This document shows, one piece after another, positions 1 through 64,000 of a stretch of 64,000 nt of DNA. Origin of the DNA: Amoebophrya sp. A120 (lineage: Eukaryota; Protista; Dinoflagellata); the NCBI GenBank assembly GCA_905178155.1, contig CAJINV010000005.1, positions 8,244,515 through 8,308,514 of the forward strand, in the 5' to 3' direction. Made by a program: the position numbers and the translations under genes. Numbering within the stretch: position 1 is the first letter of the stretch; every line of letters starts with the position of its first letter. The notes below the pieces were generated by a model. That model ran no database searches. It saw only the letters and a program-made list of their open reading frames with translations, and was not told where the DNA came from.

Positions 1-228
1 TAATATGCCGTGTCGTGGTTCTTGCGGTGAGCTCGTCTAGCCGCATCACAAGCTGTTATACCGCCTTATCCTGACTAGCGCATCACAGATCTCCAAAGTC
101 GATGTCAAGACGCTTTCTTATGTATGAGGCTGCGTACTATTACATAGATACACGCTATTGAGAGAGAGAGTTCAGATTTGCATGACAACAACTTTGGTAC
201 TATCGTGGCGACGTTTTTGCGCAGGATA
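1..228. mobile_element. 3' part of a family-B introner, truncated by the window start
   Basis: Ends ...GACGTTTTTGCGCAGGATA, the right TIR of the TATCCTG..AAAAACGT family, and contains GCATCACA/GCATGACA motifs. Confidence 0.7.
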
Positions 229-292
229 CTTCTCCTCCGACTCGGAGCTCTCGAGGCAGATCAGGAAGAGACGAAAGATCGTGGAAAAGTGA
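229..292 (+). CDS. probable terminal exon of an upstream gene (FSSDSELSRQIRKRRKIVEK*)
   Basis: Follows an introner right end. The frame was chosen on codon usage only; other frames are also open for a short distance. Confidence 0.3.
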
Positions 293-2248
293 ACTGTTCC
301 AGTACATCAACTCGACGGTTGTAAGATTTGTGGAACATTCAAGTACAGACGCTGCGACGCCCTAGCGGAATGGCGGAGGGACATCATCAGGGATGTATTT
401 GTGAAGATGCGGGTAGTGGAGTACGAGTAGAACTAGAAGTACAAAATATTCAAGGATCGTTCCGCGGGGTTGGACCAGCACGCTGTACCGAAAGTCTTCA
501 CGTCGTCGAGGACCACCATCAGATCTAAAGACTACAAGACTACACCAAGGAGGAGTTTTTGTTCTACCAGAAGATCCCGAGGATTTTTACACGAAAAAAT
601 GCACATGTGTTTCAGCGTTTCATTTTGCAATGACGATTTTCGAGGGAAGCATGCGGCAGAGAAGAACATAGGATACCATCGGACAGGGGGGAGATGTGGC
701 GGCGTCTGATGAACCGAATATAGAAAAGGAAGATACTTTTACATATGCGACGAAAAGTTTTTGTCGCCCTCTTCGCTCCATGATCTTCCTAGGAGGGCCA
801 GCAGCGTGGACATTGTGGAATCAATTCTCCACGTTGTACTTACCTTTCATCGCAGCATACAGTTTCCAATAGACATTTCAATCTTGCCTGCATTGGTTTG
901 CACTTGCAGGGGGGCGTACTACACACTCATGTACAACTACAACAGTGACGTCGTGTCAATCGCTGCGCGGTCTGCCCTCGACGCAAGAGCCATTGCGTAT
1001 TTGTACGAAAGTGCTGCAGCACCAAAGCTGCAGATCATATACTACTCACGCAGAAACCGAGGTCTTATTTGTTATTCGGGGCGACACAAGAACTTTTCGT
1101 TTGCATAGTGGGGTGAAAAACATTTGGAGATTTTTTTTACCAACGATAAACCGAAGAGAACGATACGGAGATAGAAAAACGATGAGTCGCCACGACCTGA
1201 AGAAGTGGACGTCGAATCTATATCGTCAGAGACGAGGTCATTTTCTACCACACCACAACATTTTGCAACATCGTCGAACAAACCGATATATGGATACCCC
1301 TGCTGTACAAAAAAATCCAGAACGACAGGCCGGTGATGGAGCGGTTTCGATTATGACACAGGAGGATTCAGCTCGTTTTTCCGCAAAAATACCCCGAAAA
1401 AAACAACCGCGACATACGTACTTCATGAAAATCACCACACTTTCGAAGACGTTATCTGTATTCACGAACAAGAATTTCTACGACCCATTGACACAATTTC
1501 TTACGCGCACAAAATGATTTTCTTTTTGAACATAATCTCACATGTCTTTCAAAAATAATATCCAAACGCCACTCTCATTGTTAAGGCCGCGGCTTCGTCG
1601 TGCGCTGGGTGCTAGTGGATTGTCTCTGGGAGAGGCTCGGGTTCATCTACTTTGTGTTCTACCCGTCCGAGGAAACAGAAGATCAGCGTACTCATGTGCT
1701 AAAAGCTGTAGTTTCATGACTACTTCTTTCACCCAAAATCGATGAAGAAGTTTTTACGATTTTGGATGCGGTTTTGCTACGCTTCGCAGAAGATCTACTA
1801 CTACTTCAGGATGATCCACGGCTTCCCTATGACAGGATATTTTTGTCAAGCAGGAAGATGGGGCTAAGAGCCCAAGGAATGTTGATATGCGTGCGGCGTG
1901 GTGGTTTGGTGAAATATGATGTTATCGTTGAGCTTCTGCTTCACCGATCCAGCAGAAAGTGTGGTGGTAGATTGCAAGTCGAAGACGTGCTGTAGGCGTG
2001 TAAAGCAGGGTTCTAGTTTTATCGTGTTACAACGGAATCATGGAGGACTCATCCTCTTCAGCGATTTTTATATACTGTTTGACAGCTACTTCTGCTTCTG
2101 CAATAACTTGAACTTTTTCACTTTCTCTTGCACGTCGCCCCTTCGAAATCAAACCGCGTCTACTTCAACATTTTAATTTTATCCTAAAGTTTGTCCATTA
2201 CAACATCACGAGCTTTTGCGACGTACAGTGGCAAGCGGATCAGAAAAA

Positions 2249-3000
2249 ATGGGTTTCACGCGTAGAAGAAAAAACAAGGAGCAGATTTTTGAGCAAGAGC
2301 TCCAGGGGGTATGAACTGCAAACATGTCTGAGTCTGGAGCCTTGATGTGATGCTAGTTAGTGAACGGTGGGCGCACTGCGGTATGCAGCCACGCATGACA
2401 AGTTTCTGAGGTCCTATGTGTTGCGCTTCCCGCATGACAGTTTTTGCATGACAGGTAAGAGGCTGCCTTCATGCTCATGCATTACAGATTTAAGAGTCAT
2501 GTGAGACAAGCATGACAAGCTTGCACTCTTCCAGACCCAGACATATTTGCAGTTGATAGGGGGCCCCGGATGACGAGGAAACCGGTAGTTGCGATTCAAA
2601 AAAGCTTATGCATTGCTAATATGTCTGGCTCTGGGTCTGGAAGGATGCAAGATTTGCCATGCTTGTCTAGCATGACTCTGAGCTCTGTATTGCGTGCCCG
2701 CAAAGAGCTCCTCTTTCCTGTCATGCAGAAGCGAAATTTCTCATGCGGATTACGCAACTCAGAGGCAGAACCACAACCACGGAAAAACTTGTCATGCTTG
2801 GCAGTGCATTACAATGTGCGCATTGGTCCTTGACTTGCATCACAAGTTTCCAGACCCAGACATATTTGCATTCAAAAAAACTGGCCGCCGAGAACTTGCG
2901 AATTCGACAAAAACAGGCACTGACGACTATCACGACGGTTTTGGGCACCGCGACCTTTCTCGGGGGCGTGTTGCTGGTGCTAAGGATGCTGTTTTTGTGA
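2249..3000 (+). CDS. small (~72 aa) protein with a C-terminal transmembrane helix (tail-anchored-like), 3 exons
   Basis: Removing introners 2310-2558 and 2607-2877 plus one TSD each gives MGFTRRRKNKEQIFEQELQGAPDDEETGSCDSKKLAAENLRIRQKQALTTITTVLGTATFLGGVLLVLRMLFL*. Confidence 0.7.
2310..2558. mobile_element. introner family A (TIR TAT.AA.TGCAAA.ATGTCTGGGTCTGGA)
   Basis: TAT...ATA termini, ~28-bp TIR, TSD GGGGG/GGGGG. Confidence 0.9.
2607..2877. mobile_element. introner family A with a degenerate right end
   Basis: TSD AAGCT/AAACT; excision restores SKKLAAE. Confidence 0.8.
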
Positions 3001-3745
3001 GGAAAAGTAGAGATGGAAAATGAGCTTGATTGAAATCAGGAAAACACGAATGACACACCGCACATATAAGCTCAGCTTTTGGACAAGAAGACAATCGCAG
3101 AGATGGTCCAGAGATGATGATGGTAAAGAACAGGACAGACTTTTTGTAAACACATGAGAACTACTACACCTCCGCATAGGCATTCGGCTCTCCTAATTAT
3201 CTGAAGACTACAGAATTTGTGTTTCCCCCGAAGCCTTGGCGGGACATCAAAGTCCTCCCGGTCTCAACCTTGTTCCTTCGTCCTTGAAGTTGCCGTCGTG
3301 AATAAGTACTTTTCGTCGGTTAATAGTTTCCCTCAGTAGCGAGTTACCTTCGGTCTGCTTCGTGCTTGATGTGAAGTCGCATTTTATTGCGTGCGTGTTT
3401 TTATTTTTTCGTGCAGGTCAATGTGGATTTCTGGTTCTGTGATAGCATTTTCGTGTTCTTGCGTACAGTTGTTTAGTCGTCATTGTGCAAAGCTTTTCTT
3501 TGTTTGCACCGCTGGTGCGGAAGTGCAGTCGTGAGTTTTCGTGCAAAAAATCCTTCTTCTTCGTCATCGTCTCCTTGCTTTTTTCTGAGTCTGTAGAAGC
3601 AGTAGTGTGCTCGCCACTGCTTTTTTCAGAATTATTGTGTAAGTAGCACTCACTTTCAAGAATAGACACAATCATAACTCCAAATCTAGAGTGTAATTCC
3701 CCGCCTGCAAGTGTCGCCACGAGCAAGTAAAAGCAAAACACGAAC

Positions 3746-6700
3746 ATGGACCAGGACTTGCGACCCGGACGGGGACGATCATCATGCCGCGCTGATGCCA
3801 TGGACAACGTATCAAATGTAAAATTGTCTGGGTCTGGAAGGTTGCAACTTGTGATGCTGCATTTGGATTCCAAAAAAATCTGTATTGCATGAGCAGCAAA
3901 GGGAGTGTAATTTTTGCTATGGGAAGAGGGCATTTGTCATGCGGAATAGGCATCCAGTTCCAGAAGCCCTCAAAATATCTCTGATGCTTGGGCATGCATC
4001 ACAGACATCATTGCTCATGCAAAACTTGCATGACAAGTCTCAGAATCTTCCAGACCCAGACATTTTTGCACTTGATACAACGAGACAGCGCGCAAAATCC
4101 AACGCCGAGCCCGTGCCCCGAGTCCGTATCGGCTGGCTGCAGCCGTATCAAATGTAAAAATGTCTGGGTCTGGAAACTTGTGCTGCTGGGTGGCGTCTCG
4201 TGATGAGGCCACAAGTGCTGGCTCAGCATGACAAGTTTCTGAGCTTCTAGGTGTTGCCTATTCTGCATGACAAACTGCGTTTCTGCATCACACAGAAAAA
4301 CGGAGCTCTTGGGTAACGTGCATGACAGATTTAAGAGTCATGCCAGACAAGCATGACAAACATGCATTCTTCCAGACCCAGACATTTTTGCATTTGATAA
4401 GCCGGGCCGACGATTTATTTGCTGCGCTACGGCACGATGGCGGCAACAGCCGGCGATCGCATTTTCGGTGCGGAAGGTATGAAAGTGCCCGAGACCATCA
4501 CGGAACGAGCGTCGCGAGAATCAGAATCCGAAGCGAAGTCTTTCTCTTTGGAAGGAGCACCGGAAGATGCAGAAGGACGATCGCGCGGCCCGGCAGAAAC
4601 CGTGCAGAAAAAACAAAAAGTGCGCAAGCTGTGGAAGCGCGACAGAACCAAATTTTTGGCGCCGAACGAGCTGGTGTTGGAGCTGCTGGAGCAAGACGAG
4701 GACGAGGCAGGGCACGGTATCCTGAGCAAAAACGTCCCCAGGGATCTCGCAACAGAAGTCGAGAAGTTTTGGGAGTCACGCATGAAAAGTTCATCTCTGT
4801 ATTGTATGTAGTGCAGTTTAGCAAGTGCAGCCGCATCGCAAAGCCACCTACTCATCCTGTTTATAGCATTACAAAGTCAAAAATACGATTGGAAATGCCT
4901 CTCATGGGGATGCGTGTTACAAATCTTCCTGTGAATGCAAATCTGCATGGCTGTCTGGGGTGGGAATGTTTTTACACAGGATACACGGGCCCGCATCGGA
5001 ACGGACGGAAAATGCTGTTGACGTTGTTCTCGATGCAGAAGACCCAGCGGCGTCGTTCATGGAGGCCCCCTCGCTCGGCACCTTGTTCGATGCGCTGCCG
5101 GAGTGGATGTTTTTGAAAGACTATCCAGGAAAAAAACTATGTGATGGTAGCTTTGTAGGAAGAGCAGCATCACAAATTCGTTTTACAAAGGAAACCTGCC
5201 CTGCGTAGCTAGTACGTGAAAACACGTATGAAAGTGGCCTATGACGCACATTCAGCATGACAAACGTATTAGTTTTGCATTTTTTGCATCACAAATAGTT
5301 TTTTTCTTGGATAAAGACCCAGATTCCGTGGTGTACTACACACCGGAAAGGGGAGATTCGGCCACGACGATGACCGCCGGGGAACTTTGGACCAACGTTA
5401 GAACCGCCGTGGAAGATGCTGCGGCGGGTATCTTGGCCTCGATTAATCAGCTAAGCACGGAAAAATGACAATATCTTTGCTGGGTCGGAGAGACGAAAAC
5501 ATTGCGCGTGATGCTTGGTGCAAGAGCTGTTGTTATTTCCCGTGATTCTGTTTCCGGGTATGAAGATGTAAATAGGGTGAGATACTAAGACTAAGTACTA
5601 GTTGTTTTAGCATTAGAAGCCAGTCCTTGCTCCTTGGAGGTGGACTTTTGCCTGGTGCCCGTTGCTATTCTCACAGGAAGCGCAAGCTATAGTGCGCGCA
5701 GGAGCTAATTGTGAGTAGTCCTTGCCAGCCCTTTCATAACAAATCGAGAATGCTGTGGCCTCCAAGCGCGCGGAGTCCACACGACAAACTACGGAAGACG
5801 AGAAGACGGCGTTTCTGGAGGCTGACAGTGGAACTGATGCCACCGGAACTACTCGGGGTCGGGATTTGATGGGCCCGTGGACGTTGATGCCGCGATCGTT
5901 GGAAGACAAAGAGAAACGTTTCGGTGACCGGCCAGAAGTAAAGTTTTTTGGTGAAGCGCAGCAGATTTTGAAGGAAATCCTGGGGGGGGAGGACACTACT
6001 GTGCCACACGACAAGATTATACCGTATATTCGCGAAATTGTAAGCAAATTCTACGAACAGATCGCCAACGAACACACAACGTCGAAAGAAAAGTACCGAC
6101 AAGAACTCTCGGCCGCGCTTCTAATGCGCAGAGCTGCGACAGGTGAAGCTGAGGCAGAGCGTGTGATGGGACTCAAAGCGGGGAAGAAAGGATTGGTGGA
6201 TGTCGTCGGCCACGCGACGCCGGATACGGCGGTCAAGGAAAAAGAAGAATTGCTGGAAGCGGCGGAGAAAGGTCCTCCGACCTCGCTTCACATCCTTCAG
6301 CGGATGGGTCTGAGGGCAGTGAATCTGATGCGGGGCCCGGGGCTGCTGCAAGTGGCACTAAATCTGAAGTAGATCATGATGCCGCTCGCACCGATCCCCA
6401 GTACCCACTTTTGGTGGACATCTGTAACGATCACGATCTCCAAGTCAAACTCGCGTTGGCAGAGCTAGGAAAAGGGGCCGACACTCTAGCAGAAGTTACA
6501 GACAACGAACTAATGAATGCTATTATGCAGAGGGCCAACTGCGACTTCGTTTACGTGTTCGGCGACGTACACGGTGCCTTCGAGGATTTACTACGCGTGC
6601 TGCACACGCTGCCGGACGGTCACAAGATTTCCGATTTCCCGGGACGCATAGTGTTTTTGGGCGACTACCTCGATCGCGCGACGACGCTGGGCGATAGCTT

Positions 6701-9700
6701 TTCAACCTTGTTCTACCTGTTGTGGCTGGAGGCGACGTATCCGGACAAAATTACGCTGTTGCTTGGAAATCATGAGGACTTCAGCTACTTCACGGACCCT
6801 GGAAGCGTCATGAATACTGCGTCGCCGCAGGAGCACAACGCATTTAGGTTCAGCAAAAGGGGCGCTCGGGTCGTCCCAGCGCACCAAAAGAAAATACTTG
6901 CGGAACCTCGTTGCGAAATTCATTGACACCGAATTGGGCGGACGCCGTGGTCAAGCATTGTTGTAGCAATACTAGCGCACCACAGACGTCGGCGTCCAGG
7001 AAGCTCATTCATCTTTTACGCATTCGGAATGACAATGATCATGCACGAATAGACATTCGAAGGCCAGAGTCGTGAAGGTAGCACTCGTTCTACTACATGC
7101 AGCGCTTCGGATGCGGTTGTTCCAAGATCAGGTGTATAGAAAAAAAACTCTCAGAAGTATCTATTACGTTGAAGTATTTCTTTTGCGTGTGCTGCGGGCC
7201 TCGGGGCTGCAAGGATTTTTGTGTGCGATAACCCTTTTTGGGCACTTTGTTACATTTGATGCGGTTAAGACCCTGCTGGACCCATTCTTCGCGACAGCAC
7301 CCCTTGGGGCCGTAGCGTACGACGAAGCTTTCATTGTGCACGCGGGTATTCTTGGGCGGTTAAAGCCGATTGAGGAGCTACGAAGTGTTTCTCGTCCGGG
7401 CTTTATATGGAGTGCAAGAATTGTGTATTATTCGTGCGTCCTGTCGTTCAGGATCAAGACCGATCAGGATCTGAAGGAGACGTACGCGAGCATTGGAATT
7501 GGCATGATCGGGCACTGAGCGCCAGCGTCGAGTTAAGGAAAGTGCATGCATGTACAGATACAAGTACTCGTCTACGTCTGCGAACGATACTAGCGACGCC
7601 ACGTCATAGTTTGTGCCACTCCATAGTAAAACACTGGCACTTCTGCGGGTACTACGGGGTATACGGATCAAGAGCGGGCGAAAAGCATGGGCACGAAAGT
7701 TTTCCAGACTGTGCCGGGACATGGCGGACCGCCCCCGAAGTGTAGTTCCGACGCTGCCTTACTGTGGGCGGTATCGATCTTATCTCAATCTGTATGACCA
7801 GATACAACAGGATTAGTATGATATACATTGATGTTTTTCGTTGGCGCTGTATTTTGTTTTTGTCTTTCTTTTTCTGCTGTATTGATAGAACGCGATAAGT
7901 ACTGCGCAGCGCAGTTTTGCGAATGAAGCTTTGTTCCCGAAGTGTCTCCATCACAGCGTCGCTGATCTTTTTCTCATAGAAAAATACAGCGCACCTGCTT
8001 CCGCATAGATGTGGGTGACAGACGCAGGCGGATTCGAATTTCGAAGTCTTCGTCATCTGTATGTATCCTTCTAGGTGCGCGATTCTTTCTTTATCTTTTA
8101 CAGGACCCAGCGCGGCCTGGTCACACCCAAAGTCGTTGCGGACAAGATCAGATGGTACCCGGCGGTCGCCCATGGACTATCCGGTGAGGAGACGCCCCCA
8201 ACCTGTAGTCAAGATGGTCGTAACCATCCTCGACAAATCCGCAAGTTTTGGGAGTCAAGCGTAAGAAATTTGGGCCTATGCAGGTAGACAAGTCCGCAAG
8301 TAATTTACTTGCTTATCCTAGTAGATAAATGACTTGCGAAATTTGCACAACTAGATGAAAGTGCCCCTCATACAGCGAGAGCAACATGGAAATTGCAGGA
8401 CAAAAAATCTGGCGTGGGGGCGTTTTTGCATCGGATATGGGCCGCCGAAGTAGCCAAAGAATTCTTTTCCCTTAACGGGATCAGGCTGCTGCTTCGTGGG
8501 CACGAGCCGGGAGAGTTTTCCGACATGGTAAAGAGCTTGCTTATTTGTGTAACGTCGTCGTTTGTTTCCACTTTCTTTTCCCCGGTTTGAGATGTTGTTG
8601 TCAGCACCTCAATGTTTTTTTTCTTCAGATATCGAAACAAATTAAGATCAAACTATAGTGACTTTCGTCGCTGCAAAGGGTTTTAGGGTGTCATGGATTT
8701 AGTCTAGGGGTCCTATTGTGAGGTGTGCAAATGCTGAAATTCTGGCCCACCGCACAAATCGGGAATCAAAAATGCACCAACTTACCACAGCTGCTTCAAA
8801 AATCGGGAATCAAGAATGAATATCCAACTTACCACAGGTTCTTCAAACGCTTTGGGCAGGAGCTGTGTCTGAGGCGATCAGATTCAGTGGTGCGGGACCA
8901 TGGGTTAAAGAGCTGGAGGACAGACTCAACAATCGCAAGAACATCCTCCAACGTAACGCACATGAAAACTATGTGGTTGAGCTACGAACGGAATTCGTCA
9001 ATGATCGTTCTGGGCCTTACAGTGCCAAATTGGACAATGGCAACGTGGTGTTCTTGTTCTCGAGCCCGAAGTATGGATCGGATTCGAGGAACCTCGCATC
9101 TTTTGGTAGGTTGGATCGAAGGATAAATGATGAAGAGCCACGACCACCACCTCATGTTTTTGGTGAAAAGGGAGCCCTGGACAAATTTGTGGGGGAGTCA
9201 AATCGCCACGCAACTTCTGTCAAACAAGCGCAGGAGTACCTTTCTCGCCTCCCTGAAGAGTACAAGCATACCAACCCAACATTGCTGCAAATCTCTGGCG
9301 AAAAATCCCCATACAATTACGATTCTATCCATCCGGACCGGCCGGCACGAAAGCGACTCGACGCTATCAAAGGTAAATGCTTCTGGGTCTGCAAAAGTGC
9401 AGATGTTTGTCATGCTGCTTTTCAGTGACGAAGGAGAAGGTCATTTGGCATGCAAGCTCTAGCGTCACACCTTTTAATCTTAGTAACGTTAGTAATGCAT
9501 GACGGTGTTATCAAGAATAAGAAATGGCAAAGCTTTTTTTGTCCATGCGTGACCGACTTTTTCGTGATCTGAAATTGTGTGCGGCAGTTTCCAGACCCAG
9601 GCATGTTTGTAATTCACAGAGGCTCAAGTGTCGCAATTTGTGGAGCAGCTCGACAAAATCAAAAGCCTCGACGACAAGAAGCCGTCCAAGTTTACGGAGA

Positions 9701-9786
9701 ACTACTACGTTTTCGGAAGAGGTTCCTTTGAGCCGGGGGCAGGGGACGAGCAAAAAGTAGAGTGGGTTCCCCTTGATGATGAGTGA
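3746..9786 (+). CDS. PPP-family (calcineurin-like) Ser/Thr protein phosphatase with a long N-terminal extension; multi-exon, possibly frameshifted or decaying
   Basis: Motifs GDVHG (~6561), GDYLDR (~6660), LLGNHE (~6758), VHAG (~7337), LLRGHE (~8490) and FLFSSPKYG..N (~9050). The 5' exons join in frame after introner removal; the internal exon structure over 5430-8870 is uncertain. Confidence 0.7.
3810..4077. mobile_element. introner family A
   Basis: TIR plus TSD CAACG/CAACG. Confidence 0.9.
4146..4399. mobile_element. introner family A (same subfamily at 11858 and 13647; reverse orientation at 55221)
   Basis: TIR plus TSD AGCCG/AGCCG. Confidence 0.9.
4718..4983. mobile_element. introner family B (TIR TATCCTG.G.AAAAACGTCCCCA)
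   Basis: TIR plus TSD CACGG/CACGG. Confidence 0.9.
5122..5313. mobile_element. introner family C (TIR TATCCA.GAAAAAAAC)
   Basis: TIR plus TSD AAGAC/AAGAC. Confidence 0.85.
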
Positions 9787-10485
9787 CGCGTTACCAGAGG
9801 TATAGGCCATGAATTTCCACATCCGGAATATTGTTGCACCTACCCTTGGGATAGCCTATGGTCGACCCACGCAGGCCTGCCTTGATGGCTGTGATTCGCA
9901 AAGCAGTTACGTTGTTAGGCGGTATTGAGATACAACTGATCGACCCTCTAATATCATTGCCGTGATAGATAAAACCATGTTGCTCATCATGTCTGTCGCT
10001 CGGCGACGGGCAGTAGTTCCAAGGGCGATTTTAGAATACGGCTGGTTTCTTTCCCTGCGATAGGGCGTTGTTGGGTGTTTTGTGTTCATCATCTTCATGC
10101 TTTACCGAACCACAACCCCGAGCGGCTTTTGCAAGCTGAAAGAGTGTCGTTGAGACCAGCACGCGCTCAGGGGTACTGCGTTTGTAGAGTCTATTACTTC
10201 TGCACCTCCCATGCAGGAGTACTACCAGGAGCAACAGGAGAGGAGAAGCGTGTTTCTAACGAGGAGCACGTTCACAATCAGTATTTTGTGTTCTCTGTGA
10301 GAAGCCTGTCGACAAGCAAATCTGGATTAACATGACTGGCGCCAGACTGCTTCCACCCACTGACCGTCCCGCAGTAGCGTCCGCTCTTGCGGTTCACCAC
10401 GACTGCTGGGGCGCGCTACAGCGGATTTCTGCGTAAAAGCGTCGCACCGCGTTTCAGAGGAGCTCAGCAAGAACATCTTAACACG

Positions 10486-13400
10486 ATGACCGACAACTCC
10501 ACTTCTCCGCGGAACAAGCAGCGGACCATGACCGCCTGGTCCGCGGCTTCTTCGAGTTGCGGCACGGCCTATCCTGCGTGAAAACGTTTTCCTCCCAGAG
10601 TCAAGTTGCGAAGTGTACAACACAAATCCAGAAGTATTGGGAGTCACGCATGACAAGTTCCTCTCTGTAGTGTAGTGCAGACTCTTAGCAAGGACAAGCG
10701 CATCGCAAGACCATCAGCTCGTCCTGTTTACAGCATCACAAATTCCAAAAATTGACTGAGATGAATGCCTCTCATGGGGATACGCATGACAAGTCGTTCT
10801 GTAGATGCAAAAATTCTGCATAACAACTCAGAAGTGGGGACATTCTTCAACAGGATACGGCCAATTCCGCGGTGACCGGGTCCAGTAATGGAACGAATCA
10901 AAATTCGCAGTTTTCTTTCGGGAACTCGAATACCGGAAATAACCACCTCGACCAAACAGGCTCCGGGCCGTCGCCGTCGGGCCAAAATAGCAGGAACTCC
11001 GGTGGTACTGGTAGTGGTGGACCAGGAAACAACAATAAGCCGACGATTTTGATGTTAAACAATTCCATCACGAAGGAAAACAGTGAGGCCAAGAAGAAAA
11101 TAAACAAAACAACAACCGAAATAAATTCAACTGCCTCTTCGAAGCAACCGATAATTCCTTCTGGGTTTTTGCTAAAGAAGTTCCTCGGCTATGATCCCTA
11201 CAGCGGGTCCCTCACCGACCACTACGAACTGGGGCAAGTGTTGGGGCGTGGGGCTTATGGGGAGGTCGTGGCGGCGCGGCTTAGGCCGAGGTCCAGATTA
11301 TTCTCGTCGGTTTGCTTGTCCTGTTGTCTGTCAAAGCAGAAAGTCGAAGCGTTGATCGCGGCGCCAGATTATCTAGTGCAAATATGTCTGGGTCTGGAAA
11401 AGTGGAACTTGTAATGCGTGCCTTGCATTCCTGGAAAATCTGTGTTGCATGAGCAGCAAAAGAGGAGCTTCCTTTGCAATGAAAAACGCAATTTGTAATG
11501 CGTGCTAGGCAGCCATCAAGAGGCGACGTCTGAAAAACTTGTCATGCTTGGCTGCCATTGCAACCGCTTCCGTCATCCGCAACTCCGCACCACAGGTTTT
11601 CACACCCAGACATATTTGCATTTCATACGGATCTGGACGAGTTGATCGAATCGTTCCGGAACAAACGGTATCCTGTGCAAAAGTATCGTGCTCGCATTGC
11701 AGTCGTGCATTACAAATTTTTTTTCTTGCGGTAAATCCGCATGACAAATTTGATTTCTCTTGCTGGGGAAATATGTAATGCATACGAGTACGATACCTTT
11801 GCAATGCATAAACGGAACTTGAACGCGGGGCGGCACGACAGGGACAAGGACAGCACCTATCAAGTGCAAATATGTCTGGGTCTGGAAACTTGTGATGCTG
11901 GGTGGCGATTCACGAGGAGGCCGGAAGTGCTGGCTCAGCATGACAAGTTTCTGAGCTTCTAGGTGTTGCCTGTTCTGCATGACAAACTGCGTTTCTGCAT
12001 GACAGAGAAATGGGGCTCTTGGATGTTGTGCATGACAGATTTAAGAGTCGTGCCAGACAAGCACGACAAACATGCATTCTTCCAGACCCAGACACATTTG
12101 CAATGCATAGCACCAGCGCAGGCACGATCTCGCAGGGGCTGAGTGCGAGTAGAAGGATGATGCGAAACACGCTAAACTCCATGCCGTTGGGGAGATTTCG
12201 GGATCGTGAAGCCGAGGAGGCTATGCATTTCAAAAGCATTGTGCCGTTAGTAGGAATCGCATCGCAAATTTTCTCAGCATTAGACTTGGAATTTGTAATG
12301 CTGATTTGCCTTTGATAAAAAAATTTGTCATGCATGGTTGCGATTACTATGAGTGCGATATTACTTTTGCACAGGATAGAGGCAGAGGAGGACATGGATT
12401 TCGAAGAGATCCTTGCGATTAACGAGAGAGATATTCAAGAAAAAAACTGTGTGGGTGTAAGTCTGTAATGCAAAGGATACAAAACAGCTACGCTTGTCAT
12501 GCTGGCCAGCCATCAGCTGCTATTTATTTTCAACTGCGTTTTCGCGTGATATTACTAGCTGTGCATGACAGGTTTTATTTCTCCGACAGCATGCAGTGCA
12601 AATTGAAATTTATCATGCTGTACGTCCAAGACACCTACCCTCTTTTTTTTCTTGGATAGGAGAACAAACGGCGCAGCAGCAACAGCAGCAAAACCGAACT
12701 TCTACTGCGTCGAACAGTGGGAACAATAATAACAAGCTATCAAAAGGAAATTTCCCCCCTCCCCATATCAAAACGAAACTTCTCATGCTGGATTTGTGCA
12801 CACAAATCAGATTTGTCTTGCTGCCGAGGACTGCAGGCCCATATCAGGCCTGAGTAGATAAGTTTTGGCCTAGGCGCTTAGCATGACAGACGTCTACGCT
12901 TTAGGAGCAACAGCATGACGAACCGCCTGTAGAATGTGGCGGAGCCTGTAGATTTGCCTTCATGCAATACAGCGACGATTTGTCGTCTCAAATCAGCATT
13001 ACAAATTTTCAGAAGTGTACCGGTTTGGTATGGGGAGGGGAGATTTTTCCTCACAATACAAGCCGAAAGTCTTCCGGAGCTTCTTGAAGGTACTGTTACT
13101 TCTATGGCAAATTAGTAACTAGAGCTCGTGCGCATTTTTAATCTAGATCTTCAGTTTCTTGTCATGCACATGCGGTATCTGTTTCTGTGGTGTGCATGAA
13201 TTACTTATCTTTGATCCAGATCCACAGCATGATCTTCGGGAAAGCCATACTACGTTCGGCTAAAAATTCTCCGCATGATCATGATCTTGGTGGACCAGAA
13301 AATTCTACAATTACCAGGGCACCACCACGAGTCCGACTTCCCACAGCCCCGCTATCATAAGAAAAAAGTGTTACAGTTACACATTTGTTCGTAACTTTAG

Positions 13401-16400
13401 CAACACAAATTTTCTGTGCATGAGAGGGAAAGCTTGCAATGCACAGACCACAAGGGAATAAAACACGTATGAAAAGAAGCTTGGTGGAAGCATTTCTGGC
13501 ATGACAGAGGTTGTCTGTCATGCTCGGCTTGCAATCCAATCTGTAACTGTATGTAGCACTTTTTTCTCGTGATACCCGCTGCCGTCGTTCCAGTGACGGA
13601 TACGGAAGCAAATGCAGAGCAAAACCGGAAGTCCACCCGGTCCTCCTATGAACTGTAAAAATGTCTGGGTCTGGAAACTTGTGATGCTGCGTGGCGTATC
13701 ATGAGGAGGCCACACGTGCTGGCTCAGCATGACAAGTTTCTCAGCTTCTAGGTGTTGCCTATTCTGCCTGACAAACTGCGTTTCTGCATGACAGAAAAGT
13801 GGGGCGCTTTGGTAATGTGCATGACAGATTTGAGAGTCATGTGAGACAAGCATGACAAACTTGCATTCTTCCAGACCCAGACATATTTGCAACGCATACC
13901 TCCATTTTCAACGCGATATCATTTACGAAAAACCGCACGAGCTCTCACGGCCCGAACAAGAGTCACCTGCACGCGCCCGGCGGGACCCGATCGAGCATCA
14001 TCGCAAGCCTCGTCCCCAGTAGCTTCTCGCGCACGAGCTTGGCCGGCGCGCAGTCGTTCGTGACCAGCGAATCTTTCGTGAAGAGGATTTGCAGTTACGA
14101 CGAGTCCGCTTTGCGGGCCCGGCCGAGTCCGAATGACGCGCTGCGCCGGGCCGCCACGCAGCGAAACAGGCAGAAGAAAACGAACAACGACGGAACTGCG
14201 ATGGGTAAGGCCACCGTGATATTCGGGACGAAGGGGATAGCCAGTGCGATATCCTGAGCAAAAATGTACCCACCCCAGAGTTGTCATGCAGATTTGCAGC
14301 TACAGCAAGATTTGTAATGCGCATACACATGAGTATGAGAGGCATTTCCAATCACGTTTTGCGCTTTGCAAAGCTGTCGACAGGATGAGTAGATGGATTT
14401 GTGTTGCGGCTGTGCTTGCTAAACTTCACTACAATACCTAGGCGAACGCGTCATGCTGGACCCCCAAAACTTCTCGATTTGTGTTGCGAGATCCTCATCT
14501 TGACTCTGGTGTGGGGAGCTTTTTACACAGGATATGCGAAAAGTAGTTCGGGTCCTGGTGGTGCGGGAAAGAGTCCGAATCACGCGCAAAACGCCATCGC
14601 GATACAGGAACAGAGAATGCTACAGGCGGAGGAAGAGGTATCGTTCTTGTGATTATACCGTTGTTAGACGTTGGCTGACGCTGATGTCATGCGTTTCATG
14701 GATCGATTTCGATTTCAATGCTACCCTTACCCGAGCCCGTGCCTGTCATGCCGGTAGACGAAGCTCTTCTTGTACGACCAAGAAAATAAAAACCTCTAGC
14801 ACCCTTATCAGATACAAAACACGTGGACCTTCGCCGTGAAGTGCATGAAGAAAGCGGCTCTGATATCATTTGTAAAAACGTCCCCACACCGACACCAGAG
14901 TCAAGTTGGGAATCTAGCAACACAAATCTCCATGTTTTGGGAGCTGTGCATGACAAGTTTCCCTCTGCAGTGTAGTGCTGGTTGGCAGGGGAAGCCGCAT
15001 GAGAAAGCTACTTTCTCATCCTGTTTACAGGATTACAAATCCCAAAACAGGATTGGAAATTCCTCTCATGGAGCTGCGCATTACAAATGTTCCTGTCATT
15101 GCGCATTTGCATGACAACTCTGTTGGTGTGGGGACGTTTTTACTCAGGATATCTGATAGAAGAGGAGAAGAAGAAGCTGGAGTCTTTTGAGAAACGCATG
15201 CAGGCCATCAGTAAGATGCTCCAAGAATTGGAGTTGAACGGGCAGCAACAAAACCCGGAACTGATGAACAATGTGAAGAACCTGTTGCAAGTCCCGGGTG
15301 CTGCCGGCGGCGGCGCAGGCGGCGACGGCACCACGGAAAAGCAGAGCAGCCGGTGGTCGGTCGTGAAAAAAATCTCCGTCACGGTCCAACGTCCCTCCGC
15401 CCTGCTGTCGGTGCTGCGAATCAGCAACAGCAGCAACGCGAACGCAGCAGGAGCTTCCCCCGGGGGGATTGCAGGCAGTAAACGAGAACCGCATTTGGGG
15501 CTCGGGGACTCGAATCTTAATTTGATCAGCGAGAATGGGACTACAGTGATGATGAAACAGTCCACTGCGTCGCAAATGAAACAGTCCAACTCCCCCTTAA
15601 ACCTTATGTCTTGCAAATCTGTAGTCTGGGTCATCTGGGAGGCTCGAAGACACGTATGATGCTGGACTCGTCGTCCCACGCTCGTTAAACAATTCCGTCA
15701 TGCATGTTGCGCTGCAATAGCGCTGCATCTTCTTTGTCATGCAAAAGCACTGGTGTTTCTGTTGCGACTTTTGCGCACCACAGAACCGTTCTTCAAGAGT
15801 TTGTCATAGTATTTGCGAGTAGTTTCTAGATTAGCATGACAGCAACTTTCATCCACAGGACCCAGACGTATAATTTTCTTCAGTGCATAAACCGGAGACA
15901 GTCGCAACTCTCCGCCGGCCTACCTGCGGTGAATCTCCGATCTATGAAAAGAAAAAAGTTTGTCACAGTCACTAACGTGCAGGTTTTGCATGAGAAATTT
16001 TTCCAGCATCACAGGTTTTTCTTGTATTGCAGAAACACTAGGGAAATCTCTTATGAAGTTTGGCTGTGATGCATTTTTACGCATGACAGACAGTTTTGTA
16101 TTGCAAAAATGCGCATGAGTGATCGTGACGAACTTTTTTTGTTTGATACGATCCCCGATGCTGTTACTCGGCGGCAATTACGTCAGCCAAAAACATCGGT
16201 ATCGCAAGAAAAAAGTGTTACAGTTTTTCCACATTGTGTTGCAGGCCAAGCAAGACAGACAAGCTCTGTCATGCCGGATATGCACCATAGGAGCCTCGTT
16301 TCATAGGCGTTTTCCCGTAGGATTTCTGCATTACAAGTTTTCTCTCTCATGCAGAGAAATTTGCGTTGCTGAATTCGCTACAAATGTGTAACAGTAACAC

Positions 16401-19400
16401 TTTTTTCGTGGGATAATCGGCAATCGGCGACGATTGACTTCAAAACGTTGAAGGACAACATTTTCGAGGGGAATTTCAAGATTTTCAAAACCGCACTGGA
16501 AAAGGAATTGAAGGAATTGACGATAAAACGGAAGGAAACCAGTAAGGAACTGAAGTCCCTCAAATCCGTCTCCGAAGCGGCAGTTTTGAAGGAGCTGAAA
16601 TTGCTGGCGCTCTGCCGCCACAAGAACATTCTCTACCTGGTGGAGGCGTTTGAAGACACAAAGTTCATGTACGTGGTCGTTGAAAGGTGTTACCTATCCA
16701 ATGCAAAGATCAAGTCTCTGTCAGGAAGATTTGGGTCGTCGTGTTTGTCATGCAAACTGTACATGACCCACGATGCCTGTGATGCATTCTCTAGCATCAC
16801 AGCCCTCGCGAAGGCTTTATCTAATGCCTATCCCGCATGAGAAGTGCCCTATCTTCCGGGTGGCAAAAATCTGAGCACGACCTTTTGCTGAACGTGCAAG
16901 ACAGCTTTTTGTATGTAGTGAGGTCACCGAACGGTTCTAACCGGGGAGTTTTTTTGCCAGCCAGACAGCAAAACGACCGGCAGTTTGCAAGCGGCCGGAA
17001 GTGTTTTTGAGCACAAAAAGTTTTCACTTATCAAGCGGTCGGGGCTTTGCCAACAAACAAGCCCGGTCGAAAACTATCGACTCGCACTTGATAAAACGAC
17101 GCAGGGGAGCCGGCAAAAGGGGCGCCCTTCTGAGGCGCCCGCCGCCTTGGTTTCTGGCGATTTGGGGCGCCCAAAAAGGGGCGCGCAAAAAACGCGCCCA
17201 AAATCAGAACAGCGAAACAGCATGGCACGGCCGCGATTTCGGAGCATTTTGGGCGGCCGCGAAAGCGGCCGCCTTTTCGCCGGTTTTAGAGCCTGGGAAG
17301 CTTTGCAAAAAGCGCCGGCGTGAAAAATAAAAACGCGAAAAATAAAAAGCGCGCCACACGCGCAAAGCCAATCCGCATGCTATGGGCCCGGTTTTTCTTC
17401 GCTTTTTGGGCGCCCCCCGTGGCACCCGGATCGGCCCCATAGCATCGGGGCTGGCTTTCGGAAAGGAATTTTGGAAATGTGCCAAAATTTGTGATGTTTC
17501 CCAAGTGGCCGCCATACCGTGCGGCATAACGTTACTCACGGTGGTATGGCGAACCCATAAAAAGCAAAGCCGCGGCCAAGGCTGCGGTCGGCAAAAAAAC
17601 GCCCACGACCTCACTACCCCCGCCCCGCGGCTATATTTGGTATGATCGAGAGTTAGCATCACAAATTCCAGACCCAGCCATGATATTTGCGTTTGATATC
17701 ACGGCGATTTCACGACGAGGTATGGGGCCATGATGCCACCGCCCGCCCCGGTGACGACGGATGCGAACTATCAAATGCAAAAATGTCTGGCTCTGGAAGA
17801 ATACACACTTGTGATGCGCATTTCAGAACACAGAAAAATCATTCATGCATGGGTAGCAAAAGCTGCCCGCTTTCTGCCACCAAAGTGGGCGATTTGTCAT
17901 GCGGATTCGGCATTGCGGAAGCTTCTCGGAACCTGTAATGCTAGAGCCTCCATGCCAGACCTTCTGTGTCATGCAAAAACAGCATGACTCTCCCAGACCC
18001 AGACATTTTTACATTTGATACGAACGGGAATAATAGTACAACCACGGGAAATAACAACTCCCACTTTCTTATCAAATGCAAATATGTCTGGGTCTGGAAT
18101 AAAGAAAAAGATGCAGGGAATTTGTGTTGCTGAGTCTTGCATGACAGCGCGATCTTCTGTACGGCATCCACGGATCACAAGAGTTGCGGATGGTAATATT
18201 GCGAGATCTACAGTGTAGTTTTGCATGACAAACTGAGTTATTTCACAGCATGACACAAAAACTGGCCCATCGTATTCTATGCATCACAAATCCGTGTTCT
18301 CCTTCACGCCTCGCATCACAAATGCAGACCCAGACATATTTGCAATGCATATTTCTCGGCCCGCCGGCGGTCGAGTCGGTGGTCAAGCACGTGATTTTCC
18401 AGGTCTTACAGGCACTGCAGCACATGCACAAACTATCCAAGAAAAAAACGTTGTTACTGTAAATTTGTGATGCGCAACATGCAAGATGATTGCCGCTGTC
18501 ATGCTTGGCATGCATTGCAGGGTCCATTACAGGGCGTTTTCACGTACTCTCTGCGCATGACAGGTTGTTGCTGTCATGCCAGACAAATTTGTAATGCTGT
18601 TCCCCCAAAAAAGTTACACCTACCATGTTTTTTTCTTGGATACAAGCTCCTTGTTCTCCATCGCGACATATGAGTGTAGTGCACAACCCCCCCTCGACGT
18701 GCCCCTCTTCATTTGTAATGCAAAAAAGCAAATTCACAATCAGCCTCCAAGCTCTGTCTGCATGGGAAATTCATTTGGAGAAGAACCTCAAACAGTACTA
18801 CAATCCGTGCGCATGAAGAGAAGATTTGTCATGCGGAAACCTCATTCCTGCCGCTGGCTGTGATGCTATGTCTCCCTTTCAAAGGAGAATGAGGGGGAGT
18901 TCTTGTGCTGCACTGTCATACGACATCAAGCCGGAAAACGTTCTGTTCAAAAATCCTCCAGTATCCACCGACAGAAAATGGCAGGCTGGTCATATTTGTA
19001 ATGCGAAAACAAATACACAGAGCGACGCGGCCCCATAGCATGCTGTTTAGGAGCATATGCAATACAGATTTTTTTGTGCATTTGTTCTTGGTTGCATGTA
19101 CAACTGTGACCTGCTTGCTTTTTTCTATGTGATACCCGGTGCGGGGAGCGCAGTCGCTGAACCAGCAAAGGCAGGTGGGCGTGCAGCAGTCGCGCAGGGA
19201 TTTGTATCATTTGTAAAAACGTCCCCACACCAGAGTCAAGATGGGAAATCTGCTAGAGAAATCAGCCAGCTTTGGTCGTTTGGCATGACAAATTGTTCCT
19301 CGTAGTGTCATCCTGTTTAGGTAGTTCAGCAGCATCACAGATCTAGCGCGTCATGCTTATTATAGCGTCACAAATTCCAAACACGACTAGAAAATGCCTC

Positions 19401-22400
19401 TCATGACAAACTTTTTTGGCATGCAGATTTGCATGACAACTCTGGGGTGGGGACGTTTTTCCTCAGGATAATTTGTTGCAGTTGAACAGCCCCTCAGCTT
19501 CCGCTACGGATATATGCATGGCAAATATGTCTTGGTCTGGAAACAAGATTGGAACTTGTGATGCTAATTTTGGAGGGCACAGAAATCTGTGTTGCATGAG
19601 CTCGAAGAGTTGGCGGTTTCGTGCAACGCAGAAAGCAAATTTCTCATGCGGGACAGGCATTGGAAAGCATGCGCAAAACTTGTGATGCTTTCGGCAGCAT
19701 TCCAGACCATTTCCAGGTCCAGAAGGTGCATGACAAAGAACAGTCGGACTCTTTCAGACCCAGACATCTTTGCAGTTGATAGGATAGGGAGAATGACGAT
19801 CATCTTCCAAACGACCAGAATGCCGAGCAATTACTGCACCCAGACATTGTTTTGGGGGATTTCGGCATGGCGCTGTATGAGAGTGCAAAACTCTCCCTCC
19901 CCTTCATTTGTCATGCAAAATACCTAATTTACGCCTTGGCTCTTGATGGCACTGTTTGCATGACAAGTTCTGGCAGCCCAAATTATAGCAGTACACTCCT
20001 GTCCAAATTTGTCATGCGAAACCTGTATTCTTGGCGGCGCTTGTATTGCTGTTCATGCAATACAAATGAGGGAGGTGAGGGGGAGTTGTGCATCTTCTAT
20101 ACGCTGCAGATGCAGCACAGAAACTCCGTGTGCACGGATATCCTGTGTAAAAACGTCCCCACCCGCCCATAGTCAAGATGGAGATTTTGCAACACAAACC
20201 TAGGAGTTTTGGGAGTCACGCATGACAAGTTGCACTCCGTAGTGTAGTGCAGGTTAGCAAGAAGTGCAGCCGCATCACAGATCCATCTGCTTATCCTGTT
20301 CACAGCATCACAAATTCCAGAACACGATTGGCAATGTCTACCATGGGTATGCGCATCACAAATGTCCTTGTCATTGCAAATCTGCATGACAACTCTGGGG
20401 TGGGGACGTTTTTCCTCAGGATAACGGATTTAGCCGGGTCCGCGGCGTTTCTCGCGCCGGAATCGTGGTCGGATTCAGTCTATGCAGTGCAAAAGTATCG
20501 TATTCGTATAAATGCATTACAAATTTCCTCAGCATGAGAAAGAAAATTTGTAATGCTGATTTACTTTAAGAAAGTCGGTACGAGTGCGATGCTTTTGCAT
20601 TTCATACAGTCCAGCAGTTCAAGTCTGATATTTGGGCGGTGGGTGTCATGTATCAAGTGTAAAAATGTCTGGGTCTGGAAGGTTGGAACTTGTAATGCTA
20701 GCTTTCCATAGCTAGAAAATCTGTATTGCATAACCAACAAAAGTCGCAGCCGCTTTTGTCATGCAAAAACGCAGTCTCTCATGCGGATTGCCTATGAGAA
20801 AGCGTTTTGGGAAGTTGTCATGCCGGACTGCATTCGGAAGCGTTTTCATCATGCACGTTTTAGCATCACAAGTTTCGAGACCCAGACACTTTTGTATTCG
20901 ATATCATGCAGTACGAGATGGTGTATGGAACCTTGCCATACTATGGAACTGTCAAGCTAATCGAAATTGACACAAAGTTGAAATAATCTGTGATGCATAG
21001 AACGGATACCAGTTGGCGCCCAGTTTTCAAGTTGCGCATGACAAACTTTCCTGGCCTCTAAAGCAAGTCTGTCATGCTGTTTCGGGCTAAAGGGCTCCCC
21101 TCTGTCATGCTAAAAATCAGCAACCCAATTCTCGATCCTTACCAGCACTACAATCTGCATCCCTTGCGTCTTCATCTGCAATAGAGACAATTGCTGAGTT
21201 GCATTTTATGCATGACAAACTTTTATTTCAACTTCGACAATTTCGATCCTGACACCCCCATACCTACCATACCAGCTCCCACCCGGAATTCTTCAAGAAC
21301 CAATACCAAAAGTACACATTGCTTTGCTTTTGCTTTCTTTGCATGACAAAGTAGTAGTTTCTTGCTTGCCTTGCATGACAGATAACTACTCTCCACATGA
21401 TCTTCACAAAAATCTATCCAGGTCTACTTCCTCATCGCAGGCCAACCAGCCGGAGCATTTCTGCGATTTGGCGTATAAGCTCGGCACGGTCGGTTTGAAA
21501 CTTGCGACGACCGTGGTTTTACGCATTGCAAATATGCCTAGGTCTGGAAGGTTGGAACTTGTCATGCTGGTCTTACATAATTCCTGTGAATTGAAATCCA
21601 AATCTGTATTGCATGACCAACAAAAGAAGTCGCAGCCTCTCTTGTCATACCAAAACGCAGTAGTTTCTGATGCAGAGTGCGCATGCGAAAGCGTTCTGCA
21701 AACTTGTGGTCATGCTTTCCTGCATAAGGAGGCGTGTTCATCCTGCACGTTTTAGCATGACAAATTTCCTCCAAACCCAGACATATTCGCAGTGCATAGG
21801 TCTCTCCGGAAACCTCGCCGTACTACGGGGAGAAGTCCAGCAGTTATCCTGTGCAAAAGTATCGCACTCGTAGTAATTGCAATCATGCATTACAAGTTTT
21901 TTTCTTAAAGTAAATCCGCATTACAAATTCTATTTTCTTAAAGTAGATCCGCATGCTGAGAAAATTTGTAATGCATTTATACGAGTACGATACTTTTGCA
22001 GTTCATAGCAGTGGCGAAACGGTGAATCAGCAGTGCCTTATCAGACTTGCAAAACTATCATCGCACAGCTCGTACTGAAGAAAATCGCAACGCACGCAAA
22101 AATGCAAATTGTTTTTTTCCCAGGCTGTTCTTGACTCAGCATTGTGGTTTTGAAAGAAGTTTTTGTCATGCAGCTATTGCTATTACTAGATCTAGAGCGA
22201 TGTTGTGTCTGTTGTAAAATTGCATACGCCAAAACGTCATGCAGATCATGCTCACGAAAGATGCGGCGTTAAGGAGATCCGCGGCGCAGTGCCTAGCCTT
22301 GCCCTGGTTCAGAGGCAAGCAGGACGAGGAAAAAGGGGGAGCTGTAGGTCGTGGAGGACATGATTCAAGTCCCGGAAGTAGCCCCGGAAGTTCTTCTGGG

Positions 22401-22424
22401 GGGGCGGGTAACAAGAGTAGGTAA
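10486..22424 (+). CDS. CAMK-like Ser/Thr protein kinase, ~34 exons, with large low-complexity insertions in the N-lobe
   Basis: Spliced motifs in order: LGRGAYGEV (~11241), FAVK (~14830), KELKLL..CRHKNILYLVEAFED (~16590), HRD|IKPEN (18658-18940), GDFG (~19855), GSAAFLAPE (~20436), SDIWAVGV (~20625), R.SAAQCLALPWF (~22275). No EF hands seen. Confidence 0.85.
10570..10857. mobile_element. introner family B
   Basis: TIR plus TSD CGGCC/CGGCC. Confidence 0.9.
11669..11810. mobile_element. short introner family D (TIR TAT...TGCAAAAGTATCG..CTCG); other copies near 12222, 20481, 21845, 56567, 58161, 62005
   Basis: TIR plus TSD AACGG/AACGG. Confidence 0.85.
12738..13058. mobile_element. introner family E (TIR TAT...GAAAA.TCCCCC.TCCCCATA); also 32291-32612 and near 48077
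   Basis: TIR plus TSD CAAGC/CAAGC. Confidence 0.85.
13353..13574. mobile_element. introner family F (TIR TATC..AAGAAAAAAGTGTTACA); also 16200-16415
   Basis: TIR plus TSD CCCGC/CCCGC. Confidence 0.85.
16695..17698. mobile_element. family A introner enlarged by a nested HINE-like insertion
   Basis: Both TIR halves present, TSD TTACC/TCACG; an uninterrupted relative lies at 63053-63321 in opposite orientation. Confidence 0.8.
16911..17639 (+). mobile_element. non-autonomous Helentron/HINE-like element, copy 1
   Basis: Subterminal IR GTAGTGAGGTC (16915-16925) / GACCTCACTAC (17607-17617), 3' GC hairpin, inserted at TTGT, near-identical to 24922-25650. Confidence 0.8.
18669..18920. mobile_element. 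introner family G (TIR TATGA.AGTGCACAACTCCCCCTC) splitting the kinase HRD|IKPEN loop; also 19876, 37547, 61671, 62787
   Basis: TIR plus TSD CGACA/CGACA. Confidence 0.85.
18962..19134. mobile_element. introner family H (TIR TATC.C..AGAAAAAAGCAGG); relative of 28169-29118
   Basis: TSD TCCAG/CCCGG; internal sequence shared with 28965-29118. Confidence 0.75.
20942..21262. mobile_element. introner family I (TIR TATGG..GTGTCAGGAT..AAATCG.CAAAGTTGAAA); also 30645-30957
   Basis: Long imperfect TIR, TSD CATAC/CCTAC. Confidence 0.75.
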
Positions 22425-24921
22425 AGGAGACGAGAACACTTTATCATCAAAGATTGATAGATTCAAAAATGCTAGTACCAGGGGATGTGCTGAAATATTA
22501 CTAGCGCAAAGATTACCTGAAGTAGAGATTTTTTTTCGAAGTGTTTGCAGGGAGCAGTGAGAGTTTTTACATCGTACGCATCTTTCCACCTAAGTTGAAT
22601 TTGACGACGGTATTCCCCGATCGTTGAACTTGAAAAAATCTTACACTAGGGGTTGAGAAGCTTTTCCGCTACGGGTTTGCAAAAAATCTTGTTAGGAAAA
22701 GCAGGGGGCACAACTTATGCGTCTGAAGCAAATTGAAATTCACACTGAGATCCTCTATACTGTACAGCTTTATTTGAAGATGATGATTTTTACAGCAGTA
22801 GTGCTACATTATCGCACAGAAAATATAAATCATGATTTCCTATTATCGCGAAGTGGCCGAAGAATCCAATCCAAAGTGCACCAGCGTCGTGGTATGATGC
22901 TAGAAAGCAGGAAAAAGATCAAGATTTAACACCAAGTTTATCTATCGAGGCTATCTAAGTGACGCAGGAATAGAAGTGAAAGTATTGTGAAGATAACGAT
23001 ATAGGGCTTCAATGTCAATCAAGATCTAACTGTATCCTTTACTACGGCAGCGACACGACCAGGATTCGTGATCGCGCAGAAAAAAGATCTAGTTAATTGC
23101 ACGTATGTTGTTCATTCCCTTCGCAATCAAAGTGCATGAGAGACGCAAAGGTGTTTTTTGGATTTGGTCTTGTTCGGCTTTTAAGCGTCACCGAGAGTTG
23201 TACTTAGCGAGAGTTGGCCCTACGCGAGAAGATGATGATCCAAACCTCGTTTTTGTTGCAGAAGCGTCGCAAATAGGAATTAATACCCGGACTCGTTCAA
23301 AATCGACCTAAGTCTATCTGTCTAAGTTTTTTACGGCGTTAGTTGGCCGCGTCTGTCAAGACGGCGAGTGGGTTAGTATCTGTGTTGTACAACTTTTTCT
23401 TTTACCCCATACAACAAGTCCACCGACCTCTACCACCACGACCTTTGTGGCACAAACGATCTATCCATACTATCTGTGCTTGTCCTTGCTGGAGGCAGGA
23501 TGGCAGCAGCACGAGATCTAGTACACCTTGCAATGCTGCAGCAGCTTGCTGATAAGGAAGTAGAAGCTGCCCCCGCCGTCTTTCATCATGCAACCTCATA
23601 GAAGACGATAAAAGCAGAACAATTTGTGAATCATCATCCAAAAAACCACAGAGACACCACTGTTTTTGGTTTTTAGAGAGGTTCTCGCACTAGATCGCAC
23701 TTTAACGCTAGAACGAAAGAGAAGGCTGTAGGTATACGAAATCTCATTGATCTGATACACTAAACATATCTACAATACTTTTCAACAGTAGTTCTAGTTC
23801 AGAAAATTATAGTACATAGCTGTCGCGTCGTCCTCTACTTCTTCACTGTATATCGATATTAACATTTGTCGTTGATTATACCCTCTTGCTCATTAGAAAG
23901 AAGAAGAACTTCTACCCGCTACTTGAGAAGCACAGCCAGTAATTACCCCGACTGGATACAAGAACTATTGTTTTCACTATTGTTCATCATCCTAGACCTA
24001 GGTCTAATATTCGCTCTTTAATAAACGTGCATTCATAGATTCTCGCTGCACGACTGTGCGCTATTTTAAGGTACGACCACAACAAGATATAAGATTTTCA
24101 CACTCACAAAATAGGACTGTACGGAACTGCTAGAAAGGCGACGCCATTGTGCTAGTGGTTAATGTGAAGCGATACGCTCACCTGTTTCAGCTACAAGAAG
24201 ACCTGCTAACCGGACTAGTGTACTACAGTTCCAAAAGCGATTTTGGTACTTCGACAGTCGTTGCAGCAGCGACAAACACGTGAATCTCCGCTCTTAACAA
24301 TTTATTGAGGGCGGGAAAAATATTTTATTCAGAACTGTTACTTCTACGGAGCTTGATTTTAGCGCAGCACTCGCTACAACTGGCGGAAAGGGGCATAAAT
24401 TGCTTCGTTTATTGCGGTACGATTAAGTTTCCAGAGTTTCATAACATAAACTTTAGACAAAACAGAAAGGAGCGCAACTTGATGCAGACAAGAACAGCGC
24501 AGAGACGAGCTTATCATTTTTTTAGTCGCTTGTAAAGAAAAAGAACACCACTTTACTTTGAGCTACAGTGCTTCAGCACTACTAATTTTTGCGGTACTTC
24601 TATTCTCGTGGTGTTTATTTTCTGTGTATTTTTGCTACCACCCTTTCTGCACCTCTTGGTGCAAGCCTCTTTTCCTGGTAGTGTATGCAGGGAATTCATC
24701 ACGAGCGTGACTGTACAGTAAAACGAAAATCTGTTTTATTTTGGCGCCGCAGGAAAACGAGCCAAACCCAAAGCCATATATATTTGCAATGTCTACTGCA
24801 GTTCTCCGTGATCGCGCTTTATTTGTAGCTCTCCATTGAAGAGGAACTCCTCCAGCTCCCACATTTAGGGATTTGTAACCTGTACAGTATCAGTTGAGTT
24901 ACAAGGAAAAATAAATCTGTT

Positions 24922-25650
24922 GTATGTAGTGAGGTCACCGAACGGTTCTAACCGGGGAGTTTTTTTGACACCCAGCCAGCAAAACGACCGGCAGTTTTCA
25001 AGCGGCCGAAAGCGTTTTTTGACATAAAAAATTTTCAATTATCAAGCGGGCGGGGCTTTGATATCAAACAAGCCCGGTCGAAAACTATCGATTCGCACTT
25101 GATAAACGACGCAGGGGAGCCGGCAAAAGGGGCGCCCTTCTGAGGAGCCCACCGCCTTAGTTTCTGGCGATTTGGGGCGCCCAAAAAGAGGCGCGCAGAA
25201 AACGCGCCCAAAATCAGAACAGCGGAACAGCATGGCGCGGCCGCGATTTCGAAGCATTTTGGGCGGCCGCGAAAGCGGCCGCCTTTTCGCCGGTTTCAGA
25301 GCCTGGGGAGCTTTGCAAAAAGCGCCGGCGTGAAAAATAAAAACGCAAAAGAGAAAAAGCGCGCCAGACGCGCAAAGCCAACCCGCATGCTACGGGCCCG
25401 ATTTTTCTTCGCTTTTTGGGCGCCCCCCGTGGCGCCCGGATCGGCCCCATAGCATGGGGGCTCGCTTTCGGAAAGGAATTTTGGAAATGTGCCAAAATTC
25501 GCGACGTTTCTCAAGTGACCGCCATACCGTGCGGCATAACGTTACTCACGGCGGTATGGCGAGCCCAGAAAAAGCAAAGCCGCGGCCAAGGCGGCTGTCG
25601 GAAAAAAAACGCCCACGACCTCACTACCCCCGCCCCGGCGGCTATATTTG
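24922..25650 (+). mobile_element. non-autonomous Helentron/HINE-like element, copy 2 (intergenic)
   Basis: Same subTIRs and 3' hairpin as 16911-17639, TTGT target. Confidence 0.8.
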
Positions 25651-25768
25651 GTAAAGAACCAGCAGCGGCTCCCGCTTCGTCGTCTAGCATCACAGATTTT
25701 ATTCATATTTCGAACGAGTTCGTACTGTCTGGCAGCTTCAACAGTGGTTGTGCCAAGAACTACATCAG

Positions 25769-25983
25769 TATGCAAGAAAAAAACTGTGTAAGTGTAACTC
25801 TGTAATGCTAATGCAGAACATGCAACAGAGTTACACCTGTGATGCCACACAGCCATGAAGTCCTCTTTTCATGTGTGTTTTCCCTTATAAGGCACGCATG
25901 ACAGGTTTTCTCTATCATGTAGAGCAAATTTGTGATGCTGTCAGCGAAAGAAAGTTACACTAACACAGTTTTTTTCTTGGATA
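25769..25983. mobile_element. family C introner outside any recognisable CDS (intergenic or 5' UTR)
   Basis: TIR plus TSD ATCAG/ATCAG. Confidence 0.8.
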
Positions 25984-26786
25984 ATCAGCTGCACTTTTTC
26001 AGTGACAAAGAAATATAACTTCGCGGCAACAAACTACTCAAGTTGTAGCTGTCATCACAGGTCGGATACAGGATATTTCTACCTTCGATATTTTTATTTT
26101 TCTACGACAACGACGCAAAAGTTTTAGTTTACCTTTACTAGTAGACGAGAGGTGAGGACATAATTTGTACTACGCACACCATCGACGAGGCTTAAGCTGC
26201 GTTTTGCCTCAATGTGCAGTTTGAGATTTCGAACGACAGTCTGAGCTTGTAGTACTGAAAACAAAACATAGTAACAATAAATTCCAATAAAAGCCAACAC
26301 AAAAAATACTTAAAAACTTATCAACTGGAGCAGCGCCCTTGAAAGCAGACTGAGACTGAAGTCGCTTTTATTTTGGTCGCTTTTCAAAGGCGCGCTTTCC
26401 TACATAGAAAAACCGAGAAACAAAAAAAGAAAATAAAATTTATACCGACTGGAAACTAAACTAGTACGGCAACGAGTAGTAGCGAAGCGAAAAATTATGT
26501 GCTATCTATCAAAGTAAAGAGAGCACAAAGACATCTTCAAAGCGGCCTAGGAAAGAAGATTACAACTCGGTTTGCAATCCTCGAAAAGCGGGCAAAAGTT
26601 GTACTACTAGAGCACTAAAAATACACGTGGTCGATGAAAATATGATAAATCATCGAAAGTGGTGAATCTTTGTTGCCTTAACAAATATTGAACATACAAG
26701 CAGATCTTTAATATCAGAAAACACAAACAGAAACAGTTTTTATACTTGATACGGGGGTCCGTCTGCTCTCCATCTACGAAGTTAAA

Positions 26787-29700
26787 ATGGCTATCGAAAA
26801 GTCCTCGAGCAGCGATTTCGAGCAGAAGCCTTCTGGAAGGCCGGCGGGACCGCGGCCCAGCACGGGTGGAGAGGACGAGGAGAACGCGGACAAGAACAAC
26901 ATGGCTTCTTCTCCTGTTTCAGCCATCGGGAAGATGAAGATGAAACACACAGCTGGTGTTGACGAAAATGTTGACCAGCAGCAGCAGCTGCACAAGCACA
27001 ACGACAGTACAACTCAAAACCTGTTTCACGTGCAGCAGCAGTACCAAGCACCAGAACGACCCTCCGCCAAGCTCGACGGCGAAGGGAGCAGTAGAGCCAG
27101 CTACAACCCGACATCCTCTTTGTTCACACCGGAACATCATCATCAATTCGGGGAGAGTTGTAGAGATGAGGGAGTGCTGGCGACACAGCACGACGAAAAC
27201 GAAATGAAGACGCAGGCAAATCGTAGTTCTCGTGTACTAGGAGGTCGTGGTCCACTTGAAGTAGATGCAGGTCGTGAAGTAGTAGATCATTGGTCATCAA
27301 GAACAGCAGCATCTGTTCCTGGTGGAACTACAAGTTGTAGGTACAACGACCCACCATCCACCCACGGCCCGCCGCTCTCGTCGTCCCAAGGCAGTAGTAT
27401 TAGCAACAAGCTACTCGGGCCGGAATTTGACCATCTTCCGCGGCCCAGCGGGATCCCGGTACCCAGAGACAGCCGTGGGTTGACGCACCACCAAGTGTTG
27501 GCGGGACAAGCGGCCGCGACGGGAAGGAAAGAAGATTTTTCGGAGGAGGTGGCCGTGCCAGACGCCGGGGAGGAGGTAGAGTCAGGAAAGCGGACGGGTG
27601 AAGACCAACTTCCCAGTGCGAGTACAGGGCACAATATTAGATGCGAAGAATTCAATTGGCTCCAGCGACCGGAGATGGAGATGAACGGCAACAAGAAGGC
27701 CTACAACAGCACAGGTTATAATTATATCAGCGAGGACGCGTCGCTGCACCGACAACGGTATCCTGAGTGAAAACGTACCCACCCCAGAGTTGTCATGCAG
27801 ATTTGCCATGACAGGAACATTTGCGATGCGCAACCCCATGACAGGCATTTTCAATCGTGTTTGGGAACTTGTAATGCTGTAAACAGGATCAGAAGGTCGA
27901 TTTGTGATGCTGCTTTCCTTGCTAACTTGCACTACCTTACGGACTGAAACTTGCCATCCCGTAGCTGCACAGTCTGTTTATGTCATGCGTGACTCACAAA
28001 ACTCCTAGGCTTGTGTTGCAAAATCCCCATCCTGACTCTGGTGTGGGTACGTTTTTACTCAGGATAAACGGTTCTCCGAAATCACCGCCAGAGAATTAGA
28101 TGCGGCCGAAGATGATCTTCGTAACAGTACTAGCAACTACCGGGCCTTCCCGAGTATGAGCTCCGCGGTATCCCAGAGAAAAAAGCAGGCGCGGCATTAC
28201 TATCTATTATATTCATGCGAAAAAAGAGGTCTACAGAGGGTCGAAGGGAGGTGGCCGAGAGGTCAAAAAGAGGTCAACAGAGGTCAAAAAGAGGTCGACA
28301 GAGGTGGAGAGGTGGCGCGGGAGGTCGTTCGGGAGGATGGCCGAGAGGTGGCGCGGGTATAGCCAGCCGAACCGTTCGCCCTAAAGCCGCGCCTATGGGG
28401 CCCGGAGGTGGCCGAGAGGGTCCCGAGAGGGTAAGCGAGAGGGGGGCAGAGGTGCCGAGAGGTTGCGCGAATAAGGGGGAACCTCTCGCGGACCCATTGG
28501 GCCACCTCTCGGCCACCTCTGTAGACCTCTACCGGCGAGTATAGCCGGACTATTAGCAACACCTCTCCGAAGAGGTGAAAAAGAGGGTCTGCGAGAGGGG
28601 TAGAAAAACCCGAATCCGCCCGGCGCAAGGCTGATTCTTTTCCGGCCCTTTCATGCAGAGGGCCTGAACCTCCTCGCGCCACCCTCTCGCGCACCCTCTC
28701 GCGCCACCCTCTTGCGCCACCCTCCCGCGCTTCTGTTCGCCTCCGGTGTCCTTTGCAGCTGCTCCCTGCGCAGAGCGCCCACAGGCGCGGGAAGCGCGCA
28801 AGTGGTCCTGCGGGTTGGCGCCGCGCAAACAGGCGGCAGGACTCCAGTAAGTATGATGTTTCATTGTGCATATTAGACCTGTGGCATTGTGGCCCGATCC
28901 GCAAACAGTCCTGCCCAGCCCCAGCAACAGCCTTGCGCTCCGGCGTTAGCCGGAGCATGGCTGGTATTTGTGATGCGAAAATAAATACACAGAAAATTCT
29001 GTCATGGGCGGCCCCATAGCATCCTGTTTATGGGATATGCAATACATAATTTTTTGTGTATAAATTTATTTTTGCATTACAAAGGTGACCTGTCCTGCCT
29101 GCTTTTTTCTGCGTGATACGCGGTAATCGTGAAATCCGCCGCGGACGAGGGAATTACCGCACGTGCGAGCGCTGTGGATATAATTACACCAACGCGAGGA
29201 CGAGGACCAACATTGAGTCCTGGGGTCAACATCTTGCACGAGGATCATCAGAATTATGTGCAAAAACAAGAATACGAATACCTCTCCTCTAGCACGGAAG
29301 CTGCAGATGGAACAGCAGCAGGAGATGAACTACTCCAACAGCCTTCGTCTCCAGAAGATGACAAGCATCAGGCGCGAAGCCCGTCGGAAAAATTGCAGGC
29401 GTCGACCGGCGGGGGGAACGGACTTGGGGACGAAGAGGTTTTGCGATACAGTCGGGTCGGGGACGAGCAGGAGTCCGCGCGGGCAGATGATGACCAGGGG
29501 GGCCGCAACTACAACATGCACGGAGCAGGAAAAAGGAATAATGCTGCAAGCACTACAACATCTTCCCCGCTACGACAAGATATAAACGGCAAGAAGCTCC
29601 TGCTTCTTGCAGCTCCTGCGACGACGACGACCGACATGATGAAGATGATTTCCCCGAACAAGAATAATATCGGCATGAAGGAGCAAAATTTCAATTTTCA

Positions 29701-32700
29701 CACAGATCATGGTCCGCTACTTCACAACGAGGTGGACAAAAATACGAAAATAACCGCAGAGAGCAAAACCTTCAGCCAATTGACGATCCCGGAAGCGATG
29801 TGCAATTTTCAAGCGATATCCTGAGCAAAAACGGGGCCCACGCCCCATAGTCAAGATGGGAAGTCTGCTAGACAAATCCGCCAGCTTTGGTTGTTACGCA
29901 TGACAAGTGTGGCCTCGTAGTGTCGTCCTGTTTAGCTTGCTCAGCAGCGTCCCAGATCTAGCCCATGATGCTGATTGGAGCATTACAAATTTCAAAACAC
30001 GACTGGACAATGCGCGTCACGGGGCTCCGCATGAGAAAAACGTTTTGAGCATGCAGATTTGCATGACAGCTATGGGCGGGTGGGGGCGTTTTTGCATAGG
30101 ATAAGCGAGACGTGACAGCAGCAGCAGCGGAGATTCCGATCTGAACAACGTTCCAACCCTATTGCAATGAAAAATGGCCCCACCCCCAGCTTGGCAGCAT
30201 TTGTATTGCAAACGTTTCCAACAGAAACATTCCCCGTCTTGCATATCTCAGCATCACAAATTTTCCATGCTGAATAGGTCAAATTTGTGTTGCGAAGCTG
30301 CCCAACAGCAGCCGGATCTGTTATGCACAAGGCACCTTGCGCATCCAGATTCTGCATCAGAAACGCTCGCAATCCTTTTATGCAAGACAAAAAGCTTTCA
30401 TTTGGAAACTTTGCATGGCAAACTTCTGCAAATTCCGGGGTGGGGGCGTTTTTCATCGTAATAAACCCCCGGGTCGGGGTTTCACGACGGGGATAGCAGT
30501 GCGCCGGCGATCTGCAGCTCCGGGAGGGAATCTTTACTAGCGGGGGGAACAGAAATGTTGAACAACTACGAGAAAAATGATCATCTTCGGCCTGGAGGCG
30601 GCGGCCAACAGAACAATAACTACTACGCGGCCTACGAGGACTACTAGGGATGTGTCAGGATTAGAATCGACAAAGTTGAAATAACTTGTAATGCATAAAA
30701 TGGATGAAAGTTGTATTAACCCAGTTCTTTCCAAGTGGCGCATCGCAAATTTGGGCAGAACCGAAATCCAGTCTGTCGTGCTGTTTGGGTAAGGCAGACG
30801 CCATCTGTCATGCTACTTTAGCAGCTCAGTTTCTACCCCTTAACAGGCTTGCAATCTGCCTCACTTGCCTACTCTGCAAGACAGGCACTTTGTGGGCTGC
30901 ATTTTATGCATGACAAACTGTTTCAACTTTGACGATTTCAATCCTGACACTCCCATAACTGCCGATCTTCCTCGCGCGCGACGGAGTACGGTGGACGGGA
31001 AACGCAGATGTTGACGGACGCAGAGCAGGATGTATGCATTGCAAATATGTGGTCTGGGTCTGGAAGGATGCAACTTGTATGTAGTGAGGTCACGAACGTT
31101 CTACCCTAGCGGTTTTTTTGCCACCTCTTATGCAAAACGACCGGCAGTTTTTAAGTGGCCGGAGGTGTTTTTGAGCATAAAAGATTTCCATTTATCAAGC
31201 GGCCGGGGCTTTGTTGTCAAACAAGCCCGGTCGAAAACTATCGATTCGCACTGGATAAAGCGACGCAGGGGAGCCGGCAAAAGGGGCGCCCTTCTGAGAC
31301 GGTCACCGCCTTAGTTTCTGGCGGTTTCGGGCGCCCAAAAAGGGGCGCCCAAAAAGCAGCAGTCCGAAAAAAACAGCGAATCCGCATGGTATGGGCCTCA
31401 TTTTGGTCCACATTCGGGCCCCGCAAAAGACGCCGCCAAGATCTGCCATTTCAGAGGCGGACTGAAGGCCAGAAGATGCGACTTTTCAACAAAAAAAACA
31501 CAAAAAACCAAAGTCCGCCGAAAGGAAAAAGCCAATCCGCATGCTATGGGCCCGATTTGGGGCTCCCAAGGGGCCGACCCTTGCGGGGGCCCTTGCGGGG
31601 CCATAGCATGCGGGGAAGCTTTTTCGATTCGAAACCAAGTGGCGGCCTGTTCTGGGCCGACATTTTTCGCGACCGCCGACCGCCGTGCCGTCTGGGCCGA
31701 CACATTCCCGTCGTAATTACTCGCGATGGCATGGCTGGCAGAGAAGTCGTGTCATTTTTTGGCGTGAAGACAAAAAAAACGCCATGACCTCACTACCCCC
31801 GCGGACGCGGCTATTATTGGTCATGCTGTCTCTGGATTCCAAAAAAATCTGTGTTGCATGACCAGCAACAATCAAGAAGAGTCCAGTCTGTGCTACCTGG
31901 AGAGGGCATTTCTCATGCGGAATTGGCATCAGGAAGCCCTTCAAAAATCTGGGACGCTAAGTCATGCATCACAGGCGTCACGGGTGGTCATGCAACATGT
32001 GCATTACAAACCTGGCAATCTTCCAGACCCAGACATATTTGCATTGGATAGGATGTAGTTGCTCCTGGCCCGGTCGGAAATAAATCAACAAGTCCGCCAG
32101 GAATATTACAACAGCCCGATTTATTAGTCGGAACAACTAACTCGACCATGACGGCAGCAGAATTACCAACAGCAGGAAACAACAAGAAAGTGCAGTTCAC
32201 CGAAAATAAAAGCAGTAGTCTTGGAGCAGCGGGACGGGCAGGTACAGCTTTGCAGCGCACTGCCAGCACGACAAATGATAGTACCTCCACTATCAAAAAG
32301 AAAAATCCCCACTCCCCATATCAAAACGGAAATCTGTGATGCGGGATTTGTGTACACAAATCCAATCTGTCTAGCAGTAGAGGACTGCAGGCAGATGCAG
32401 TGCCTGAGTAGGGGCGTTTTGCTGTAGGCGCCTAGCAAGGCAGGCATATCCTCTGTAGGCGATACAGCATTACAAAGTGCCTGCAAAACGCCGCTGATTC
32501 CCTGGGTTTGCCCTCTTGCAATACCGAGACGATCTGTAGTCACAAATCAGCATCACAAATTTTCAGTAGTGCCCCTTTTTGGTATGGGGAGGGGGGATTT
32601 TTCCTCACAATATCCACACGGCCCGTCTTTCTCCAGTCCAGCACAAGTGAGCTGCAGACGAATCAGTATCAAATGCAAAAATGTCTGGGTCTGGAAGAAT

Positions 32701-35700
32701 GCAACTTGTAATGCGTATTTCAGAACACAGAAAAGTCTCTCATGCATACATAGCAAAAGGTGCCCACTTTCTGTCAGCAAAATAGGGGACTTGTCATGCG
32801 GATTCGGCATTGCGGAAGCTTCTCGAAACCTGTGATGCTAGAGCTTCCATGCCGAACCTTCTGTGTCATGCAAAAACAGCATGACTTTGACTCTTCGAGA
32901 CCCAGACATTTTTACATTTGATAATCAGCCTAGTGGTGCAACAACCTCCTCCATTCAGGACAATCACTACGGGGGTGTCAAGCTGCAGCAAGCGAATATT
33001 AAACCTAGTTCAACGACATCTAGCAGCAGCAGCAGCAGCAGTAGGGGGCCACCTACAACGTCTAGTACAACTCGCGGCGCAAAAAGGACCTCCTCCTCCG
33101 CCAACAGAAATAGCTCCACGGCTTCCAGCACTAAGAAAAAATCCTGCACCGGTCCCATCAATTTTGACCGCGGGGAGCAGTTGAACCAACAATTCGAGCA
33201 AATCAAATCCGTATCCCATGTAAAAACGTCTCCACCCCAGATTCAGGATGGGAAACCTGCTACACAAATCAACAAGCTGTGGTTGTTGAGCATGACAAGT
33301 TTGGATTCATAATGTAGTCGCGTTTATTCGCTAGCGCAGTAGCATTACAGATCTAGCATCTCATGCTGATTCGAGCATCACAAATTTCCAAACTGCGCCA
33401 GAAAATGCTTCTCATGGCAGGACTCCGCATAAGAAACACTCCACGCATGCAGCTTTGCATGACAACTCTGTGGCGGTGGGGACGTTTTTGTTTAGGATAA
33501 TCCGGGGTGCAGATCCACCTGGTGCAGGAACTGACGGACGACGCGAACTTTCTATGCATTGCAAGTATGTCTAGGTCTGGAAAGTTACAGCTTGTGATGC
33601 TGTTTTTGGATTGTAAAAAAACCTGTATTGCATGACCAGGAAGATGAGGATCCCAGTTTGTGCTACGCGGAGAGGGCATTTCTCATGCGGAATAGGCATC
33701 AACAAGCCCCCGAAAAATCTGCAATGCTAGGTTAGGCATTACATCAGGCATCCTGGGTCATGGAAAATATGCATGACAATGACAAACCCGGCATCAAGCT
33801 TCCAGACATCCAGGGATATTTGCAATCGATACTTTCAGTCCTACCACGAGCGACTGCAGCGGAAAAAACAGTTGGAAAAAATCGAAACGGCGAAACTGCA
33901 GATCTCCAACACCCAGCAGAGAACCGGGAAAAAGATGAACAGCTTGATTCAGTCCTCCCGCGAGATGTTTTCCGTCGACGTGTTGCTGTCCAAATGCGAC
34001 GACTGCTGCGACGTGCTGATTGATTCCGTCGTCTCTGGGTATGAAAAGATCACAAACGTGATTCAGGGCTGTGTATGCGTTGCAAATATGTCATCTGGGT
34101 CTGGAAGACGAGTGCCAAACTTCTTGCAATTTGCTGGGCTATAGCTGGGGCTGACATTATGGGACTACACTTGAACAATCTGTGATGCATGTTGCGCAAC
34201 AGCGCTGCTTCGGCTTCCACATGATAGCATGAGAGGTTTCTTCCGGACAGCGACATTTTTGCATTGCATACTGCGAAAGGCTGTACGACAACATCCTCGG
34301 GCCCTCTGCTAGAACCCCGTACAAGGAGCAATCCTGTGTCAAGGAGCGATCGACGACCCATTTGCTCTCCATGGTGGAGAATTGCGACCTGATTCAGACC
34401 TTCAAAAACCGCCCGTTGCAAGCGACGTTACCGGTGTTCATGGTTTCTACCATGATCGGAATGCTCTACGTGTCCTACGCCTTTGTTTACCTGCCCAAAC
34501 TGGCGCTGTTGACCCAGGTGAAGCAGACCACCATGATTCTCTCCTCCGGCGTGACCAAGACGGTGTACAAGCAGTCCTGGAATTACTACTTCCAATCCCG
34601 GTTTTTCCACTTCTGTCTCGGAACCGCGTTGTGGGCGTACTACAAGGGGCTGGTCACCGACCCGGGCAGAATTCCCGATGACGGGAGCTGGGACGACCTG
34701 CCGCAGGGCATCGAATTGATGGAGAAGAAGCGGAAGCACAACGAGTACCGGTTTTGCCAAAAGGAGATGAAATACAAACCGGACAGGACGCATTTCTGCT
34801 CGGCCATGGGACGGAACGTGCTCAGGATGGACCATTATTGCCCATGGTATAAAGAATATTTTGCTTTTTTGTTTGTAGAGTTTTCCTTTTGTGGTTTTTT
34901 TTCATGCGGACAGTTGCATGGGTTTGGGAGGGATGATTTCTCATGCTAAGTCGTGAATAATTATCCACACTTTTACGAAAAAAAAAATCAACGCCAGGCT
35001 GTCCAACTGCGTTGGGTACTTCAACCACAAATACTAAGAATAATTAAAGAGTAATTTTATTAATGGTATAATTAAAGAATAAATCAATGGTATAATTAAA
35101 GAATATTTTTATGGGATGGACTCGACCATTCACTACTATCACCATTCAAAAAACTTGGTTCTAATAAAGATTAGGTTTGTTTTGCGGCGCATTCGATCCG
35201 GATTCCGCGACCTGAGCTTGATCCTCCACCGTCACCCTTGTGGAAGCCGTTACTTATGCAGGTTAAATAGCTAGCTTTAAATGAAGATCCCAATTTGAGC
35301 TAGATAATGAGGGTGAAACGCAATGCAATTTATCAGGTATTATAATTGAGATGCTTAGGAGTGCAGGAGTTCGTCCGCCAATTGGATCCGCTTATCACCG
35401 CCACGCACTGCCGTTGGGGCCCCGTGAGGGATTTGCTGGTATAGAGGTCGCGGCACCGTCGTGCGTCGGCACTTTCTTGAAGAGGAGTATCCGACTATTT
35501 TTGGTTTTTGACTCATTTTTGTCCACCATAGCATCGAGAAGTAGCGAAATCTGATCATCACCATTCAAATGAGGTATTTTTAAGGTCCCGGATGAGGGTA
35601 TTTTATACCTCATCCGGAACACGGAAACAGTTCGCGGAGAGGTGAATTTTATACCTCATCAATAGACCTCATCCAATGAGGTACCCGGATACGCAATCAC

Positions 35701-38700
35701 GATGGTATGCTGAATTTCCACTAAAAATCTGCCATACCATGCGGATTAAGAAAAGCGCAATACTTTTCGCGAGCATTCCCAGAATTCCTCCCTTTTCCAC
35801 CATTTTCCAGGTATTCTGCCGCCGCTTTGTCCCACAAATTGCCACGGGGCCCCAGCAGTCCATGCTACTGTCCTTTATTTCGATGTCTTTTAAAGGGAAA
35901 ACTAGCTAGCTCAAATTGGGATCTTCATTTAAAGCTGGGCATTTCATCATCGATAATAAACCAAGCTCACCTCCCGGCGATGTCGCCGACAACACGACGA
36001 CCCAGACGTCCAAAACTGCATGGATAGCTGCCCTATTTTGCTTCAGAGCCAAGTTTTTTGAATGGTGATAGTAGTGAATGGCCGAGTCCATCCCATAATT
36101 TTGCTTTTTTGTTTGTAGAGTTTTTTTTTGTTTTTCCTCATGCGGACAGTTGCATGGGAACGATGATTTCTCATGCTAAGTCGTGAATCCACACTTTTAC
36201 GAAAAAAAAAATCAACTCCAGGCTGTCCAACTGCGTTGGGTACTTCAACCACAGGATAAATCACAGGCGAGGCTATCCATCGCCTACGCCCGTGTCGTTC
36301 TTGACGTGCAAAGCAAATATTTGCGACACAGAAAACGAAAAAGATAAAAGCGCCAAAAAAAAAAAAACTGCGACGCAGAAAATGACAAAGATAAAAGCGC
36401 AAAAACACAAACTGCCCCCACACACAAAGAAGTCTCTGTGTCGCCATGCGAAAATAACAAAGTGCTTATCTCTGCAATGCACGCCCAGGAGACGGCTGCT
36501 TACTTCGCCTCCGGGATCGCGAATGAGTTGCGCACCAATATTAGAGAACTTCTTTTCTTCTTTGTCTTGCAAAATGCAGGGCACCTAAAAGCTCATCCTT
36601 TTGCCAATAGCGCTTCGCGCACTAAGCCACTATGCGCGCGCCTGGTGTGAGGCGAGGGGCGGACGCTGTCCGCCCCGATGGCGAACACCCTTCCCCCACT
36701 AGCGCCACTAGGGACGGGCACAAGGCCCCAGCGTGGGGACCCTGTCCCCACGCGTGGGTCTTGTTTGTCATGCGGAAAGTACCAAAACAGTGATAGTTGT
36801 TCGAATGACAGCAAGGATAAAAATCACCAACTCCAGGCTGTCCAACTGCGTTGGGTACTTCAACCACAAGTACTTTATTCTCTTCCTCCTCTACACCTCC
36901 ATTGCTTCCAACATGGTCACCTACGGCCTCTTCAAACTGATGGCGCACTATGCATTGCAAATATGTCTGGGTCTGGAAAGAACTTGTGATGCAAGAAAGG
37001 GAAAAATAGTGAACTCACTATAATACGCTGCCAAGCATGACAAGTTTTTTTCATAGTATTCTAAGTTGCGTACTCCGCATGAGAAACTGCGTTTTTGCAC
37101 GACAGGGAGGAGGAGCTCTTCGCGGCCATGCAACACAGAGTTCAGGGTCATGCCAGACTAGCATGACAAATCTCGCAATCTCCCAGACATCCAGACATTA
37201 TTTGCATTTGATACGCACAAGCAGATCGCGATGAACGCAGGTTATCACTTATCCTGAGTAAAAACGCCCCCACACCAGAGTTGTAATGCAGATTTGCAAA
37301 GACAGGAAGACTTGTAATGCGCATCCCCATGAGAGCCATTTCCAATCGTGTTTTGGAATTTGTGATGCTGTGGACAGGATGAGGAGGTGGATTTGTTATG
37401 CGGCTTCCCTTGCTAAACTGCACTACAATACAGCCTGCAACTTGTCATGCGTGACTCAGAAAGCTCCTAGGTTTGTGTTGCAAAATCCCCATCCTGAGTC
37501 TGGTGTGGGTACGTTTTTACTCAGGATATCACTTGATGATCATCGATATGACAGTGCACAACTCCCCCTCGTTCTCATTTCTCATGCAAAATGCCAAATC
37601 CAGTTGCATCCTTGTATCACTATTATGCATGACACATTCCGGAAGGAGCCCAAACAGTACTACACTAGGCGTATGGTTTTGTCATGCCCAGGCTCCACGT
37701 GTGCTGGTGTTTGTATTGCTGTTCATGCAATACAAATCAGGGGGAGGGGGAGTTGTGCGCTCTCATAATCGAATCAGAAGGCCTCGGCGTCGTTCTGTCC
37801 TGCATCCTGACCCCGTTTTTCGGCTTTCATTGTTGGTTGCTATCGAATAATTTAACGACCATCGAGTTTATCCACAGTAAATTTCTTGTACACGTACAAA
37901 TGCTGTCTCTGCATGACAAAGTTTGCCTTCAATCCTAGTCTAGCATGACAAGTTGTACACTGCAAGTTAGCAAAATTTGTCATGCATTTTGTACATGTAC
38001 GGGGAATTTACATTGCATAGAGTTCTGCGAAAAGAAGCAGCACACCGTGGAAGATAGCACCACGAATCATGCTGGTGGTGACAATAATTCCGCCACAACT
38101 TTGCAGGACACTGCGCACCAGAACGAAAAGAACAAAGCACTGCTAGCGGAAGAACAAATGACATCATCAAAACAAGAGCCTGCTAATAGCAATTCCGCCC
38201 TGTCCTCCCTGTCTTCCTCTTTTCTAACGGTCGCGGGCAATGTTTGTTTTTTGTTACCGTATTCCGTGAAGCAGCAGCTGGGACTCGTTGGCGGAGTGGG
38301 GACGACCGCAACAGGAGCTGCAGGATCTAGTTCAAGTGCAACCACTAAGCAACATCAAGCAAAACCTGCGACGTACGAGGCGCGTTCGATGTACGACATC
38401 AATTTGTACCACAACTTGAAGACTGTGATGGGCAACAATCCCTTCCTCTGGCTGCTGCCCATCGACGGTGGCCTGGGGGACGGACTACACTTCCCGGTTC
38501 GGGAAGACTGCCCCTTGGTCCAGCAAAGGCTGAAGGAATTGCGTGTGTTGCACGACATGCACCACGAGGATTCGCCGGAACTGCAGCGGGAATACCCGGA
38601 GATTTTGCAGGATATCCTAAGTAGAAACGGGGCCCACACCCCATAGTCAAGATGGGAACTTTGCAACACAAATCCAGAAGCTTCGGGAGTTACGCATGAT

Positions 38701-41513
38701 AAGTTGTAGGCTGTAGTGTAGTGGAGTTTAGCAAGGGAAGTTGCATAACAAAGCCATTTATCTATCCTGTTTACAGCATTACAAGTTCCAAAACACGACT
38801 GGAGCAAATGGCTCTCATGGGGATCATGCGCATTACACATGCTCCTGTACTAGTTGCAAACCTGCACGACAACTATGATTTCGGGACGTTTTTACTTTGG
38901 ATACAGGAAGTTCCGAGTAGAGCAGCAGCAGGAGCAGGAGCTACAACCCTCGCCGGGGTGAATGTGAACGGAAAAAACAGGATGATAGAACAAGAAGAAA
39001 GTGTGAGGAACAACTATGACAACACATCTTCGCGGAAAGATCTTCCAGTCTCAACCGGCGGCCGGAGATCGGCGGTGAATCTGAACAACAATCACAACCT
39101 ATCCTGATTAAAAACGTCCCCACACCAGAGTCAAGATGGCAAATCTGCTAGACAAATTAACCAGCCTTGGTTGTTTTGCATGACAAGTTTGTCCTCGTAG
39201 TGTAATCCTGTCAAGCTAGTTCAGAAGCATCACAGATCCAGCGCAGCATCCTGATTCTTGCATCACAAATTCCAAAACACGAATAGAGAATGCTTCTCAT
39301 AGGGCTCCGCGTGAGAAACTTTTTTGGCATGCTGAATTGCATGACAACTATGGGGTGGGGACGTTTTTACACGGGATACAACCGAAATAACGGAAGTAGT
39401 AAAACAGCCGCCGCTCTGCCTGGTTTCAACGACGATGGGGAAGTTATTGTGGTCCGCGAAGATCCGCAAGTAGATGCCGGGATGGAAGACTCGGCTTGTG
39501 AGGATGATGAAACTGCCAGAACTCCGAATGGACGCCGTCGAAATCTGTATGCGAAAAAGATGAGAAATGAGTTGAACAGGCGCACGATCCCGCCGCTCCG
39601 ACAATTTTCCGCACCGGTGGGAGATAATACACCTACGACTTCTAGCAGTCCAACACGAATGAATCAAGATGGCACGACGAACAGAAGGAAAAATCGCGTC
39701 AAGAACATCGACCAGCAGAGCAGCTCCTCCAGCGGCGACGACGAAACCAATGCAGAGGAAAAAATCCTGAGTTCAGAAGCCGCCATATCCTGAGTAAAAA
39801 CGGGGCTCACACCCCATAGTCAAGTTGGGATATCTGCAAGACAAATCAGCCAGCTTTGGTCGTTTTGCATGAGAAATTTGCCCGCGTAGTGTAGTGGTGT
39901 TTGAGGTAGTTTAGCAGCATGACAGATCTAGTATATCATGCTGATTGGAGCATGACAAACTTCAAAACACAACTAGAAAATACTTCTTATGGGGCTCCGC
40001 ATGAGAAACATTTTCAGCATGCAGATTTGCATGACAACTCTGGGGGTGGGGACGTTTTTACATAGGATACCCCACAGTGTCTACTTCGACGAGTCCGAAA
40101 GAAAATAGTAATCCCTCGCGTCGCAAGACCATCGCGGCTGCGGAGGATTGGCAGAAACGCGTGCGGAGGGAAGACCTCCGGACGCCACGTATCCTCCCTC
40201 CCACGAAACAGGAGTTTTTACAGATGACCGAAGAGGAAAAGCGGCAATACGAGAAAAGGGCGTTGCTAGGGTTGGTCCGAAGTCCGAAATGTGGCCGAAA
40301 TAGTATCGACGGGGAGGGAGAAGTAGAACATCAAGGGGTTTTCTTCATGGGACGAGATGAAAATGATCATGGCGAAGATCACGAGGTGTTGTCCAGCAGA
40401 TATCAAATGCAAAAATGTCTTGGTCTGGAACAAAGCAACTTGTCATGCTAAATCTGAATTATGTAAAAACCTGTGTTGCGTGAGTACCAAAAGCTGTCTA
40501 CTTTTGACCTAATCGAGAGGCAGTTTGTCATGCAGGATAGGCATGATCGAACTCTCACAGAATCTGTCATGCTATGTCCTACATGCCAGACCTCGTGGGC
40601 CATGGAAAACCTGCATGACAAGTCTGGCATTCTTCCAGACCCAGACATTTTTGCAGTTGATAGCAGACCGTCTGTTGCAAGTTCAACGACGACGATGAAG
40701 GAAAGGACAGGAGGACCACGTGACAGCAATTTTTTGCGCATGACGGAGATTGCCGAGGAAAATGAAAAGAGTAACGCGTTTTTCGGAGGTGGTGAAACAG
40801 CCGGTCAACATAACGAGGACGAAATAAATACCTTGAGGCAACGGTCTCTTTCATCGGAACAACACCATCATGTCAGAGCGACTCCGAATCTGCAACTTCC
40901 GAGGAATGAAAATAATGCTGATCACGCGGTGGTGGATCATGATAGCAGTAAACAGCACCCGCAAAGGTCTCCGATCATGAACACAACCCCTAAGAACACG
41001 ACCGGAAATTTGAACGAAGGTAGTTTTCATCCCGCAGGCAAATCCCCGCGGCAAATCCCGCCACTGACGTTTGAGGATGTGGAAAATCTGGATCCGGAAA
41101 ACACGACGCAACTGTTCCCCCCGGAAGAGACCCGGCCGGAGGAGCCGCGGCAAATCTGGACGAAATCCACGAAACGCGAGACCATGTGGAGCGAGGTTGT
41201 GGACGACGCGAAATTACAGGTGGAAAATGGCAGTGAATACGTCAAGGAGCAGTACTGGCGAATGCGGCAGAACTTCCATCGGAAGTGGAACTACAACGGC
41301 GGTAGAGCTACAAATGGTACTAGTTGTAACCAAACTTCTTACGGGGATATGAAGATGAACCAGCAACAAAATAACTGGTTCGGAACAGCGACACAGTGGG
41401 TTGGCGGATTTTTTGGTGGAAATAATAATTCTACGGGAAGTACTAGAGCTGCGGGTGCGAGGGAGAACAGGAATGCGATCAAGATGCAGGACGTCCGGCA
41501 GGAGATGGTTTGA
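26787..41513 (+). CDS. DHHC-family palmitoyl acyltransferase (DHYC variant) with long low-complexity N- and C-termini, ~21 exons
   Basis: One continuous frame after removing 19 introners and one GT-AG intron. Contains TM helices, TDPG, C..E..YKPDRTHFCS..GRNVLRMDHYCPW|LSNCVGYFNHKYF, NLTTIEF and YDINLYHNLKTVMG..FLWLLP. Confidence 0.88.
28169..29118. mobile_element. family H introner containing a nested Helitron-like insertion
   Basis: TIR plus TSD CGCGG/CGCGG. Confidence 0.8.
28203..28964 (+). mobile_element. non-autonomous Helitron-like element
   Basis: A|TCTATTATATT 5' end, perfect hairpin GCTCCGGC-GTTA-GCCGGAGC (28937-28956) then CTGG|T, no TSD; internal foldback 28225-28530. Confidence 0.65.
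30160..30463. mobile_element. introner family J (TIR TATT.C.ATGAAAAA.G.CCCCACCCC); also 54876-55184
   Basis: TIR plus TSD AACCC/AACCC. Confidence 0.8.
31077..31819 (+). mobile_element. HINE-like element, copy 3 (divergent 3' half), nested in family A introner 31033-32050
   Basis: Same subTIRs and hairpin CCGC-GGAC-GCGG; removal restores the host consensus CAACTTGTCATGCT. Confidence 0.8.
34847..36836 (+). other. canonical GT-AG intron of the DHHC gene, expanded by duplications and insertions
   Basis: TG|GTATAA...CTCCAG|G joins CPW-LSNC in frame. Confidence 0.75.
35110..36097. mobile_element. 988-bp non-autonomous TIR element (TAT...ATA, ~50-bp TIR, second internal IR) inside an intron
   Basis: TATGGGATGGACTCG.CCATTCACTACTATCACCATTCAAAAAACTTGG at the left and its reverse complement at the right, TSD ATTTT/ATTTT. 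Confidence 0.85.
37869..38019. mobile_element. introner family K (TIR TAT.CA..GTAAATT.C..GTACA.GTACAAA)
   Basis: TSD GAGTT/GAGTT; excision restores TTIEF. Confidence 0.8.
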
Positions 41514-42663
41514 GTAGATCTTCGATTTATATATCATTCGTGAAGAAAATGAAGATTCATTTGCCGTGCGCTGATCAACGATTCATCATGATCATATCTC
41601 GAATGTTTCAACTACACGACATCACACGCCGCGATACTGCATTTTTGCTCACAACTTAAATTTGCGTGTAACCACGTCGTAGGAAATTTTGCTCTTGCAA
41701 CGAACTAGTACCCCTAGTAGAAATCTGAAGTCTAAAAGTTGTTGTAAGTACTTAACCACGACCCCCAGGAACTGTTGTTGATCCCGAAATCATTTTACAC
41801 TGTTGATATAAATGGAATGACACGACTGCTGATGGTGTTGATAATAGAGACCCCATCAACTCGAGCAAATCAATCAAAGCACCGGTGTCGTGAATAAAAG
41901 TAGTTTCCTCATCTACCTATGATTTTGCTGGTATCATTTCCTAGACTTTTTAGCATCAGCACGACGTTACCACTAGGGTATCAGGGCAGGCTATTCCTGC
42001 CGCGCGTCGGAGGAGGGAGTTGCGCCGAGCCCCGCTCGATCTAATCATCATCAGCATCTAGAAGATCTACCTCAACCGTGCCTGCAGATTCTCGTTCGCA
42101 AGGACAGCCTCGCAAAGCACTTTTGCGCGACGTCGCTCTGCACTTCTGTCGATTGCAGATGACTTCGTGTGACCTTGAATAATTTTCTTCATTCCCTGCT
42201 TTATTGAACTTTTTTTCTAACCGCTCAAAAAAGAAGGGCACTCGTCTCGCAGCAGATTTTGGATCTAGGTTGTGAAGTAGCGCATTTCAATTATGTCAAT
42301 GCAACTGTGCTGTATGGCGATAAGAAAATATGATCGTACCTAGTAGCATCCAAGAAAGTGCTGGAGTCGCCTGCTTTATTTCATGCTGTACGATGGGGAA
42401 GATAGGACGCAAAGAAGCGCTTCGCTATTGCACAATTTCCACTCGCAAACTACTCCCAACAGGTGTGAAGCGGTGCTGCTTTACGACCCTGTTATTTGTG
42501 TAAGATTTCGAAGTAACTACGATGATTTTCGCTGTAATGCAAGTGAATTTATTCGATTTCCAAGACGCAGCTGCTCTATGGTTCTTGACGATAAAAGTGG
42601 CGAAGAGTATCAATGACCATAGAACAGCAGCACAAAGTGGCTTCTCGTCTTGAATTAGACGCG

Positions 42664-42778
42664 AGGTAGCTTTTGGAAAAGAACCCAAGCGACAAAACAA
42701 GTTGTACTACTGAGGAAAAACACAAGGTAGCTTATTTTGGAAAAGAACCCAAGCGACAAAACAAGTTGTACTACTGAG
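42664..42778 (+). repeat. ~50-bp direct tandem duplication, intergenic
   Basis: TTTTGGAAAAGAACCCAAGCGACAAAACAAGTTGTACTACTGAG occurs twice. Confidence 0.85.
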
Positions 42779-45472
42779 TTTAACACCCTCAGTACAGAAA
42801 ATACCTAAGTAGTTTCGAAGGCGATGAAGAACTGTAGCTGTCGTAAATAATGAGTTTGGAGGTCGTTCTAGATGAACTGTAGCACAACTCGCTGCTTCTA
42901 CGACGTGACGACCACAGGCCGCACGCGCTCGAAACTATCTTACCAAGGTTGTGAGGCAACATGGCTAACATCTGACACTACTTAAAAACTCCGTCTCACG
43001 GGGCCGGATTAGCCAATCTTGTCAGATGTGCAGCTTTGATGTCCTCTTAGCCTGGTTCTTCCTAGGGCAAAAGCTGTGTCGGGTTCAGAAGAGGAATTAT
43101 CTTTCCCCGCAGCATAATTACCAGATAGAGCACGAGATAGAAGTGGCAGTACTACTTTTCCCAAAGTAGATTCTAGGCACGTTGAAGATCATTGATAGAA
43201 ACGGATTTTTCACAAGCTGAAAAATTGATGAGAAGAAAGGTAATAATAAACGCCGTATTTCTACTACTATTTACGGGGACAATCCGGCCGCTGCCAAATG
43301 CGTCATTCAAGACATCAGCTTTATTCAATCTTCTAACCAGCAACAAAGCGACAGTTTATGACCAGTTTACAAAAAAAGGAGTACTCGATTTGTATGTAAG
43401 GCGACAGATATGAAGCAAATACTTAGTTGTATTGTCTTCAGCGACGTCCACCTCTCAGTTGTAGTAGATTCTACTACTGAGAAATAGTTTCATTTCTCAA
43501 CCGCGGCCCCCAGATTTATGGTACTACTACTATCGAAAGACAAACAGAAGCTCTACTGCACCGCCCTGCTGCCGCTACGCGAGCAAGCGAACTTGTGAGT
43601 CAGTTTCCTTCTACGATGATTTTTTCGAATCTCTCAGTACCACGACGGGTTTATGCTTCTATCCACCAAGAAAAATGATCTTCATAGCCGGGAAATAAAG
43701 CACACAGGCCTGCTTGAATACCGGCTGTTGACACGTCAAGCGCAGAGTTTTCTGTCGGTTCGTTTCTGTTTATACTTCTCTTCTGCTCTGCTGCGTCCGG
43801 ATAGTGGTGGTAGAAGTCAAAAGGAGGCGTGCGTCTTGATTTCAGGTTTTTAATTCGTACAATGGACAGCTTGTAGCTCCAGCAGTACTCTGTTCGCTAT
43901 CTACCTTTCGCTCGAACTGTTATTTTTGCTCAGTGCTAATATACTTATGAATTTATTTCTTATTCTTTACAGTTTTGTTTCTTTTTCAGGCCCTTCTTCG
44001 CACAAATTGCAGGGGATGAAGATGCCGGTGCGTTCTTGTTATCTTGAAGGGTTCATCTGAAGGGTTATGGATTTTTTGCTTTGTTTTTTTCACTTGGTTG
44101 AGTCTGTCACCACTTGTTTTCGTTCACTCTGACAAACTTCACACCAGGAGAAATAATTTTCGAAATTGACAAAATTGGAATTGGAATAACAGCAACACAG
44201 GCACGAAGAATATTAAGGTTGCTCGCGTTTCTTATCACATTTCGCAGAAGCGGCACAGACCGTTGTTTACTTTTCCTACGATCGCAGTGGCAGGAAAAGA
44301 ACGCGTTACAACAAGAACCTGAGACAACTCATGGCAACCAACTAAGTACCTTGATGAAGTTGTAAACAGAAGCTAGAACAAGAAGTCGTTCTATCCTGCT
44401 TCTCCCTGGAAGAACTAGAACGAAAACTAGGTACGTGTAGAAGAAAAATTAGGCTGCACAACTACAGCAGCGGCCATGAAATAGGGACCTCCGAGAGCTT
44501 GTTATTTGGTACAAAATTGTTGCAGCGGAGCTTGATTGTCCAGAGAGTTTGGCTAGATGTTGTCCTCGTTGGAACAAGGTTATTGTACGAAAATTGTCCT
44601 CTCACTGCAGGCTTCAGCTTCTGACTGTTGCAAAAAAAATTGCATAATCTCCTTGATTTTTTTGACCGAATGAACTTGAAAACCAGCACAACTTCTCGAG
44701 CTTGGCACTATATTGATATGAACTTTTGTCAACTAATACAGACTTGTTCATCTACTGTTGTGTGCGCACCCAAATAAAGAAGAGCAGACCCGATGCTGTT
44801 CTGTGGTTTTTGCAGCGGCGCAAAAGATTCATCATGATCTTCGACTGGCTTGCGATAGAAGTGAAATCTTATGTTGCAGCGCGCCGAGCGATAATATGCC
44901 AATGCTCTCCACTGGCACTGCGCCGTCTCGTCGTTGATGTCCATGACACGACTAGTCTACTGAGTTGAGAAAGCAGGACAGAGCAGAAAGCTCTCTTTTC
45001 TTTGTCACAACTGGACGAGTTTTTATGTTTTGAAGATAAGCACGGCTTGCTACAGCAACACTCCATCGTGTAGACAGTAGACTTGAGAACAATAATTCAC
45101 AGCATGGTACTCCTGCATATCCATTTCTTTCACAGTGGCGCGCGGAGGTCTTCTCGAGTTAGTGACGTGGAGCAAAATACTTATTTTCTAGAAAAAATGT
45201 AGAGACCACTTCTATACTAGAGCCACTGCAGAGTTGTCAGAGGTCGTGTTTGCGGCCCAAGATGAGGCCATTTTGTAGTTTCCTGTCTGATTTAAGACTA
45301 AGTAGCATAGTACGTACCAGATTTTTATATTTTGAGAGTGAGATCATGAAGCAAGAGCTGCCCAATAACTTTGCAATTTCGACCTTTTCAGGAACGTAAA
45401 AAAAGTTGAGTTTTGGGAAGATTATTTTAGAGGTTACAGTGTAAAGCACGACTGCTTGTGCTGTAGTGCAAG

Positions 45473-48400
45473 ATGGCCTCACGAGAGGGGGAGATGACCT
45501 GGCTCCCAGAGCAGCATGAGGAGCAGCTGCAGCTGGGGTTCAGGATCATAGACAATGCGTTCAAAAACAAAATCCACGGCCTGGAGCAGGAAATAAGAGC
45601 ACTGGTATTAGTACTGAACAAGTTTACTAGTGTTTCGCTGCATGAAGAATTTGGCATGCATCTGATGCATCAGATCATCGGAAGGAGAAGATATAATACA
45701 AATATTGCATGACAAAGTTACAACAACAACTCATCCAATTTTAACAGCGACTAACGAACGAAGAGAAGACGCAGCAGGTCACGGTGCTACAGAAAAAAAA
45801 CTCAAGTTTAGCTATCAAACTGGGATGAAAAATTTGCGCTTGCGTGTATCATCATCTGTAATGCTCGCAGCTGTGTATGAAAGTTAAGTACGAGTACCAA
45901 GAAAAGCACAAGGATCTGTGTTATTTTTTTCATGCTGTACGTTCTTTCCGAATTAAGTAGGCTTTGGCTCTTTCACATACCTTGCTCCGCATTCCAGAAG
46001 ATTCAGATTGGTGCAGTGAGTATGGGGAATTTTTCCGGTTGCATAAGCCAGGTCGAATTGATAGAAAGCCACCAGAGGACACAGCAGCTAGGCGAGGAAA
46101 ATAAGGTACTTACTACTCAAGAAATTTTTTGTGCCAACAACTGTTGATGCAGCGAATGCTTGACTCGGTGCGATTTGTGATGCGTATATGAAAATGTAGT
46201 TTGCGTTATTTGTCATGCTGTCGTGTTTGTTGTATGCACAGGGTTTGTCTTCATGCCAAGTAAATTTTCAATTACAAAATAAACAGGAACTGTTCCGAAC
46301 AGTACAAGCGCTGAAGAAGCAGGTTAGCAGACTAGACGACCTGAAAAAAACACTCATGGCAAGCTATCCGGAGTAAAAACGTACCCACACCAGAGTCAGG
46401 ATGAGGATTTTGCAACACAAACCTAGGAGTTTTGTGAGTCACGCATGACAAAATTCGCTATGCAGTGTAGTGCAGGTTAGCAAGTGCAGCCGCGTCACAG
46501 ATTCATCTGCTCATTCTGTTCACAGCATCACAAATTCCAAATTACGAGTGGAAATGGCTCTCATAGGGATGCGCATTACAAGTCTTCCTGTCCTTGCAAA
46601 TCTGCATTACAGCTCTGGTGTGGGTACGTTTTTACTCAGGATACAAGCTTGTCAGACGTGGAACAGCAAGCAGTAGAGGACGCAAGCTCACTGTATTATA
46701 CTGATTTTCATTTTTTGTCATGCTGGACTAGTGAACTGATACTGAATTGTGATGCTGTCAGTATTACATGAGATGGGCATGCCCATGCAACAATTTCTGA
46801 TGCAATAATCGCTATTTACAAAAATGAACCACACACGACTCACGACACAGGTTAATGTCAGAAGAGTACCTGAGTATGAAATGCAAATATGTCTGGGTCT
46901 GGAAACTTGTGAAGCAAGAAAGGGAATAGTAAGCACACTGTAATGCGCTGCCAAGCATGACAAGTTTTTCCGTGGTTCTGAGTTGCGTACTCCGCATGAG
47001 AAACTGCGTTTTCGCATGACAAGCAAAAGGAGCTCTTTGCGGTGACGCAACACAGAGTTGAGAGTCATGCCAGACTAGCATAACAAATCTCGCAACTCCC
47101 CAGACCCAGACATTTTTGCAATGCATACTGAGAAGTGCAGTGCCATTAACCGCCGCGAGCGTGACGGGCGTCCCTATGAAATGCAAAAATGTCTGGGTCT
47201 GGAAGAATGCAACTTGTGATGCTGCATTTGCATTCCAAAAAAATCTGTATTGCATGAGCAGCAAAAGGAATGCGATTTTTGCTACGCGGAGAGGGCATTC
47301 GTCATGCGGAATACGCATCAAGATGCCCTCAAAACATCTGTGCAGACATGATGGCGCATGAAAAACGTGCATCACAAGTCACAGAATCTTCCAGACCCAG
47401 ACATTTTTACAATCCATAGTCCCATACCCAAGGCAAGATGGTAGCCCACAGAACGGTAGTAGAATTTGTGTTGCCATTTTGCATGCATAGCAAACGGTGT
47501 TAACAGAAAAATTCGTGATGCAGAATGATCCTACATCCCATGAGGGATCTGTCATGCAATTGTGCTTGTGCAATTACCTTTACCGATCTCTTCACAGTCC
47601 TCCGCTCTTCCTACCCCGGCGGGTCGAACGCCCAGGGCGGTGGTGCGCAGCCGAGTGGCCAGTACTCTGAGTAGAAGCGTCGCCACCCCAGACTTGTCAT
47701 GCGTATTTCTTGCTAATAAATACGTAGATTATATGATCTCATGCGCAGGAGACCCAATAACGAGCTAGCAGTTTCTCATGCTGTTTATGACTTTGTCATG
47801 CTCTAAGGAGCATAATACGCTAGATTTGTGATTTGACGCCGCTACTAGCCAACCACGACTGCTGCACTAAAGACCCAAACTTGTCATGCCGGATATCCAA
47901 ATAACCTCGTTGATTTGTATAGCAGATTCCCCAGTTAGTGTGACTCTTGGTTGGGGACGTTTTCGCATAGGATAGCCAGCTCCAGCAGCAGATAAATATG
48001 GAGGGCGTCGGCTCCCCTGCTAGCGGCGTGGACGGGAAGCAATTTTTCCGCAACGCGAGGGCAAGGTTGAGCTACGTATCAAAGTGAAAAATCCCCCCAC
48101 CCCATACTCAAACTAGAAATTTGTGATGCAGATTTGTGGTCACAAATCAGCTTTGTCATGCTAGAAGGGAAAAGATGCGGACTGTAGTGCTGGTTGGCGT
48201 GGGAAAGCCTTGCATCTTCGGCATGACAGGGGGCAGCTGGAAGGGGGAAACAGCATGACAAATTGCCTGCAAACGAGGCCACAGCTGCGTCTCTTGGCCT
48301 TCTAGCATTACAAGTCGATTTGTGTACTCAAATACAGCATCACAAAATTCGTTTTCGATATGGGGAGGGGGGATTTTTCCTTTTGATACTACGAGGCCTT

Positions 48401-48973
48401 TAACTCCTTCCTCGCGAACATAAAACGACTGAACAACCACCAGCAGACGCGAGACGAGACCCTATCAAGTGCTCATATGTCTAAGTCTCCGAGATTGCGA
48501 GGTTTGTCATGCTCGTCTGGCATGACTCTGGACTCTGTGTTGCGTGGCCGCAAAGAGCTCTTCTTGCCTGTCATGCAAAAACGCAGTTTGTCATGCGGAG
48601 TACGCAACTCAGAACCAGGAATGCCCTGTCATGCTTGGCAGCGCATTACAGTGTGCTCGCTATTCCCTTCCTTGCATCACAAGTTTCCAGACCCAGACAC
48701 ATATTTGCATTTGATAGACCCTGGATGAGGCGCAAAGAATTTTCGGCGCGGAGCACCAGGATTTATATCGAGAGTACTTTCTTAATGTTAATGTTGAATG
48801 ATGTTCATTTGTGATTTGTCTGTGATGCATGAAATGAATGGTGCGGATTTTTGCGCTTGATGTGACCATGGAGGATTTTTTTCCCGTCAAACTTGCGCCG
48901 CATCACAAGGTTTTTTTTTTACATGATGAAAAATTCTTTCAGGTTTGTCCAGCTCCTGAACCGGCATGCGTAG
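45473..48973 (+). CDS. At4g15545-like conserved coiled-coil protein, with a mix of GT-AG introns and introners
   Basis: Spliced: MASREGEMTWLPEQHEEQLQLGFRIIDNAFKNKIHGLEQEIRAL...VELIESHQRTQQLGEENKELFRTVQALKKQVSRLDDLKKTLMAS...VDGKQFFRNARARLSYEAFNSFLANIKRLNNHQQTRDETLDEAQRIFG...FVQLLNRHA*. The C-terminus resembles the At4g15545 family (recognised from memory, not searched). Confidence 0.75.
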
Positions 48974-50690
48974 CGATCACAGGAGGAAAACTACATGTGG
49001 AACAGCCCTTCGTCTAGCACCTCCAGTTGAGCCGGAAGATTATTATCCCAGTCGACGGAAATTGTGAATCGAATATACAAATCACCAAGTCAATATTGAT
49101 AAAACACCTCAATAAAACTACTCCTGTACCACCCACCTCGGGCTCGCCAAGCTCCAAAGCTAATGATAAACAGTTTTACGACTACTACTTTTACAAGACC
49201 AGTTGAAAAGCAATACCCGTTTTTAACATTTTACCAGTCTTTCAAAAATCAACAGAGTTCAACAGATCTCAGAATCAGATAATACGTGCTGTCTAGTAGA
49301 TGACAAGCACAGCGACGAATTACAGAATCAGACAAAGAAGTTGTAGAGAAGCCGGATTTGTATTTCCGGGTAAAAATTCTCCAGCAGAAAAGTTTACAGT
49401 AAATAGTTTACACAGAAGAACAAGAGGATTCTTGTTGATTCGTAAGAGGGAAATAAGTTTACAGCAGATACAGTAGTCTGCCTACTTAAGTAATATGGGG
49501 TGGCTGCAGCGCCGGCACTTCATTGAAAAACGAGTATAATTTCAAACGCACCTAAAAAATCTAGCGACGGCCCTTTACGATTCTTTCGAGCCAAGCGCCA
49601 ACGAATATCTTCACGTCGGTGTAGTTAGCGACTACGACTACGTATTGGCGACGGCAAAATGCAAGGCGAAACTGCGAAGAGTAAGTACTATGCGACCGCG
49701 GAGAGACAACCGCGACTCCGCATATTAGCGTCTGGAAAATCGGTATCGGAGGCGACAAGGATTTTCAAAAGAACGAATGGATTATAGAAGCCGAATGGAT
49801 TATTTGATTTCGGCGAGCCGCAAGTAGTCGCATTGGACCACAAAATGTGAATCTGGAACGTGCTGATGGCAACTACATGTGAAGAAAACTAGAGAAGATG
49901 GAAAGACAAATAAAAATCGAGCATCTCGATAAAGATTTTAGCCGACATCAATTTATTTTACACGACGAAAAAATAAATGTCCAAAGTGATAAAAGATTCT
50001 CGAAGCAAGCGACAATAAATTTTCCCTCTCCACACCGTTGTGGTCCTGCAGCCGGTTATTTTCAGCGCTGCAATACGATGTCCTCTCGAAGGTGTACGTA
50101 GAAATGCGATGATCAGCGAGGTGTTCTTCTTTATTTGGGGGAAAAACTACTTGCGGATTTTTACATCTTTCACTTTCTGCAAGCATGCCTTCTGCTGGTG
50201 AATCGTCTTCAACACCTGTAATTATCGTCATTTAGAGCTGCACAAAAACTACTTATACGGAACAATGTCATGACTCATCGTCGGCACGCATATCAAATCG
50301 TCCTTGCATGTGCAAATCGCCACAAACTTATTAATTGTGTGGAGCGAAATAGTAGAGAGAAGTGCCATGATCTGAATCGCAATTCGGATTATACTTGTAC
50401 GAAGTAGCAAAAAAATAAAAATCGTTGCCAAGGTGCTGCAAAATTCGCCCCTTTGTCGTTTGATATCTCGCTCGGTGCTTCTATTTCTGTGCTTCACTTT
50501 GAATCTTCGAGTTTGACTTTATAGAATGATGTTGACCGCGGTAGTACTTAGCAGCTCTTGCAGCTAGCAGAGCTAGATGTCTTCTTCTAAGTAGCGATCA
50601 AACTAGTTGCGAAGCCAATGTGGTACGAACAGCATCAGGTAGTTCTTGACGAAAGTAAATGAGTTTCATCAACATGTTGAAATCTTCAAG

Positions 50691-53600
50691 ATGAGACGTC
50701 GGAGGTGGTGTGCAACAAGCCGGAAGCTCTTTCTACTCCGCACCATGCCAGGTCTCTCGTCCCACCTGTCGCGGCTCCTTCTCTCGACTAGTAGCCTTTC
50801 GGCGCTAGAAGTCGAAGTAAAAAACCTCCTCCTTGTTGCGGCCCTTGACGTTGGCGGTCCAGAGCAGGATGAAACTATTCCCCCTTCTGACGAGCAGAGT
50901 AGCATTGTTGAAGAGGATTTGCCAGCAGGACCTGCTGGTGCTGATCTATTCGCCACTAGTAGAGCTGCATCTTCTGTAATAAGTCTTGGCGAGGGACGAG
51001 GTACTTCTAGTCCTCTAGCTGCGCAGCAGGAGACTAAGAACGAGGAAGAAGAGGTCGCCGGGCATGCTGCAATCCAGCTGAACGACCTTGACAACAACGA
51101 CCTCGATGCGCTGACAGTGGAAAAAAACCTCGAGGAGTTGCTTTATGCTGAACAGAATGTGATATGGATTGCAAAAATGCTTGGGTCTGGAAGGACGCGA
51201 ACTTGTAATGCTGTCTTTGGATTCCAAAAAAATCTGTATTGCATGACCAGCAACAGGACTCCAGTTTGTGTTACGTGGAGAGGGCATTTCTCATGCGGAA
51301 TAGGCACTAGGAAGCCCTCTAAAAATCTGCGTTGCTAGATCATGCATTAGAGGCATCAAGCATCATACATAACATGCATGACAAGTCTGGCACTCTTCCA
51401 GACCCAGACACTTTTGCATTTGATATGTGAATGAAGATCTTGGTAGAAGTTTCCCAGAGCCAGACGAGGACGAATTTTTCGGCAGCGGCAGTAGTACCTC
51501 CAGCAGCGTTATCAAATGTAAAAATGTCTGGGTCTGGAAGAATGCAACTTGTCATGCTAAATCTGAAGCATGCAAATATCTGTGTTGCATGATTGCCAAA
51601 AGTCGTCCAGTTTTGACCAAGTCCGGAGGGAGTTTCTCGTGCAGGATAGGCATGAGAGAGATCGCGCCGAATCTGTCATGCTAGGTCCTGCATTCCAGAC
51701 CTCAAGGGTCATGGAAAAGCTGCATGACAAATCTGACAATCTTCCAGACCCAGACATATTTGCATTGGATAAGCGTCGGGATTCTGGATGAAAATGCGGA
51801 ATTTTCCGAACCGGAAGAGGACGGTGCCGCCTCGTCGTTCACACAAATGGCGGGCAGCAAGCCGCTATCCTTCAACAAGAGAGGATCTTCGACAAGAAAG
51901 TCAAATCCATCTGCAGAGGTAGGAGCGTTGTCACATGCATCTCCAGGAAGTAGAACATCAGGAGCGGAGGCTGCTGCTGCACGAGATGAAGTTCTTGGGA
52001 ACAGTGGTACTGGAGCAGGAGGCGACCACGATTTTAGTATTTTCCCTGACGACGAGGACGACCACGACGACCTCCTTGCTTCCTCTAATTTATTTCCCGC
52101 GGAAAATGAAGATGTAGGTGACCTGGTACTAAACGCAACCGGCACCACATTTCTCCAAAATAAACAAACCATTTTATTGGGGGAGAATCAAGGAGAAGCA
52201 TTGTCTATGCGGAAGCAAGCAGATAAGTTATCAAATGCAAAAATGTCTGGGTCTGGAAGAGTCGGGACTTGTCATGCACATTTTGCATGACCCGTGAGGT
52301 CTGTGATGCTGGTGCTAGCATCACAGATTTTTTGAGTGCTTCTTAAATGATGCTAATTACGCATAAGAAATGCCCTCTCCGCGTGCCAAGAACTGACTCC
52401 TCATGCTGCTCATGCAACACAGATATTTTTAGAATCCGCAGACAGCATTACAAGTTGCATTCTTGTTCCAGACCCAGACATTTTTACATTTGACAGAAGT
52501 CGCGGATGAACAACGGGAAGACCACAGAGAGACGAGAAGGCGACAAGGATGACGAAAAAGAGAGGTCGCGGGGGCGCACCAGCAGGGGCGGTGGCAGAAA
52601 CCGGTCGCGGTCTCGAACAAGCAGAGAAGATGACAAAGACGATCGTCGTCGGCGTCCCGCTCGGCGCGAGGGAAGGAGCAGGAGCCGCGAGCGGGAGCGA
52701 AGCAGTGCGACGCGTCGCGACCGAGAACGGCCTAGAAGCCGAGAAAAGCCGCCAGCCCGGCCACCTCCGCGACCGCGCAGGCCCCCTCCGCGGCCGCCTG
52801 GTTACAATCGAGGACCCCCACCACGGTATCCGCCACCTCCCGGGCCGCGTGGTGTCCCTCCTCCGCAGGAACAGTCAGCTGCAGAGCCAGCTCCGGCTCG
52901 CACCACGCGGGCGAAATCGAAGCCGAAGCCCCCACCGGTGGACAAGGAATTGGTTCGCGACGAAGCACGCACGGCGGTGCAGACGGCCTTGACGCAGGGC
53001 ATGACAAAGCAGAAAGAAAAGCAGTCCAGTTACGAGCAACAGTCTTCCAGCAAAACGGCCTACATCCTGGAAAAGGACCTGTGGAGCGCGTACTTTTCCG
53101 ACTCCGTGCGAACACTGGCGAACTTGGAAATCCTGCCGCCCGTGTGTCCCAAAAATTGCGGCGAGGAAGGTATTATGCATTGCAAAAATGTCTGCGTCTG
53201 GGTCTGGAAGGATGCAACTTGTAATGCTAATTCTGGATCGTGCAAAAATGAAAATCTGTGTTGCATGAATGCCAAAAGCTGTCCACTCTTGACCAAGTTG
53301 AGAGGAAGTTTCTCATGCAGATTAGGCATGATAGGGATCTCACAGAATCTGTCATTCTAGGTTCTGCATTCCAGACGACATGGATCATGGAAAATCTGCA
53401 TGACAAGGCTTGGAATCTTCCAGACCCAGACATGTTTTCATTTGATAGGTGTGGAGTGCTCCTTGGAAGACTTCGCTGACCTCGAACTCCGCTGCGCGGG
53501 ATATGGCGTTCTCAAATGTTACATTCTCAACTGTTACATGATTTGTCATGCAAAATTCGAGCCAGAATCGTCGCGATCAAGCTGCTTCGCATGACAAATT

Positions 53601-56600
53601 CTCGAAGTGCCAAATAGGCTAAAAATCTGTGCCAAATCTGTCATGCAAAAGGCGCAATCTTTCCCCTTTTAGTTTTCCCATGCTTGCATCACAAACTCAT
53701 GTAACAGTTGAGAATGTAACAGTTGAGAACGCCATACGGGAAACTCCAAGCCGCTAAAACTGGCGGACCCCCAAGGCTGGCTCCACGTTTCGTTTGACGG
53801 GAAACCGTATGAAATGCAAAAGTGTCTGGGTCAGGGTCTGGAAGATTGCGAGACTGTCATGCTGATCTGGCGTGACCCTTAAATCTGTATTGCGTGGCCA
53901 CAAACAGCCTCTCTCGCCTGTCATGCAAAAACGCAGTTTCTCATGCGGAATACGCAGCACAGAAGCACGAAGCAACTTGTCATGCTCGGCGGCGCATTAC
54001 AGTGCATTTGTTATTGACTGACTTGCATCACAAGTTTTCAGACCCAGACATTTTTGCATTTGATAAACCGAAAGTGCAGACTTTGCAGCGGAAAAACGTG
54101 GAAGTCACCTTGGCGACCGAGGCGAAGAGCAGGCTCGCAGGGCTCGCGAACTGGTTTTCCGGTACGCGTTCCGAGGTGGCGAATATGAAATGCAAATATG
54201 TCTGGGCGGTCTGGGAGATTGCAACATTCGTCATGCTAGTCTGGCATGCCTCTGAACTCTGTATTTCATGGCCGCTAAGAGGAGCTCCGCCTCCCTGTCA
54301 TGCAAAAACGCAGTTTCTCATGCGGAATATGGAACTCAGAACCATGAAAAAAACCTGTCGTGCTTGGCAGCGCATTGTAGCGAGCTCACTATTCCCTTCC
54401 TTGCATTACAAGTTTCCAGACCCAGACGTATTTGCAATGCATAGCGAAAGCAGAGCTGCAAGACACCTTCAAGAAGGACAAGAGCTTTCACGAGCACCTG
54501 GTTGGGGTGTCCCCGACTCAATTCCTCGCCGCGATGCTCAAGTCGTGGAAAAACGCCCCGGACCCGTTTGGAAGGAACGGATTCGATATGGATTGCAAAA
54601 GTGTCTGTCATGCTAAAGCCGAATCATGCAAAAATCTGTGTTGCATGACTGCCAAAAGCTGTCCACTTTCGACCAAGTTGGGAGGGAGTTTCTCATGCAG
54701 GATAGGCATGACGGAGACCTCACAGACGCTGTCATGCTAGGTCCCGCATGCCAGACCTCATGGGTCATGGAAAACCTGCATGACAAGTTTACACCCTTCT
54801 AGACCCAGACATATTTGCAGTTGATATTCGATCCCTTCGCCTCGCAGGAGACGTTTCTGAACAGTTTGAAGAGCGTATTACAGTGAAAAATGCGCCCACG
54901 ACCCCAGAACTTGGAAGTAAGTATTTGTATTGCAAACCTTTCCAACGGAAACATTCGCCGTCTTGCATGTATCAGCATCACAGATTTTCAATCGTGAATA
55001 GAAAAAATCTGTATTGCAAAAGATCCCAGCAAGAGTGGCGCTTGTCATGCAAGCGATGCTGTATGCGACTAGACTCTGCATCAGAAAGATTCATAGTCCG
55101 TTCATGCAAGACAAAAAGTTTTCATTTGGAAACTTCGCATCACAAACACAAACTTTCGGGGTGGGGGCATCTTTCCGTTTGATAGAGCGGCCGGGAATTC
55201 TGTTGGTTTGAGTCGCTCTCTATCAAGTGTAAGAATGTCTGGGTCTGGAAGAGTGCATGTTTGTCATGCTTGTCTGGCATGACTCTCAAATCTGTCATGC
55301 ACGTTACCCAAGAGCGCCATTTTTCTGTCATGTAGAAACGCAGTTTGTCATGCAGAATAGGCAACACCTAGAAGCTCAGAAACTTGTCATGCTGAGCGAG
55401 CACCTGTGGCCTCCTCATGATACGCCACCCAGCATCACAAGTTTCCAGACCCAGACACTTTTGCATTTGATACTCTCCATGATGCAGTTCGGCACAGACT
55501 GGCAAGGCGACTGGCGAGGTACGGGAAGAAATGGGAAGTCCAGCCTGCCACTTTACCCAACGCCGACGCTGGAGATCCGCCCGGGCAAGGAGTGCATGAA
55601 GGAAGACAAGGACATCCTGCAAAATATCCTGTGTAAAAACGTCCCCACCCCAGAGTTGTTATGCAAATTTGCAATGACAGGAGCGCTTGTAATGCGCTTC
55701 CCCATAACAGGCATTTTCAATCGTGTTTTCGCATTTGTAATGCTGCAAACAGAATAAGCAGATGGATTTGTGATGCGGATGTCCTTGCTAACATGCACTA
55801 CACTGCGGACTGCAACTTGTCATGCGTGGCTCCCACAACTTCTGGATTTGTGTTGCTAAGTTCCCAAATTGATTATGGGGCGGGGACGTTTTTACATATG
55901 ATACAAAAGATGAACGACGCTAAGGCGGCCAAGGAAGAAAGTTGGCACGGCGCGGTGCAGAATCGCTACCAGAGCATGCAGCGATACTTTGGGGGCGGCT
56001 CCACCAGTGAGGAAGGCGTCATTGTATCAAATGCAAAAATGTCTGGGTCTGGAAGAATGTAAGCTTGTCATGCAGGTTTTCCATGGCCCATCAGGTCTGG
56101 AATGCGGGACCTAGCATGACAGTGTCTGTGAGGTCTCTGCCATGCCTATCCTGCATGACAAACTCCCCCGAAACTTGGTCGAAAGTGGACAGCTTTTGGC
56201 ACTTATGCAACACAGATTTCTGCATGATTGGGATTTAGCATGACGAGTTGCAATCTTCCAGACCCAGACATTTTTGCAATCCATACATTGCGGGGAGCGA
56301 CAAAATCCCGTTTGAGACAAATGTGGCCGATTTGGTATTTCTGCGGCCAACGGACCAAATGGTGCTTTCTCCGAAGCTGAACATGCGGGAGTTCCGGCTT
56401 TTCACGGGGAATGGGAAGTTCGCCTCTATACAAGTCGAAGTTCTCGGCGAAATTCGGTTGTACCGATCAGAAGGCAGCAATCGCGCAGCAAGGCCGTTGT
56501 TTTCGAAGTGGTACCTTGCTCCGGGCGCAGGTGGGAACAGGCAGAGTCCGCCGAACTCGCAGCTGTTATCCTCTGCAAACGTATTGTACTTCGTAGTAAT

Positions 56601-59600
56601 TGCAACTCTGCATGAGCATGACCAATCTGATCTCGCGTGTAAGGTACGCCAGCAACACAAATCCCATTTTATTTCATGTTGAGCAAATTTGTATAGGTAA
56701 TTGCCACTGATACGATGCTTTTGCAATGCATAGCTGTCCTACACTTCCAATCTGCTGCAAGGAGAGAACAATGCGCAAAAGATGCAGCTTACCGTCAACC
56801 AGCCGATCCCCTCGGGAGAGAAGTGTCCGGTGCAGCTGCAGTTAAAAAGTAGCAGCCAGCTCGGGAAGGCGGAAGACGAACAGTTCATCGAAGATCTGGA
56901 AGATGCTACTGCGCTCGTCGCGGTCAAACCCATTCTCCTGTGGCTCCTGCATGACCCGCTCTGCGAGTCCCTGCGGCGCACTGGACTCGAGCGAACGGCA
57001 AACGGTTTTGATCCTCTCGTGTCTGGAGAAATTCTGCCGGCCGCGTCTTCGTTCGTCGAGGAGAACGTAGAAGAACAAGAAGGGCTGCAACGTGAAGAAC
57101 TGCAACAGGAGAAAGAAGAAAAACGCTCGTCTCACCGTCTCCGCGCGGCCGCGTGTGGTGCGAGACAGGGTCCCGGGGCGGGCGCGCTGGGTATCAAATG
57201 TAAAAATGTCTGGGTCTGGAAGATTCTGACACTTGTCATGCACGTTTTGCATGAGCCATGATGTCTGTGATGCATCCCCTAGCAATACAGATTTTTTGAG
57301 GGCTCCTTGATGCGTATTCCGCATGACAAGTGCCTTCTCAGCGTAGCAAAAATTGCCTTTCCTTAGGTACTCATGCAATACAAATTTTTTTGGAATCCAA
57401 ATGCAGCATCACAAGTTGCATTCTTCCAGACCCAGACACTTTTGCACTTGATACTGGGCAAGGCGGTGCAAAAGTTGAAGGCGCTGGCGGCGAATTTTGC
57501 GTCAGACAATCCGCTGGAGAAATACCAAAAATTCGGCACGAAAAAGGAGTTCTACGTGACCGCGCACTCCCCGACTCCGGCGGGCACTGCCCCTCCCGCG
57601 ACCCTTCCGACCCCGGCTTTGCGACGAATGAACAGTGAGATGACCGGGCTGGAACGCGCGCTACACTTGCTCTTTGACCACACCAGCAAGCAGAACCTGT
57701 TTGAAGGCTTGAAAATTGCGGCGCAAGCGAACCACGCGCGGGCAAGGCTGTACGAGAAACAACTGGCCGACCACTTGGCAAGGCAAAACAAGGCCCCGCC
57801 GAAGCCGGTGCCCAAGCCGAGTTGGTGGACGCGGGCGGCCGCGGGTCTGCGGAACAGGTTTGGGGACGACAAACAGCAGGACTTCGAATATCTCACGAAA
57901 AAACTGTTTCACTGTGATTATTTATTTGCAAGTTTTGCATCACAAGTTTGTTCTACATCACAAAGGAAGTTTGCAGCCATGCGAGCTTCCTAAGGGAAAA
58001 CACGACTAAATAATGCATTTTCTGGCATGTGTAGCAAGACAGACACTTTTGCGATGCACTTTCTGCATGAGAAACAGTTCTTTCTTGCGATATCGAACTA
58101 AAAAAGATCAATCTTGAATGGGATTTCGACTCCATGAAAAAATACGCGGTCCACATGCTATATGCAGTGCACAAGGATCGTACTCGTACTAATTGCGTTT
58201 ATGCATTACAAATCTTTTTCTTATCCGCATTGCAAATTCAATTTGTAATGGCTAAGGCAATTTGTAATGCAATTTATACTAGTAAGATGCTTTTGCACTG
58301 CATATGCTACACCCGAAACGGGAATTTGATTTTTCGAGCAACCGACCACAAGACGGCAACCAGGTCCACGCGGACAAAGTTCTCTCCGACTACGACTCTG
58401 TGACTACCGGTAGCGGGCGCAACGTGTACGATTTTGGGCCGAACAACCTACCCCCGGTGCGGCTTGCGAGGTTGATGCGGTTTCTGCAGTACAGCAATTA
58501 TGGCCTAGCGGTGGCAGCGAAGCAGAAAATTACCCCGGGATCCTTCCCGGGCACGGAGCCGGGTCTGGGCCCGGGCCCCGTGGCGATGATCAAAGATCCG
58601 TTCAAAATCGCGTCGCCATTCGACACGAACGAAATTCTGGAGGGCCCGGGAGAAAAATCGGACAAGACACTGATTTTGAACTATTTTAAGCGCAACAAAA
58701 TACCGATGATTGACATCCAGGACGGCATATCAAATGCAAAAATGTCTGGGTCTGGAAGAGTGCCAGACTTGTCATGCAGATTTTACATGACCCATGACGC
58801 CTGTAATAGATACCCTGGCATCACAGATTTTTAGCGGGCTTTCTGATGCCTATCCCGCATGAGAAATGCCCTCTCCATGTAGCACAAACTGGACCCCTCG
58901 TCTTGCTGGTCATGCAATACAGATTTTTTCAAAATGCAGAAACAGCATCACAAGTTGCAATCGTCCAGACCCAGACACTTTTGCATTTGATACGGCATGC
59001 GCCGGGTGATGGACGCGAGCGAAGACATCGGGAACTCGTTCGATCTATCCTATGTAAAAACGTCCCCACCCCATAGTTCTTGTCATGCAAATCTGCATGG
59101 TAAAATGCACCTCGTTTGTGTAAGAGATTTCCCTTCGTAAGAAATAAGCACTTCGTAAAACGTATCGCCATTGCCCTCGCTCATGTAGAAATACCAAGCA
59201 GATACTACAACAGACTAGCAGCGTGCGGGGGGAGACCAATGTGGTCTCCCCCCGCCCGCTGTGACTATTAAAAAACACACCAGAGAACTTCTTTTTTTCC
59301 AGCAGAGGCTGGTCGTGGGTTGTGGGGATGAGAAATAGAAACAATATGCTAGCACGATTTGGAGTCAGCCGCAAGCTCTTTAAGATTTCCGCTTCGCTTT
59401 ATTTCAGTTTTACAGCACAGACAAGCAACTAGATACAGACTAACAGACACTAAGTTCAGAAGAAAACACTACGAAAAGCGAAGATCTGCCTGCTAGCGCG
59501 GACATACGATACGCACGCGGGGGAGGAGGGGGAAAACGCAAGCGAAGCGAGAACAAGACGCGCAGTACAATGGGCTGGAGCAGAGGACAAGAGCAGATAG

Positions 59601-62600
59601 TAAGAATATCAAAACAAGATGAAAAGTGCACGCATGCACGCGCACTGCTTAACTGTGTGAAAGGTGTCGGCCCTGTTTGACCTGCTGCGGCAGGCAGGTG
59701 AATTCGTAGAACTGCCTCACATGTTAAGTAACGCACACCGGCCTCCTAGTTTTAGTGATGAATTAGTGAGTCCAATTAGATAACGATGAAAAAATTAGAT
59801 AACGAATGACTAGAATAACTGAATGATGAAAAATTTATATGCGCAGCGGCTTACTGCGCAGCGTCGGTTCGTGCACGTGTGTCGCTCTTCGTTCGTTGTC
59901 TCCAGGAGCTTGATCGTAAATTCGTGCGCTCCTCCTGCTTTATAAAATTCGATCTTCCCATCTGCCCCCGTTTTCCCACGTAGATTTAGATCTCTACCCT
60001 TTTATATCTTCTGTCGTTTAGTTTTGTTGTTTTGCCTGACTTGCCTTCTTAGCGCTAGCCCGCGCATCCCGCGTTCTTGCAGGGGCAGCTGTCTTTTTTT
60101 CCGCCTTGCCAGCGGATTTTGTCGCGGGGAAGAAAGCACTCTGGGTTCAACGGTCCCCGCCCCCCCTCGTCGTGGGTTCAACGGCCCCCATCCCTAAAGA
60201 GACCACTTAGAAATAATTCTACAGTAGATTGCAAATTTTACAGCGGTCGCCCGTTTTGCATCGGCCGAGGCTGCACACGCGTCCGGAGTATTTTTCACTG
60301 ACGTCCCTCGGCTTGGGTCATATGATGTTCTTCGTCAGGTCGCGCAGCCTCTATTAATGCGATTCGGGTCGGCTGCGCCCTATGGCTAGTATCTGTGATC
60401 CAGCTCGTCCATATATTTCGGGTTTCGACCCGAATAGCGCGCACTAGGCGCAACTATCTCTTTATACAGTGGTCTCTCCCTATCTTTACTATCTTTCAGT
60501 GCAGCGGCTTACTGCACTTATCGCCCTACGGAGACTGTGATCTGACCTCCCTCTACCTCCCCTGGTGGACGTCTGCCGCGGCTTACGGCTCTGGACGTTA
60601 ACTAGGATCGAGTGCGTTGTGCGGGTTTAGGGTTTTGAATATTTAATTTTGTATCTCCCACTGCTGCATGCACCCTGCTGCAGAACTTGTGATGCAAAAC
60701 AACCTCCGGGTTGTTCCCGCGCTTCAGGAGTAGTTCTGTTGCGTGCGGGCAGCAGAAGATGAGTAATGCTGTTGGTTTAGGGGGTTGAAAATGTTTGTGC
60801 ATGTGTAATGCAAAAGATGAAAAAGATTCGCGCGTGGGAGCGCATTTTTAAGCACAACGGGCGGGTGCCGTTCCCGCCGTCACACAATCACATACAATAC
60901 AATACAACAGAGCGGGGCCCAATCAAAAAAAAAAAAAATCTGCATGGTAAAATTGTTTCTCATGCGGAGCCCTATGGGAAGTGTTTTCTCGTCGTGTTTG
61001 GTGGAAATTTATGATGCTTGAATCAGCATGCTAGGCTAGGCCTGTGATGCTGCTGGGGCTAACTAAACAGGATAATGCTCCGAAGCCAAATTTGTCATGC
61101 GCAGCAACCAAAGCTGGTGAATTTGTCTAGCAGGATTCTCATCTTCACTCTGGTGTGGGGACGTTTTTCGATAGGATACGAGCGGCAAATCAACGCGAAC
61201 GACGTGAAGTCGCAGCAGGGCGGGCGGTTTCAGTGGCTCCACCTCGGGTGGCACCTCACCGCGACGCCCCAGCCCTTGCCCGCTTCGGGAACCACCGCAC
61301 CAAACGACGTACTGTACGGCATCCGGCGAAAGGCGATAGGGGACGAGATCGCTGACATCTTGCCGGAATTCCAGCTGTCGCCCGACACCGCGTTCAGTAT
61401 CCACGAGCAGCCGTCGGTAGGCCCACCTGGTGGCACCAAATTTCTCGATTTGGGGCAGCAGGTTTTGTCCCCAATTCCGACCACGTTTCACGTCACGAAC
61501 TTTTTGACAAATTTTTGGAAGAAGCAGCCGGTAAAGCAACAGCCGTATATAGCCAAGGCGATTTTGCGGGACGGCTTTGACGAAGACAACGGGTGGCACG
61601 ATGGCATCGTTGTGAAAATGGGTAGCAAGAAAAAGTTTGACTTCAACGAGGCCCATAAACCGGTGGATTCTATGAGAGTGCACAACTCCTCCTCCCCCTC
61701 ATTTGTATTGCATGAGCAGCAATGCAGACACCAGCACACGTCGAGCCTGCACATGACAAACTCAGTCGCCTAATGTACTGCTGTTTGGGTTTATTCCGGA
61801 ATCTGTCATTGAAACAATGCCACAGGGAAGCACTTGGACTTGGGTTTTTGCATCACAAGTGAGGGGGTATCGGGGGGGTTGTGCACTCCTATAGTTTCCT
61901 TCGAGAAGCCGGAAGTGGCGGCGGCCTGGTACCAAGCTTTGATTGCGTCCAACCCGCTGGCGTCTCCGCGAGGTCCCAACCCCATGATGACGTTCAAGAA
62001 CGGATATGCATTGCAAAAGTTGTATCGTACTAGGTAGTACAAATTGCATATTTCTCAGCGTGAAAAATAAAAATTGAATTTGTCATGCTGTTTTACCTTG
62101 GAAATGCGATTTGTAATGCATCACTGCAATTGCTACGAGTGCGATACTTTTGCACAGGATAACGGAGCTGGCGAGCTGATTTTCGCCAAGATTGCGGAGT
62201 TACTGGCGCTACTGGAACGGTCGTGCTGCGGCGAGATCGAGTTTTTTTGCGCGATATCAACTGTAGAAATGTCTGGGTCTGGAAGAATGCAACTTGTCAT
62301 GCTGATTTTGAATTCTAAAAAAATCTGTATTGCATGGGCAGCAAAGAGAGTCCAAGTTTTGCTACACGGAAAGAGCATTTGTCATGCGGTATAGCATCAG
62401 GAAGCCTCACAAAATCTGTGATGCTAGGGCATGCATCACAGACATCAGAAGTCCTGCAAAATGTGCATGACAAACGTGGAAATCTTCCAGACCCAGACAT
62501 TTTTACATTTGAAACGCGAAGAAAATTGAGACGGTCATGGTGAAGGACGAGAGCGGCGAGTTTGCGAAGTGGAAAAAGGAAAAGCAGCAGAAGCTCGACG

Positions 62601-64000
62601 CCGATGGGAGAACGGCTCTGCGCGGGGGAGCTGCTGCGAGCAGCACGACCGCTGGTGCCAGTACAACATCGGACGAACCTCCTTTCCCCTACCCCTGGCC
62701 GGTGGCATCGTTCTGTTCGGTGAAAGAGGAGTACGTGCGCAAATTCAGCCTGGCGCGGGAGTTCAAGGACCCAGGTACTGGCACGATATGACAGTGCGCA
62801 ACTCCCCCTCCCCCTCATTTGTCATGCAAAAACCCAAATCCAGTTGCTCGTTGTGGCGCCGCGTGCATGACAAATTCCGGAAAGCCCGATAGTACTACAC
62901 TCGGAGCATGAACCTGTCATGCACAGGACGCACCTGTACTGGTGTTTGTAATGCTGTTGATGCCACGCAAATGATAATGAGGAGGAGGTGGGGGGGTTGT
63001 GTACTCTCATACACGAACGCGTTGGATGTGAAGCAGTACGAGGTATTTGGAATATCAAATGCAAATATGTCTACTGGGTCTGGAAGTTTGGGATTTGTGA
63101 TGCTAACTCTCGATCCTACAAAAAACTGTATTGCATTACCAGCAAAAGGCGCTCAGATTTTTGCCACGACCCGGATCGGGCATTTCTCATGCAGGATAGG
63201 CATGATGAAGCCTTCGCGAGGGCTGCGATGCTAGAGAATGCACCACAGGCATCGTGGGTCATGTACTATATGCATGACAAACACCCAACTTTTCCAGACC
63301 CAGACATATTTGCAATGCATATGGAGACAAAAGCAACAATAGCAAACCTCCTTCACCGACCGCGTCGCTGTTCACCATGACACAGCGAAAAATGTACAAG
63401 AACTGCGGGCCGATCCCCAATCCCGAGGCAAGGCGGTCGAACTTGGAGGACTTGGTCGGCGACCGGCTGCAGTTTAACACCGGCCAAGCAGTGGAGGATG
63501 AAAAGTGGATCGAGGCGATTCGGGCTGTGTTACCAGTCATTGAATCGGCGGTGCGGGTGTACGATGAGGACTACTTTCACAACTTGCACCATCAGAACGC
63601 GCACGACTACAACCTGCGGGCCTCGAACCCGGAAAGTTCGTCGTCCGAGTGCAAAGTGAACATGAACGAGAAACTTCCGGTCGCAGAATGGCAAGTGGGG
63701 AACAGCTATCAAATGTAAAAGTGTCTGGGTCTGGAAGAATGCAACTTGTGATGCTGCATTTGGATTCCAAAAGAATCTGTATTGCATGAGTACCAAAGGG
63801 AATGTAATTCTTGCTACGCGAAGAGGGCATTTGTCATGCGGAATAGGCATCAAGAAGCTCTCAAAAAATCTGTGATGCTAGGGCATGCATCACAGACATC
63901 AGGGCTCATGCAAAACGTGCATGACAAGTGTCAGAATCTCCCAGACCCAGACATTTTTGCAATGCATAACAGCAACAGCGGGACGCGCGAGTCGAATCAA
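50691..64000 (+). CDS. very large uncharacterised protein (at least 25 exons; acidic and Arg/Pro-rich N-terminal region), continues past the window end
   Basis: Open frame maintained across 24 consecutive introner excisions from 51163 to 63968. No domain recognised. The start codon could alternatively be near 50745. Confidence 0.75.
53502..53736. mobile_element. introner family L (TIR TATGGCGTTCTCAA.TGTTACATTCTCAACTGTTACA, with internal tandem repeat)
   Basis: Near-perfect ~38-bp TIR, TSD CGGGA/CGGGA. Confidence 0.9.
55221..55472. mobile_element. family A introner, reverse orientation relative to 4146-4399
   Basis: Internal sequence is the reverse complement of the 4146/11858/13647 copies, TSD CTCTC/CTCTC. 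Confidence 0.9.
59046..61178. mobile_element. family B introner expanded to 2.1 kb by a retro-insertion
   Basis: Both TIRs present, TSD CGATC/CGAGC, frame restored on removal. Confidence 0.8.
59107..60935 (+). mobile_element. non-coding poly(A)-tailed retroposed insertion (SINE or truncated LINE-like)
   Basis: Flanked by direct repeat AAATCTGCATGGTAAAAT (59089-59106, 60936-60953); A-run at 60925-60938. Confidence 0.75.
63707..63968. mobile_element. introner family A (close relative of 3810-4077)
   Basis: TIR plus TSD ACAGC/ACAGC. Confidence 0.9.

Follow-up and report, generated by a model that had tools for sequence, protein, structure and literature searches.

Transposon-derived non-canonical introns of Amoebophrya sp. 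A120 leave together with one target copy, likely at a 1+4 register

The genes in a stretch of 64,000 nucleotides from the genome of Amoebophrya sp. A120 (called the window in the following) are interrupted by inverted-repeat elements with the ends TAT...ATA. These elements are transposon-derived non-canonical introns, and each is removed as the element together with one copy of its target site duplication (TSD). The intron likely has the form N-TAT…ATA-NNNN, which means that it starts one nucleotide before TAT and ends four nucleotides after ATA. The system is already known under the name of the A120 introner elements. New here, and testable, are the 1+4 register and the way in which it matches the GTA donor.

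Elements and target site duplications

In total 90 elements with terminal inverted repeats (TIRs) were curated from window scans, BLAST and deposited proteins.

2310..63968, plus strand, 90 TIR elements with 5-bp TSD, 88 exonic, one intergenic and one within a GT-AG intron
25769-25983, the intergenic element
35110-36097, the element inside the GT-AG intron

A relaxed scan contributed 78 of its 89 candidates (11 overlapping or spurious pairs were dropped) and a strict scan one more, while eight degenerate elements came from BLAST and three from the deposited proteins. In the strict scan 77 TAT…ATA pairs were flanked by identical direct repeats of 5 bp. At a length of 100-350 nt there are 70 such pairs, compared to a mean of 2.5 in 50 Markov simulations, and 63 of the 70 carry a TIR, compared to a simulated mean of 0.02 (maximum 1). 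The TSDs are exact in 69 of the 90 elements; 17 have one mismatch, three have two and one has five. Both ends are exact in 83 elements, all 90 start with TA and 87 with TAT, and a few ends read TGT/ACA. An earlier note on this DNA, made from the sequence alone, had described about 85-90 such elements of mostly 125-320 bp in at least ten families. The curated set agrees well with that: 85 of the 90 are 125-325 nt long (median 262, summed length 27.3 kb), 89 elements group by their bodies into nine multi-copy families and 13 singletons, and at least ten TIR types can be told apart by eye.

Each of the five largest families contains elements in both orientations, with counts of 11/23 for family 0 and 11/6 for family 1; the related loci described below give 39/32. 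The elements are repeated in the genome, as their depth in sequencing run X1 reaches thousands of times the unique depth. As in MITEs, they are short, have TIRs and TSDs and lack coding capacity. Their targets resemble ordinary exon sequence, and a preference for RTATAY or CCGG is absent. The 3' end of another element lies at 173-228 and is probably truncated by the start of the window.

A metagenome scan with the element-end pattern led to 134 related loci (620 kb) from one assembly. They contain 459 elements which were found without requiring a TSD; 322 of them are flanked by an exact 5-bp repeat and 49 by a 2-bp repeat, and any other length occurs at most eight times. One locus, L063, is the orthologue of 52897-57145 in a related strain, with an exon identity of 92-99%.

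53174..56732, plus strand, 10 elements compared with L063, eight facing empty sites with one 5-bp copy and two shared

L063 has two private elements of its own, for which the corresponding window sites are empty. The 5-bp duplication is proven by the empty sites in this relative, and these hold regardless of whether the L063 contig is chimeric, as it could be. The identity between L063 and the window changes near 55904 from about 92-98%, where the elements differ, to about 98%, where they are shared; recombination between strains and a chimeric contig are the alternatives.

Some elements carry further insertions.

16914..17635, plus strand, nested element of about 720 bp with the 11-bp TIR GTAGTGAGGTC; copies at 24926-25627 and about 31081-31796
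59106..60935, insertion of about 1.8 kb in element 59046-61178, no ORF over 117 aa

Two of the three copies of the 720-bp element sit inside introners, and it resembles families 26 and 71 in the part of Gozashti 2025 used here by size only. The introners 28169-29118, with a non-coding insert of about 0.8 kb, and 59046-61178, with the insertion of about 1.8 kb, leave the frame open after removal of the element plus 5 nt. A candidate for an autonomous element in the related loci (L067:476-2934) is a short introner with an insertion of about 2.2 kb, which has a 415-aa ORF on the minus strand without a Pfam match.

Genes and reading frames

All genes of the window are encoded on the plus strand.

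2249..3001, plus strand, small gene predicted in silico, 73 aa, hydrophobic C-terminus, two elements
3746..9786, plus strand, metallophosphoesterase locus, six catalogued elements, frame not joined into a single ORF
10486..22424, plus strand, Ser/Thr kinase, 1,109 aa, 30 elements and three GT-AG introns
18669..18920, plus strand, element splitting the kinase catalytic loop (HRD|IKPEN)
26787..41513, plus strand, DHHC palmitoyltransferase, 2,028 aa, 19 elements and one GT-AG intron (34847-36836)
37869..38019, plus strand, element directly after the TTIEF motif of the DHHC gene (TTIEF|CEKK)
45473..48981, plus strand, conserved protein (PF25972), seven elements and five GT-AG introns; corresponds to the deposited protein P0022
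50643..64000, plus strand, large gene of no assigned function that extends beyond the window end, 24 elements, 1,836 codons or more

Retention of the element would break the frame for 86 of the 88 genic elements. In the large gene, removal of the element plus 5 nt gives 1,836 open codons across the 24 elements, and the frame opens only at removal lengths congruent to 5 modulo 3. A profile search with this gene gave a single spurious match (21%). An Rfam search gave no matches. The DHHC protein aligns to two homologues without gaps across four junctions.

Two loci show additional irregularities. At 3746-6923 in the phosphoesterase locus a stop at about 5467-5469 overlaps an ATG and the frame changes near 6300-6370; both are identical in DNA and RNA-like contigs, and two genes, recoding or a pseudogene are alternatives for this locus. 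A possible extra decayed element ends there at 5738. In the GT-AG intron of the DHHC gene the beginning of the downstream exon is present in two additional copies (34977-35029 and 36187-36253), and the intron also contains a TAT...ATA element of 988 bp whose TIRs are 67 bp long.

Length and level of removal

The deposited A120 proteins P0019 and P0022 are 100% identical to window exons; P0019 corresponds to the last 872 aa of the 1,109-aa kinase. Exactly the element plus 5 nt is missing at all 33 junctions covered by them (26/26 in P0019 and 7/7 in P0022), and 30 of these 33 elements had been catalogued before the comparison. The observation of the earlier note that deletion of the element and one TSD restores the ORF, including the HRD|IKPEN and TTIEF junctions, is confirmed. 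Homologues run without gaps across five of the P0022 junctions. The deposited proteins are translations of the genome and not independent reads; the A120 gene models were built from transcript alignments, according to section 25 of Farhat 2021 (PMC7789003).

Both deposited models can be amended. P0022 as deposited reads into the GT-AG intron 48774-48942, and removal of that intron gives the C-terminus EFVQLLNRHA, as in homologues. P0019 is without 237 N-terminal residues (10486-12156), which include the kinase GxGxxG loop that is conserved in A25.

Four sequencing runs were compared with window positions 2200-22199, of which X3 is RNA-like, as we guess, and X1 DNA-like. Depth of X3 is low over intron-rich bins and that of X1 is flat. 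Contig pieces of X3 end at 3803 and start at 9622, which are the leftmost placements of predicted junctions. Joins in this region are swamped by repeat copies, and those seen are repeat-to-repeat joins from X1; RNA that spans a predicted junction was not among them. The raw RNA run X9 yielded 42 reads, all of them partial matches, and X4 covers little unique sequence. In the RNA-like runs shares of 0.42-0.44, compared to 0.41 expected from exons and 3' UTR, are no more than a hint.

From these data we infer that removal very probably happens at the RNA level. The opposite, an excision from the DNA in an expressed life stage in the manner of ciliate IES, or genes that are dead, appears highly improbable. 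Transposon geometry permits clean excision and L063 has empty sites; however, the private elements of L063 and the two shared ones fit strain polymorphism, and a 5.4-kb contig of X1 retains two elements and is identical to the window across both. Long intact ORFs and conserved proteins speak against dead genes.

Splice register

The register is described here by k, the number of TSD bases retained from the left copy, and six registers were compared. Perfect TSDs hide k; it becomes visible in diverged TSDs. Register information is present in just five of the 33 protein-checked junctions. The following elements are relevant.

45812..46049, plus strand, intron of the P0022-gene element 45813-46045, 1 nt + element + 4 nt, borders CT...CC
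16695..17698, plus strand, kinase element, TSD TTACC/TCACG, cut after base 2-4, nested insertion inside
15605..15889, plus strand, decayed kinase element, TSD AACCT/AACCG, base 5 from the right copy
22039..22226, plus strand, decayed kinase element, TSD TGCCT/CGCCA, cut after base 1-4
9365..9618, plus strand, degenerate element, TSD GACGC/GAGGC, piece of an RNA-like X3 contig starts at 9622

The element 45813-46045 is decayed, its family was assigned by the similarity of its ends, and its TSD copies differ at all five bases. It provides the sole junction that cannot slide, and only k=4 fits. The Glu of SSLEVEL that results from k=4 is present in 10 of 10 aligned proteins. The kinase junctions allow k=2-4, and k=4 is the only one of the six registers that reproduces both P0019 and P0022. 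At the element 9365 the left copy likely supplies at least three TSD bases (k≥3), if the joints are placed leftmost. In the comparison with L063 three of three polarisable TSD changes after insertion (right base 4, left base 5 and right base 2) lie on the intron side at k=4. Five junctions, one RNA-like contig end and one strain comparison are thus in accord with k=4. The start of a further contig piece at 5743 would agree with 1+4 as well; as the upstream partner of this piece is not visible, it was not counted.

As one junction decides the register, we regard 1+4 as probable, and not as certain, for a general rule. A cut at the RNA level that varies within the TSD by element or family, with no single register, seems quite unlikely to us. 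According to the legend of Fig. 3 in Farhat 2021 (PMC7789003), the position of the splice sites varies with respect to the hairpin. Two elements whose TSDs are of the GGT type could have GT-AG borders at a different register, and the small number of informative junctions also leaves room for it. However, register 4 is common to all informative junctions, which come from several element types, and sliding within direct repeats would give variability in annotation anyway.

The sections of Farhat 2021 (PMC7789003) used here leave the splice position and the borders unknown. We found no literature that fixes the splice register of A120, in a search that covered largely journals without subscription; the part of a tunicate paper (PMC13326754) used here does not mention Amoebophrya. 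The splice sites of Gozashti 2025 were considered as evidence for the register and set aside. For family 2 a 5' NT is found in 69% (6,681/9,716) and a 3' AN is equally frequent (6,598) in the part of the data used here, so that these sites cannot separate 1+4 from its mirror. This pattern probably reflects sliding of the aligner.

Intron borders and internal motif

A GT-AG intron is possible at any register in two of the 88 genic elements and a GC-AG intron in another count of 2/88; at the 1+4 register none of the 88 has GT-AG borders, unlike canonical U2 introns with their GT/GC...AG. Among the 33 protein-checked junctions GT-AG would be possible at one and GC/GA-AG at three. This bears out the statement of the earlier note that most junctions cannot be GT-AG. 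No preference for +1G or a terminal AG was seen in the 88 genic elements. Frame-preserving GT..AG pairs lie within 15-20 nt at 46 of the 88 elements and are excluded only where proteins or homologues can be compared.

All nine GT-AG introns which are fixed by proteins or homologues (13090-48942) begin with GTA, and at k=4 all elements have TA at +2/+3, as GTA donors have. The earlier note had proposed a removal that is not based on GT-AG; that is correct for the dinucleotides, but the likely register would keep +2T and +3A of the GTA donors.

Terminal variants were found at 5' positions 1-2 in 2/12 and at the mirrored 3' positions in 11/13. With one ambiguous row dropped, this asymmetry has a pooled p=0.001, and p=0.009 if limited to TSDs that have no more than one mismatch. 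If split, p is 0.029 in the window and 0.057 (not significant) in the loci, where it is 0.13 in the strict set. A predicted drift of the final base of the intron towards G (window, 6 vs 1) was not replicated in the loci (2 vs 6; 268 oriented elements, 140 unassigned). G at TSD base 4 is mildly in excess (37/88 in the window, 96/268 in the loci), which may be a codon-phase effect.

The motif TGT(C/G/A)ATGC occurs 9.9 times per kb in the elements and 6.1 times in GT-AG introns, compared to 0.06 in exons and 0.12 in intergenic DNA, and is carried by all nine GT-AG introns. Since the motif is shared, it suggests that some GT-AG introns are old, decayed introners. As a branch site the motif found no support: 20 of 85 elements have no sense copy, and its distance from the 3' end is 36-277 nt. 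From its placement, putative subterminal protein-binding sites would fit better. No branch site was identified in the elements.

Comparison with known systems

According to the sections of Farhat 2021 (PMC7789003) used here, the introners of A120 have TAT, seven variable nucleotides and an A-run, with direct repeats of 3–5 nt. The window proteins are identical to those of A120, the terminal logos of our elements fit this pattern (TAT, seven variable nucleotides, at least three A), and the legend of Fig. S19 has a 5-bp example. The mean length of 240 nt given there for the non-canonical introns is close to the median found here. Variable repeat lengths were reported in that source, whereas the TSD in the window is uniformly 5 bp and the cut appears to be 1+4. 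The earlier note had called the phenomenon probably not new, which is right and understated, as Farhat 2021 already has the start with TAT, the A-run and repeats of 5 bp; the combined rule of 5 bp and TAT in the earlier note sharpens the published description.

In file 8 of Gozashti 2025 (PMC12130899), as far as used here, 58 rows belong to A120, mostly labelled 'TIR DNA, Unknown' and about 105-350 bp long. These families also have many non-canonical sites, and family 38 is described as '5-bp TSD, TA/TA Termini' and labelled Ginger. The TSDs called automatically there are between 2 and 11 bp long, splice mechanisms differ by family, and no common register is given in these A120 rows.

One transposase lineage for all elements, as proposed in the earlier note, is plausible. 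Transib transposons have CAC termini and a 5-bp TSD; with the ends TAT/ATA they are ruled out, in agreement with that note. Its statement that no superfamily could be matched has to be qualified, because the Ginger label on Gozashti family 38 provides an integrase-like lead. As given in the part of Bao et al. 2010 (PMC2836005) used here, Ginger elements end in TGTNR, Ginger1 has a 4-bp TSD of the CCGG type, Ginger2 prefers AT-rich RTATAY, and TDD-4/5 have 5-bp TSDs. A length of 5 bp would fit the TSD of TDD-4/5, with no RTATAY or CCGG preference seen here, and a few ends read TGT/ACA; the TGTNR termini differ from the TAT that predominates here. No integrase or transposase was found in the long elements of the window or in six long pairs in the 620 kb of related loci.

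Introns derived from MITEs, with TIR and TSD and an adapted spliceosome, are described for Fritillaria borealis in the part of PMC11282704 used here. They have mostly AG-AC/AG-AT borders, whereas no terminal dinucleotide is fixed in our elements. Euglenid introns likewise combine an asymmetric terminal pairing with direct repeats, which make their junctions slidable; their signature N3CDG...CH'GN5-6|R and circular products (PMC12501133 and PMC11282704, in the parts used here) differ from N-TAT...ATA-N4.

Mechanism of removal

In the mechanism that we propose, a non-autonomous TIR transposon, which would be mobilised in trans by a putative, perhaps integrase-like, transposase, inserts into an exon and duplicates 5 bp. 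The TA of the TIR would serve the spliceosome as +2/+3 of the donor, and the distance from the TIR would set the 3' cut, without an AG. With a symmetric TIR, and a TSD that makes up for the bases that are lost, splicing would be scarless at any site and in either orientation, and this would explain the invasion.

The best explanation, towards which we lean somewhat, is a spliceosome for which +1G and the final AG do not matter and which cuts at the fixed 1+4 offset; that the chemistry as such is spliceosomal is fairly probable. With +2T and +3A of the GTA donors retained at the 1+4 register, a modified spliceosome is more likely than a system unrelated to it. Farhat 2021 (PMC7789003, in the sections used here) found U2, U4, U5, U6 and 83 of 89 spliceosomal proteins in A120 and did not find U1; with these snRNAs present and U1 undetected a relaxed spliceosome is the most economical reading. 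Removal guided by the hairpin comes next in our order of preference, followed by variable registers and finally by DNA excision or dead genes.

In the hairpin-guided case, which is non-spliceosomal and euglenid-like, a structure-guided nuclease would cut the TIR hairpin at 1+4 and the exons would be ligated. We consider this unlikely, though several observations would agree with it. Families 0 and 1 and the related loci are independent of orientation, structure prediction brings the ends together in 82 of 85 cases (as expected from TIRs, and without a control), no terminal dinucleotide rule exists, and U1 was not found. Euglenid introns, too, have an asymmetric offset in their pairing, and they are released as circles, according to the part of PMC11282704 used here. 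However, G.U pairs on the sense strand barely exceed A.C pairs, with 67 vs 54 at TIR positions 1-15 (p=0.28) and 100 vs 70 at positions 1-20 (p=0.026), which indicates weak selection on an RNA stem. Pairing is poor at TIR positions 4-10 (36-72 of 87), element 45813 is removed exactly despite its decayed TIR, and the 5' TA seems more constrained than its 3' mirror.

For the relaxed spliceosome a broader rule can be formulated tentatively, and it is possible rather than probable: all TAT...ATA introner families of A120 would be cut at 1+4 as if by a ruler, only the TA at +2/+3 would be read, and some GT-AG introns would be old copies.

Significance

The invasion by introners was published before; where and how these introns are cut had been left open. 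If the 1+4 register is true, exact 5' and 3' ends are predicted for tens of thousands of introns, and it becomes directly testable whether a spliceosome can do without the dinucleotides at both ends. A fixed register would correct gene models, and it would explain why this genome can live with a transposon in every few hundred bases of coding sequence.

Follow-up and report, generated by a model that had tools for sequence, protein, structure and literature searches.

The transposable elements Ac and Spm carry repeated subterminal motifs that are bound by their transposases. Subterminal MITE motifs are also transposase-bound in the Lemi1/Emigrant system (PMC1636448, available part). The introners of Amoebophrya sp. 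A120 are described, in the available parts of PMC7789003 and PMC12130899, as having inverted ends of TAT, 7 nt and AAA, short direct repeats, and non-canonical junctions, and the elements analyzed here are alike in all of these features. The same portion of PMC7789003 (Farhat et al. 2021) reports putative transposases in A25 only and U1 snRNA as undetected in both A25 and A120, and names as open questions how Amoebophrya introners move, A120 being without a reported transposase, and how they are spliced with neither GT-AG nor U1. A string search of the available text of PMC7789003 and PMC12130899, as distinct from the figures, returned no report of an internal motif, of its spacing, or of its presence in GT-AG introns, and the preprint of the Curr Biol 2023 introner paper does not mention Amoebophrya. 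No description of the motif was found in the searched literature.

Introners of the window

The window is a stretch of 64,000 nucleotides from A120. Its elements run from TAT to ATA between 5-bp target duplications and are precisely removed in RNA contigs; the element finder looked for 5-bp duplications and required TAT at one end. The logo of 988 element ends shows TAT, 7 nt, and a run of A in inverted arrangement, as in A120-type introners. Also as in those introners, the element and one direct repeat are absent from RNA at seven joints (five and two in two contig comparisons), with 5–7 sliding bases at the junctions. Family lengths near 150, 208, 255, 278, 305, and 320 bp are shared with PMC12130899, among the rows listed there in the available part (21 of 58 for A120). 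In 118 loci of a sister assembly 494 elements were found, 480 of them motif-bearing; these loci were retrieved by a motif pattern, and the pattern-bearing elements were left out of the among-copy constraint, the insertion orientation and genic counts, the decay simulation, and the TIR-erosion slopes, but kept in the family consensuses and spacing, the covariation, and the end-distance histograms. Of the 14 elements with no motif, 4 lack even a variant.

The TA..TA termini of IS3EU/GingerRoot (PMC10045372, available part) also occur in the window elements, with duplications that are usually 6 bp in the former and 5 bp here, the length that the finder sought. No IS3-like DDE transposase was found for comparison in 590 kb, and neither a binding protein nor an autonomous element or transposase of any kind turned up. 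Long TAT elements with an ORF large enough for a transposase were likewise not found, the insert at 59108–60940 included. The TIR pattern had 0 matches in viral and prokaryote contig collections, and the window had no Rfam match.

Table 1. Introners, GT-AG introns, and motif copies in the window (positions from its first nucleotide)
Feature	Position or start	Strand	Remarks
Motif copies	43..63971	.	n=295; consensus (A/C/T)GCAT(G/C/T)ACA(A/G)(A/G), either strand
Family 0 TIR introner, ~262 bp	3810..4077	.	2-5 perfect sites per copy
Family 0, other copies	17769, 19513, 32667, 33553, 40401, 47175, 51163, 51510, 52229, 53174, 54587, 56025, 57192, 58728, 62255, 63053, 63707		47175 spliced out with one duplication (RNA contig)
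Family 4 introner, ~253 bp	4146..4399	.	TIR same as family 0
Family 4, others	2310, 2607, 11858, 13647, 46875, 48463, 53808, 54184, 55221		48463 spliced (RNA)
Family 10	11370, 20651, 21520		related to family 4; 21520 spliced (RNA)
Family 2 introner, ~279 bp	37250..37528	.	one-way sites, gaps 31-48-33-49-31
Family 2, others	4718, 14250, 14864, 19205, 20139, 27759, 29817, 33212, 38613, 39100, 46365, 55625		46365 spliced (RNA)
Old family-2-like copy	8178..8437	.	every site gone; TIR and duplication still recognizable; apparently broken phosphatase gene
Family 1 short introner, ~150 bp	21845..22007	.	spliced (RNA)
Family 1, others	11669, 12222, 20481, 58161		related family 13 at 37869
Family 3 introner, ~209 bp	16200..16415	.	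others 5122, 13353, 18434, 25769, 57889
Family 8 introner	48077..48388	.	symmetric site pairs 32 bp apart, both ends; spliced (RNA)
Relatives of family 8	12738, 32291; 30645; 30160, 54876		families 6; 9; 12
Family 7 introner	53502..53736	.	no 31-33 pair; gaps 47-50-45
Family 5	37547, 61671, 62787		related to family 7
TIR-less GT-AG intron	13090..13219	+	1 site (13160); read from sequence
TIR-less GT-AG intron	14638..14811	+	2 sites (14685, 14744), both identical in orthologue L061
TIR-less GT-AG intron	21312..21421	+	2 sites 32 bp apart (21341, 21373), unaltered in L061; RNA joint 21311>21422
Non-canonical intron, faint TIR remnants by eye	22035..22227	+	1 site (22164); RNA joint 22034>22228
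TIR-less GT-AG intron, DHHC gene	34847..34997	+	no perfect site, variants only
TIR-less GT-AG intron	45605..45747	+	1 site (45707); RNA joint
Non-canonical intron, faint TIR remnants by eye	45812..46049	+	1 site (45857); RNA joint 45811>46050
TIR-less GT-AG intron	46106..46286	+	2 sites 35 bp apart (46176, 46211); RNA joint
TIR-less GT-AG intron	46693..46850	+	2 sites 32 bp apart (46716, 46748); gene model, agrees with RNA contig coordinates
TIR-less GT-AG intron	47456..47597	+	1 site (47550); RNA joint
TIR-less GT-AG intron	48774..48942	+	2 inverted sites 79 bp apart (48821, 48900); RNA joint

Form and layout of the motif

The word TGT(C/G/A)ATGC / GCAT(G/C/T)ACA occurs 295 times in the window (145 forward, 150 reverse), whereas 20 dinucleotide shuffles gave 8.9 on average and never more than 14. 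Two purines after ACA extend the 8-mer to 10 bp, a feature overlooked in the sequence-only reading, and weaker variants (GCATGAGA, GCAATACA, and GCAACACA) are also present; an iterated weight matrix converged onto the strict word. The motif is genuine and almost confined to introns: 79 TIR elements (22 kb of the window) hold 247 copies in both orientations, just as had been noticed by eye, and most of the remaining 48 fall within GT-AG introns or elements that have decayed. The motif is missing from four nested repeats and from a TAT-ended element of 988 bp. Enrichment, proposed as a check, was also found, with 2.4 copies/kb in canonical introns versus 0.09–0.21/kb in non-intron non-coding DNA. 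Three tracts described as intergenic and nearly motif-free do hold only 0, 1, and 0 copies, but they are not all intergenic, as 48943–50013 and 22228–22800 are transcribed 3' exon/UTR in RNA contigs. The idea that the families share no other obvious sequence was partly wrong; TAT-N7-AAA ends, 5-bp duplications, and internal pieces of 60–75% identity are common to them as well. A generic sink of CpG decay was rejected as the origin of the word, which stands far above its neighbors, and canonical introns have no CpG deficit.

The sites show no strand preference in the elements, with sense-strand orientation at 716:705, and their spacing, likewise overlooked in the sequence-only reading, is strict. 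Within window elements, same-direction pairs at 31–33 bp number 42 versus 5.7 expected (maximum 13 in 1000) and inverted pairs at 15–17 or 46–49 bp number 26 versus 4.4, whereas only 6 pairs lie at ≤30 bp versus 47.6 expected. Pairs at 31–33 bp with unrelated spacers occur in 13 of 14 family consensuses; tandem duplication as their origin was rejected, the paired words being identical below chance (0.14). For 22 of the 28 family ends, the outermost inward site is 32–33, 40–44, or 52–55 bp away from the end of the element, giving a phasing of R=0.80 at 10.5 bp, although the families are related and the 22 ends are not independent. Families are inserted in both orientations, and this holds even for family 2 with its one-way sites (37:24). 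RNA pairing of inverted sites was rejected for lack of covariation, the word being identical at 0.17–0.25 for pairs at 45–49, 16–18, and 34–36 bp versus 0.21 by chance. On account of the absent strand preference, the 31–33-bp pairs, the end phasing, and the missing covariation, the geometry reads as double-stranded DNA and fits a site for a mobilizing complex. The sequence-only reading had ranked a transposase-type site second; the way the sites are phased with the DNA helix from the element ends points instead to a mobilization complex as the probable primary user.

As in subterminal transposase motifs, the word is repeated, present in both orientations, and set at fixed positions from the ends. 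Among 474 copies the motif/spacer ratio is 0.31–0.61 and the TIR/spacer ratio 0.24–0.48, so that among mobile copies the motif is, judged from these ratios, conserved like the TIR, in keeping with a subterminal motif. Short word, both orientations, end anchoring, TIR-like conservation, and divergent bodies are all shared with motifs of the Lemi1/Emigrant type as given in the available part of PMC1636448. Unlike those, the word is common to 14 or more families whose TIR bodies differ, spans the whole element in 31–33-bp pairs, and persists in TIR-less host introns. Plant intron-mediated enhancement signals (PMC3355757, available part) are likewise intronic, orientation-independent, and argued to act as DNA; unlike them, the Amoebophrya motif is transposon-tied and strictly spaced.

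GT-AG introns and the decay of sites

A perfect copy is present in 24 of 81 TIR-less GT-AG introns, comprising 8 of the 9 in the window and 16 of the 72 that were predicted for the sister assembly. Together with the 14 of 494 elements lacking any copy, this refutes the description of the motif as universal. The 72 are gene-finder predictions made without RNA, with GTA imposed by the finder, which placed 6 of the 9 window introns within 3 nt. The phosphatase region (5556–10203) is almost without RNA contig cover, and its motif-free putative introns are outside the 81. All five GT-AG introns named in the sequence-only reading carry one or two copies, and three of them (45605–45747, 46106–46286, and 48774–48942) are spliced in RNA contigs. 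Two raw RNA runs, with 58 and 41 reads matching the window, almost all at 90–95% likeness, were uninformative on splicing. The DHHC exon has alveolate homologues.

The canonical introns hold 34 perfect copies versus 3.0 after shuffling, and the weight matrix at p<0.05 scores 34 of 81 as positive. Among these copies 26 of 34 keep both flanking purines, while the next, element-specific bases are not kept; GCATGACA occurs 25 times and every one-mismatch neighbor outside the variable position at most 5 times. The sense strand carries 25 copies versus 9 (p=0.009 against 0.5, p=0.057 against the shuffle share), a bias that is not predicted by a pure DNA site. Positions are scattered 17–173 from the 5' end without a fixed distance to either splice site, and short introns do not differ in splice signals or 3' signature according to whether they carry the motif. 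An RBFOX-like reading of the word TGCATG was considered and set aside, with 18 sense versus 24 antisense occurrences in canonical introns.

With increasing TIR erosion, sites decay at about half the spacer rate (slope 0.45, CI 0.26–0.70; 0.44 without CpG columns), which bears out the proposed persistence of the motif beyond the TIRs, although the underlying TIR differences may in part be subfamily differences. For conservation by age, suggested as a check, a duplication-based age proxy was uninformative (slope 0.81, CI -1.2 to 4.9), and in orthologous or paralogous introns 14 of 448 site positions changed versus 183 of 3797 in spacers (p=0.06, or 0.13 minus one divergent copy). A context-matched orthologue test gave 10 versus 16.2 (p=0.07), and three extra pairs alone showed no effect (3/77 versus 41/1106). 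The genic-intergenic comparison (motif/spacer 0.74 versus 0.44) includes only 10 non-coding copies, which is too few. In canonical introns the ratio of one-mismatch to perfect words is 0.84, whereas neutral decay to BLAST-invisibility gives >8; simulated neutral decay gave a ratio of 2.4 at 20% divergence with 126 of 150 copies still matched, and at 35–40% divergence perfect sites were down to 0.17–0.27/kb.

Proposed mobilization site and host use

The sequence-only reading favored an intron-definition code over a transposase site alone. Since the motif outlasts the TIRs and its TIR-less copies are unexplained by neutral decay, a transposase site probably does not suffice by itself, and that half of the claim is supported. 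An obligatory intron-definition code is not supported: no perfect copy is present in 57 of 81 canonical introns, and those without the motif show the same 3' signature. Unlike a universal intron signal, the motif is not found in essentially all introns; it is not strand-specific in elements, and in canonical introns, where the sense bias is weak, it has no set position relative to a splice site. Because copies exceed neutral decay and sites decay more slowly, a second, host-level use of the motif is likely but unproven.

The explanation we prefer, with confidence that is evenly balanced, is that the motif is a putative double-stranded DNA protein site for an introner-mobilizing complex, with a likely second host use in a minority of ordinary introns. 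A protein would bind the 8–10-bp word at fixed, helically phased spacings in TIR introners; the binder could be the DNA-binding part of a transposase, or a co-factor from the host that would bring the two ends together by bending the element. The most likely gain for resident introns would be a chromatin mark or the recruitment of splicing factors during transcription, an aid rather than a requirement. A wider version, which we consider rather unlikely, is that introns are flagged in DNA without a known U1, one putative protein on phased pairs serving both transposition and host marking for co-transcriptional splicing; such marking would let tens of thousands of non-GT-AG elements become removable introns. 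A 10-bp site with a strict layout offers direct bait with which to capture the missing protein and a target for mutation in work on introner mobility and splicing. Were the host role true, transposon and host would share an intron mark written in DNA.

That the site serves mobilization only, with no host gain, and that GT-AG intron copies are old relics, young unsampled TIR-less families, or slowly changing sites shielded by protein, we regard as unlikely. Phasing to element ends, the tracking of TIR by motif among copies, the non-significant orthologue test, the 70% of canonical introns lacking a perfect motif, and 2 exon-flanked elements without even a variant all agree with it, as does the GTAT start of 42 of 81 canonical introns, equal to G plus the TAT end (GTA being imposed by the gene model). 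However, simulated neutral decay cannot account at once for the density of 2.2 perfect sites/kb, the ratio of 0.84, and the lack of BLAST matches, and canonical introns are mutually unmatched apart from short pieces, with a CpG o/e of 1.0 versus 0.61 in elements. The reverse order of use, in which a host DNA intron mark aids a U1-less spliceosome, introners succeed by mimicking it, and the sites are phased to the splice junction rather than to a transposase, is in our view distinctly doubtful. It would accommodate the undetected U1 snRNA (PMC7789003, available part), the motif in 480 of 494 non-canonical elements, the 369 exon-flanked versus 10 non-coding copies, the retention in canonical introns, and the loss of all sites from the copy in a broken gene, a single case for which neutral decay predicts the same. 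The absence of a fixed splice-site distance in canonical introns despite phasing to ends in elements, the motif-free majority of canonical introns, and the splice signals common to both intron classes speak against it.

Reading at the RNA level, by an RNA-binding protein, an snRNA, or intron folding through pairing of inverted copies, is highly improbable. Although the sense bias in canonical introns, the folding of element interiors (mean z -1.84, n=30, with 64 of 230 sites paired to a second site in the predicted structures), the insertion of family 0 at 88:43 relative to transcription, and matching at 0.47 in the 16-bp inverted pair (mostly family 0, selected by the search pattern) would suit such a code, a reader would have to recognize the word in both orientations, each with three variants, covariation is absent in the other pair classes, and many introns have sites of a single direction. 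This part of the earlier claim is also not supported by the equal strands in elements or by the motif-bearing GT-AG introns, which do not fold (mean z 0.04). The 31–33-bp and 10-bp steps match B-DNA.

Motif sites and their spacing in introners

The window contains 295 copies of the motif TGT(C/G/A)ATGC or its reverse complement GCAT(G/C/T)ACA, 145 on one strand and 150 on the other, compared with a mean of 8.9 in 20 dinucleotide shuffles. A finder of terminal inverted repeat (TIR) elements, requiring inverted ends and a flanking duplication, returned 86 candidates, of which 7 were judged spurious by eye and removed; the 79 retained span 22 kb and contain 247 motif copies. The ends of these elements (TAT followed by seven freer bases and a run of A's, flanked by 5-bp duplications) agree with the A120 introners described in PMC7789003, and their family lengths with those tabulated for A120 in supplementary material of PMC12130899. 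A search of metagenome_contigs for runs of three spaced copies of the motif matched 119 stretches and gave 118 loci, all from the sister assembly JACKZZ01 (526 kb; four overlapping loci removed). Window and loci together hold 494 elements in 49 clusters, 14 of these with at least 4 copies. Element lengths peak near 150, 205, 260, 280 and 310 bp, several peaks being ~52–55 bp apart, and insertion orientation relative to transcription is 88:43 for family 0, 3:12 for family 6 and even for most others.

A perfect motif copy is present in 480 of the 494 elements, mostly two to five per element. The extended site, (A/C/T)GCAT(G/C/T)ACA followed by two purines, accounts for 1402 of 1563 element copies, and weaker variants also occur. 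The layout differs from family to family, with spacing rules common to all. Spacing statistics were taken from window elements only, which carry no bias from the motif-pattern search. Same-direction pairs lie 31–33 bp apart in 42 cases (5.7 expected; no more than 13 in any of 1000 randomisations) and at 30 bp or less in 6 (47.6 expected), and inverted pairs at 15–17 or 46–49 bp number 26 (4.4 expected). The 31–33 bp pair recurs in 13 of 14 family consensuses with unrelated spacers. The outermost site faces inward at 32–33, 40–44 or 52–55 bp from the element end in 22 of 28 family ends (R = 0.80 at 10.5 bp, the ends of related families not being independent), and is oppositely oriented, 34–47 bp in, in the remaining 6. 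Pairs three turns apart and end steps of one turn would be required for a protein to bind along a single face of B-DNA. Internal pieces are shared between families at 60–75% identity, so that the families are likely related by common descent with shuffling.

Copies in canonical introns and among orthologues

A gene finder blind to the motif predicted 368 introns, and filtering (GTA...CAG, coding flanks, no element match, outside the window) left 73, of which 17 carry a perfect copy. Leaving out one intron orthologous to a window intron, and including nine introns of the window itself, gave 81 canonical GT-AG introns lacking TIRs. In this set the motif is the top enriched word, with 34 perfect copies (3.0 in shuffles) in 24 introns, and copies with at most one mismatch in 56 (33.6 in shuffles). 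The perfect-copy share differs between the window (8/9, five picked in the sequence-only reading) and the sister assembly (16/72). The motif had been proposed to be universal in introns, which these counts do not bear out: in introns under 200 nt, G at the 3' end is 0.097 in 31 motif-free and 0.094 in motif-positive introns (0.22 random), and because their 3' ends are equally G-poor the motif-free introns look genuine. The two flanking purines are retained in 26 of the 34 copies, the next element-typical bases are lost, and the spacing is 32–36 bp in 8 of the 26 same-direction pairs. The motif-bearing share drops with intron length (10/17 below 140 nt, 11/35 at 140–199, 3/29 at 200 or more); 3' ends in the set are G-poor and A/C-rich, with the pyrimidine tract absent.

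Neutral decay was simulated on 150 elements. Canonical introns show an excess of 2.2 perfect sites/kb, match no family, and have a one-mismatch/perfect ratio of 0.84. In the simulation, 20% mutation gives a ratio of 2.4 and leaves 126/150 elements detectable, and 35% mutation gives an excess of 0.27/kb and a ratio of 8.5, with 20/150 detectable. Neutral decay as simulated thus fails to reproduce excess, ratio and lack of match together; the prior removal of introns with an element match favoured old ones, making the excess harder to explain. Over a TIR divergence range of 0 to 0.26, spacer divergence climbs from 0.070 to 0.165 and site divergence from 0.031 to 0.080 (site versus spacer slope 0.45, 0.26–0.70, 457 copies; 0.44 without CpG columns). 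Duplication mismatch was uninformative as an age proxy for copies. In 17 introns common to the window and its orthologous locus L061, sites differ at 11/371 and spacers at 142/2691 positions (p = 0.03; 0.08 minus one divergent copy), and in three additional locus pairs at 3/77 and 41/1106. The claim that the motif outlasts TIR decay thus finds support in the slope and the simulation, and falls short of significance in the orthologue total (14/448 versus 183/3797, p = 0.06), so single sites are lost frequently and protection is partial at most.

Explanations for the motif

Column identity within families is 0.90–0.98 for the motif, 0.80–0.93 for TIRs and 0.71–0.92 for spacers, and in 474 copies, with pattern-selected ones left out, motif and TIR each diverge at ~0.3–0.6 of the spacer rate whatever the identity level. 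Such constraint is the behaviour a sequence required for moving would show, and transposases are documented to bind subterminal motifs of MITEs (PMC1636448); neither a transposase nor an autonomous element turned up in the sequences searched. A site serving mobilisation only is rather unlikely; simulated neutral decay does not reproduce the copies in canonical introns. A host DNA mark mimicked by introners, for which U1 snRNA going undetected in either strain (PMC7789003) speaks, is unlikely.

A code read in RNA has its best support in the 25:9 strand bias of canonical-intron copies. Element sites on the sense strand are 716 forward versus 705 reverse, and family 2, with all sites in one direction, is inserted 37:24. 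Inverted partners carry the identical variant at 0.17–0.25 versus 0.21 by chance, rising to 0.39 in 23 pairs at 49–51 bp and to 0.47 at 16 bp, the latter mostly family 0 and selected by the search pattern. Motif-bearing GT-AG introns fold no better than shuffles; element interiors fold better (z −1.84). Given strand balance, chance-level matching in most inverted-pair classes, unfolded GT-AG introns and helical steps, the motif is read as a putative double-stranded DNA site, and an RNA code is highly improbable. The best explanation, with about an even chance of being correct, is a DNA site of the mobilisation complex with a second benefit to resident introns, where we infer the binding, the protein and the benefit. 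A DNA-binding protein, either the binding domain of a putative transposase or a host co-factor, would sit on phased site pairs and shape the short element until its ends meet; the same binding would somewhat benefit resident introns, so that one or two perfect sites would persist long after TIR loss. Introners are already known, as are subterminal sites that recur within an element; no report of the motif, its helical layout or its retention in TIR-less introns was found in the literature text and supplements searched.

Other features of the window

Three tracts had been described as intergenic and nearly free of the motif; the near-absence holds, and the intergenic label fails where RNA contigs place an exon (table). 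Of the 68 joints in a second RNA contig alignment, at least four are real, a count drawn from 15 of them. A DHHC exon has homologues in dinoflagellates and apicomplexans, which together with the element ends and family lengths points to a putative Amoebophrya host of the A120 type.

Coordinates of features in the window
Position	Feature	Observation
5400–9360	Tract overlapping metallophosphatase gene	Zero motif copies
5742–9785	Metallophosphatase gene (Pfam)	Apparently frameshifted; almost without RNA cover
14248–24216	Orthologue of L061	
15943–16148	Element at same site in both strains	~18% divergent (neighbours 4–5%), perhaps through gene conversion or a parallel insertion
16908–17641, 24921–25655, 31077–31820	740-bp GC-rich repeat family	No motif; two copies nested in introners
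22600–24900	Named tract	0 motif copies
34846–34997, 36098–36221	3' part of GT-AG intron hosting the 988-bp element	Present twice
35110–36097	988-bp element	TAT ends, 5-bp duplication; motif absent
41520–45470	Named tract	1 motif copy
45400–49000	RNA-run contigs (one sample), 10 joints listed	Spliced: five TIR elements each with one duplication, four GT-AG introns, one non-canonical intron
48943–50013	Exon per RNA contigs	
49000–50600	Named tract	0 motif copies
59108–60940	1.8-kb insert interrupting family-2 introner	A tail, long direct repeat; two motif copies; longest ORF not over 117 aa

The 14248–24216 stretch and L061 are ~95% identical; each strain has many introners that the other lacks, and one copy of the 5-bp duplication remains at empty sites. 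CpG sites in 14250–22227 differ from L061 at 35/247 in introns and 11/185 in UTR/intergenic DNA (p = 0.007); this faster change in introns, together with a CpG o/e of 0.61 in elements versus 1.0–1.1 elsewhere, suggests that CG methylation is likely directed at introners.
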